A stretch of 64,000 nucleotides of DNA from Macrostomum lignano (GCA_002269645.1 NIVC01003777.1:13257-77256); one strand, 5' to 3'; counted from the first letter of the stretch, positions 1 to 64,000 are shown. Numbers and translations: made by a program. The notes: generated from the sequence alone by a model not told the origin.

Positions 1-931
<931 letters not shown>

Positions 932-1049
932 GACAGAGAAGCAGAGACTGAAGTTAAGAAGCCCAAAGCTGAATAATCACAATACAACAGTCTACTACAA
1001 TCGTCATGCTCTCTCCCCGCTCCAGCCAAGACTCCGGTCTTGCCCGAAC

Positions 1050-4197
<3,148 letters not shown>

Positions 4198-5298
4198 TTT
4201 TTTTCCAAAATCTGGTAACCGAAGTTTGAAATCAGGTAATTCAATTAGCAGACCAGCCAATTTAACTGTGATATCCAGAAGGATTCTCAGGATACTAGCA
4301 TACAAGGCATATGGCTAACCTAATTATAGACAAACGGGTTACTTCTAAACAACATTATAATAAGTAATGTTTATGCTATGTAAACCATATAGCTTGGCCG
4401 AATTATTTTTAATACAGAATACAACACCTTCAACTAGCAGGAATTATTATAGCGCTTTGCACTATAATAAACCATTTATACAGCCTAGCTAAACAGAAAG
4501 TTAATCGCAACAATTACAACAGGTAAATTGACTATCTAGCAAACCAATGGGCCGCTACTAAAACTTTTATTTAATCTCGATAACGAAGGGCATCTCTTAG
4601 ATTTGAATTCGCAAAAGCCGAAGATTCCAAGTCTAATAATAGATTAAGCGCAGTTTTCAATTGCCAACAAAAGAAAATGCCGGGTTTTACTATTCTCCTC
4701 TAAACAAATAATGTCTTAAAAATACTACTGATGAGACAGATTCAAGTAGTGCAAACCGAATCTGCATGCACTTCTTTATCCGGCCTATGGTGATAAAATT
4801 GAATAAAACAGAGCTAAAATGAAATTATGAAAGTTCAATTGTGCATTAATAAGCTTTCCGATTCAATTGCTTTAGTTTTGAGGGCATACTGATAATAACT
4901 TTCCAATTTAGAATTTTAAACTACCGAGAAAGAAGTGAATTGAAAAAAACTTGTACGAGAAGGGCAAGAGGAGAAAGACAACAGCAGAGCGTCAAAGATT
5001 TTAATATAAAAAACGGCTACATAATGCACACGAAATTACCAATTTATGCATTTTATGAATCTACATATCTAAAATTAAAACACAAATAATTACCTAAAAA
5101 AGCATTCCTATACTACTCACGCTAATCCTAGACATGCTAATCAAAGTAGATTAAAGTCTGTTTGCCATTGTCATTTCGCACTATCGACTGAGCCTACGAT
5201 AGTGCGATTAAATCATAATTTAATAAAATCGAATGACATTCAGAGAAACCTAAAGCAAATTGAAATCGTTGTAAGCGAAGAAATGAGAGCCTAACTAA

Positions 5299-5333
5299 GT
5301 CTGTCTGTCTGTCTGTCTGCCTGTCTGTCTAGC

Positions 5334-5398
<65 letters not shown>

Positions 5399-5427
5399 GA
5401 ATGCCTACCTGTCTACCTGTCTGTCTT
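5299..5427. repeat. (CTGT)n microsatellite
   Basis: Direct reading. Confidence 0.95.
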
Positions 5428-5634
5428 CAATTGAATCAGCGCTACATCCTAAATGTCCCGCTACTAAACTGAAGCAGATGAACAAAATCCAATCAACAGG
5501 AGAGAATGAGACGATGTCGCTGGGGGGTGCAGCATTTCGTAATAACAAAAATTTGCTCATAGTGGACCGATTCGTGTAAATAAAAAATATCAGTCAAATG
5601 AGAAGTCCTGCTGCTAAGCTTCAATTATCGCAGT

Positions 5635-6911
5635 CTAAGCGGCCTTGGCAACCGTGACAGTGTAACCAAAGTTAGCCTTAAGCTGCTCCAGGAACACGAA
5701 GGTGAGCACCGTGTGCGGAGCCAGACGCACAAACGCCGGCACGATGCCTTTGAAGAAGCCGAAGAACAGGAAACCGGAGGCGTAGATGTCGGCGGCACAG
5801 GCGGAGAGACCCGTGTAGGCGCCCGGCTTGGCGTTCATTAGGCGAGTCTTCATCACGTCGAACGGCTGCGTGACCAGGGTGGCTGTGCCGCCCGCCCCGA
5901 AGCTCGCAGTGAAGTGCGTCAACGGGTCGTCGCCGAACAAGCCGGTGGACATCAGGGCGCCCTTGAATAGGTCGTAGAAGGCCAGCTGGCCGAAGGTGAC
6001 CAGGGCGGCTCGTGTGGACGTCATTGAGACTCCGTTCATAACTTTGACGGCGCCCTCATTGCGGCACACCTGCAATGGTCATGGGGTGCTCATAGACTGG
6101 TCATAGGGTGGGGCTGCCGATGCTCACAGAATGGTCATGGGGTGGAGCTGCAGCTGCTCATAGACTGGTCATGGGGTGGGGCTGCCGCTGCTCATAGACT
6201 GTTCAGGGTGGGGCTGTCGCTGCTCATAGACTGTTCAGGGTGGGCTGTCGCTGCTCATAGACTGTTCAGGGTGGGCTGTCGCTGCTCATAGACTGGTCAT
6301 AGGTGGGGCTGCCACAGATCATAGCATTGGTCACGGGACCCGATAACACATGGTAGTACTGCCCTGCTCAAGAGTACATGCACTTTTAAATCCCATGCAC
6401 GCAAATAAACAATTGCACAAAAGCAAAATTGGCAATATCAGGTGACTCCGCCCACCTGGTAGAGCCCGTCAAACACGTGACGATAATTCCTCCGCTGATC
6501 CAGCGGCAGTTTGACATCGTTCTGCATGCGCACGTTCACCATGTCGGCCGGGTTGCCAACCACGCCGCCAACGAAGCCGCCAATTAGGGCGACGCCGGCA
6601 GACTCGGCGAACGACATCTTGGCCTGGCCTTTTCTGCTCTTGTAGGTCTCGTAGATGGCAAATCGGGTCATGGAGTACGTCAGCTGGCGCATGATGGAAG
6701 CAGAAAGGCCATTGTACAGTCCCATAATGCCATCCCGCTTCAGCACAACGACACCCATGCGAACCAGCCCAATGTCTGCCTTCTGCTGCGTCTGCAGATG
6801 CACCTTCAGCAGGTCCAACGGATGGGTGCAGGCTGCGGCCATGGCGCTGGCGACTCCACCAAAGTACCAATAGCCCATGTGCTTCACTTCTGGCTGCTTG
6901 TTGGATGCCAT
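5635..6911 (-). CDS. SLC25A10: Mitochondrial dicarboxylate carrier, 2 exons: 6911-6456 and 6069-5635 (296 aa; alternative ATG at 6929)
   Basis: WYFGGVASAMAAACTHPLDLLKVHLQTQ, SIMRQLTYSMTRFAIYE, NPADMVNVRMQND, QPFDVMKTRLMN: three Px[DE]xx[KR] carrier repeats matching the DIC subfamily. Phase-0 GT-AG junction YQ|VCRNEG. Confidence 0.93.
6075..6315. repeat. Degenerate minisatellite (GCTGCTCATAGACTGTTCAGGGTGGGCTGTC-like) in the SLC25A10 intron
   Basis: About 7 imperfect units. Confidence 0.85.
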
Positions 6912-8776
6912 CTTGATGCTGTAAGTCATAGAAATAGAGCTTGACTATGAGATTACCAACTGACTCTCTGGGTAAGATTGTGAGATATTAACTAATTCTC
7001 TAGGTGACACCAACTATGAGACTATAATTCTTGACCTAGTTAAATAAATTTATAATAAAAATATTGAAGAGTATTGTTCATATATTTGAGATAATTATAA
7101 ATAGTTATTATTTTTTATGCCAACCTTATTTAAATTTTAAAAGAAATACTTATTTTTAGAAATTTCAAGTCAATAAAATTTATATTATTATTTGTTTTTA
7201 ATTATATTTTTAATAGTATTACTACATTTTTCTATCAATATATTATCATTTTTATCATAACAATTTCTAATAATCAGGTAGCTATTATATATTATTAAAT
7301 AATTTTAAAATTAAGCTTAAAATAGGAAAATTAAAAATTATAATACTTAACTATAATAAGCATAAGGTCAAAACAATTTTAGTAGACCTAATAAAACTTT
7401 TGCATTTCTATGACTATAAACATAGAACTAGGTCACTAGGGCCAAGGGCCTGCTGCCTATAATGAGAAACTAGGCTTTTTTGAAGGGCACCACTTTAAAA
7501 TAATAAACTTAAGAAATAGTAATACAACTAGGCCCAATTTTCTTTATAACAAAACAAGATAAAACTAGATTTTTAGGGAGAGTAGGCACTTTGCATCTTA
7601 CTTAGTAACATACCATGTGCCACTAACTATGCTCTCCTACTGTACTGGAAAATTGACTTAACTTTGAGAAAATACCTACTGCCAAAGCAGCCAAACCTAG
7701 GATAATAGCATAGGTCTATGCTATTGTAATTGTACTAGATGTCGCAGCTGAAAAATGCGCTTGAGGTTAAGGATAAGCCTTTAGTAGCTGACTATAGCCT
7801 ATGCTATGACTATGTGCAGCATGCGCCCATATTGAATTGAGATTCTATTCCTAATTCCCATGTAAAACAGAAGCAGTGCTTATGTCATTGCCAGAAAATG
7901 TGTATAGCCTTTAAGCACAAATTGATAATAAAAAAATTCAATTAAGTTTACATAAGTTTCCTCTATTTTTAAAAAGAACTTAATGTCATCTTATTTGTTT
8001 TTTAACCTCAATTTGTTACCTAAATATTATATTAAATCGTTCATCTTGAATCGTTGCAAAAAACGAAATTAAATAATCTCTTGTAGCAGATTCTTTTAAA
8101 CATACTAAATCGGAGTTAATAAATTTCTGATGCAAAACAGTCGTTAAAGCATAAGAAACTATTTATTTATTTAAAAAACTGACTGATTTTGTTTTACTTT
8201 GCTGCGCCATGCAAACTTTCGCATTTCGGCAAATGTCCCAGGCTTAAATACCTTTGAAGGCGCATATTGGTGCAGAGTAGGATTGATTATTGAGAGCTGT
8301 TTAACTTAAAATCACCAGCCTTTCATCATCATGCAATTTTAATTTGCAAAGAGGCTCGTGATCAATAACATTTATATTTTGAAACTTTTTTTCAGGATGA
8401 TATCAGAGTTTTTCTAAAAAGCAAGTTTGCAAATATTGTAGCTTTTCGCTAGCTCGAAGATGTTCAAGACAATTTAAATTTTTTTAAGCACTTTAGGTTT
8501 TTATTGCAATTTTATTTTATTTCGATTTTTTTACTCTCAAGTAGAGCAGACAATACATATTTGTGTCATATCATTTCAATACAATAACAGCAGTCAGCAG
8601 ATGATTTGAACCAACAGTACATGTACGTATACATGCTTCTGTTCATGCAAACAGCAAACTTTGACAAATTTATCCGTCAATCTAGCAACAGATATCAATG
8701 TAACAAAGATAAGAATAAATTTGCTAGTCATACGAGCTAGTATCTACTTGAAGCTAGTATTACTCGTAAGTCTCAA

Positions 8777-10357
8777 TCAGAACGTGGCGGCAGTCCACTT
8801 CTCAGCTAGGTCAACAGGGCGCGCTTTGAACACAGCGTCCCGAAGTCGTTCAATCGGTGGCGAGCCATGAGGCAAACGACCCAAAGCAAAGATGCTGAGC
8901 TTCATCTTGGGCCGGGATGCCCTACCATAGGCATCCTGGATGAGAAACTCACCGGGCGAAAAGTCGAATCGGGCTAGTTTGTGCGGCGACGAGTCTAGCA
9001 TCGACCAGCCGGGCGAGTCGCGCCAATCGGGAAAGTTCATGAAGAACCAGCTGGGGGTCCCGCGGTCCAGGCAGTCAGTGACTCGACGAGCTGCCTCCTC
9101 GAGGACGCTCTCGATAAATGGTGGGTTTACGGACCAGCCTCCCGTGCGCCTGGAGACGTTCAGCAGTTGCATATTGAAATGGCACCGGATCCTCCCAGAT
9201 CCTCAGACTAGATTTAGATTATCTGCAGCCCCCTACTCCAGACTGTACTGTCACCCTTTCAACTCCTCACTAAATCCTTGAAATTCACCTGGTCAGATCA
9301 ATGTTGAAAAAGTTTCCTAAACTGCCAAACACAGAGTCTGTGTCGGGGAACAGCGAACAGAATCCGGCCTCGTCCAGTCCAAGGAATCGAGAATTCAATG
9401 GCGACGAGAAGCCTTCATAGCGGGCGCCGAAGTCGCGGTAGTAGACCCGGTGCACGCTGAGTGGGTCGCCCCACTGATAGCTTCCGCTGCCAAGAGACTC
9501 GTAGCGCAGCAGCATGCGGGCCGTGGCGGCCAGGCCGAACCGCTGAGCCAGGTAAGGCAGGCGTCGGGAAGCGGACGATTGAAACTCATGGCCAACCCGG
9601 ATGCAGCCTCGATCCTCGTCGAGCATGCGCAGCTCGATAGCCGGCTGTTCGAGGAACTTTTCCGAGTCGTGGCAGCTCCGACGGAAACGTTCGACCTCGG
9701 CCAGCATGCCGATGGCCAAATTGGTGGCCGAGCGACGCAGTCGACAAAATCCTTTATCGTAGGCGTCGGAAGCCAGCAGCTTTGTCTGACGAAAAAGGAG
9801 AAAATTTGGTCTTCAACTCAGTCATAGACGTACAAAGACAACATCAACATGCCAGTTGCTTATCACAGGTGTACAGAAAGCAGGTAAGGCCAATATAAAA
9901 TCAGAAATATAGTATGAGTCACGTCATACGCATGAAATGTTGATATACGGTATGATTATTGAGGCCTGAATAAATCAGCCGGAGGATCTGAGAGTGTGCC
10001 AGGCAATCAGACATCCAACTAAAATACGAGGTAATGTCGCAGCTTCACCTTCTGATCATCCGACCGCATGCCAATTGGGAACAGCGGCAGCTGCTTATCC
10101 ATCTTGGTGCTGCATCCTCCGTCGCTAACCGCATCAGCTTGCTGCAAGCTAAGGATCCATCGCTCAACAATATTTGTAGCCTCGCGGAGGCCGCTTCCGA
10201 CGCCACGGCCACCGCCTCGCCTACTATTGGGATTTCTCTCCTCGGAAAGTTGTAGAAATTTCTGCACCAAAGTGTCGCAGAATTGCTTTTGCCGGTACTC
10301 GATGGCCAGGCCATTGTCAACTGATTTTTCGCTGTCAGATTTAGTGATAGAATTCAT
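8777..10357 (-). CDS. PCIF1: PCIF1/CAPAM-like N6-adenine (cap m6Am-type) methyltransferase without WW domain, 3 exons: 10357-10049, 9785-9289, 9149-8777 (392 aa)
   Basis: LLRYESLG...YEGFSSPLNSRF...FCSLFPDTDSVFGSLGNFF and GGWSVNPPFIESVL...FPDWRD parallel human PCIF1 FECFASPLN/YCSAFPDTDGYFGSRG/NPPF/IPEWRE. Phases 0 and 2 join in frame. The exon-1 donor could alternatively be the GT 21 nt further on. Orthology not established. Confidence 0.85.
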
Positions 10358-11034
10358 TCTGCTGTTATACGTTCAGTCTAAGCTAAACGTTAGAAGTTCA
10401 ATAGAAGCTTGGAATGGTGTTTTTTGTTATCGATCGACGCGATTCGCAAATTACCAAGATAGTCAATAAGCTGCTTTAAATTGTCTGTGGCACGACCAGA
10501 TTGTGTTTTCTAGCGGTCAAATTTAGCTGTTGGTGTCGCGGATTGTCCTTCTTTGTCTATGGTCGAGTCTCAAACCCCGCCAACGGAGGCAAACTATCCA
10601 TGAAGATGGGGGTCTAGCGCGGCGCTCTTATAGTGACCACTAGGGCTCCTCGATTCCATGTGCAGTCAAATTAATTTGGGGTTGTCGCGACTTCCTTAAG
10701 TCATTGCTTATTTCACTTTCACTCGTCTCTGTTTACTATGTTTTCTTTCCCTCTGTCTAGTTCAATCTTGATATTATTATCTCTCTCTCCCTCGCTGCCT
10801 TCTGATTGGCTCTCCATTCTCGCCTCTTTCCTCAGTCGCAGAGTCCACCCTTCCTCTTATCTAATTGCAATCACCCCCCTAATAAATGCCTTTAGAATAC
10901 TGATTCGGGCCCGGCGCCGCCCTTCACTGTCTGCTAATGTAATGTTTGGGCTAAATTGGAATCTCGGCTTGGCTCTGCTCGTGCAATTAATTAACCGCCT
11001 TGATCAGGCAACCCCCCCATGAGACAGTAAATTG

Positions 11035-11141
11035 TACAGGCCTAGCGATAAATAAAGTTAGGGCCACTGTACACTCCTGTGTGAGTGTGCCTGTGCGTAA
11101 GACTGCGTACGTATCCGCGCGCTTGTGTGCCTGCTCTGGGG
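11035..11141 (+). repeat. Dispersed repeat, second copy at 39245-39341
   Basis: Shared GATAAATAAAGTTAGGGCC...GACTGCGTACGTATCCGCGCGCTTGT with a few substitutions and a 10-bp indel. Confidence 0.85.
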
Positions 11142-13211
11142 CCCGATTTAAGAGCAAGGGAGTAAGGAGTTAGAAGTCAGGAGTGGTCCTAGCAAAGAGT
11201 AAATCGATTTTGTGTGCTATAGAGTTCAAGAATCAAGAGTTAGGAGCTAGGAGTTGTTCCAGGGATAGGAGTGAGGACTTCTAAGGAGTGTAAGGTGTCA
11301 AGGTGATTTGCTAAGGAGTCTGCCAATCTGTGTGCTATATTTAACTCCTAAATGTATGCACCTTTAGGAGTAATTCTAGGAATTAAATAACAAGTTAAAA
11401 TAAGTTTTATTACCCTGTGAAAAGCGGCTATGAGCGCGTAAAGCAATAAAACCATTTTAGGCTAACAAGCCTGCCATTTAATTGGTGGAGGGAGCGCATT
11501 TAATTTGTTGATAGACTAAAATAAATAAAAAATGGTTTAACTGCTATAGTAATTAATTGCTCTCATTTGATAAACAACTAACACTCGTATAAGAAATATC
11601 GCAAAAGAAGGGTGCTATCAGAGACCATAAAATTGGTCATTTTTGTTATTCAGCAAACGTGCCCGTTTTCACTTTTCAGCACAGACATTGCGAAATCCAA
11701 GATTTGTGATGTTTTAAGATGCAACATATCTTTGTTGAAATTGGCGTTGATTCTCATTGAGCGGAAATCATGACACAGTACGAATCAGTGATGACCCACT
11801 TTTTGATTTTCGAAAAAGCTTGTCCTTTGCTTAAATTGCCTGGGTCGCCGATCGTTGGCTCCATCATCGTCTGAGCCTAGGTATTTTTGCTAACAAGAAA
11901 CTGACAAGTGAGTTCTGAATTGGAGTGTGATGTACGGACTGGTGTATTAGACGTGCTTTGATTGTGATGTAACCTGGGGAATGATAGCTTACAGTTAGAG
12001 CTATGGCCCGAGGTACTGATACCAGGGTAGAAGGGGATCAGACCTCACCCTCCCAGGCCCTAGAAGGAGAACTGCAGTAGCTTGGTTTGTGATACTATGG
12101 CAAGGTCTGTTCTAATCCCAACTACGGCCAAGGAGTTTTGAAGGTATGGACTGCTTAAAGTACATCATGTAATTCTGCCACCGCAATTATGCTAAGCATC
12201 TAATGGTGTCCTGACAGTGATGATTATGAGGTCTTTTGCATAGGGGGGCTTCTGATCTGTGCAAGGTCGAGCGAGCCTTTGATTTTAGCTGGGTTTGAGA
12301 TAGAGGGAGAGTTCCAATGAACAATGATTTGACTCCCGTCTGGCAAACGGCAGCGCTGCGATCGGAAACAATGAGGAATTGGCTTCTATTGCTTTAGGCT
12401 CTGTGCACAGGTTTTAGAATAATAATTACATTAGTCTGCGAGTACCACTAAATGCATACAGTTGCACGTACATTATTACACCTGAAATCTCCTTACGATC
12501 TGTCAACAGCTTCAGTTTTGTATCCATGCAGCCGTAAGTCTCGCTTCCAGTTGGCATTGGCATCACTGATCGATTCAGCGGTATCTGCCGAAAGAGGGCG
12601 CCCTCTACTGAGATTGACATTGACAGGCTGAGTTGAAAATAAACAAACTAGCCAATTGTTTTGAACAATTCTGATTCTTCACTTTGTTGTTAGATATTGT
12701 AGTGTTGCTCCTCCTGTTAATTTTAGAGCGTCAAATTACCGGTCATTAAATGTGTTAAGTGACGTTTTGAACAATGCTAGCCAATAATATGAAGTATAGC
12801 ATAGTACCAATAAGGCCGAAAAGCTTTCAAAGTGAATTTCTCAAATTTTCTTGGAAAACTATTTCGATTTTAAAAGCAATTTTCAATAAAAATGCATCAT
12901 GAATTTCAGTTCATTCAGTTGTAAACTTTATTTTGCATACAAACAGATGATACACACAGATGTAGTCTCACCCAGCTAAAGCATTCTAATGATTAATTAA
13001 TAACATTAAAAATAACAATCATTTATTCAACTACAAAATACAAAATTTAAGCGCTTACAAGGACAAAAGAGACGCCATCCAGTGTAACACTAGCATTTCG
13101 TAGAAATTAAGTTAGTGCGCATTTTATATCAACGCGAGTACACGGTCACAATAACTGCAATCTATTCACAATACAATATCAAGTAATGCTTGGGCATCAG
13201 GAAGTCCTCTG

Positions 13212-13745
13212 GGGGAACTTCCGGCCTCTGAGGGGCATAAACGGTAGTTTCTTCAGGCTTCTGAGGGAAGAGGTGGCCTCTTCAGGCTTCTGAGGGAACC
13301 GGTAAGGGTGTCCTCTTCAGGCTTCTGAGGGAACAGGTAGCCTCTTCAGGCTTCTGAGGGAACAGGTGGCCTCTTCAGGCTTCTGAGGGAACAGGTAGCC
13401 TCTTCAGGCCTCTGAGGGGCATAAACGGTAGTTTCTTCAGGCTTCTGAGGGAACCGGTAAGGGTGTCCTCTTCAGGCTTCTGAGGGAACAGGTAGCCTCT
13501 TCAGGCTTCTGAGGGAACAGGTGGCCTCTTCAGGCTTCTGAGGGAACAGGTAGCCTCTTCAGGCTTCTGAGGGGCATAAACGGTAGTTTCTTCAGGCTTC
13601 TGAGGGAACCGGGTGAGGGTGTCCTCTTCAGGCTTCTGAGGGGCATAAACGGTAGTTTCTTCAGGCTTCTGAGGGAACCGGGTGAGGGTGTCCTATTCAG
13701 GCTTCTGAGGGAACAGGTGGCCTCTTCAGGCTTCTGAGGGAACAA
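13212..13745. repeat. Mosaic minisatellite around the core TCTTCAGGCTTCTGAGGG
   Basis: Several unit types interleaved (GAACAGGT[A/G]GCC, GCATAAACGGTAGTT, GAACCGG...GGGTGTCC). Confidence 0.92.
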
Positions 13746-13828
13746 GCAGTCTAAGGAAGCAGAGTGGAATATTTCACCTTCTGGGGGATATATTGAAATT
13801 AGGCGCTTAAATAGAATAAACATAAATA

Positions 13829-14047
13829 CTAGTCTGCAGCTTCCTCCTCAGCCACCAGTCTCTGCATGGTGCCCAGCGACACTCCAAGAATGTCCATAAA
13901 CTGGTAGTGACTGTTGTATAGGGACACGTTAGTTCGTTTGATTCTACGTCTCAGCGATGGACTTTTATAAAATCCAATAGCATAGGACGCATATAGAACT
14001 GGTAGGCCGACAACATTGGCAAGGAATACTTGGTTGATTGTTGGCAT
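13829..14047 (-). CDS. Possible 72-aa single-pass membrane microprotein
   Basis: ATG start, hydrophobic VFLANVVGLPVLYASYAIGF followed by basic SLRRRIKR; loose resemblance by eye to CEBPZOS-type microproteins. Confidence 0.3.
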   Translation of the reverse strand: MPTINQVFLANVVGLPVLYASYAIGFYKSPSLRRRIKRTNVSLYNSHYQFMDILGVSLGTMQRLVAEEEAAD

Positions 14048-14304
14048 GATGGATCTGAAATGATTGCATCAGTTAGTATTGCAACAGTATAATAGAGACA
14101 CAAAAACCTCTCATGGAATCTATAGGCCTTATGCAAACATTTTAAACCTAGGATTACTTAGAGTCTAGACACGCTATTAGCCATTGTCAAAGTCTAGAAT
14201 CGAACTTAGGGTTGTGGCTCAAGAAGTGCACATATTTACTGCAAAGTTATACCAACCTCTTAAATAGGCCTATGCAATATAACTAAGTTAGGTTTCCATT
14301 TCTA

Positions 14305-14557
14305 GGGGTTGTAGCCTAGTGGTTAGAGCATGACTTGAAGGTCGGTGGTTCGATTCTTGATCTCACTGGAACGATATGTGACCTTGAGCAAGACACTCAA
14401 CTCTGCATTGCTTCAGTTCACCCAGCTATAAAATGGGTGCCAGCATTAGCTGGGGTAACTGAGGGTGTTTTTGTGACCCCCTATCTTTGGATTGAACAGC
14501 AATATGCAGCTTTTGGATGTGCTACACAATAGCTGGGGCTGAGCTGTTGGTTGCACA
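14305..14557 (+). mobile_element. tRNA-derived SINE with CORE-like central domain
   Basis: A box TAGCCTAGTGG, B box GGTTCGATTC, then GTGACCTTGAGCAAGACACT...CTTCAGT...CAGCTATAAAATGGG. Related copies at 24710-24948 (-) and 43598-43829 (+). Confidence 0.85.
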
Positions 14558-16088
14558 TTGGCCCAATTGGGTCAAGTATAATCCATTTTTTTCTTTTTTA
14601 GCACAAAAATTGTTATTGCTTTTGGTAGGAGGCTGACCCAATGTTCATCTTTTGATACCTTACTTATGGCTCTATTAATATTCATATAACTTTTTATTTA
14701 TAAAACTAGTATTCTATGTTATTGTTAATTTTATAGCTTACATTCAATTGAACAAGTACTAGGGCCTAAAAAGCATAAAAATGGCATAGTGTAACTCATT
14801 GATTTTATGAATCTATTTTATCATTCTTATCTTAATGGCTACTTGTAATGGGTAGCCAATTGTGATAAGAACCTATTACAATTGGAACAAAGGTCAACAA
14901 AATCAGTTTTGTTTATCATTTTCTTGGAAAGATTGCAGTTATCTAATGTTCCAATAAAGCAAAGGAAAAATCCTAACTGGAATATATTTATCAATACTAG
15001 CAATAGTGCATAACTATTAAGTGACTTCAAAAGCCAGATTGCCAAGTCTAGGGAAACAAAATTCAAAAGTATTACAATGAGTTGAGTGATCCAAAGTGGC
15101 ATCAAACAACAGTTTAAATCCTATAGATGGTAATGGTTAAAGAAAAGTAAATTTCTAAATCTATTTAGCTATATTATAAGAGCCCAGCTACCTAGGCCTA
15201 TTAAATGCTATAGGCCTACCTCTATTATAGCTAAGGTCTAAACTATGCTAGATACTTACATGTTAGACCATGCAAGCATAAGTCCCAAAGATCAATGATT
15301 TTGTATATACCTCATAATATCCCTACCATGTACCACTGCTATGCTGCACCATTGCTCAATGTGTTGCACTACCACCAAACACAATGCCAACTTCCATGCA
15401 CTATGCCACTGCTAAAGACTAATTTGCATTAGATGTTGTCAATAATAATGGCCATTGGCTACAATAGGCTTATGTACAACAATTAAGGCAATTAAAACCT
15501 ATAAATGAAGCAGTTGTTGCTATTTTCCATGGAAGCTAAAGCAACTATAAGTAACCAATTGCATATTATCAAGTATATAAAACCTTTAGTCAGTTCCATT
15601 CCTCTATAGTTTAGATCATTTATTAGTATATACCAAAGAAAATAGTAGGCCTATATATCCATATTTAGATGCCATGCAAAACTAAAAAATATTTTCATTA
15701 TACATAGCAAAGTTATATACTTTTTTATATTTGTATAATATATTTTAAGGTATATCATTATCATATATACATATATATGTCTAGTCATATGCCAGGATAT
15801 AGGCCTATACTTGGTATATACTAAAAATGGCAAGTAGCCTACCTATTGTCCCTATTGAAATAACTACCCATATAGTGTACGTCCATCTGCCATACAAAGT
15901 TGTTAAATTTTGATATTATGGCTTATGCCATAGTCTATACTATTGCAAAATTAGTTATATTTATATATAAGTAAGTTATATATAACATTTAATATCATTT
16001 ATTATACCTAAGCATAATATTTATAACCTATATTGCACATTAGCAAGATCTAAAATGGTATTCTAATAGGGCCCATTGTTGTAGGCCC

Positions 16089-16601
16089 TATACTAGGAAA
16101 TCTGGCATAACTATGGTTTCATTCATTATATTATTTTATTTAAAAAGCAACAAGTTATTAGAGATTATGACAAACTGTACTTGGAAAAGTTCAGAAAAGA
16201 TGACCCACTACCAAAAAAGTTCAAATTAGAGTTTGAAGTCACAAGAAAGATAATTAGAGGGGATAATAATGTGACATCCAGTAGAGAAAGTTGCCAAACA
16301 CATTCTGTAGATATAGACGGCACCATAGAAATTCCTGTAGATGAGTTTTGAATAGACCATCACTTGTCCCATACATGTTGCGAAACTTTGGCTTGCAATG
16401 TGCCCACATTCCCTTGATAGTGTTTGTATAAACTGTTGGGTCTTGGGGGTCCACAAAATGGAGCCGGTGGTTTACAGATGCGTGGAATGATTATTGTAGG
16501 AGCCAGTGGTCATCTAGCCATTTCTTCGTGCACTGGAACAAATTTGAAACAAGAAATAATATAATGAACAAAGCCATAGTTATGCCAGAAATCCTAGTAT
16601 A
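16089..16601 (-). mobile_element. Merlin (IS1595/ISXO2-like) DNA transposon relic: C-terminal transposase fragment between ~50-bp inverted repeats
   Basis: ASVNHRLHFVDPQDPTVYTNTIKGMWAHCKPKFRNMYGTSDGLFKTHLQEFLW (about 16480-16254) fits the Merlin VNHS..FVDP.TG.HTN.IE..W...K...YL.EF.W motif. In-frame stop upstream. TATACTAGGAAATCTGGCATAACTATGG at 16089 is inverted at about 16572-16601. Confidence 0.8.
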
Positions 16602-17269
16602 CATGTCACGTTACCATCCAAACTATGGAGTTAGCTTTGATTCTAGGCCTTAGCCTAATAGGCAAATGCCTTTGCACTAAGGCCCCTATAAAGCTAGAAT
16701 TTGTACTATCGATCATAGTAGGCCCAGGCCTAGTAATTATAAGCAAGAGATGACACAAACATTAAGTATTTTAATGATATATATTGCTTTAATGAGTAGT
16801 AAATAATATTAAAACAGATAAAAAAATAAATTTTACACTGGAAATTATATTGTTTTGAGAATTCAAACATCCTAAAAAATTCAATGTTTATTTAATCAAA
16901 GCCTTGCAACCTTTGATTTGCTTAGGTAAACCCAACCTAATTTTTACAGCACTATTTCTAAACTATCTTATGAGTTATGACAAAAGCCCATATTTGTCAT
17001 CATTAGGCCTAATGTTCTGCACTGCCTGAAAAATATGTGCAATGCCCTCGCAAAAAACAGAATCATTTCAATAGAGACAAGCAAACAGAATGGCAAGATC
17101 TGGTTGACTTCTACTAAAAGGGACGATAGCTTATTATATTCGACAGCTTAAGACTGTCAGATTTGGCTGACTGAGCAATATGTATTTCAATGTCTGATTG
17201 GGTCTAATTGATAAGCATCTATTTTGTACTAAATATAAATAGTGCTATGATATTTTTACAACCTTCTAC

Positions 17270-18278
17270 ATGCAGGGATTCCCCGAGCGATATTCAAGAT
17301 CGATATTCGGAAATAACAAAAATCTCTGCTTTTAAAGCACCAAACGCCATGATTTTTTACAGAAGAAACATCACCCACGAGATAAACCGACTTAAAAAAA
17401 ATTACGGCTACAGATTGAAAGGATTTTTTACAATTTGCCAAAAACTGGTGCTTCCCTATCTCCACAATGCATTAGATTGATATTCGATTTCTTAGTGTCT
17501 GGGTGAAGTCCTGCATGTCAATTTTCAGCGACAGAGAGCAAGCAGAAGTACTCGAAATCGAATATCAATCTAATAATGCATTGTGGAGATAGGAACATCA
17601 GTTTTTCTCGAATAGTTCTCGAGCATGAAGCTTTGAGTTCGGTTTGAGTTATGATAATCGCTTAGTGTCTGGGTGAAGTCCTGCATGTCAATTTTCAGCG
17701 ACAGAGAGCAAGCAGAAGTACTCGAAATCGAATATCAATCTAATGCATTGTGGAGATAGGAACATCAGTTTTTCTCGAATAGTTCTCGAGCATGAAGCTT
17801 TGAGTTCGGTTTGAGTTATGATAATCGCTTAGTGTCTGGGTGAAGTCCTGCATGTCAATTTTCAGCGACAGAGAGCAAGCAGAAGTACTCGAAATCGAAT
17901 ATCAATCTAATGCATTGTGGAGATAGGAACATCAGTTTTTCTCGAATAGTTCTCGAGCATGAAGCTTTGAGTTCGGTTTGAGTTATGATAATCGCTTAGT
18001 GTCTGGGTGAAGTCCTGCATGTCAATTTTCAGCGACAAAGAGCAAGCAGAAGTACTCGAAATCGAATATCAACTAAATGCATTGTGGAGATAGGGAAGCA
18101 CCAGTTTTTGGCAAATTGTAAAAAATCCTTTCAATCTGTAGCCGTAATTTTTTTAAGTCGGTTTATCTCGTGGGTGATGTTTCTTCTGTAAAAAATCATG
18201 GCGTTTGGTGCTTTAAAAGCAGAGATTTTTGTTATTTCCGAATATCGATCTTGAATATCGCTCGGGGAATCCCTGCAT
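17270..18278. mobile_element. Non-autonomous foldback/Mutator-like element with ~220-bp TIRs, 9-bp TSD and an internal 167-bp tandem array
   Basis: 17270-17490 is the reverse complement of 18058-18278. ACCTTCTAC flanks both ends (17261-17269, 18279-18287). Units start at 17491, 17661, 17828, 17995. Confidence 0.9.
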
Positions 18279-18653
18279 ACCTTCTACACTATGCATTAAA
18301 AATGCATCTTTGATTTAATTATATATATATATTCAGATTCTCTAATTTTAACGACTTCGAAAAGCGGACGGCGGACTTGGTCGAAAATTATAATATAACG
18401 CCAGTCATTCAGGGGAGTTTAAATTAGTTTGTTACATTCAAAACATTTTTTAGCTTTTGTTTTGCAGGATTACTCAGTGAAAAGTTATCGTTCTATCGCA
18501 CAACAATGCTGTCAAAAATCCATCTGGATCATAAAGATTCCAAATTACTTTCCGGTGGCTTTGTTATCTTGACATCCCCTTCCAATCATCGCAGGCCTAT
18601 TTAAAATTACCGTGCATTTGCATGTTGGAAAGAGCAGTAGTAAAGTCCGTGCC

Positions 18654-18687
<34 letters not shown>

Positions 18688-18783
18688 AGCAACAGCAGCA
18701 TTGCTTCCCTTTTTGCCGCGGTCGCGACGGGCGACGCAACTTTGAAAAATCTATGATAAATCATATAACATCAACGTAACATC

Positions 18784-19055
18784 CAGGCGCGTCGCCATAG
18801 ATTTTATGGTTCGGGGACAAAAGCCAAGAATTCTACATGTACCTTATTTTCAGAATTGGTGTTATCAGCGATCATTTTAGCGCTGCAGGCACTCATTTTA
18901 GGTTTTTTTCGCACTGAAGCAAAATTATTGATTTGCATACAACAGGTCAATAATAAAGGTGGGGTAAGGGGGACAAAGCATACTCGAAATGTGTCCCCCC
19001 CAAAACTTTTACTGACAGGACATGTCCCAACTCCCGCCTGGTGGCGACGCCCCGG
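18784..19055. mobile_element. hAT-like MITE, same family as 30667-30954
   Basis: Termini CAGGCGCGTCGCCA / TGGCGACGCCCCGG; internal GGACAAAAGCCAAGAATTC shared in inverted form with the 30.7-kb copy; only a partial TSD (AACATC). Confidence 0.7.
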
Positions 19056-20388
19056 AACATCACATGAAGTAAACTCAAGCGAAATTAATAAGTGTTGATA
19101 ATAGTACATGCTCACATTCATTTTTACCTGCTGTTATTTGTTTGTTAAATCAGTGAGGTGAGACGGGTCTGCCAGGCCGCAACATTTCAGCATAGTTTTA
19201 GCGCAGCGGGCGAGATTTATTTCAATGAGAATGGCACTCTCATTTTCGCTAAGGGGTCAGCTGACTCCATTGTCCTCCTCTGAATGGCTCTAATCCAGGA
19301 GTCTTCAACTCATACAGGTGAATTTTGCGTCCATCCACAACGTTAAAAATATGTTTCTGTTCTGTAATTTTAGGAGCTTTTGATTTTAGCTGTTCGAATA
19401 TCTTATTTTTAAACCTAAAAATTAAAAAAAATATTGAGCATTCTGGAGCAGCACTCTTCTTACTGATTAAAACCTGTTTCTGCAAATATATTTGAATTTT
19501 TTAGTTGTTTAAATCCATTGATGGTTTTCGGCCTTTCGGCCCCCTTTTGGGGAAGCCTTCGGGCCTCAGGTCGCAGAAATAAATCAATTAGAGTCCTGGC
19601 CCCCCACTCCTGTCAGATGGTCAGCCCCATGGTAGCTTGATCGTGTGGCGAGCAGTCTAGGTCCTATAGCTAAGAGAGGGACAGCGAGAGACAAGCAGGG
19701 AGGATTTTGAAGGTAGAGATTAGCTAATCCGCAGATTAACTAACCCGCTGCCATCAGCCCGTGCGTCCTGGCTCACCAAACCGGGACTTTCGAAATCGGG
19801 CTTCCGACTAGAGGGGGCTTGGCACTTACCTGCCAACTAGTGTCTTTTTGATGTCAATCTCGAAGTCACAGCCGATGATAAGGGACACTGCTGGGACTTG
19901 ATCGCATTGGCCATGCAGGTACAGAGGGGACTTGTGCAGGGGATTCTTGCAGTGGCGAGACTATTGGGGTAGCTACATGTACTATTACATTGCTAAATAC
20001 GAAGAATTGTACTTTTGGCCTTAGACGCGCCAACTAGCTTCTCGTAGCGCTGATGATAGGCTAACTCGAACATCGGAGACCGCATGATTCATTACCATGA
20101 TGCATGATGCATAGCAGATTCATGGTAGCAGAATAGGCCTGGAAATTAATTTGTTCCATCTATTTTGTACAAATCACGACAAATTTCAAAACGCAGGTTT
20201 ACAATCTACTGAATGATAGACTGTTGCAAAGAGAAACATCTTGTAGAATCTGCTAATACTTTTCTTACTGTACATTTTGCACTAAACCAAACTTGGACGT
20301 AGTTATGTGGAATTGATTTAAAGCTTAAAGTTCTAAATTTAATTCTTATCAGCATTAAGGCTGGTGGGATTTATGCTTTATGGATCAG

Positions 20389-22160
20389 TGGAGACAGGTA
20401 CCATCATATTAAGGATCGGGAGAGACAGGTAACGTCTGTATTAAGGATCGGGGCAGACAAGTACCATCTATATTAAGGATTGGGCAGACAGGTACCATCT
20501 ATATTAAGGATCGGGGCAGACAGGTACCATCTATATTAAGGATTGGGCAGACAGGTACCATCTGTATTAAGGATTGGGCAGACAGGTACCATCTGTATTA
20601 AGGATCGGAGCAGACAGGTACCATCTATATTAAGGATCGGGGCAGACAGGTACCATCTGTATTAAGGATCGGGGCAGACAGGTACCATCTGTATTAAGGA
20701 TCGGGGCAGACAGGTACCATCTGTATTAAGGATTGGGCAGACAGGTACCATCTATATTAAGGATCAGGGCAGACAGGTACCATCTGTATTAAGGATTGGG
20801 CAGACAGGTACCATCTATATTAAGGATCGGGGCAGACAGGTACCATCTATATTAAGGATTGGGCAGACAGGTACCATCTGTATTAAGGATTGGGCAGACA
20901 GGTACCATCTGTATTAAGGATTGGGCAGACAGGTACCATCTATATTAAGGATCGGGGCAGACAGGTACCATCTGTATTAAGGATCGGGGCAGACAGGTAC
21001 CATCTGTATTAAGGATCAGGGCAGACAGGTACCATCTGTATTAAGGATCGGGACAGACAGGTACCATCTGTATTAAGGATTGGGCAGACAGGTACCATCT
21101 ATATTAAGGATTGGGGCAGACAGGTACCATCTGTATTAAGGATCAGGACAGACAGGTACAGGTACCATCTGTATTAAGGATTGGGTAGACAGGTACCATC
21201 TGTATTAAGGATTGGGCAGACAGGTACCATCTATATTAAGGATCAGGGCAGACAGGTACCATCTGTATTAAGGATCGGGACAGACAGGTACCATCTGTAT
21301 TAAGGATTGGGCAGACAGGTACCATCTGTATTAAGGATCGGGGCAGACAGGTACCATCTGTATTAAGGATTGGGCAGACAGGTACCATCTATATTAAGGA
21401 TCGGGGCAGACAGGTACCATCTGTATTAAGGATCGGGGCAGACAGGTACCATCTGTATTAAGGATCGGGGCAGACAGGTACCATCTGTATTAAGGATTGG
21501 GTAGACAGGTACCATCTATATTAAGGATCGGGGCAGACAGGTACCATCTGTATTAAGGATTGGGCAGACAGGTACCATCTATATTAAGGATTGGGGCAGA
21601 CAGGTACCATCTGTATTAAGGATCAGGACAGACAGGTACAGGTACCATCTATATTAAGGATCAGGACAGACAGGTACCATCTGTATTAAGGATTGGGCAG
21701 ACAGGTACCATCTGTATTAAGGATTGGGCAGACAGGTACCATCTATATTAAGGATCAGGACAGACAGGTACAGGTACCATCTATATTAAGGATCGGGGCA
21801 GACAGGTACCATCTGTATTAAGGATCAGGACAGACAGGTACAGGTACCATCTGTATTAAGGATTGGGTAGACAGGTACCATCTATATTAAGGATCGGGGC
21901 AGACAGGTACCATCTGTATTAAGGATCGGGGCAGACAGGTACCATCTATATTAAGGATCAGGACAGACAGGTACCATCTGTATTAAGGATCGGGGCAGAC
22001 AGGTACCATCTATATTAAGGATCAGGACAGACAGGTACCATCTGTATTAAGGATTGGGCAGACAGGTACCATCTATATTAAGGATCGGGGCAGACAGGTA
22101 CCATCTATATTAAGGATTGGGCAGACAGGTACCATCTGTATTAAGGATTGGGTAGACAGG
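20389..22160. repeat. 31-32-bp minisatellite (GACAGGTACCATCT[G/A]TATTAAGGATCGGGGCA), about 55 units
   Basis: Direct reading; a related unit occurs in reverse orientation at 32242-32487. Confidence 0.97.
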
Positions 22161-22242
22161 TAGAAGGATCAAGGTAGGCAGGAAGCGACTCACTGAATAA
22201 TTGGGTCCATCAGTTTCAAGTTCTATCTATACAATATATAAC

Positions 22243-23243
22243 TTAGGACTCAGAGATGATGTGAAAGTCTAGCGAAGTCTCTGGCTGCGGCTGCACCAGC
22301 AGGATCGGCAGGATGAAGGCGGCTGCCAGAGCGGCAGTCAGCGCGCTGAGCAGCAGGGAGCCGCCGGCGTACCGTCCGGCTTTGAAGGCCGTCAGGGCAG
22401 CCAGTTCGAACTCGCTGCGAGCGAAATACGAGCGAGAATAGCGGCAGCTTTGAATGGCCCGGAGCGCCAGGTTCATGCCGCAGCCCAGCTCCATGAGGAA
22501 CAGGTAGGGCGCCAGCAGCAACTGTACAATGAGGCTGGCCACGCACAGCCAGTAGTAGTCTATGGGGGGCCTGTTGGGCCCCACGTTAAACAGCCGGGCA
22601 TAGGCGATTGGGCTCTTCTTTTGCGATACGTCCTCCAGAACGTAGTCTGAGCTGGGGTCCTCGTCATCTGAGACTGTTGGGTTTGGTTGGTGTGAGTTGA
22701 TTTGGGTGGATGAGTTTTAGTGAATGGTTTTGGGTGAATGAATATGGATAAATCGGTTTGGGTGAATGTGTTTGGGTGAATAACTTTTAGTGAATGGTTT
22801 TGGGTGAATGAGTTTTGGTGATTGGGTTTGGGTGAATGAGTTTGGGTGATTGGGTTTGGGTGATTGGGTTTGGGTGATTGGGTTTGGGTGATTGGGTTTG
22901 GGTGATTGGGTTTGGGTGATTGGGTTTGGGTGATTGGGTTTGGGTGATTGGGTTTGGGTGATTGGGTTTGGGTGATTGGGTTTGGGTGATTGGGTTTGGG
23001 TGATTGGGTATATGTGAATAATAAGTCTGAGCTGAATACGTTCTGTAATTCATGAGTTCTTCAATTGGCAAGAACGCCGGGCCCAAACCATATGCACGCG
23101 GCGACCAGCTCACCTATGTTATTGAGCTGCACGTACTTTCCGTGCTCGGCGGCGGTCTGCCCGTCCATGCCGAATGCAGTCGCCGCAGGCGTGGCAGCCG
23201 GGGAAACTGAAGGCTCCGTTGATTCCGGCTGTTGATGACTCAT
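22243..23243 (-). CDS. CD225/dispanin (IFITM/PRRT-like) membrane protein, 2 exons: 23243-23114 and 22667-22243 (184 aa)
   Basis: Phase-1 GT-AG junction NNI(G|AT)DEDP. PPIDYYWLCVASL...RAIQSCRYSRSYFARSEFELAALTAFKAGRYAGGSLLL fits the CD225 pattern P.DY......S...A...S..SR.....D...A...S.KA followed by a C-terminal TM helix. Confidence 0.7.
22795..23010. repeat. 14-bp minisatellite (TGATTGGGTTTGGG) in the dispanin intron
   Basis: Direct reading. Confidence 0.93.
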
Positions 23244-24006
23244 CAATCGATGGGGACAGGGGTGACAGCTGAGCGCAATCGCTGCTTTATAGTTTAGGTG
23301 ACAGGCCAAAATCTGTATTGCATAAAACGCAGGTGGCTCCAGCTTTTAAACTGCACTACAAGGTACATTAAAATATCTGTTTCAATTCTTTGCCTACGCA
23401 GTGAAATACTCATTTTGTGTTTGCAAAGGTACATAATTTTCCTGTACTGCAAAGATAAACAAACTGTGCGCTAAACCGCATGCAGGTTGGGCTACTGAGA
23501 TCAAACCTATGGTGAATTCTTATCTTAGCCAGGCTGCAGCTGAAACCGCAGTTGTACAGCTCTGGTGAAATTGGCATATTTTACATGAACTTTTCAGAAC
23601 TAATGAGCTACGTGTGGTGTTTAAGTAGGACTGGTACGACAGGACTGACTTGGCCGAGGAGAGAGATTCTCAGAAATGACATTCTAATTCTTATAAGGGG
23701 ACCGAGGGTAGAATTCTTATCTGCGTTTGATTGTGATTTATACAGTGGATGGATTTTCTGACTAGTAAAAGACAACTCAAGTAGCAGCTAAAGGACGCTC
23801 GACACTCTACAAATTGGGCCGGCAGATTTCACTGGAGCCGCTCCAAAATGCAGTAGCAAGAAAAAATTTTTCAGTTTTTCCGTTCTAGTCTCTCAAGAAT
23901 TCAGTCATCACTCCAGACTCCGTCGCCACCTTCAGCAGGTGGCTCCTGGTGTCTATGGACAATTGTGCAGGTGTAATCGATTATTGTTATTATTAAAGGG
24001 TGGATG

Positions 24007-24701
24007 CACAGAACTTACACAGAATGCTCAATCAGCGATTTAATGAAATTAAACTGCGTAGAAAAAGGTATGCGTACAAACTACTAATCCGGTGAAGAAA
24101 CATAAGTAGCCATAGACATAGCCATCATGGAGCAAATCTTTCTTGGCAGTGACAAATCCTATTTCCAACAGAAAGGCGTTGGCAAAGACCTTCAGCGAAA
24201 ATTTGCTGCAGCGAATCAGCCCGCTCTCAATCTGCACATTGAGTCCCATTCGGTAAGTTGTGCAATCAGCTTTGCAGCGCTGTATTGCCGCCTACGGCTG
24301 CACCATTGGTGCAGCAATCAACGACGGGAAACTCAAAGGCAAAGGAAGAGGAAGCAAGTGTTCGGCGCAGACGCAGTGAGCAAGAAATTTTTGCGAATGA
24401 ACGTTGGCAACTAATGGCAGTGCTTTAATGACACTTTTCCGTTTTTTATCCAACTTTTTGAGTTGCATCACTTCAAAACTTTTTGTGCTCCAGTTTAACT
24501 GGTTTCTACGTTTCACGTTTCGATTGCTGCATGGTTTCTGGTTACTGACTTAATAAATCAGGCGGTCTTGTGCTACACACTTGAGTATTAGTCTATGGCT
24601 ACTTATGTTTCTTCACCGGATTAGTAGTTTGTACGCATATCTATTTCTACGCAGTTTAATTTCATTAAATCGCTGATTGAGCATTCTGTGTAAGTTCTGT
24701 G
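24007..24701. mobile_element. Non-autonomous DNA transposon with ~115-bp TIRs and 8-bp TSD (P- or hAT-type)
   Basis: CACAGAACTTACACAGAATGC...GCCATAGAC is inverted at 24592-24701. GGTGGATG is duplicated at 23999-24006 and 24702-24709. Confidence 0.9.
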
Positions 24702-24709
24702 GGTGGATG

Positions 24710-24948
24710 TGCAACCAACAGCTCAGTCGCAGCTATTGCGCGGCGCATCTGAAGGCTGCGTACGGCTGTTCAGTCCAAGGACTGGGGGGTCGCCACACAC
24801 CCTCAATTACCCCAGCTAATGCTGGCACCCATTTTACAGCTGGGTGAACTGAAGTAATACAGAGAATTAAGTGTCTTGTTCAAGAACATAATTTGTTCCG
24901 AGTAGGTCGAGAATCGAACCCCCGACTTTTCAGTCGTGAGTCCGACGC
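24710..24948 (-). mobile_element. SINE copy (same family as 14305)
   Basis: Reverse B box GAATCGAACC at 24911; CCCATTTTACAGCTGGGTGAACTGAAG core; shared 3' segment CTGAGCTGTTGGTTGCACAT. Confidence 0.85.
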
Positions 24949-25338
24949 AGATGCGATCTCGATTCGGCAATAAGAGTTGAAACCGTTAAGTTCCCTCCTT
25001 TTTAACAAACGAAAGGATATATTTGCTGTTTAATTATCTTTTCCACAACTCGTAGTTTGCAAAAGTTGGAACAGATGTGTTTACTTATGCGTTTCCTCTT
25101 GTTGAAGCAAAGGAATCAGGGTTCCAGGGCTTTGGAATACCAGTATTACGCATAAAAACACTTAATTCGAACAAACGGAAGAAAATGTTATGCATGTGCT
25201 TCATATGATTTAAGCATTGAAAATCTGAAGGGGAAACAGACTTCGTAGCAATAAGCAGTATGCTAAATAATTTTCCTGTTTTAAGGAGTCTCCATAACAT
25301 CTACTTTTTGCACTTTTTTCTCCTTTTGCCAGCATCAG

Positions 25339-28300
25339 TCAGTAGTAGTTAATCAGCGCGATCAACACAGTGACAGTCACCAGGAGGCTCGCAGTCGGCA
25401 GTCTCAAGCAACCTCGTTTTTCTAGGGTTGGCGGACACTCGCTGCCGCCACCGCCGTTCTCTCGCTGCAGACCCGCGGCTTGGCAGGTCAACAAGTCGCT
25501 GTCGCAGGTCACAGGCCGGCCATCGCACTGCGCCTGGTGCAGTAGCACGGACACCGAGTTGCTCGACTCCCAATCGGCTGCCGTCAGCGAGATCTGTTCA
25601 AGATCGATCGGGTTTTATGAGATTCCATTTTTAAGCATTTTGAAGCTTTACACAGCCTTACCTGAAGCAGCAAAAACATTCGCTGGTCTTCGAATAGACT
25701 ATCGTGTATCTCTTGCAGCTCGCACTTCACGATGTCTCCGCTGATGTAAACAGACGGTGTCGAGTAATTGAGACTGGAGTTCAGCTGGATGTTGCACACA
25801 GAGTCAGTGGACCTCAGCAATGGTTTTACGCTCAGGTAGACAGCCGTGCACTTGTCGGAGGAGCAGAAGATGCTCCGTTGCAGCAGCTCAACCTCGATAG
25901 GAATTTCGTCTCGCCTGGCGATCTCAAACTCGCAGCCGGGACCCCAGAATCCGTCCATGCAGGCGCATTCGCCACTTAGACACTGGCCTCTGCCTGAGCA
26001 GTTTGATGGGCACAGATCTTCAACCAGAGCCTCAATCTTGCTGGAGTTTCCCAGAACCACGGATGCATTGTAGGTCATCTCTGTGTAGCACATGCCCAGC
26101 ATCGAGTTAAACAGGGACTGAGTCGAGTCGAATGTTCCAAGCACAGTGGCATATTGAGCACATATAAGCTTAAACTGGCTGATATAATCTGCTTGACCGG
26201 TGGGATCTTTCATTTGAGCACAGATGTCAGTGCTGACAGACCTTCTCAGCTGAAGCTGCACGAACGTGTTGCAGAACTCATCTGCCTCTTTCTGCGATAT
26301 TTCTCTTTTTGGGAGTTGCTGAAAGGAAACCGCGCCTTTATTTACAGGGGCTGCTTCAGCCGTTCGTTTGTCTCTTTTGACATTATTAATTGATACGAAG
26401 CAGTTGCTCGTCAGTAATTCTTTTTTACCACACGTGCAGATGCCAAGAATTTCAGTGGGCTGGATTCGTTTAGAATAGTCTTTAATGGCGGGCATTTGAA
26501 ACTGAGAAGAGAACATGTTGTCTATATTACTATCGATTGGGCCTCGATTTGATCCATAAATAAGTCCTTCCACCATGTTTGGTGTATCGTAAAATCCGGG
26601 CACAACCATCACATCCAGAGCGATTCGGCCATTTCCAACAGGATAAAAGCTCTTTGCACAAGAAGACGCAGCTTGCATATTTGCGTTACTCATTACAAAG
26701 TTCCCAAGGCAGTCTCTTAAAGAGCCAGTCCTGAAGCCCCACACGTAGAGAATCGTTCCATACAATTTGAAGCGGATTTTCATTGCATATCCAACGTTTT
26801 CTGCTGTCACCCCGAAAGGCAATCCGTCTCGTTCAAGTGGTAATGTCAAATTTCGGCGACTCGAATCCCGATCTCTCGGAGGAACTTTATATGTAACTTC
26901 CGGATTTTGAATAGATCCGGTTGAACTGCTACCTCGAATCGAAATTATGTAGTACAAATAGCGCATTGATATTTCCGTTACGTACCAGCCATCCACTTTC
27001 ACTTGTATCTCATAAGGGAGGATTCTGTGAGCCAATAAGCTGTAGTAGCCATTACTAATACCGAAAGTTTCCTCGGATGTGTAGGCTGACTTTGCCGTCT
27101 TCACCTGGGGATCGGTGTAAAGATGCAAATAGGTAGTGACGTCTGTCATTAATCTTGACAAGTCAACTTTCATTTCGATATTCTGGATTTTAAGAGGGAA
27201 CCAAGTACCATTGCTCAAAACAGTGAAAAGACCGTCTGCCATTGAAGCGAATGAAATATTCACTTTGATAATGCTGATCTGCTGACCCTTTGTCAAACCG
27301 AGCGGGATTCGATTGTCAGGATCATGATTGTAGAGCATCATATCGATGCACACCTTCTTGTTTTTGCGCCGGTCGTTTTTCATCGCAAATCCACAACTCA
27401 AACTTTCATTTCCATCGCGTCTTATAATAGAAACATCAATTTGATCAGTTGAAATAATCTGCTGTCTACCCACTGAGACGAAAAACTGTACTTCTGTTAA
27501 GGCAGGAATGTTCACTGAGTCGATGCATAGAGAAGTCGGCTCATTCGGTGTGATCACATCTCTGGCTCCTTGAAAATAGTGCTTGAAGTAAAATCCGTGA
27601 CTATTCGAAACTACAGGCATGGAGTTGTACTCAGCTCCAGAGTTTCGGCATTTCGCACGACTACGACAAGTTAGTGATCCGCCATACACATTGGTTTCTC
27701 TGGCAAGTACATACTCGGACCTGCACTCAAAAGTTCGGTTTTTGCCAACCCCAATAGAGATATTATTCGAAACGCATTTCTGAATCAGCACTGACGTTCC
27801 ATTTCTAAAGTTCAGCTCAAACTCTATCCGATAAAGCACTCCATTAGCCTCGCTTGTGTTGACTTGGAAAGAAGCAAAAACGTTGCACCTAAAAAGAGCT
27901 TTGTACTGACCATTAGGTTTCACTTCATAATCTAAGCGCAACTGAGGCGCTAAAGCATTCTCGGTCAGCTTTGGCAGACACTGTGTTTGTCTGATACAGG
28001 GCTCGAACCCTGTGCCTTCCACGGAGATGAGGCCAGCGTCGCAGGGTGCCTTGCTTCCTATGCAATAGTGATTAAGAAAGCTCGGTAAAGGCTGAAGGTA
28101 GTACAGAGTCAGCTCAGAGAAGCACTTCAGAATGCGCACTGGATAGCTTGTGTCGCCAGACAAAAAGCATGAGCCGGTCAGGTTAGGCCGATAGCGGTAT
28201 GCCCTGGCTCTTAACAGGATTCTGTTGGCATTGTCTTCCTGTTTAATGGTTTCGTTAACAAGGAAATACGCTTGTTGACTACCGCAGGCTATGGCGCCTG

Positions 28301-28664
28301 TCGGACAGCCAATTACTAATTGGCCGCCAGCAGGAGATGCCAAACGGTACCAGTCAGCTTTAATGACAGAGAAGTCCACACACGGTAGGTCTGGCGACTC
28401 TCCACAAATCATTGCATTGCCGAGCCTGTGCACTGCTTGTGAGTCGTGAATCACCTGTTTGGATTTCCAATCGGCGCACGGGTCCGAAGTCACGAACAAA
28501 GTTTCGCATCGAATGCCGTAAGAATTAGGAGTGCAGATGCACTCATAATTAAGAGAGTCAAAAGTGCCGCCGTTCTCGCAGATGAGTGAACTGATTGATA
28601 TTGAGCAGTTCAGAGCAACGACCAGAATAGACAGGCTCAAGCTGAGCATACGCTGATGTTGCAT
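25339..28664 (-). CDS. VWDE-like secreted/membrane-anchored protein (EGF, UMOD/D8C-like Cys domain, degenerate vWD, EGF, hydrophobic C-terminus), exons 28664-25662 and 25593-25339 (~1085 aa)
   Basis: Signal peptide MLSLSLSILVVALNCS; EGF CENGG...CICTPNSYGIRC; WYRL...C...CGSQ...VRILKC..LTLYYLQP....YC as in VWDE N-termini; CPSNCSGRGQCLSGECACMDGFWGPGC. A 68-bp GT-AG intron joins LLQ|ISLTAADWESSNSVSVLL in frame to a hydrophobic tail. The ORF-track start at 28694 is a TTG. Confidence 0.8.
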
Positions 28665-30666
28665 TCTGTGGACGAAAAAAAATTGATCATACAATTAAAT
28701 TCCTATAGCCAAAAGCTAGCACTCTTTCCCTATACTAAATGTACTGATCGACTACGAATTTTCAGACACTTTAGAAAGCCTGATACACTGAAAAGATCCG
28801 ATGTGCATTGCTGACTTACTCTGTTGCTATCAATGTCCTTAGTTATGACCCATTTTTTGCCATCAAGCTCCACATAAAGCAGGTGGATAAGATTAACAAA
28901 AAATTTGCTTAAAACTTAATTGAACTCAAGGCCTCTCTGATATAAAACTCACACGAGAGTCGCCTGAGAGGTTTGAAGAATAATTGATTAGTTTGCAGAC
29001 AGCTACATGCTGGTTTCATCTTCAGCAAGACTGAGGAAAGGCGTATCCGCAGTCTGCTGCTCCTTTTGATGCTCTGATACCCGGCCTAATAATCTACGAG
29101 CTAAGCTATAACTTGTGCTGCTTGTACAGTATTGATGGTCCAGGATACCAGACATGTGCAACGCTGCAGTTTACTTACATGTACGCTTCAGTGGTGCTTT
29201 TTTCAGCTCCCGAGGGCTGTCGAGAATTGTCGAAATACCTGAACACGAACTGTCTGTATACAAGCGATGTCTGCGTATTTAAGCAAGAAGTTTCTTAAAA
29301 TATAGCCAGAGACGCTGATTAGAGTCCCAGGGCGTGTTTTAATACGGACTGCCGTTCCGATCTGCAAGCAGGAACAAGTCACGCGATATCAAGTCCAGAC
29401 AGATAAAAAAGCGCAAGCAGACAGCTAGTCAGACTTGAGTTGAAATTACAACTGCCCGATTAAACGTTTAAAAAGCGTTTATATTGCTTTGTGCAGGTAC
29501 GAGTACACTTGCACTAATGAGTGATCGCTAGCTCTCGGTCAGGTAGGGCCCGGCACTCTGATTCCTTTGGTCCAGGTGCCTGCGCTAACACCCCCTCCCC
29601 AGTCGTCTCAGCCCCCTCCAGTTATGCGCGCCAAAGTCTAACCAAGGACCACTAGAAGTTACCGTTGCATCAGGACGTAAGACTCGCAAATAGATAAGTT
29701 TCTCAATGCGTTTACATAGGCCCGTATGTTCACTCACTTCACTCACTAGGCCCACGGCTTTTCCACGAAAATTTCTGCGGCAGTGTTCTGTTAACCCATA
29801 CTACTATTAGAAGTTAAATAAATAGTATAGCGTAGGCTAGCGTATATAGCATAGAGTAAGATAACTCTGACAGTTAATGCTTATAAAACAATATATTGAT
29901 TAAACTACTTTTCTGTTTCTGTTAAATTATTAGTTAGAAACTCTGGTCTGGCACATTTTTGCATGCTTTGTTGAATTAGTAATAGTATGTCTACATAAAA
30001 TCATAGCAAGTTTTAAGCGAGTTTGCAAGTTTAAGCGAGTTAAGCCTGATTGGTTGCCCTCTCTACCCCGTCTCTAGGCTTGCGCCTTGTCGTGTTTTGG
30101 TGTTTCTTAGCCAATCATAGATACAGCCAATTGTTGCCGAGTTCGAGACCCTTACAGAACTCTCTTCCTCTATTCATGCACATCGATTCCCATGTGCTTC
30201 AGCGAGTTAACTTCAAGCTGCATCAGCTCTATAAAGCTTTTAACTCGTAATTTCTGGCATCCTGGTATACTCGTATCTGGCAATTGAGAGAGATGATTCT
30301 TTCATTGGCTTTCGTCCAATTAATAAATGTGAAGCCTTCATAGTTTTTGCAACAAAACTATATCATTCATGCTCATTAAAAATAGTTCTCAAGAAAATCT
30401 AAGAACACAAAGAAAACCACTTGTTAGCCAAAATACCAATTGTATGCTTAATCATACTCGCGCAATGTCGTGTGGCATGACTAACGGGTCCGAAATTATC
30501 TGGAGAGATTAGATAGTTGAGCAGGCATATTTGCTGCCGAATTTTACCAACAGTGCTGATGCTAGCAAATTTAATAAGAAAATAATCACCGACTAATGAA
30601 TACCTGACCCAAGTACTCAAGCAGCCTAAAATCAAGGCCTCAAATAATCTCTAAGTAAATCAATAG

Positions 30667-30954
30667 CAGGCGCGTCGGCGCCAGGGGGGACAGGGGGGAC
30701 ATGCCCCCCAGTAAAAGCTTTGGGGGGGCATGCCAATGCTTTGTCCCCTCCACACCACCTTGTGAGTCGTTGTGGTAAACAATAATTTTTCTTCAAGGCG
30801 CCAAAATATAGCGCTTTCGGCGCCAAAATGAGTGCCTGCGGCGCTAAAATGAGTGCCTGCGGTGCGCTGCCAAAATGAGTGCCAAAATTTAGTTATGTAC
30901 ATGTTGAATTCTTGGCTTTGTCCCCCCAACATAAAATCCATGGCGACGCCCCTG
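30667..30954. mobile_element. hAT-like MITE with 8-bp TSD
   Basis: Termini CAGGCGCGTCG / CGACGCCCCTG; ATCAATAG at 30659-30666 and 30955-30962. Confidence 0.9.
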
Positions 30955-32107
30955 ATCAATAGCATGAAATATTCGTAGCTAACTTGAAAATATCTGATGG
31001 TACGTACATGTGGTGTCTGATAGTATCGAGCCAGCATATGCGGTAAAAACTATGAAAGCACATGACGGCATGTCCTTGATGTCCAATCGCTCCTTCGAGT
31101 TGCAGCTCATGCTTCTGTTGTGCCCGGGTGCACTTGAGCCGATGGGCAATCTTTGACTCTCAGTCAGATGCGCCGGGCAATATACGCTAACCCCTCCCCC
31201 CATTCTGTCTGTCCCGACCTTCCGATTGGCTCCCCCATTATTGCAGCCGCTTACGCGCAACCCCTGGGTCATAAGTCATCTGCGTCACCCAGTGTTACCA
31301 CCAAAAACAGACAGCCAAGCTGTCACTCCTGGGGGTCATACGAGGTATATTGTAGTAAAAGAGCGATTAGACCGCGAGAGATCAGGCCTGAGTGAATGAG
31401 GGACAGTCGAGTGTTAATATCAGTAATCTAAGTTCTAACAACTGCCAACTTATTCCGTCAAGTGGGGTGGTAGAAAGAGCCTGAGCATCATCGTTTTTCA
31501 TTCCGAAAATTCAATTCCGACATTTTTCAATTGTTGGAACTGATTGACTTTTGTCGGAAATGTATGCAAAGTGTCGATTCTGAATCGCAGCTTGTCGAAA
31601 CTGCTTGAACACCGAAGCTGTCACAACCAAAAAGTGTCGGGAATCGGATGCCAGAATATTAAAATTGGTTGCAGCTACTTCAAAACCTCCGCTCCAGTTC
31701 CGAAGCCGGTGTGACCGGACACTGCTCACTGTTCACTCAAAAAAAGCCTTTCAAACGCCAAGCTGATTTCAGGCAAATGGGAATTCTACACGAGGGAAAC
31801 TACTGCAATAGAGAAGCTAAAAACATTGTGGAACAATGACATCTGTGCCAGTCTAAACAGCATAACATTGTTAGTGTGGTATTCAATAAAATGAATATCA
31901 ATTATTGCCAATTAATTGCAGTTAACGCAAACAGCAGCATCAGCAACTCTGCTCTCATTGAAATCGTTAACAGAGACAGATGCGTGGATCCCAGGCTGAT
32001 AAGGCTGTGAATTCAGCTCCTATATGAATGCGAGCGGCAACGCCAACAGCTCTCGAAGGTTCACATTATCACCAATTCTGACTTAATTGCAAAATCAACA
32101 TTGCGAA

Positions 32108-32874
32108 ATGGTAAGTAACCAGTATTTGTAGTTGTTTCATAGTGCCACTTCACGCATCCTGCTTAACACCGAAATTAGCATTGATGGACAGGCTATTCAA
32201 AGCTCCTGTCTGCTAACCTCCACTCGTGATCATCTGTGAGCTGCTACCTGTCTCCCCCGATCCTTAATAGATGCTACCTGTCTCCCCCGATCCTTAATAG
32301 ATGCTACCTGTCTCCCCCGATCCTTAATAGATGCTACCTGTCTCCCCCGATTCTTAATAGATGCTACCTGTCTCCCCCGATCCTTCAGTGAGCCATCGCT
32401 ACCTGTCTCCCCCGATCCTTCAGTGAGCTATCGCTACCTGTCTCCCCCGATCCTTCAGTGAGCCATCGCTACCTGTCTCCCCCGATCCTTCAGTGAGCCA
32501 CTACCCTGTTCACCAAGTGGATGCCTCTGCAACCAAGACCCATCAATGCTAGTTAAGGAAGCCTTATTGAACCCCCGGCCATCCCGCAGCTGAAGCTCGC
32601 CATCCTCGCTTGCCTGCTGGCCGCCGCCGCAGCCTCTAGCTACACGCTGGAGCAGAAGTACGAAGTCTACGACGCTGTGCTGCACGAGGCCCTGCCGGCC
32701 CTGTCGGTTGACTGGAACTGCGTGCTCAGCGCCGGCGCCTCCAGCGCCTCCTGCGTTCTGAGCGCCCTCCTTGGCTGCGGCGTTGGCAGCTCCGACCTCA
32801 GCTCGATTGTCAAGTGCCTAGTGAGCAAGTGCGGCGGCCGTCTGGCCGAGATGCTGGGCTGCATCAGCCTCTGA
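32108..32874 (+). CDS. Small secreted six-cysteine peptide precursor, exons 32108-32110 (ATG only) and 32590-32874 (95 aa)
   Basis: ATG|GTAAGT donor and CCCGCAG acceptor give MLKLAILACLLAAAAASSYTLEQKYEVYDAVLHEALPALSVDWNCVLSAGASSASCVLSALLGCGVGSSDLSSIVKCLVSKCGGRLAEMLGCISL*. Strong GC3 codon bias as in the other genes here. Confidence 0.8.
32242..32487. repeat. 30-34-bp minisatellite (GCTACCTGTCTCCCCCGATCCTTAATAGAT) in the peptide-gene intron
   Basis: About 8 units; reverse-complement relative of the 20.4-22.2 kb array. Confidence 0.9.
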
Positions 32875-33099
32875 GCTGCTACCGGACAGGTGTGGGACAT
32901 TCTCCTGGAAGAGAACTTTTCGCGTTCATTTGAGCCGTTGAGAAATATACGCTATGCAGGCTGTAATCACTTTGAGAGTTAAAATCAATGGCTTCATTTC
33001 TTTTATTTATACCTTTTACTAACATCTCGGTGGAGTGGCTTACCGGTGATTTTCCAGTAATTTTACTCAACAAATGTAGCGCCAAGTTTTTGGGGGGAA

Positions 33100-33440
33100 G
33101 ATTCTTGGCCTAAGATTCTCTAGGGGTGAGATTCTCCGGGAGGAGATTGCATAGAGGTGAGATTTTCTAAGGTAAGATTATCTGTGTGAGATTCTCCGGG
33201 GTGAGATTAACTAGGTGTGAGATTCTCTGAGGTGGGATTATCTGGCTAAGATTGGCTAGGGTTGAGATTCTCTGGGAGTGAGTTTCTCAGGGGTGAGATC
33301 CTCTCAGGATGAGCTTATCTAAGGGTGAGCTTCTCGAAGGATGAGACTCTCTGGGGTGAGATTCTCAGGGGAGAGATTCTCTAGGAATAATTCGGTATGA
33401 GAGTTCCTGGATGAGATTTTTGGTCATGAGGCTCTCATGG
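33100..33440. repeat. Degenerate GTGAGATTCTC-core repeat
   Basis: Many imperfect GAGATTCTC units at roughly 20-bp spacing. Confidence 0.75.
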
Positions 33441-33878
33441 ATGATACATCCATAATGCGTTTTTATGACAAAAATTTTTGATCGGAATTCTTATAGTTGA
33501 GGCAAATCAATTTCGAGCTTAGCAGTACTTAAAGCACTAATGAGTGACGAGTTTCGGACCCAATCGACGATACGTAGCGTAAAAAAACTTTTTAAAGCGG
33601 AGCTACACAGAAAAGTCATTATTAAGCCAGCCAGGATAGCCAGCATTCATACGTAATAAACGGTGCAGTAAAGGCAAATATTTGCTCAGAGAGCCCAGAT
33701 GCAGTTGCTGGGAACTGATATTAACACTCGGCTGTCTCTCATTCACTCAGGCTTAATCTCTCGCGGTCCAATCGCTCTTTTACTACATTATCTATCGCTC
33801 GTATAATCCCCAGGAGTGACAGATTGGCTGTCTGTGCAATCGCACTGACTGAGACCCGAGGTCCATCTGTGAATAGGC

Positions 33879-36800
33879 ATGACAACCCAGCCTCTTTGTA
33901 GCCTCATCTTACCGGCTGCAGCGCTGCTGTCGCTGGCGATGCCGTCCGCCTTAGCGGAGCTGACGCCATCACTTGAGCAGGCGCTGATAACGCGACTTGG
34001 GCTGCTGGGCCAGTCGGCCGGGGACGGAAGCTACTCACCGGCTGTCCGGCCGAAGCCGGACAATGGCTCGGCCAACACCGTCATAGTGCAGGCAATTATG
34101 TCCGCCTTGGCCGCTGTGGTGAGGAGCTGGGCTTGGGATCGGAATTTAAACAGCAAATATTTTAGTGTCCGAAACTCCAACACCGATCTCTAGTGTCCGA
34201 AACTCCAACACCGATCTCTAGTGTCCGAAACTCCAACACCGATATCTAGTGTCCGAAACTCCAACACCGATATCTAGTGTCCGAAACTCCAACACCGATA
34301 TCTAGTGTCCGAAACTCCAACACCGATCTCTAGTGTCCGAAACTCCAACACCGATCTCTAGTGTCCGAAACTCCAACACCGATCTCTAGTGTCCGAAACT
34401 CCAACACCGATATCTAGTGTCCGAAACTCCAACACCGATATCTAGTGTCCGAAACTCCAACACCGATATCTAGTGTCCGAAACTCCAACACCGATATCTA
34501 GTGTCCGAAACTCCAACACCGATATCTAGTGTCCGAAACTCCAACACCGATATCTAGTGTCCGAAACTCCAACACCGATATCTAGTGTCCGGAACTCCAA
34601 CACCGATATCTAGTGTCCGAAATTGCAACACTGATTTCAAGGGTCCAAAGCTAAAAAACTGATCCTTAGTGTCCGTAAACTCCTACACCGATTTCTGGTG
34701 TTCAATAGTCTAACACTGATCTGTAAGTCTAGTGTCCGAAAATTCACCACTGATTTCTAGTGTTTGGAGTCCAAATGTCTAACATTGGTGTCCGAATACT
34801 GACCATTTGCTTTGTATAATGTCTTGTAACTCTAGAAGCAGTCTGCTTGGGTTCAGCAAGTCGCAATTGTTTACCAGACAAATTTTGTTCGGCCTCAAAT
34901 TTAAGACTTCAAATTGGTTACTGGGGAGCCTCATTGTTTCAGGACTCAACAGTGCAGGAGTTGACCTTGCAGGTGTGGCTTACTCTGGTGAGCTAATGAA
35001 TATTCAATTCGCTGCTGCTGCTCCGTATGAAAATTTACTTGAAAATTCAAATCTCAAAACTACAGGTCTGGAACGACAATCGTCTGGCTTGGCGGGGACG
35101 ATTCAACTCCAGCTTTGACAGCATCGGAACCGTGTTTGCACCTGCGGAGCTCGTCTGGCAGCCGGACGTGTCCTTCTTAGACAGGTGGAAATTTTTTCTA
35201 GAGATGCATATCCAATTGTTATGTCTTCTTTTACACCGAAGAAAGACGGAAGATAGTGTTTGAGCGTTTGCGAGCTTATGCCACTCGAGAGCATAGCCGT
35301 TTCAGAAACTTAATATATTTCTTTGGCTCGCGAGCCGTCTCAAGCATTTAATACTGTACCGAGTATCTAGAGTTTCAACCCTAGACACTTTAGAAGCAGA
35401 AAGCAAACGAGGCCGAAGTCTATAAGAAGTCAGAAGTCACGTCACAACATCCCTCTTCCTTTCAATCTTGAGCCTGATACCTCTCCGGCGGTCTTCGCGT
35501 TCGCTGAGGGTATCTGCGATCCGCCATCGGTTGATCCTCAGCACTTGGAGGTTCTCTCACTGTCTCATTCGTTGCCTCGGCTCTGTCCCTGACATGGTCA
35601 CGGTGCACGACCAGATCTCGTCCTTGCTCGTCCCGCACTCGTCTCAACTGTTCGCCGACAGCTTCGCGCAGCACTCCTTCCCTCCACTCCTTGTTAAACG
35701 GATCCTGGACCCAGACTGGGCTGTAGGCTTGGTCAATCCGCTTGTCTTGAAAGGACCGACGGTGCAGCAGTGAGAGTCTCGTGTTGAACTCGCGCCCAAA
35801 CATTTCTCGGCACGGCGCGACTCCGTTGGCTCTTGGACAGACTCGCACCGCGTACAAAGCCTGTTGCATCCGAACCTCCGGATCTGGGTCATTCAGCTGC
35901 TTCAGCTTGGTCTTCAGCTTTTTCACTGCAGCCTCTGCTACGCCATTTGATGCGGGGAGACTTCAGGTGTAACACTCCCATCCGCTTCAGCCAGGCCTCC
36001 GTCTCATGCGCCACAAACTGTCGTCCGTTGTCAGTCACTAGTACATCTGGGATGCCAAAGTTGCAAAATGTTCTGCGGAGTACTCTGATGACCGACGTTG
36101 CATCGATTTCGCGCACCCATTCGGCAGCGATGAATCCCGTCTTGGCGTCTGAAACCACCAGAAAGTTGCTTCCATCCAGTTGTCCCAGGTCAGCGTGCAC
36201 TCGGCACCAAGCCTCCTTTGGTACTGGCCATGGTTTGAGCACCGATTTCTGGGATGGTCTCATGCGCTGGCACGTGTGGCAATCCGAAACGCACTTTTCT
36301 ATCTCTGTCTCCATTAGCGGCCACCAGACATACTGGCGGGCCCACGCCTTCATGGCTTGCATTCCGGGATGGGAACAGTGGAGAAATTGGATGACTTGCG
36401 CTCGGAACTTCACCGGGATGACGATCCGATGGTCCAGTAGCAGTAGATGGTCGCTGCAATTCAGTCTGCACTGTACTCTTCTGTATGAGTCCGGCACGTC
36501 CTCACCAGATCGCAACCTCTGTAGAACGTCTTGGATCTCCTTGTCCTCCTTGGACGCCTGCTCCATCTGATCCTTCGTGACTGGTCCATCTTCTGACAGG
36601 GCGATGTCCACCGCAGCAACTTCGTTAACCGCTTCAGTCGCCGTTTTGTCGCTCCAGTTATTTCCGTCAGTTGGTAGTCTCGACAACGCGTCGGCATGAG
36701 GAATTTCGTGCGTTCTTTTGCCTCTGACTAGGTACTGGTACGTAGCCAGTAACTCAGCCCAGCGCTGAACTCTCTTACTTGCTCTCTCGGGCAGGTCTTT

Positions 36801-39800
36801 GTGTGATGCGAATAAGAATTCTAGAGGCTTGTGATCGGTCACAATCACAAAACTCCGATAAGCTAGGAATCGATTTAGCTTCTTGACGCACCAGACCACT
36901 CCGAGGGCTTCTCGTTCTAGCTGGCTGTATCGCGACTCCGCAGGTGTGAGTTTCTTGGACACAAACGCTACAGGCCTTCCACTCTGCTCCAGCACTCCTC
37001 CAATGCCGTAGGGCGATGCATCTGTAGTCAGAGTTAGCTCCTTACTTGGATCGTACGGCGCTAGCACCTGCCTTGATGTAATGTCCTGCTTCAATTGCAT
37101 CACGGCCTTCGTGTGTTCTTGTTGCCATGTCCAGTTGACATCTTTCTTCAGCAAGTTATACAGAATGGCAGTCTTCGTGGCCACTTGCGGAATGAACGGC
37201 GCATAGAAATTTATCAGTCCCAGAAATGTTCTCAGCTCTTCCTGGTTTCTTGGATCTTCCATGCTTTGTATTGCCGTCACCTTATCCTCGTTCATGCAGC
37301 ATCCCTCCTTTGAGATCTTAAGGGCTAGAAACTCGACCTCTTCCTTGTCGAACTGGCACTTCTTAGCATTCAGTGTGATGTCATTCTCTTGCAGCCTTTT
37401 AAGTATTATTTCCGTCTTCTCGGCTAAATTTTCCCGGTTTTTTCCACAGACTAGAATGTCGTCAATGAACACCACCACTCCGAGGACATCCCGAAGCAAC
37501 TCGCATAGTGTGTTCTGAAACAATCCAGGAGCAGATGACAGTCCGTATGGTAATACCCTGTACCGAAAGTAACCAAAAGGTGTTGCGATAGTAGTGATAT
37601 CCCGTGAGTCCTCGCACAGCTCCAGGTTATGGTATGCATCCTTCAAATCTAGCACAGTGAAACGGCTGCATCCTGAGATGGCTCGTTGCACATCCGCCTT
37701 TGTTGGCATATCGATTGGCGGTAGCCGTAAAAACTGGTTGACCCGTCTATAGTCTCCACACAGCCTGATGTCTCCCGAGCTTTTGGGAACGACCACAATC
37801 GGACTAGCGAACACCGGCTGTTCTACTTTTTCAATTATCTTCCGCTTTTCCAGATCTTCTAATCTTTCCTTAACGGCTGGTACCAGCGAAAATGGGAGTG
37901 GTCGGGCCTTCGATACCACCGGTCTCGTGTTTTCTCGTACTTCCAACTTTACTTGAATTCGCTTATAAGCCAATGAAGCTTGACAACGGCGTTTGGTAAC
38001 TTCGATACCCAAACTACTAAACCAATTTCGGCCAATAACCGGCTTTGCGTTCATGTCCATGACTACCACAGGTAATGAGCACTCACTTTCATCTTCGGTC
38101 TGAACTCGAACATCTGCGGTACCACATACTGGTAGGTCTTGTCCTCCGTATGATGTTAGTCGACAATTTGGGTCTGTCCAATGCAGTCCTAGTTGTTCAG
38201 CCAAAATCTTAGAAATGCAGGTCACTGATGCACCAGAGTCCACCATCATAGCAACGTCCTTATCGTTCAGTTTTACATTGATCCAGACGCTTGATCTGTC
38301 CCGGTCATCGCATAGGCTAAAAAGCTCATTGTCCTTGGCTGGTTCATCCTCCTCCTCGATTCCTGCACACTCTCGCATTGACAACTTTCCTTTAATGGAG
38401 CCAGATGCCATCCTTCCATGTGAGCTAGCTGGCTTGTTAAGCTTACATGCAGCTTCAAATGGTTCATTTTCCCACATTTTCGACATTTTGCTCCAAACGC
38501 AGGGCATGCCTTTGGCGGGTGCCTCTTCATACAGAAATTGCAAGCCTTGCTGAATGTGCGTCCTTGAGCTTGGGCCCTGTTTTGTTGTCGTACTCTGCCC
38601 TTAGTCGCACTGACTGTTTCCACCTTTCCATTAGTGCTTAAGGCACTCTTGCTTACTTGCTCTTGCGCCGTGGCAGTCTCCACCGCCAGCTCCAGGGTCA
38701 GCGGGTCTTTGATAAGCAGCTCTTTCACCACCGACTCACTGCGCAGTCCTGCCACGAATCTGTCTCGCAAAGCTTCTTGTAGGAAATCTCCGAATTGACA
38801 TCGGTCTGCTTGAGCACGTAACCTGTTCTCAAAATCTGCCGCTGATTCGTATTCATCTTGCTTCAGTAAGTTAAACTTGTAGCGCTCAGCTACAACCAGT
38901 TTCTTCTGCGGCACGACATGCTTCTCAATTTCATCCTTCAATTCCTTGAAGGTCTTGTTCTCTGGCTTCGCCGGAGCGACCAGGTTCCGCAGCTTGTCGT
39001 AGGCAGTTTCCCCCATGAGGCTTATGAAGAAGTCGGTCTTGGGCGAAAACCCTTCCTCCTTCTCATCCTTCACGCCGGATCTCCTGCAGACGGCTTCAAA
39101 CCGCTCGATCCAGGCCTCGAATTTGTCCTCTGTCCAGGGAAGCTCCCGCAGGTTCTCTCGAGACAGCGACGCCATTGTCTATAAGAAGTCAGAAGTCACG
39201 TCACAACACCAATCATAGACCAGGAACTTCCAGGAAGTGAAGTGTACATGCCTAACGATAAATAAAGTTAGGGCCGCTGTGCACTCCTGTGTGAGTGTGT
39301 GACTGCGTACGTATCCGCGCGCTTGTATGCCTGCTCAGGGGAGTCGGTGGAATGGGCAGCAATGCCTCTCGCCGGTTGTGCGACAATGTCGCTTAAAGTG
39401 CGCCAGGGTGCACACAGCCCCTTGGCTTTAACTAAACCTAAGAAGACTAAAAGTACATTCACTATCTAAGCCATTTACAGAATAAGGGCTAAATTACAGT
39501 TACTGTCTATGCAGAAGTCTAGAAACTAAAGTACGTTCTCTGTCTCTCCAATCCTGCAAGAGTGATGATGAAATTAAAAGCTTAAAAATCGATGCACAGC
39601 CCCTGCTGAAGCCAGTCAAATAGAATAGTGAAATTTACGTGCCTACAAAATAAAAGTACTTTTGCACTCACTGAGGCCTGCAGCTTGAGCCTTCAGCGGG
39701 TATCGGGCGACCGCGTTCTGCTAAACCTGACCAGCGCAGGCGGCGTGGCGCGCAGCCAGCAGTTCATGGTCCGCTTCAAGTGCCGCTTTGACATGCGCAA

Positions 39801-42800
39801 TTTCCCATACGATGCGCAGCGTTGCGGCGTCAAGATCGGCTCGATTATGCAGAGCTCGGCCTCTGTGAGAGTGCGGATGATGCCGGCCAGCGAGGTGGAG
39901 TTTAGCGGAGCCACAGGCAGCCACGAGTTCTGCGTGCAGAGCGTCTTCACTGAGGAAGGAGCTGAAGGCGAATTTCCATTCGTTCGGCTGGTTGTCGTCT
40001 TCTCGGTGCGCTGCTTACTGGGTCGGGGGGAAGGGATCGGAAGGGAAGAGTTGTAGGGAAGGGGTCGGAGGGAAAGAGTTGGAGGGGAAGGGGTCAGAGG
40101 GGAAGGGATCGGAGGGGAAGAGTTGGAAGGGAAGGGATCGGAGGGGAAGGGATCGGAGGGGAAGGGATCGGAGGGGAAGGGATCGGAGGGGAAGGGATCG
40201 GAGGGGAAGGGATCGGAGGGGAAGGGATCGGAGGGGAAGGGATCGGAGGGGAAGGGATCGGAGGGGAAGGGATCGGAGGGGAAGGGATCGGAGGGGAAGG
40301 GATCGGAGGGGAAGGGATCGGAGGGGAAGGGATCGGAGGGGAAGGGATCGGAGGGAAGGGATCGGAGGGGAAGGGATCGGAGGGGAAGGGATCGGAGGGG
40401 AAGGGATCGGAGGGGAATGGATCGGAGGGGAAGGGGTTGGAGGGGAATAGGTCGGAAGGGCAGGGGTCGAAAGGAAAGGGTTCGGGGGGGGGGGAGGAAT
40501 CTGACAGAAGGGATCCGAGGGGAGTTTTCAAAGTGGAAGAGGTTAATGAAGCTGTAGAAAGGTGTAGAAAGCAAACAGACAGGGTGGCCTCCTAGGTTGT
40601 CACCTGAGACAAAGTAAATTTTGGATAATTTACTGTGGAACTCACTCGAAAATTAATAATTTGATTTCGTTCACCAAAGCGCCGATCAACATTCTACCTG
40701 GTGAACATCGTCATACCCAGCCTCCTGCTGCTCGCCATCTCAACCCTGGTATTCCGCCTGCCACCGGAATGCGGCGAGCGAATGTCCCTGAGCGTCACCA
40801 TCGTGCTGTCGATGTGCGTGTTCCTGCAGCTGGCTGGCAGCTACACCCCAACGCAGAGCGAAGCTGTGCCTCTGCTCAGTGAGTTAAATAAATTTCAGAA
40901 CTCCGTTTTTGGATCCTGATACAAAACTTTCGGTAGAATGTACAAAAGTGCAAGGATGCATACACACACACACACATCGAAAAAAGATACAACACTTATC
41001 TTTAAATATATGATTGCCAGTTTTATTGGTTCTTTGCTTTTACAACGCATTTTTGTAAAATTTATAACAGGCAAGTCATACGGAAGTATTGTAAGGATTA
41101 GCCTTTCATCCGAAGAAATGAAAAGGTCCAATCTCAGTAGTGTTATTTTTCTCGTACTTTCGCGTGAAGCCAGTATTAACAGTAGAACTACCAAGAGGGG
41201 GAAATTCCCCCCCCCCCTGACATTTTTTTGCTGCGCCGGAACGGAGCAACGCAGGCACACGAAATTCAAGAAAACGGGCTAATTTTTTGTTGCGCACCTT
41301 CTCAAACAAGAATCAAGTCGCCAGCCCTCCGGACCGTCGAGATATTCGACGATTATGCCAGAAGGTCGGATTTTTCCCATAAGCGCCAGTGTATTCAGTG
41401 CACCCCTGTGCGCCAGTCAGCACTGCGCCTCAGTGCAGCCTCGCCAAGCCTCCAAATTTCATCAGCACGTAGACCAAATGTGTCTGCATCAGCTCTGACT
41501 TCGTTGGTCACTAGCCTTCACCCAGGCGGAGCTTCTGGACCTTCAGCAGGTGGCACCAAGTGACTATGGACAGCCTGATGCAGATTTCTCTAGTTTCGCC
41601 GATCAAGCCTTGACAGTGAGCAAAAATCAACTGCTGGGCATCCTCAGCTAGTCTCTCAAACATTCCGTCATCACCCCGACACCGTCGGCACCTTCAACAG
41701 ATTACACCAGGCGATTATTGGCATCCTGTTGCAAATATTTTAGACTGTTCTGATCAATCTTCAATAATGGGCAAACCTCTACTGCTAGGTATCCTCAACT
41801 AGTTTTTCAAGCATCCGGTCGTCATTCAGCCGTCGTCGGCACCTTCAAGAAGACGAAACCGACTATAGACACCCAAAAGAGAATATTTTTATTGTTAACA
41901 ATTTTAGCAATTTATAAGATAGAAGACTAGATATCCAGTATATTATGAATTGATCTTCATTCCGAACAGAAAATTGGATAATTTCTAGTAATTTTTTCTT
42001 CGCGAAGATTCTGTTCAATTTACAGTTTAATTAGCAAATTACGTCATCAAGTTTACTTAATTATGTCCGGTGATGATAGACTGTTTGAGAGTATAGCTGA
42101 GAACGACCAGAAGTTAAAGTTTGCCTATTATTGATGTTGGTCAGCGACATCAAAGAAATTCGCAACAGCGTGTCCATTGTCACCTGTTTTCATCTGTTGA
42201 AGGAGCCGACGGCGTCGGGTGATGATAGAATGCTCGAGAGACTATCTGAGAATGTCCGTCGGTTGAGGCTTGCCCATTATTGAAGCTTGATAAGAAAAAT
42301 CTGACATATTTGCAACAGGATGTTCATAGTCATCTTGTGTCATCTGTTGAAGGTGCCGACGGCGTCGAGGTGATGACGGAATGCTTGACAGACCAGCTGA
42401 GGATGTCCAGCAGTTGATTTTGCCCACTGTCGAGGCTTGATCAGCGAAACTAGAGAAATTCGTATCAGGCTGTCCATAGTCACCTGGTGCCACCTGTTGA
42501 AAGTCCAGAAGCTCCGCCTGGGTGAAGGCTAGTGACCAACGAAGTCAGAGCTGATGCAGACACATGTGGTCTACGTGCTGATGAAATTTGGAGGCTTGGC
42601 AAGGCTGCACTGAGGCGCAGTGCTGACTGGCGCACAGGGGTGCACTGAATACACTGGCGCTTATGGGAAAAATCCGACCTTCTGGCATAATCGTCGAATA
42701 TCTCGACGGTCCGGAGGGCTGGCGACTTGATTCTTGTTTGAGAAGGTGCGCAACAAAAAGTTAGCCCGTTTTCTTGAATTTCGTGTGCCTGCGTTACTCC

Positions 42801-44140
42801 GTTCCGGCGCAGCAAAAAAATGTCAGGGGGGGGGGGGAATTCCCCCCTTCTCTTGGTAGTTCGACGGGCGGAAAAATGGCTTGGTATTCCTACTGTTAAA
42901 AGCGTTTCGAGCTACTTATAGTAGTCATCTTCTTAATCAAATTTCAGCCTATCACTGCAGCGCGGTGGCCATGCTGACCATGGGCAGCCTGCTCGGCAAT
43001 GTGTTCGTGCTCGACTGCCACTTCAAGCTGCAGCGGGGCGGCAGGCGGGTGGTCAGTCCGCTGGTCCGGCTGCTGTTTCTCAACCGCTGCATTACTGGGA
43101 ATTGCAAGCGAACGGCAGACGCGGTGAGTCACGCGACAATCTCGAAAGGCATCTGACAGAAGCTAAATTTGAGCCACAAGGAGACAGGGGCGCCAACCAA
43201 GAGACAGGGGCACCCACCAAGAGACAGGGCGCCCACCAAGAGACAGGGGCGGCCACCAAGAGACAGGGGCGGCCACCAAGACAGCAAATATTGTCGACCC
43301 TTAGGGTTAAATAAATTATTGTGCACGCCACTAAGCCTGCGAGTTGAATATAAATCTATAGAGGGGAGAACTCGGACTTATAAGAAGCTTTTGAAGAGTT
43401 AAGCAAGATAAATTGAGCTATTAAATGTGTATCTAAAAGTGAGATTCAAACTCTTTAGTAACTTATATGCTAGCTGGTTATAACCGCTAAGTTACGGACT
43501 CACCCGCATTCAACGTTTAGCCTTTTATATAGATAACTATATAGTAATTAGGTCAAGTGAATGATGGTTGGCGCCATCTATGGTGGTTGGTTGCATTGGG
43601 GGTTGTAGCCTAGTGGTCGATCCCACTGGAACAATTTGTTTCCTTGAGCAAGACACCTAACTCTGCATTGCTTCAGTTTATCCAGCTGTAAAATGGGTGT
43701 CAGCATTAGCTGGGGTAATTGAGGGTGTGTGTGACGACCATACGCAGCCTTCAGATGCGCCGCGCAATAGCTGCGGCTGAGCTGTCGATCTGTCCCGATT
43801 AGTGCAGGTGTAATCAATTATTATTATTGAACAGTTTCTTAGTTCCCTCTCGCTATTTCTCTGATAAAACGTCAAGATCAGCTCCTGGTGTAACATTGCA
43901 TCGTTACATTGTGCCGTCCCATTTCCACAGAGGGTACTACCAGCCAACAAGACTTCGGGCAGCTCTGACGCCGAGACGGAGGAGGCAGCCGGTCGAGAAG
44001 TCAATGAATGGCTGGTCGTGGTTGCTGCCGCTGACAGGTGTCTGTTCGCCCTGTTCCTGTCCGCCACTCTCACCATAGCCGTCGCAGTTTGCTGCGTTGA
44101 GACGAGCTCTGTGCGAGCCTGCCAGTACAGCGCCTACTGA
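33879..44140 (+). CDS. Divergent nAChR-like Cys-loop channel subunit A, 7 exons: 33879-34118, 34943-34987, 35066-35184, 39684-40005, 40680-40878, 42948-43123, 43931-44140 (436 aa, frame intact)
   Basis: Signal peptide; YSPAVRP; 45-nt exon DSTVQELTLQVWLTL; WNDNRLAW...VWQPDV; Cys-loop CRFDMRNFPYDAQRC; M1-M2 FYLVNIVIP...LPPECGERMSLSVTIVLSMCVFL; M4 EWLVVVAAADRCLF. Exon phases sum to an open frame of 1311 nt. Confidence 0.9.
34175..34760. repeat. 28-bp minisatellite (TAGTGTCCGAAACTCCAACACCGATATC) in intron 1 of channel A
   Basis: About 16 near-perfect units decaying toward the 3' end. Confidence 0.95.
35217..39208 (-). mobile_element. Ty3/gypsy LTR retrotransposon (gag-PR-RT-RH-IN) in intron 3 of channel A, antisense to the host; defective as assembled
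   Basis: TSD CCAAT (35212-35216, 39209-39213). 3' LTR 35449-35217 (TG...CA) after a PPT at 35450-35464. 5' LTR reduced to 39208-39176. PBS-like TGGCGTCGCTG overlaps the gag ATG at 39175. Motifs: PR MVDSGAS, RT FIDD, RH TDASPYG, IN HCSH..CHTC/D-D-E. Frameshifts at about 38458 and 35955. Confidence 0.95.
40030..40445. repeat. 15-bp purine-rich minisatellite (GGGAAGGGATCGGAG) in intron 4 of channel A
   Basis: Direct reading; source of the PSDPF and EGKGS ORFs. Confidence 0.96.
41180..42895. mobile_element. Foldback DNA element with ~700-bp inverted arms and TTAA flanks (Sola3-like) in intron 5 of channel A
   Basis: TTAA|CAGTAG at 41176-41185 and CTACTG|TTAA at 42890-42899. About 41185-41870 is the reverse complement of about 42170-42862; twin ORFs 41228-41563 (+) and 42480-42815 (-). 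Confidence 0.82.
43170..43282. repeat. ~20-bp repeat (CCACCAAGAGACAGGGGCGC), related array at 45530-45742
   Basis: Direct reading. Confidence 0.85.
43598..43829 (+). mobile_element. SINE copy with deletion between A and B boxes, ending in an (ATT)n tail
   Basis: GGGGTTGTAGCCTAGTGG joined to TCGATCCCACTGG; CORE-like body; tail GTGCAGGTGTAATCAATTATTATTATT. Confidence 0.85.
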
Positions 44141-44373
44141 GACTGAGCACGAAATGCTGAGCTTAAAGCTTCTAAACCGCAGATTAGTGATGCAAGCAAT
44201 GCGTGTTGCTACCCACGTACTGAACAAAAATGAAGAAGCATATACACTTGTTAGAGGAAAGTTACAATAAAAAGCCCCAAGAATCAGGCTCTGCTTCTAA
44301 AAGAGCCGCTTTCATTCGTCAAATTGAACAATCATTAGTTAAAACTCGGTTTTCCATTTCTATTTCGATGCAG

Positions 44374-44870
44374 CTGTCAGTGCAAGCTGTTCCTGTTCGA
44401 TGCGTGCAGTCACCGTGTGCAGTCTGTGCCGAGCTGCACTCATCAGGTGACTGTGTATGTGAGGTCTCTGCCCGGCGTACCTCCGGGTCACCTGTGTCCG
44501 TCCGGATACGAGCACACGAGACACGGCACATCGTACAAGGTGGTCACGTCGGTGACTCTCACCTGGAACAACGCCAACCTGACCTGCAGTGCGGATCCCG
44601 GACTGACCAAGTTCTCTGATGCGATCGACCTTGATGAGGCTCTGCACCTGAGGTCGCTGAAGCAGCTGATGGGCAGCTCGTTCGATTTTTCCTTGGGATT
44701 TTAGAAATTTGAATGCTTACTCTGACTGGTTCTGGGCCGCCTGCGACCGCGTGGCACTCTGGAGAGCCGAACGGTGCCGCGTCATTGGAGTGCACAAATC
44801 TTTGGTGCAGCTTTGAAAAATTGAAGGCTTGACTACGATTCCTACATCTGCGAGTGCCAGTCCGTGTTTT
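44374..44870 (+). pseudogene. 5'-truncated, deleted copy of the EPN C-type lectin gene (53794-54546)
   Basis: Near-identical to about 54012-54330, then deletions and frameshifts; retains the terminal TACATCTGCGAGTGCCAGTCCGTGTT; lacks the signal peptide. Confidence 0.88.
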
Positions 44871-45529
44871 CAGACAACTTTCTTAAACTAAATTATTACC
44901 TAAGCAAATATAATCGAAGCTATGGCCATGAACTAGTTTTGTAGTATGGGTTCTAATGTTAATTACTGTTACATTTAAGAACTTATTACTGACAGATTCT
45001 AAAATGATTTTTTAGACATCTTGAAAGAAAGTTCACAAAGTTATTTTTATCTCAGAATTCTGTACCCTAAGTAAGCTGAGGTCCTTAAGCATTTGAGCAA
45101 GTTGAAATGCGAGTAGTTGCTTCGTTCACACTTCAAGTAAGTGATTCTGTGCAGAATAGACCAACCTGCTCAGAAGTCATTAGGAATTCCGAAGAATCCT
45201 CTCCCAATGCTTCACCTGTTGAAGGCAGTCTTAGCCCTTTATTTCACCTGTCACTGACGTCTCACGCTTTTTTCAGCGTAAGATGAGCACTTTCGCCTTG
45301 GCATTGAGTGCAGCCTCAGCCAACAACACTCAAACTTGAGCAGCTCAATAGAGTGGCAGGCCCAGTAAATTTCTGACAAAGCTTGTTTTCACAGGAAATT
45401 TCTCTTTTTACGAGCTATATTTGAAACTTTCCCTGATTCACAGATCATATTTATACTGCATCCCACAGGAGCTCAACTTTTGCAACCTCTTGGGTGTCGT
45501 ATCCAACGGCCTAAGTAAGAGAAGGGGGT

Positions 45530-45742
45530 AGGGGCGCCGACTAAGAGACAGGGCGACCACCAAGAAACAGAGGCGCCCATCAAGAGACAGGGGCACCCAT
45601 CAACAAGAGACAGGGGCACCCATCAAGAGACAGGGGCACCCATCAACAAGAGACAGGGGCACCCATCAAGAGACAGGGGCGCCCACCAAGAGACAGGAGT
45701 GCCAGCAAGGGTCGCACACCAAGGGTCGCCCACCAAGAGACA
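45530..45742. repeat. ~20-23-bp repeat (CAAGAGACAGGGGCACCCAT)
   Basis: Direct reading. Confidence 0.85.
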
Positions 45743-46230
45743 TAAATACATACTCGTAAGCACCATTGTAATGGTCCTGTATTAAGCTCGGTTGATACCT
45801 CAGACTTAATTTAAAATTTACAGGTACAACTCGCTACTCATAGTAAACTGTTTCGAAAACAAATTAATCTGTCAAATGCTGCGCGGGTTTTACTGTGTGT
45901 GGAATCATCCTACAGAGGTGGGGACTAAGGACGCGAAGCACAGGGCCAACTTAAGGGCGCTGTTGAAATGCTGTCTTTTGTTTAGATTTTCTGCGCAGCA
46001 GAGTCACAAGTTAAGTTGGAAGAGGCTCAACAAAGAGAAGTGAAGAGTTGTAACCACCGGGCGCCAGGTTCCACCGCAAGAAGTGTCTGTCTGAATGTCT
46101 CCTTACAAAAGATCACTCCTAAGACTTGAAAGACGTGACAAGAGCTATTTAAGCAAGAAGCAATACTCTAGTCGTTTATTTCTCACTGAAGTTTGACTGC
46201 TCAACGATCATTCCAGCAATCCGTAATCCA

Positions 46231-47004
46231 ATGCTGCTCTTCGCACTGCTGCAGCTGCTGTGGGTGTCGGCAGTTCTGTCCGATTCCTGCAGCTCTGACG
46301 GAGTGAAATTCTCTCCAATCACCGGTGTGGACTGCGTGAGCCCCGAGTTCACTCGAACTGTGTCGGGCCTGTGCTCTCCACTCGAATGCAGCATTCAGTG
46401 CGCTCAAATGCCCAAGTGTCAGGCTTTCAGACTGCTGACAGCTGGAGCCTGTCAGTGCAAGCTGTTCCTGTTCGATGCGTGCAGTCACCGTGTGCAGTCT
46501 GTGCCGAGCTGCACTCATCAGGTGACTGTGTATGTGAGGTCTCTGCCCGGCGTACCTCCGGGTCGCCTGTGTCCGACCGGATACGAGCATACCAAATACG
46601 GCACCTCGTACAAGATTACATCGTCTCCAAACAAGAATTGGCAAACTGCCAACCAAATCTGCAGTACGCAACCGGGACTTTCGAAGTTCGCTGACGCAAT
46701 CGATTTCGAGGAAGCCGCGTACCTGAGGTTGCTGGTGCGGGCAGACTACAACCCCGACTGCTTCCTGGGCGGCAAGCTGACAACTGACATATCCACTGCC
46801 ACAACCAAGTCCAACTGGGTCTGGACCGCCTGCAACCTGACCATCGATGCGAGTGTCTGGCAGGGCGGGCAGCCCGACGGAGTCAATGAATATAATAGCA
46901 GCGGCTGCGCCAACCTGTGCTCTTATTTTGGCACCGGAGGCATCGACGACCATGGATGCGACATCTCAACCTGGTACATCTGCGAGTGCCAGTCCGTGTT
47001 CTGA
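46231..47004 (+). CDS. Secreted PAN/apple + C-type lectin protein (QPD motif), intronless, 257 aa
   Basis: Signal peptide; CSPLECSIQCAQMPKCQAF (PAN-like); CPTGY...NWQTANQIC...FLGG...WVW...WQGGQPDG...C...IDDHGC...YICEC (CTL fold). Confidence 0.88.
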   Translation: MLLFALLQLLWVSAVLSDSCSSDGVKFSPITGVDCVSPEFTRTVSGLCSPLECSIQCAQMPKCQAFRLLTAGACQCKLFLFDACSHRVQSVPSCTHQVTVYVRSLPGVPPGRLCPTGYEHTKYGTSYKITSSPNKNWQTANQICSTQPGLSKFADAIDFEEAAYLRLLVRADYNPDCFLGGKLTTDISTATTKSNWVWTACNLTIDASVWQGGQPDGVNEYNSSGCANLCSYFGTGGIDDHGCDISTWYICECQSVF

Positions 47005-47285
47005 CACTGCCTTCGACAATTTCTCTTGATACAATAGTTAACAGGGCCATTTTGAATCTTAGGCCATCTGAAAATGAACTAAACTTTCGGCACCAGCAAA
47101 ATTTTCCATTGTAGCTCTCCATTGAATGCACCACTCTTACAATACAGAGTACCATTTTGTGTAGTCGCAGTCTTGATTTAAGGCTAGCTTTAGCAATGCT
47201 TAGATACTAGATAGATATTAGCGATATATTCTCTTTTTATCCGGATATTATGGAAAACTATAAACAGAAATATTATGGAAAATTG

Positions 47286-48369
47286 CAGGGCCGTAGCCGG
47301 GGTGGGCGCCAAGGGAGGCCGAAGGGATGCCAAAACTCTGGCGTTCCCTTGCCAGTTGGTGCTGGCGCCCCTGGTGCTGGCGCCCCTGGTGCTGGCGCCC
47401 CTGGTGCTGGCGCCCCTGGTGCTGGCGCCCCTGGTGCTGGCGCCCCTGGTGCTGGCGCCCCTGGTGCTGGCGCCCCTGGTGCTGGCGCCCCTGGTGCTGG
47501 CGCCCCTGGTGCTGGCGCCCCTGGTGCTGGCGCCCCTGGTGCTGGCGCCCCTGGTGCTGGCGCCCCTGGTGCTGGCGCCCCTGGTGCTGGCGCCCCTGGT
47601 GCTGGCGCCCCTGGTGCTGGCGCCCCTGGTGCTAAAGCCCCTGGTGCTAAAGCCCCTGGTGCTGGCGCCCCTGGTGCTAAAGCCCCTGGTGCTGGCGCCC
47701 CTGGTGCTGGCGCCCCTGGTGCTGGCGCCCCTGGTGCTGGCGCCCCTGGTGCTGGCGCCCCTGGTGCTGGCGCCCCTGGTGCTGGCGCCCCTGGTGCTGG
47801 CGCCCCTGGTGCTGGCGCCCCTGGTGCTGGCGCCCCTGGTGCTGGCGCCCCTGGTGCTGGCGCCCCTGGTGCTGGCGCCCCTGGTGCTGGCGCCCCTGGT
47901 GCTGGCGCCCCTGGTGCTGGCGCCCCTGGTGCTGGCGCCCCTGGTGCTGGCGCCCCTGGTGCTGGCGCCCCTGGTGCTGGCGCCCCTGGTGCTGGCGCCC
48001 CTGGTGCTGGCGCCCCTGGTGCTGGCGCCCCTGGTGCTGGCGCCCCTGGTGCTGGCGCCCCTGGTGCTGGCGCCCCTGGTGCTGGCGCCCCTGGTGCTGG
48101 CGCCCCTGGTGCTGGCGCCCCTGGTGCTGGCGCCCCTGGTGCTGGCGCCCCTGGTGCTGGCGCCCCTGGTGCTGGCGCCCCTGGTGCTGGCGCCCCTGGT
48201 GCTGGCGCCCCTGGTGCTGGCGCCCCTGGTGCTAAAGCCCCTGGAGCTAAAGCCCCTGGTGCTAAAGCCCCTGGTGCTAAAGCCCCTGGAGCTAAAGCCC
48301 CTGGTGCTAAAGCCGCCACGATGACGCCCCCACGATGTGGCCCCAATGAAAGACCTTGGCTACGCCCTG
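47286..48369. mobile_element. hAT-like MITE shell carrying an expanded 15-bp minisatellite (GGTGCTGGCGCCCCT, about 64 units, 47357-48315)
   Basis: Termini CAGGGCCGTAGCC / GGCTACGCCCTG; no TSD found. Confidence 0.7.
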
Positions 48370-48971
48370 AGCCGGTTGGAAATTAAAAAACTTTGAACGC
48401 TGGAAACTCCACTGGAAAAAGCAGCCTAATGAGTACAATTATTTGTTTCTCTAGCTATGTTTTATTACTAAAATTATCTACCATTTCTAATTTTCCGTGA
48501 TCTATCGTTAATCTGTCCATTTAATTTACTGAAAAAAGTTACTTTAGGAGCTGCCCCACTTGCAGTGTACGTGAGTCCCAACAAATATATTCTTATGTGC
48601 AAGCGTATTATGAGCGCTGTCACAAAATGCATCTGTCTGGATCCTGCCAAAATGGCTTCTTAGAAAGTTTATTTCTTTCTGAAAAGAAAAACAGCCCCAT
48701 TGTTGAAGACAGCCTCACCCAACCAAAATTTCAAAGGCGCTGTTTTGCGGCAGAAATTCCACCCCTCCCAGTCAAGTTGCCATGGTAACTAAACTGCAGC
48801 TTTTAACGGCAGGTGGAGTGACTCTGTATAGAAGCGGTGAGGCGGAGATGGTCCCATTAGGCAAGGCTTGAGCTCACTGGAGAGGGAATAGTGTGCTCGA
48901 CTGTCTCCACTGTTTCTTTGTTTGACTGCTTTCTGCTCTGCTGAACTTGAGCTGCTTTTGTTTAGCGACAA

Positions 48972-49441
<470 letters not shown>

Positions 49442-51399
49442 ATACAGGCGTTTAAAGACAGGGTTTAGGGCCAGGTTTTTTATTGACAGGGATTTTAGGG
49501 CCAGGGGTGAAGGGCGAAGGGTTTAGGGACAGTGGTTTAGGGGGAGGTCGTAAGTGGCAAGGGTTTTAAGACTAGGATTAACGGGGCTAAATGAAAGGAA
49601 TTAAGAATTAGTGGGGTTTATGGAGTGGGGCGCAGACGGTATTAATATGAATTGCGGGGTTACGCGTCGTAGGGCTAGACTTTTATGTAATCCACTTGCG
49701 AGCTATCTTAACAATGACTTTCAATCTTCAACCGAAACCATTCGTTGGACTCTGGGAAATTGAGTTTCGAATGAGAATTCTTGACTTTAAACACGTTTTC
49801 TCCATAGAGAAAGGCGTGTGAATGCAGCAGGAGTCTTTAGGAGATGCAGGAGATGCTAAAGCTTGCAAGCAGGAGAGTTCCGCTTCAAAAACTTTTTGCC
49901 GATCGGGTGAGGACCCCAAGGCACAATGCGCCTGGCAATGATCAACCAACCATGGTAGAAGGAAAGCAGTGGCACGCAGACAGAAACTAGTGACCCACAG
50001 ACAGCTGCTGCTTCAATACTGCACATCACGTCAAAGGAAACTCAACAAAATGCAGGCTGTGGTGTCTTGATAGACAAACACAGGAAAACCGCGAGTAATT
50101 AGGCGGTTTTCCGCAGAAACCGCGAGTAACTTAGGACAACCCGCGCTTATATTACACATCCAACCACGAATTATTACGCGATCGATAAATTTGGCAACAA
50201 TAAAATGTATTAATTGTCTGCATCACATTTACGGTGACGCCTACTTACAGTAGAGTAGTAAGAAAAATATCCCTTTTAGTTAGTTAGTAAAACGACCCTT
50301 TTAAGGGCTCCTTGCCACGACACAACACAGGCAAGAAGAAATTCAAAGACAGCACCCATGATGAGGCCAAATACAGGGGGAAATATAGGGAAATACTACA
50401 CAAATTATCTGATTACATTCGTTACACTCGTCATATGAAACTGAGGAAGACAAATGTGGCAATAACTTTGGCAGTTTTTCTGAGGTAAATCTGCAAGGAT
50501 GGATATTGAGCTAGGAAGTCCTTTATGTCTTTGTTTTTCCTAATTGGTAGACATTCACAACTCCAGCCCTCAGCCGTTTCTATGGCGTGTTATGTAGCTC
50601 TTTCACAGCAAGTGTGCGGACGGAAATTCTCACAATAGACAGAGCTTAAGGGGTTTGACGTAGACTTGACAATGCTTCTTGTGCATTCATACAGGTCTTC
50701 CAAACTGCATGTCTTCTTGGCTAGCTGGAAAGAGCCCTTCTCTTTTGACAACTTGATTGACTGACGCGTTGCCTGCTCTCCAATGGCAGAGATTGAACCT
50801 CCACAAAGCTTTTGCTTGGTTTTGATGCAGTGCCATTTCTACAACTGTTTGCCCTTTGACAGCAATATATACGCTGTAGGACTTGCCAGCATCTTTTGGT
50901 ATTATCTCAGTTGGAAAACTGATTGCGCTTTCTAGCCATTTTGGTTTGGGCCATAGACTATGACTGCATAGAATGCAGTCATACTCGTATTTGCGAAGGG
51001 GGGTGCCTAAAACCATATTTGTTTTATGTAGCTTATTAGAATTTTCGTTCCAACGCGTGTTTAAAATAAAATGAGAGAGACAGTGTAGGCGCTCGCTTCA
51101 CTTCTTCTCTCGCCCGCTTCTGCGGGCCCAAAGGCATGGCCATTGCCCGAAATATTTGTTCATGGCAATGACCTCCGGACAATGACCGGCCATTTTCTGG
51201 AGGTAAAATAACAAGACTGGACAACAATACCATAGGCGAAAAAAGTAACACGAAGCGTGAAATTCTTATATTTATTGAAGTCCAACAAAAAATGTTCCAA
51301 CAATAACACTGCTTAGTCAATTGAGTGCAAGTCTAACCTATGGTCATGTTCTCATCACGACAGCAGGAGAAAGTCCAGAAAATACGACGGTTGAGTCCA

Positions 51400-52861
51400 T
51401 TACTCAAATTTGCAACCATTGAATGAACAGTTGTGGAAACTGTACCTGACCGACGGATTGTCATGACTGATGCCGGTGATCTGCACGGAAGACGACACAG
51501 GTACTGGCACCGGTGAACTCTCACGCAATGGAGTCGCAACAGCTTGTGAAGAACCATTCAAATCAAGTGCCATAGAAACAGCCTCACTGGTAGACTGCAG
51601 CGAGCGATCACGGCGCTTGGACAGGTAACGGCGAGTTGTCCTCTCAGAAACCTGACCGGTTATCGACATGATGTCAGCCAGGTTGTACCCAGCAGCCTCT
51701 AGATCAGCAATCCTGCTCACTCTACAACAGAAATAAAGTATTGCATAGAAAATATGCAACTGGTTTAAAGCAATATGAAGAAAAAGGCTTACCGAATGCA
51801 ATGATTCGTGTACATCTTGGACAAACCGGCCTTCTCGCTCAAGTTTCGCATGAAACGCAGGAAGTAGTTCTCCCGCGATTCTGCTTTGTTGAGAACATAG
51901 GCTGTCCATTGGAATCCGTGTTGGATAGTGGACGCGGGAACAGATGGTTGTCCTTGGTTGTTGGAGGTAGCAGTTGTACATGTAGATATCTCCTCACTTT
52001 GGCCGTGTCGTAGATCCGAGCTTGTTTGTTGTCCGGCCTGGCCTTCGCCTTCACAGGATCGGCTGACTTATTCTTCGTTGGCAGAGCAGGAAGACAGTAG
52101 TACTCCTTGCCGTCAGAATCCGTGTGCAATTCAAGCGAGTCCCTTTGTCTCAGGAACTTCAGATGCTCCTGGCCACGCTCTCCAAAGGAGTAAAGAACAT
52201 AGAACAGAAATTTAGCCTGCTCGATTTCAGCCGTAGTCCCTTCAAAGTAGCACCGCAACTTCTGCATGTCGCCTTCTTCAATTGGTTCATACTGCCTGGT
52301 GCAGCCACCATCTCGATGGAAATCACGAACCTTGACACGCAGCATCTCGTTGCAGGAATTGAATTCCTCACCACCGATTATATCGACAGGCAGCTTCAGA
52401 ACCATGCGTAGGAAACGCTGAATTCCAGCCCGGATACAGATGAGAGAGGCCGGCGAGTAGAACGAGCCATCCTGTTTCTTCAGCTTGAAGTAGAAGTACC
52501 GAAGATATTGGTTCAATGTAGGATTGTTGACATGCTGAATGTTGCGCAGATTCTCCCCTTCCAGGAAGTCTCGAAAACGTTGGCCATGCTGGTACATCTG
52601 CTTCCGAGTATCCTCAGGCAGACTCTCGATCTCGATTCTGTCCATCTCGGAAACGTCTATCTTTTCATCTCCATCGATCATTGGCAGCCCAGTATCAGCT
52701 GGACCATTTTGGACATACTTCAGGAACGCATCGAAATCTTCGTCGTGCCGATCAACGGCAGAGGATTCCGAGAGGAAGTTCAGTTCATCCTGCGTGATGT
52801 TGCCGAGGTCCTCACACGGGAGGTTACCCCAATTAATATAATGTATTATCGGGTCGCTCAT
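51400..52861 (-). mobile_element. Crypton-type (DUF3504-like) tyrosine recombinase gene, exons 52861-51793 and 51721-51400, one frameshift at about 51870
   Basis: LNQYLRYFYFKLKKQDGSFYSPASLICIRAGIQRFL, YEPIEEGDMQKL, FGERGQE (R), then in the shifted frame GENYFLRFMRNLSEKAGLSKMYTNHCI(CG|A) (HxxR) across a 71-bp GT-AG intron, then LEAAGYNLADIMSITGQVSERTTRRY (catalytic Y). Confidence 0.88.
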
Positions 52862-53793
52862 GATGGACAGAAAACTCTTGAATCAACAGGTTTGGACAGA
52901 CTACTTACTGCCTGGGAATCCCTCACACAAACCCCTTCACCCCCACTGAAAGTTTTGGTGGAAGACATTTCAACCCTCCATTCAATCAATAGGATTGTCA
53001 TTGCCATGAACTCTCCCCGCCTTTTGGCTTTCGTGCCATAGACGTTTGTGCCTCCTCCTTCTGGGCCACTTCGATTCGTGCCATAGATATTTCCTGCAAT
53101 CCTGCAATGTTGCTAGCCGCTCGTGGCTTTGGCCGTTGCCTGGAGTTCTCTCTTCCAGTTAACCCCCCATTGCCTCGGCTGGGCTTCGCTGGACTCGGCT
53201 CGGCTGGACCGCAGCAGCCTGGGCCCAGAAATACCGTGTTTCGAATTCAATTCTTTGTTATCCGACGTGAGCAGAAGTTGTAGGCAGGACGCAAAATGCT
53301 ACCTGTTACAAAAACTACTTCTCCATGTCCACTTTTGCAAGCCCCAATAAAGAAATTGACTACAAAAAGCGATAATTACTCCACAGACAGGTGCTAAGCT
53401 TAGAACTATATATAAAATGATCAAATTATATCATCAAGGTCTGCCAAATTGAGGCTACGAGCGTATTTACTCGTAGAAAAGCACTGGCTCGTCGCAAGAG
53501 AAACGGTGGCGATTGAGCTGATTAAGAGAGATTTAAGGATGGCATTCGTTTCCAGGAAACTACTAGAGTAATGAAGTAAAATGCATCCTGAGTAACTAAC
53601 TTACTCGCTGAAATTTCTGCGTTCTAGTTAAAAAATAAACCAATCAGAAGTTTTCTGACTGAAAAAAGTTGCTTCCTGACCGTTCATAAAAACCTTAGAA
53701 TTTCCTTCTAACCTGTTAAGACCCGGCGTATCTTAAAAGGTATTAACGTTTACCGAATTATTTGTTCATTAGAAGCAAAACAAATTAAGCCCA

Positions 53794-54546
53794 ATGCAGC
53801 TTTGTGTTTTTCTACTGCTGCTGTGGGTCCCTGCGGTGCTGTCCGAGTCCTGCAGCTCCGCCAGGCTGAAATTCCACCAAACCACCGGACTGGACTGCGT
53901 GAGCTCCGACTTCACCAGCATCGTGTCCGGTCTGTGCACTCCGCTCGAATGCAGCCTCGTCTGCGCTAGGAAGGACAAGTGTCAGGCCTTCTCAGTGCTG
54001 ACAGCTGGAGCCTGTCAGTGCAAGCTGTTCCTGTTCGATGCGTGCAGTCACCGTGTGCAGTCTGTGCCGAGCTGCACTCACCAGGTGACTGTGTATGTGA
54101 GGTCTCTGCCCGGCGTACCTCCGGGTCGCCTGTGTCCGTCCGGATACGAGCACACGAGATACGGCACATCGTACAAGGTGGTCACGTCGGTGACACTCAC
54201 CTGGAACAACGCCAACCTGACCTGCAGTGCGGATCCCGGACTGACCAAGTTCTCTGATGCGATCGACCTTGATGAGGCTCTGCACCTGAGGTCGCTGAAG
54301 CAGCTGATGGGCAGCTCGTCTGATTTTTTCCTTGGCGGATCTGGAACTTCGAATGCGCACTCTGACTGGTTCTGGGCCGCCTGCAACCTGCCCGTGAACG
54401 CCAGCGTATGGCACTCTGGAGAGCCGAACGGTCCTGCGTCATTGGAGTGCACAAATCTTTGGCATGGCCATTCAACTGGAGGCGTTGACGATGACTCCTG
54501 CAGCAGTGCTCGCAAGTACATCTGCGAGTGCCAGTCCGTGTTCTGA
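53794..54546 (+). CDS. Secreted PAN/apple + C-type lectin protein (EPN motif), intronless, 250 aa
   Basis: Paralog of 46231-47004; WHSGEPNG...ECTNLW...VDDDSC...YICEC. Confidence 0.88.
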   Translation: MQLCVFLLLLWVPAVLSESCSSARLKFHQTTGLDCVSSDFTSIVSGLCTPLECSLVCARKDKCQAFSVLTAGACQCKLFLFDACSHRVQSVPSCTHQVTVYVRSLPGVPPGRLCPSGYEHTRYGTSYKVVTSVTLTWNNANLTCSADPGLTKFSDAIDLDEALHLRSLKQLMGSSSDFFLGGSGTSNAHSDWFWAACNLPVNASVWHSGEPNGPASLECTNLWHGHSTGGVDDDSCSSARKYICECQSVF

Positions 54547-57500
54547 AGAGTCTAACATTGAAATTATGATCCAACAATGACGAAATCTTGCGTGTGTTAA
54601 AAACGGTTACAAAAAGTTTTTTTAATATCCTTACATTGCTATACGAAGTAGCTTATGATTTTCAACTTCATGAAACCTACATGTACCTGCTTGCGTTCAA
54701 AATTTATTTTCAGTTTTTCTCCAACCAAGTTTTTGAAAAGCAGCGAAAAAGCTTTATTTAGAAACTGCCTTAGCTTGTAATCCGTCTTTTTTCTTGATAA
54801 TAAACAAACTAAATATGTAACCACTGTATCTCAACTAATTGTACGGCAGAAGTAGACATATTTTTAGCCTAAAGTAACTTTCTGAATTTTCGACGAAAAT
54901 GTATTGCGTTGCCTTGGTTAGTCCTACCTTCATAGAACAATTACCCTTGCCTATTCTAGCTCTATGCAACGTTTGTCTTAACTTTTTAAATTCTCTTTCT
55001 TATAGCTACAGCCACTGCAGAGATGCTGCCTGCATAAAATGATATTAGATACTAGTAGAATCAATAATTACTCGCATACAAAAAGTTTATATTGCAAGAG
55101 AGAACTTATAATTCAAATACACTACGACCTGTCGAAGGAAACGAATTAATCGTTCTTCATTCTGCCCTCAGCTTGCAGTCACCCTAGCAACACGGGAACT
55201 CTAATGGTAGTGTGCTTTCACGGCAGAAATTCTGCTTGCTCTTCTATGTGGCTGGAAATTTCCTCTGGGAAAAACCCGGCTGCTGGAGAATGACATTGAA
55301 GAGACGTTCGCCACCTGTAGTAAAAGATAAAGTTAGGGAAAAGATAAAATGGAGGATTTGAATAGGCCGGTGAGGCTGCGTTTCTGCCTCAGTCTGACTT
55401 TCTGTCTTCATGGGGTTACTCCCAAAGTCTGTGGGAAGGCGACTTTTGTCCTCAGATGTCTCTGCAATCAAGTGGAGTGCTCAGGCCTGCCGACACAATG
55501 CGATGGTTTGCTCTGGCCTTCTAAAGTTTCCTAAAATTTAACATCTGCGCCCTTGAGTTCTCATATTCTCTCACTCTCAAGTCTGTTTCTCTTCAAATAT
55601 TTTTTTATTTTCATTTCTCGTTTAGGTAAATCTCTCTGCGATAACCGGAGTGCTGCAATGCCCAGGAATTTTCATTTTACATTATTGATTTATTTGCAAA
55701 CCTGCCTAGCGATTAGAAAGTCGGGGCCGCTTTACACCCTGTGTGCGTGCCTGTCTACAGTATTTGTGATTGTTCTCAGCCTCTCAGATCATTTCATGAC
55801 CTCTGAGGCTACTTTTAAGTTAAGGGAGTCGAAAATTTGCTGGCACGGTACATCATTGAATTGGATAATTCAGTTAGTTTAAAGTTTTTAAAAGGTTTCA
55901 AACTTGGTTAACTACTACTTGAAGTAGAAGAAGTAGAAGAAACTGGTTTTCGGACGATGTGTCTGAAGGCGTTGCAACAGGGTGCCTACAGTCCACTTGC
56001 AAGTATCATTAGTACTGCTATTATTATTACTACTACCATTAGTGTTACTAGTATTACTTTTAGTCTAAAATAATCGTTTTGTCTCTCGTTCAATATTTGA
56101 AGACTTGTCGATTTGTCAAGATATCCTTTCCACCAACATTTGTACCGGAAGCTTGCTTAAAAAGGTCAAAAAAACTTAACAGATCCTTCGTCGTGTATCT
56201 GACTTTGAGACAGACAGCAAGAAATACAGTAGGCAGCAGTGGAATTTCAGTTACTCTTAGCTACTCGTGTTTGGGCCTCAAGGTGTCGACCCACACCTAT
56301 CAGAGGCATAGAATAAAAATCAAAATTATATCTTTGACTCATAAATTTGCCACGATTATTCGAATCAGACGCTGGTGACATATCTATATGCTACTAATAG
56401 TATGAAAATCAAAATTGAACTTGACAAAAAAAGATATGGAAGCCTATATTTTAACCAAGGTAAGAGATTTTCCGAGGAAAATTAATTGCAACTGTTTTTA
56501 CTGCAGAATAACAACTCATTCAAGCCCAACACGTCAAGGGAGAAATTTTTTGCATAGAACAAAGGTTTTTGCTGTCTGTTTGCTTTGCTTTTTGTGCCAC
56601 ACCAAATATCGAGAGAGCCCCTCAAGGAGCCCCTCGAGAGGGCCGACCCTTGGAGTCGACGACTGCACCACACGGTACAGTCGAGACCGCTTTCCCGTCT
56701 GTCCAACAGGACATGCTGATAGACCTGCCATTAGACCACTGAGGTCATTATTTTCGGCTGGGGGCCACGTATTCCGGCTATTCGTGACACATGGCAAGCG
56801 AACTTTTGCCCGATACCTGACAGCCCAACCTGGCGGCTAGCCAGAGTCCGGAACTGCTAGTAGGTTTGCCGGAAGTCCGGCGGCTGCTGCTGTTAGAATT
56901 CTCGTCGAGATTGGCCGATGATGCATCGATTTGGTTCGGCTACTATTGCAAGACGCCACTCGGATGCCCCATCGCATATTCGCATTCAAGTACAACTCAC
57001 TGTACAGTACGGCACCCCTACTGACTGCAAGAACAGATCCATCAAGATCTCCAAGACAATCCTGCCTCAGTTTGATCTGCATGCATGAAAAGCAAAAAGC
57101 TGCTGCAAGCGCGGCGAATGTTTTGCATACGTTCATGTATTATATGCGCATGTATGGATAGCAATGCTCGACAAGTACAACTGCAAACTCATTCTTGGCC
57201 TACAGAAACTTCTTTCTACACCGAAAATTACACCGCAGGATAAGATTTAAGACTCTCTGTCGTGGTCGAGTTTAAAACCCGACTGCAGTCACTCAATGAT
57301 TTTTCCATTTTCTACACAATGGGTGGTTGTCTGAAATCTCAATTCCAGACGACATCATTGTCCAAATTGTCAGCTATGGGTTAGAAATCAAAGTGGGTGG
57401 GGACGGAAATGAAGGTGTGGGGGCGAAGCCCCCACATCTTAATATCTGCCACGTCTATGGTAAAAGCCAAGGGTTAGAAAAAATCAGTTAGTTCAGTTCC

Positions 57501-57659
57501 AGACAACGGCAGAACACACGAAATCATAGCGAATGATATGTCTATGGTCAAGATGACGGAGTTTTAAAGAGTCTCTGTTCATAGGGCGAGTAGAATCATT
57601 TTCATAGAGTCGCGATAGAATGGAAGGCATTCATTTTCCAATCAATCTGACAATCTGCC

Positions 57660-58170
57660 TATCGACGAATTAGGCAATCAATGTCGACTCGTTCGAACTG
57701 AACTTTATTTCTGAGACTTCAAACATCGAACCACGCAACGACGACTTTGCCGCGTTCCTTGACTATACATTCAAAGTGATCGTTCTAACGATGAACTGCC
57801 GTGCCTAGATGGCGAGCAACTTGATGTTAACGAGATGGATCGAGTAGAAATTGAAAGCCTACCTGCCGAAACGAGGAAGCAGATGTACATTCACGGTGAA
57901 CGCTTCCTTAATTTCCTAGCGAGTGAGAAACTACGAGACGTTTCAGAAGTGCCGGCCGAAACCCTCAATCAGTACTTCAGGTACTTCTAATTTAAATTGA
58001 AGCGGCAGGATGGAAAGTCATATTCCCTGCTCCTGGCTCGGATGCCACTGTCTCCATCCAATCGGGCCGCGCCTATGCTTTACCGGCTTCAATAGTCACG
58101 ACAACCCTGTGGCTAAGTTCAGTTTCAATGGATGCAGCTTTAATCAATGCAAGTTCAACTAAATTTTGTG
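57660..58170 (+). mobile_element. Internally deleted, degenerate Crypton recombinase relative
   Basis: Encodes DVNEMDRVEIESLPAETRKQMYIHGERF...TLNQYFRYF*FKLKRQDGKSYS and, shortly after, HDNPVAKFSFNGCSFNQCKFN*, matching both ends of the 51400-52861 protein. Confidence 0.82.
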
Positions 58171-58495
58171 AGACATTTGTGCGACGAATTAACTATAGCT
58201 AAAAGTGTGCTTTTGATTGTTATATGTTAAGTTTAAAATATACGCGTTAACTTAAAAAATTATACCACTTCTAAAAATTCCAAACAATGACCGGTCATTG
58301 TATGAATGTCATTGCCTTGAACTAAATTACCATAGACATTTTGAACATTGCTATTGTTTAACTGTGACTTGATAAAAGCTGTCGAAAGAATCACATATGC
58401 TGGTCTAGGGAGCGGAACAGAGAACCATCGACTTGACGCAAGCGTTAACGCGTAATTTTTAAGTTGCAACTCTAGATTCCTCTTTCCGCAACTAA

Positions 58496-60923
58496 TTAGT
58501 CCTCATTGATGCACTTCTGGCCATCTGTAACAAGTCCAATAGCGGCCAGTGCTATCACCAAAGACACGGTAATGCCAAAATAGAACGCAAACAGGCAGGT
58601 GTCAACGCCTGAAATTATGGTGCTCCATTGACAGCGCAGAGCGTTCTCGCAGGCGGTCTCAGACTCGTTGTCGGGCGACAAGCTCTGCCGGACTGAACCG
58701 TCGGCTTCCGGCTGCCGACGGCTCCGACGAGCGACGAACGAGTGAAAGAACAGCGTCCGGAGCAGACGTCCCGGGGGAGCGGCGCGGCAACACCGGCTGT
58801 GGCAGCTGAGAACGAAGGCGTTGCCCAAGACGACGGTCATTGTCATCACCACCGCCAGAGTGCAGTAGCAGGCTGGACCAGGAAATAGAAGAGAGTGGGC
58901 GAGTGCGTATGAGAAAAATTTGAAATCGAGTGGGTTAACGTCGAGAGGAAGTGGTACATACAAAGCCGTGGGTACAAGTAAAGGATGCCGGAGCTCGTGC
59001 TACATTGATAAGAAGAATAAACAACAAACTAGCTCGTACGAGGTCCGGCAAGTAAGTATGCAGTCATTCATTCACAAGGTCGTCTGGTATGCAGATAGAC
59101 TCGCATTAAAAAACAACTCAACAAAGAACGTGATAACCCAAGCCACTCTAAGTTTATAGCTAAATTTCTTTTGCGAATTTTAACTTGAGTAACTTTGCTG
59201 TTGTTACTCAAAAATCATTACAAATCATTTTCATCAACATAAACGTAAATCATAAACGAATAGATTTATATCGTTTTTTGTCGAGTGACACAACTCCTGT
59301 GCAATTAACTGCAGCAGATATCTGGATTTATGTCCACAGAACTCACTTAGCAGAGGGACGGATTCACTCTGCGTGGGCGTGTGCTCATTCACCATCTGCA
59401 GGAACACGCACATGGACAGCACGATGGTGATGCTGAATGACATCCGCTCGCCGCAGTCCGGTGGCAGTCGGAAGGTGACGGTGGAGATGGCGAGCAGCAG
59501 GAGGCTGGGCAGGATTAGGTTTATCACGTAGAAAATGGGCCGTCTCTGAAAAAAAATATTGGAACGTGATGTTGCCTAAAAATTTTGCAAGCCAATTAAA
59601 TTTTTTAGATACAGACGCAATATTCTTACCTTGAAAGTGATGGCAAACTGCAGAATATCAAAGTAGTAGTCCACAGTCTTCCTGATTGTCGCTCCTGTAA
59701 TGCAAAACTCGTCGTTGCGGGCCAGGTACTTCGTGATGGAGTCGTTCTCTAGGTAGGCTCCGATGTGCAAAGCCAGCACCTGCTTCGAATGAATGGCTGA
59801 CGAGATGGGCACTACGCAGCGCTGCTTGTCATAGGGAAACTCGAACATGCTCATTGGGCACTTGCTGGTAATCACGTACTGGGAGGTGTACATTACCGAT
59901 CCCTGAGAGCTAACGTGAGCCATTGCGTTGCTAAATGACACCCGCTGTATGAACAAGCTGCAAGTTTTGGTTGGACAGTGTAACGTTGCAAGCATCCCGA
60001 GGATTGCTTTTTTATTGCTCTTGAGTTTAGTAACGTCTATTAGAGCTTCCATTAACCATGCAGTTCAGACACACGATTTGCTTACTCTTAAAATGCTTCA
60101 GTAATGCCGCATCGTCAACTCGTTGAATCCGCAAGAAAAATGTTGTACAAAGTCCCAGTAATATTCTATAGAGGGCTTCTACTTACCAGTTAGAGGAATA
60201 TACAAAAGCAAAGTGGGTATCCACATTGCAGACTGTACACTCGTATAAACAACCAATGGACTCATTGATTTTTTTTTCATTTATATTAATTAATACACAA
60301 ACGAGTATCTACCTAGTAGAACAGAGCAGCTAGTGAGAATCAAAATGGTAACGAACACATCCCGGTCTCACAGATCGATGAAAGACACATCCGGTAGCCA
60401 CAGCAGCCTGGCCGGAAAGTAGACCGCCGTCTCGCTGTCCAAACTGTCGTTGAAGCGACCGTGCCAGGCAAGTCGGCGGTCTGTCCAGGACTGGAAAAAA
60501 GTTGATGACTTTTTACCTGTTGCTGATCCTGAAAAATCTGCAGAACATTAGAGAGTGATTCGCGGTCTCTAAATATGTCTTACCAGTGTAAGCCACAGGA
60601 GTAGACTGACCTCCTGAGATGCGGAATTCTGAACAGCAGAAATAATGAATAATTAATGAGTAAATGCGAGGAACATTACGTACATAAATCAAGTTCATTA
60701 GTTGATATCGTCCAAAACTCACGACAGCCACCAGACTATTAAAGTTGGTGTGCACCCGGACCAGATTAGCCGTCCCATTATCCGGTGGCGGTCTCACATC
60801 CGGGTTGTAGCCGTTGGCAGACTTTAACCGCAGTGCCGCGGCAATTCGTTCATCAGAGGAGACATCTGGCACCGTGGCGGTCGCGGTGGCAGCGCAGATC
60901 AAAATTAGGCCTAGTAGCAGCAT
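58496..60923 (-). CDS. Divergent nAChR-like Cys-loop channel subunit B, 6 exons: 60923-60723, 60628-60584, 60490-60372, 59957-59630, 59545-59347, 58872-58496 (422 aa, frame intact)
   Basis: YNPDVRP; NSASQEVSLLLWLTL; WTDRRLAW...LWLPDV; CPMSMFEFPYDKQRC; LPPDCGERMSFSITIVLSMCVFL; QWSTIISGVDTCLF. Total 1269 nt. Confidence 0.9.
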
Positions 60924-61881
60924 GTGAGATCAGTAGCCCTGGTCGCACGGAATTGCTTAGAACTTCAGCTGAAGTCTTGTGGGTCTAACTGCATCTACCA
61001 CTGGTCATGCAGGCCATCCTATATCCTTTTTAGTGGCAGTGCTTTCTGTTCGTCTATCCCTCAGAATCCACTCATCTCAGTCAGTTCCACATCCCTGGCC
61101 TCAGTGTTTACCCTTCTGCCCGGATCCGCTGGCCCGACCTTGCTTGGCAAAGCACTCTGTTTCATCAAATTTGGTCGTGCATGGCTCACTAAAGCTGCAT
61201 ATATGCATATCGTTATATAACATCACGTTTCTCCCTGGGCCACCCTTCCAATGTTCAGAATCGTACCTTTTCTGCACGTTAAATCGCCTGTCTCTGCAGA
61301 TAGGAGTATCTGCTTTTTATGTGCCAATTTCTCTTCTTTGTTTTTCTCCTTGCTAGCTCCCAGAGAGTCTAAACGCATTCTACTCATTCTCTCTGATTCA
61401 AGCCTTGTGGCCCGCTGTCAGAATCTTTTCATAATCCTATTCATATTTGAGCTTTCAGTCAATCGTTGATAGTTATTAACAAACAGAGATTCGCTGAGCA
61501 AACAAAATCTGTCCGCTTGCTCTGACACGAGCTTCATAGTCAGTTGGCTCAAAAACTTTCAATTAATAAAATCAGCATGACAGCTTTTTGCTGATCCCAA
61601 AAAGGCATCAAAGTCAGTGAGTAATGCTCCTTTTGCGTCAAAGGTGATATATATTTATAGGACTTTCCTATTGTAGTTTAATTTGCAACGAGTAGCACTA
61701 GTAGTAGTTTGTGCAGCTGTTAAAAATATAGTATTCATTACGGTTTTCTACTATAAATAAATATTCCTTCTTCGGATATACTCTTCCGACTATCTAAAGT
61801 CCATCTGTAACTCGAAGTTGTCTCTGTTAATCCAAAATACTTCGTGGTCGTGACTGCCCAGTTCTTCACAACTCTTCATCT

Positions 61882-63942
61882 TCAATAATTACTCGACATG
61901 TCGCAGTTGGTCCGCGAGTTCGTGATCTCCAGGATTAACAGCGTCAGCGTCAGCGCCAGCTTCAGGCTGAAGAAGACAGCGAAGAAGCAGCGGTCGGCGG
62001 CGAACAGCAATGGGGATCCATTCTTTGCGAGGGTCGTTGTCCCGGCAACGCGGAGTCTGCTCCGCCTGCGGTTGACTTGGCGTAGCTGGTCGCCTGGGCG
62101 AGACGACGTTCAACTCGCTCTCGTTGGATTCCTGCGAATGGGGTGCCAATTTTAACCGCAAATGGACACAGAAACTTATAGATCTGCCAAATCTGACACA
62201 GGCTTGGCAGTCTTAACAAAATCCAACCCAGCTCTCCGTCTCTCCCTTACTCTCACCGCGTTCCGGACAGCGGCGGTGGCGCTGTGGTTTCGAACCTGGT
62301 AACACTTTCTGCACTGCAGCCGGGCACATGCGAACATATTGAGAAACAGAAGTCGCATTAGCCGGCTTGGGACTTTGGTATGCTCATTCTCGGACGAATG
62401 CTCAAAGTAGCAGCTCAGTACGAAAATGTTGGCAATCAAGTGAAGCATTGTCAGAAACACCGCGAGGCTGAAGTACCAGGCTGGAAATTGGAGGAGGACA
62501 AATAGGTCATGAGTCTCAATATTCCAGCCTGTAGTTCACTCTCAGTGTTGGATTGAAATTAGCTCGAAACTCACTGAGCAAAGGCACAGATTCCCCCTGT
62601 GGAGGCATATAGTTGCTGCTGAGCTGCAGGAACACGCACATAGACAGCACGATGGTGATGCTCAATGATATTCGCTCTCCGCACTCGGGCGGCAGGCAGA
62701 AGACCAGGGTAGAGATGTAGAGCAGCACGAGACTCGGAATGATCAGGTTCATGAAGTAGAATAGTGCTTTACGCTGAAAGTGTCAAAGGTGAAACTGGCT
62801 CTGCGAAAAAACGGGACTATGACAGGGGAGTCCACAAAAAGTGTGTGATCCCCGTTCCAACTCAACCAAATTCTGAGAAGTTTCTACCTTTATTTCCACC
62901 TGCAGCTGAACAATATCGTAGTTCCACTTATCGATAGAATTTGAAACGCTGACGTTCATCACGCAGAAGTCGTGGTTCTTGAAGAGGGAAGGCGTGATTC
63001 CAGGTGGTCCAGGCTCGATGCGCAGTGGTTTTTCTCGTGTGCACCACCGAAGATACGCGCTGGTGGCAGATCTGCGTGTCGTGTAGGGAAAGTTGGCCAT
63101 ATTCATTTCGCACTTGGACCAGGAGAGCAGCTCAACAAGGAACAGCACCGAGCCGTCGCTGCTTAAAGTCAGGAAAACTTTATCGCTGGAGGTGCGCCGG
63201 AAGTGCAGGCTGAAAGGTTACATGAGTACCATTAGATGAATGTCACCGTTAGTCCATTATCTTGAAGTTTCTCTAAGAGAACAATCGGGGTGCCATTGGG
63301 AGACTTAGCAAAGCGGTATGGCTGCAATTGCATAGGAATGATCAAGCCCAAGGAAAAAGTGTCGCACTTACAGGTTGCCGAAGGCCACATCCGGTTGCCA
63401 GAGCAGACTGGCTGGCACAAAAATGGAGCTCACGTTATCGAAGGTAGAGTTGAATTTTCCTTTCCAGGCCAGGCGGCTGTCCCGCCAGTACTGTAGTGAA
63501 AGTGCAAATTAAATGAATCGATAGCTCACTGCTGCACCGTGAGTCTGATGTAATAAACTCGATGCGTCAATGTCTGCGGCAGCAATGAACTTACGAGTCA
63601 CGTACCAAATTGAACCAGGTTTGCAGCACGATCTCCTGCGTTGCCGAGTCCTTCATTTTTTGGTTAGAAATGATTTAATGCTCACGATCTGCTCCAAAAT
63701 TCAACATTGTTCTCACAAAAAATCGACAAAGCCGAAGTACTCACCACATGAGCCAGGCTTTTCAAGTTGAACAAGACGGTCACAAGTTGGCTGAGCCGTT
63801 GTCGGTGGCGGCGGACGTCTTTGTTGTAGTCGGAATTTAAATTCAGCGCCGTTTTCAGGGCCTCATCCGGGGACACTGAGGCAGCCGCCGCGGCACGGCA
63901 GAGCAAGAAAACTATGAAGCTTGATAGCGGAGACTGCGGCAT
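61882..63942 (-). CDS. Divergent nAChR-like Cys-loop channel subunit C, 7 exons: 63942-63745, 63650-63606, 63490-63372, 63209-62888, 62773-62575, 62480-62296, 62131-61882; carries frameshifts (pseudogene or sequence errors)
   Basis: DSATQEIVLQTWFNL; YWRDSRLAW...LWQPDV; CEMNMANFPY/DTQIC in two frames; LPPECGERISLSITIVLSMCVFL; EWIPIAV/AADRCFF in two frames. Confidence 0.82.
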
Positions 63943-64000
63943 GCTAATGAGCTGGAGTCTGGACGCGGCTCAGACAGGTGGTTTGGGCTCATTATTTATC

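What the first reader, a model, noticed from the sequence alone, without database searches (positions are those of the whole stretch)
33879..63942. Cluster of three nAChR-derived cation channels that have dismantled the acetylcholine site: candidate chemosensory receptor family
Seen in all three paralogs: nAChR architecture, a 45-nt exon, loop-D Trp retained and a cation-type GER ring. The loop-A Tyr is replaced (SFLDS, SFIDL, AFGNL), the loop-B Trp is replaced (GSIMQ, SSAIH, SSVVH), and loop C is short with no YxCC. The extracellular domains diverge strongly while M2 (TIVLSMCVFLQ) is identical. Known: these aromatics form the ACh cage, and cephalopod chemotactile receptors arose from nAChRs by similar loss in tandem clusters. 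Inference: an independent, intron-retaining radiation of ligand-diversified sensory channels in this lineage.
Basis: partly seen in the sequence, partly recalled or inferred. Interest (0 to 1): 0.78.

Follow-up and report, generated by a model that had tools for sequence, protein, structure and literature searches.

The report
Flatworm cluster of divergent nicotinic-like channels
The window holds three neighbouring genes from the flatworm Macrostomum lignano (two intact, one damaged) for nicotinic-receptor-like cation channel subunits that have lost the usual acetylcholine-binding residues; such lineage-specific orphan families are already known in related animals, and nothing here shows a sensory role.

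Summary
Window 33879-63942 holds three spliced Cys-loop receptor genes with one shared exon plan, including a 45-nt exon.

- **Intact genes.** g1 (+ strand, 7 exons) and g2 (- strand, 6 exons) keep the Cys-loop, the loop-D Trp, a PPE/DCGER cation filter, a 9' Leu and an identical M2. Both lack the loop-A Tyr, the loop-B Trp and the loop-C Cys pair.
- **Damaged gene.** g3 as assembled is frameshifted at three places. The quoted "SSVVH" and the second Cys-loop cysteine are out of frame, and M4 is lost. It is probably decaying, or locally mis-assembled.
- **Organism and family.** The organism is Macrostomum lignano: UniProt entries from that species are 97-99% identical to g1 and g2. At least 12 paralogs form a Macrostomum-only clade, and a fourth gene lies just beyond the window. 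The clade is about equally distant from nAChR-like and 5-HT3-like channels.
- **Where the paralogs differ.** Variation concentrates in loops B, C, E and F, while the pore is fixed.

My best reading is orphan, non-alpha, cation-selective subunits with a remodelled binding pocket. A role as accessory subunits in cholinergic receptors remains a live rival. A chemosensory role has no evidence either way. This is a new member of a known kind, of modest interest.

The parts
33879..44140 (+). g1: intact 7-exon pLGIC subunit gene, 436 aa. Exons: 33879-34118, 34943-34987, 35066-35184, 39684-40005, 40680-40878, 42948-43123, 43931-44140.
   Evidence: All introns are GT-AG. Pfam LBD 1.1e-27 and TM 3.3e-19. 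M. lignano UniProt A0A1I8GVX6 (P0007) is 97.3% identical and uses the same exons except the 45-nt one.
34943..34987 (+). g1 45-nt exon, DSTVQELTLQVWLTL, carrying the loop-D Trp.
   Evidence: Flanked by tttcag and gtgagc. It aligns to the DEKNQ..W exon of nAChR-like proteins.
39838..39852 (+). g1 loop-B position, GSIMQ (Trp replaced by Ile).
40797..40829 (+). g1 M2 pore helix core, TIVLSMCVFLQ, preceded by PPECGER (-1' Glu).
58496..60923 (-). g2: intact 6-exon pLGIC subunit gene, 422 aa. Exons: 60923-60723, 60628-60584, 60490-60372, 59957-59630, 59545-59347, 58872-58496. The last intron of g1 and g3 is absent.
   Evidence: the exon-1 donor was corrected to GTGAGT. Pfam LBD 2e-28 and TM 3.6e-20. 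98.7% identical to the g2 part of UniProt A0A1I8GX25 (P0006).
60584..60628 (-). g2 45-nt exon, NSASQEVSLLLWLTL (loop-D Trp).
   Evidence: Flanked by ctgttcag and gtaaga.
59789..59803 (-). g2 loop-B position, SSAIH (Trp replaced by Ala).
   Evidence: (aligned to beta2 RSWTY).
59396..59428 (-). g2 M2 core, TIVLSMCVFLQ.
61889..63942 (-). g3: 7-exon paralog. The ORF is open through exon 6, but three stretches are frameshifted relative to the family. Exons: 63942-63745, 63650-63606, 63490-63372, 63209-62888, 62773-62575, 62480-62257, 62131-61889.
   Evidence: Its counterpart in P0006 differs at 27 of 421 residues, against 5 of 382 for g2.
63775..63819 (-). g3 exon-1 lesion. Three 1-nt deletions make RPPPDNGSANL read as RRHRQRLSQL.
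   Evidence: Three-frame view. P0006 and P0001 read RPPPDNGSANL here.
63025..63088 (-). g3 exon-4 lesion. A +2 (AC) after FPY and a +1 in an A-run bracket the stretch. The second Cys-loop Cys and the loop-B string DTQICHQRVSSVVH lie out of frame between them.
   Evidence: DNA alignment of the three exon 4 copies. Conceptual frame restoration. P0001 reads FPYDTQSCHQRVSSVVH.
61993..62011 (-). g3 exon-7 lesion. An uncompensated +1 falls between KEWIPIAV and AADRCFF, so M4 is not translated.
   Evidence: P0006 reads KEWIPIVAAADRCFFAVFF.
62624..62656 (-). g3 M2 core, TIVLSMCVFLQ.

Best explanation
This is part of a tandem cluster of at least four genes from the free-living flatworm Macrostomum lignano. 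The genes belong to a Macrostomum-only clade of divergent, non-alpha, cation-selective Cys-loop (pentameric ligand-gated) channel subunits.

**Shown**
- g1 and g2 encode complete subunits: signal peptide, beta-sandwich domain with a C-x13-C Cys-loop and FPYD, M1-M4, acidic residues at -4' and -1' before M2, and 9' Leu.
- The principal-face acetylcholine contacts (loop-A Tyr, loop-B Trp, loop-C Tyr-x-Cys-Cys) are gone.
- Among paralogs the pocket loops on both faces (B, C, E, F) are the least conserved regions, while M1-M2 is nearly invariant.

**Inferred**
- The subunits assemble into cation channels, alone or with each other.
- Their remodelled orthosteric pocket does not bind acetylcholine in the canonical way and has been free to change ligand specificity. 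They are therefore orphan receptors. The ligand and the expressing tissue are unknown.
- g3 in this copy is under relaxed constraint and is probably a decaying gene.
For: - **Gene models and domains:**
- **Species and second copy of the locus:** P0006 and P0007 are 97-99% identical M. lignano entries.
- **Family restricted to M. lignano:** every hit clearly above the 150-175-bit plateau is from that species, apart from fused multi-copy predictions whose scores are summed. The NJ clade has 200/200 (core) and 176/200 (extended) bootstrap support.
- **Closest outsiders:** they are heterogeneous (alpha-9/10-like, alpha-7-like, beta-2/4-like, tardigrade, digenean) and all about equally far.
- **Lost aromatic residues and short loop C:**. 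Loop-B Trp is present in 120 of 161 outsiders but in none of the core family.
- **Cation filter and pore:**
- **Region-wise identity among paralogs:** loop B 0.18, loop F 0.18, loop E 0.24, loop C 0.27, against Cys-loop 0.58, M1 0.68 and M2 0.84.
- **Complete pLGIC fold:** the AF2 model of paralog P0001 has pLDDT above 90 over most of the ECD and TMD and matches nAChR and 5-HT3 chains at TM about 0.8.
- **Transcript support:** a transcript-based NCBI model of an extended-family member (PAA50078, P0153) includes a 15-residue segment at the 45-nt exon position.
- **g3 lesions and faster divergence:**
Against: - There is no expression, ligand or assembly evidence of any kind.
- Non-alpha subunits that lack the loop-B Trp exist in ordinary cholinergic receptors.
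- The loop-D Trp, an acetylcholine contact on the complementary face, is retained in g1-g3 and P0001.
- Two family members (P0001, P0004) keep the loop-A Tyr.
- dN/dS is uninformative because synonymous sites in the ECD are saturated.
- The near-identity of M2 extends to synonymous sites, 35 of 36 nt. It may partly reflect gene conversion or codon bias rather than protein-level selection alone.
- Restriction to Macrostomum rests on the databases available; few other macrostomid genomes are in them.
Confidence: 0.5

Rival explanations
1. They are ordinary accessory (non-alpha) subunits. They contribute only the complementary or a structural face to acetylcholine-gated heteromers formed with canonical alpha subunits encoded elsewhere. 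Loss of the principal-face aromatic residues then has no consequence for the transmitter used.
For: - The best PDB sequence matches are beta2, muscle beta1 and beta4 subunits.
- The loop-D Trp is retained.
- There is no loop-C Cys pair.
- Vertebrate muscle beta1, delta and gamma likewise lack the loop-B Trp (established knowledge).
- The pore is canonical and cation-type.
Against: - The complementary-face loops E and F are as variable among paralogs as loops B and C (0.24 and 0.18 identity). That is not expected if a shared acetylcholine-binding face were maintained.
- The family is lineage-specific, tandemly amplified and on a long branch. It does not group with amphioxus beta-2/4-like or any other conserved class.
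- 120 of 161 nAChR-like outsiders, including non-alpha ones such as P0080, keep the loop-B Trp.
Confidence: 0.3
2. One reading: the family is a set of chemosensory receptors expressed in sensory cells and gated by environmental molecules, in parallel with cephalopod chemotactile receptors.
For: - It shares sequence-level signatures with published chemotactile receptors: loss of acetylcholine-binding residues and tandem, lineage-specific amplification (PMC10338036, citing van Giesen et al. 2020).
- The pocket loops are hypervariable while the pore is fixed.
Against: - No expression data were available for any member.
- The literature searches found no work linking M. lignano pLGICs to chemosensation.
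- The known family is small, about a dozen paralogs.
- The same signatures are seen in mollusc and annelid expansions whose members are linked to development, immunity and stress rather than chemosensation (PMC6896357).
Confidence: 0.12
3. The cluster, or at least g3, is non-functional DNA: decaying duplicates whose open frames persist by chance. Alternatively, the g3 lesions are local long-read assembly errors and the real gene is intact.
For: - g3 has six indel events in 1.35 kb of coding sequence and g1 and g2 have none.
- g3 differs from its counterpart copy about five times more than g2 does.
- The other copy (P0006) also has an anomalous loop-B stretch and changes within M2 (SLRFTIVLS).
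- For the assembly-error reading: most of the indels lie in homopolymers or short repeats, and P0006 reads through the exon 1 and exon 7 sites.
Against: - g1 and g2 have complete frames, canonical splice sites and a conserved pore, and are 97-99% identical to a second copy.
- In g3 the exon 1 and exon 4 indels each sum to a multiple of three.
- The two g3 copies restore the frame after the shared +1 in different ways. That hints at selection for a readable frame.
Confidence: 0.08

Closest known systems
Lineage-specific 'nAChR-like' expansions of lophotrochozoans (Jiao et al. 2019, PMC6896357) and the orphan annelid receptor Alpo4 (PMC10338036)
   Same: - Cys-loop cation-channel architecture.
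- Tandem duplication and strongly divergent ligand-binding domains.
- Many members lack the full set of acetylcholine-binding residues or the loop-C Cys pair.
- The ligand is unknown.
   Different: - Here the host is a flatworm, which neither study sampled (one search found no flatworm terms in PMC6896357).
- The genes keep 5-6 introns, whereas the mollusc expansion is largely intronless and retroposed.
- Alpo4 keeps the loop-B Trp and the aromatic cage. This family has lost the Trp.
Cephalopod chemotactile receptors (CRs; van Giesen et al. 2020, as summarised in PMC10338036)
   Same: - nAChR-like subunits that do not carry the acetylcholine-binding signature.
- Lineage-specific, clustered paralogs.
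   Different: - The taxon differs, and the Macrostomum clade has no non-Macrostomum member in my tree, so this is an independent origin.
- These genes contain introns.
- No sensory expression or hydrophobic-ligand gating is known for them.
- CR sequences themselves could not be placed in my tree.
Non-alpha nAChR subunits (neuronal beta2/beta4, muscle beta1/delta/gamma)
   Same: - Best sequence matches in the PDB.
- No loop-C Cys pair.
- Loop-D Trp present.
- GE(K/R) cation filter and 9' Leu.
- 45-nt exon at the same position as in vertebrate nAChR genes (established knowledge).
   Different: - Only about 25% identity, with no orthology to any subunit class.
- Neuronal beta subunits keep the loop-A Tyr and loop-B Trp.
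- The conserved 'PPAI' beta6 motif is absent.
- Loops E and F are hypervariable among paralogs.
5-HT3 receptor subunits
   Same: - Nearly as similar in sequence (117 against 135 bits; 23.1% against 24.5% identity).
- Equally similar in fold.
- Loop A without the nAChR Tyr.
- No PP in beta6.
   Different: - 5-HT3A keeps the loop-B Trp (W183) used for the cation-pi contact.
- The family did not join the 5-HT3-like sequences in the NJ tree.

Membership tests
Cys-loop / pentameric ligand-gated ion channel superfamily | Neur_chan_LBD plus Neur_chan_memb domains, with four transmembrane helices | tested here: met
   Both Pfam domains are above threshold in g1, g2 and g3. The AF2 model of paralog P0001 shows a beta-sandwich plus M1-M4. 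g3 as assembled lacks M4.
Cys-loop / pentameric ligand-gated ion channel superfamily | Cys-loop: two cysteines 13 residues apart enclosing F/YPxD | tested here: met
   g1 has CRFDMRNFPYDAQRC and g2 has CPMSMFEFPYDKQRC. In g3 the second Cys is out of frame in this assembly.
Cation-selective branch (nAChR / 5-HT3 type) | Acidic residue at -1' (GEK/GER) before M2, and 9' Leu gate | tested here: met
   PPE/DCGER followed by (M/I)S(L/F)S(V/I)TIVLSMCVFLQ in all three genes.
Nicotinic acetylcholine receptor subunits (as acetylcholine-binding subunits) | Principal-face aromatic box: loop-A Tyr, loop-B Trp, loop-C Tyr residues | tested here: not met
   The loop A position is L, I or G. The loop B position is I, A or V. 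Loop C is shortened. P0001 and P0004 keep only the loop-A Tyr.
Nicotinic acetylcholine receptor subunits (alpha type) | Vicinal Cys-Cys at the tip of loop C | tested here: not met
   Absent in all 13 family sequences. Present in 50 of 161 outsiders.
Nicotinic acetylcholine receptor subunits | Complementary-face loop-D Trp | tested here: met
   VWLTL, LWLTL and TWFNL in the 45-nt exons. It is Tyr or Phe in the more distant members P0153 and P0043.
Nicotinic acetylcholine receptor subunits | Phylogenetic grouping inside nAChRs rather than with 5-HT3 or other cationic pLGICs | tested here: inconclusive
   beta2 scores 135 bits against 117 for 5-HT3A. Identity is 24.5% against 23.1%. The only tree was an NJ tree of the 150 best database representatives. 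No ZAC or vertebrate reference set and no maximum-likelihood tree were available.
Nicotinic acetylcholine receptor subunits | Gating by acetylcholine, alone or in heteromers | not testable with these tools
   Needs electrophysiology.
Cephalopod chemotactile receptors | Membership of the cephalopod CR clade | tested here: inconclusive
   All family members are from M. lignano and form their own clade. CR sequences could not be retrieved, so they were not placed in the tree. They were not among the 60 best PDB sequence hits.
Cephalopod chemotactile receptors | Intronless (retroposed) genes | tested here: not met
   6-7 exons with GT-AG introns.
Cephalopod chemotactile receptors | Expression in peripheral sensory cells and gating by poorly soluble environmental molecules | not testable with these tools
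   No expression or functional data are available. The literature searches found nothing.

The most novel reading that the evidence does not exclude
A macrostomid-specific family of cation channels derived from nicotinic or 5-HT3-type receptors has been re-tuned to non-cholinergic ligands, possibly environmental ones. It would be an independent, intron-retaining parallel to the cephalopod chemotactile receptors, in an animal where transgenesis and RNAi make it testable. A sub-variant: the two copies of g3 restore their reading frame differently after a shared +1 insertion. That would mean binding-loop sequence is being rewritten by compensated frameshifts under selection for a readable frame.
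Probability: 0.15. Interest if true: 0.7.

Novelty: new member of a known kind. Interest (0 to 1): 0.33.

Why it matters
If g1 and g2 prove to be channels gated by something other than acetylcholine, flatworms would join molluscs, annelids and nematodes as lineages that recycled the nicotinic scaffold for new ligands. Macrostomum lignano, a transgenic and regenerating model, would offer a tractable system in which to deorphanise one. As it stands, the finding mainly adds an uncharacterised flatworm family to a known pattern. It also flags mis-fused UniProt gene models (A0A1I8GX25, A0A1I8GVX6) and a damaged paralog.

Tried and rejected
- **Word-index protein search.** The search with g2, and again with a six-sequence alignment, returned only the same four M. 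lignano proteins. It missed even the 98.7%-identical P0006, so I drew no conclusion about absent transcript-based models.
- **Genomic context of homologs.** The look-up of encoding contigs had no record for a window lectin ORF, P0001 or P0003. I could not compare other copies of the locus at DNA level.
- **dN/dS.** Synonymous sites in the ECD are saturated (pS 0.66-0.72), so the ratios are not interpretable.
- **Structure search.** nAChR and 5-HT3 chains match equally well (TM about 0.8), so it does not discriminate between them.
- **Biopython NJ bootstrap.** It timed out and was replaced by a numpy implementation.
- **LTR search.** No repeat pair was found around the intron-3 retroelement.
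- **Schistosome 'Cys-less' LGIC clade (PMC9874803).** Considered and rejected as a relative, because this family keeps both Cys-loop cysteines.
- **Reference sequences from memory.** I considered typing human nAChR and 5-HT3 sequences from memory as tree references and decided against it.


Full report
**What is in the sequence**

The exception, SFLDS, is real only across the intron-3 splice of g1. I read the open segments in all frames and placed GT-AG boundaries. This gave three genes with one shared exon plan.
- **g1** lies on the + strand and has 7 exons: 33879-34118, 34943-34987, 35066-35184, 39684-40005, 40680-40878, 42948-43123, 43931-44140. It encodes 436 aa.
- **g2** lies on the - strand and has 6 exons: 60923-60723, 60628-60584, 60490-60372, 59957-59630, 59545-59347, 58872-58496. 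It encodes 422 aa.
- **g3** lies on the - strand and has 7 exons: 63942-63745, 63650-63606, 63490-63372, 63209-62888, 62773-62575, 62480-62257, 62131-61889.

Exon 2 is 45 nt in each gene, exon 3 is 119 nt, exon 4 is 322/328/322 nt and exon 5 is 199 nt. All three products pass both Pfam thresholds for the neurotransmitter-gated channel ligand-binding and transmembrane domains. A tblastn of these proteins and their homologs finds no further copy in the first 33 kb of the window.

**The features claimed**

Alignment to human beta2 and to 161 nAChR-like database proteins confirms most of the claims for g1 and g2.
- The Cys-loop is canonical (C-x13-C with FPYD).
- The loop-D Trp sits in the 45-nt exon.
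- The loop-A Tyr position is Leu in g1 and Ile in g2.
- The loop-B Trp position is Ile in g1 and Ala in g2.
- Loop C is 5-6 residues shorter than in alpha-type subunits and has no Cys pair.
- The M1-M2 linker reads PPE/DCGER, with acidic residues at -4' and -1'.
- M2 carries 9' Leu, and its core TIVLSMCVFLQ is identical in all three genes.

Pairwise identity is 41-43% in the extracellular domain and 63-66% in M1-M3.

**g3 is damaged**

The three exon 4 copies aligned at DNA level show two extra bases in g3 right after FPY. A +1 in an A-run (63037-63025) then returns to the original frame.

Exon 1 has three single-base deletions within 40 nt (63819-63775). They turn the family motif RPPPDNGSANL into RRHRQRLSQL. 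Exon 7 has an uncompensated +1 between KEWIPIAV and AADRCFF (62011-61993), so M4 is not translated.

The M. lignano paralog P0001 reads FPYDTQSCHQRVSSVVH and ...AADRCFFAFFF in single frames. That fixes which frame is ancestral.

**Organism and second copy of the locus**

An exhaustive profile search of 1.84 billion representatives returned two fused gene predictions from Macrostomum lignano.
- **P0006 (UniProt A0A1I8GX25)** strings together a fragment of a fourth paralog, then g3, then g2, then antisense lectin sequence.
- **P0007 (A0A1I8GVX6)** is g1 fused to the lectin ORF at 46231-47004.

These entries are 98.7% identical to g2 and 97.3% identical to g1. The window is therefore M. lignano, and the entries come from another copy or assembly of the same locus. 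They also show that the cluster continues beyond the right edge of the window.

In that copy, g3 reads through the exon 1 and exon 7 sites. Its exon 4 is also abnormal (CHQR|WCTREKPL). This is equivalent to keeping the +1 in the A-run but losing the 10 nt that correspond to window 63056-63047. g3 differs from its counterpart at 27 of 421 residues, against 5 of 382 for g2.

I read this as relaxed constraint on g3. Local assembly error remains possible, because most of the indels sit in homopolymers or short repeats.

**The family**

Every hit that clearly exceeds the 150-175-bit plateau of ordinary nAChR-like proteins is from M. lignano: P0001-P0007, P0009/P0153 and P0045. P0043, also from M. 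lignano, scores on the plateau (172.7 bits) and is assigned by tree and motifs. The remaining high scorers are fused multi-copy predictions whose domain scores add up. Counting separate copies gives at least 12 paralogs. Several are visibly tandem, because the gene predictors fused them.

I extracted 174 domain copies and aligned them to one HMM. In an NJ tree the ten core sequences form a clade in 200 of 200 bootstraps, and the thirteen including P0153, P0009 and P0043 in 176 of 200.

The nearest outsiders are all about equally distant (corrected distance 1.73-1.8, against 1.11 within the family). They carry heterogeneous automatic names: alpha-9/10-like from chiton, brachiopod and nemertean, alpha-7-like from a hemichordate, beta-2/4-like from amphioxus, plus tardigrade, annelid and digenean proteins.

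The family is 24.5% identical to nAChR-like sequences and 23.1% to 5-HT3-like sequences in the same set. In the PDB, beta2 scores 135 bits and 5-HT3A 117 bits. An AlphaFold model of P0001 is confident over the ECD and TMD, and it matches nAChR and 5-HT3 chains equally well. So the family belongs to the cationic nAChR/5-HT3 branch, with nAChR slightly favoured and no orthology to any subunit class.

**How it probably works**

*Shown.* The channel machinery is intact in g1 and g2. The principal-face acetylcholine contacts are missing. Among seven core paralogs, identity by region is as follows.

| Region | Identity among core paralogs |
|---|---|
| Loop B | 0.18 |
| Loop F | 0.18 |
| Loop E | 0.24 |
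| Loop C | 0.27 |
| 45-nt exon / loop D | 0.56 |
| Cys-loop | 0.58 |
| M1 | 0.68 |
| M1-M2 linker and M2 | 0.84 |

For comparison, loop B is 0.24 among 40 random outsiders spanning phyla. The Trp itself is present in 120 of 161 outsiders and in none of the core family.

*Inferred.* These are orphan cation-channel subunits whose pocket has been free to change on both faces. That fits altered ligand specificity better than a conserved complementary face serving acetylcholine.

The main rival is an accessory, non-alpha role in cholinergic heteromers. Muscle beta1, delta and gamma also lack the loop-B Trp (established knowledge), and the loop-D Trp is retained here.

Nothing bears on a sensory role. 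No expression data were reachable, and literature searches found no study of this family. One relative (Mlig024351) is merely listed among 'nAChR-like' M. lignano channels in a supplementary table (PMC6881066).

**Comparison with what is known**

Massive, tandem, sequence-diverse nAChR-like expansions, with many members lacking acetylcholine-binding residues, are documented in molluscs and annelids (PMC6896357). The annelid orphan Alpo4 and the cephalopod chemotactile receptors are discussed as examples of non-cholinergic nAChR-like channels (PMC10338036).

The present family differs in three ways. It is from a flatworm. It retains its introns. Unlike Alpo4, it has lost the loop-B Trp. It is an uncharacterised new member of a known kind, not a new kind.

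**Caveats**
- The tree is distance-based and uses only the best 150 database representatives.
- CR, ZAC and curated vertebrate references were not available.
- The M2 identity extends to synonymous sites, 35 of 36 nt, while extracellular synonymous sites are saturated. Gene conversion or codon bias may therefore contribute to the 'identical pore'.

Noticed in passing
window 35462-39175 (- strand), inside intron 3 of g1: Ty3/Gypsy-type retroelement with an open gag ORF (38273-39175) and an 884-aa protease/RT/RNase H/integrase ORF (35889-38543), lying antisense to g1. No flanking LTR pair was detected.
   Followed up: partly
window 41197-41625 and 42418-42846 (intron 5 of g1): A 429-nt inverted repeat at 97% identity, with further nested arms. 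It looks like a foldback-type transposable element.
   Followed up: no
window 44224-44950, 46231-47004, 53794-54546 (+ strand): Three related C-type-lectin-like ORFs lie between g1 and g2. The first is broken and the third passes Pfam Lectin_C. UniProt A0A1I8GVX6 fuses g1 with the second one, and A0A1I8GX25 fuses up to four genes plus antisense lectin sequence. Both public gene models are wrong.
   Followed up: partly
window 40680-40878, 59347-59545, 62575-62773 (exon 5 of g1, g2, g3): The M2 codons are 35 of 36 nt identical among the three paralogs. Synonymous divergence in M1-M3 (pS 0.44-0.49) is well below that in the extracellular domain (0.66-0.72). This suggests gene conversion or strong codon bias on this exon.
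   Followed up: partly
window 63025-63088 compared with P0006: The two known copies of g3 share the +1 insertion in the A-run but restore the frame differently. The window copy has a +2 'AC' upstream. The other copy lacks 10 nt (window 63056-63047). Either the frame was rescued independently, or this is an artefact of gene prediction in the older assembly.
   Followed up: partly
beta9 strand of all family members (g2 'NDEFCITG', about 59700; g1 'SHEFCVQS', about 39930): A family-wide conserved cysteine ('EFC' or 'EYC') replaces the Trp of the nAChR 'GEW' motif just before loop C. Its partner, if it has one, is unknown.
   Followed up: no
beyond window 64000 (known only from P0006 residues 1-165): A fourth paralog (M1-M4 fragment '...LAISSLVFRLPPECGERMSLSVTIVLSMCVFLQLTDNY...') lies upstream of g3 on the same strand.
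   Followed up: partly
window 34150-34650, 39990-40560, 47330-48330, 48950-49450: Long simple or tandem repeats: a 28-nt unit in intron 1 of g1, a G/A-rich hexamer-type array in intron 4 of g1, a GC-rich (GAPGA-coding) array of about 1 kb, and a tetranucleotide-type array of about 0.5 kb.
   Followed up: no
window 2316-2780, 6438-6929, 25584-28694 (- strand): Unrelated genes upstream of the cluster: an exon of a Rho-family GTPase, an exon of a mitochondrial carrier, and a 1036-aa open frame with a teneurin-like EGF domain.
   Followed up: no
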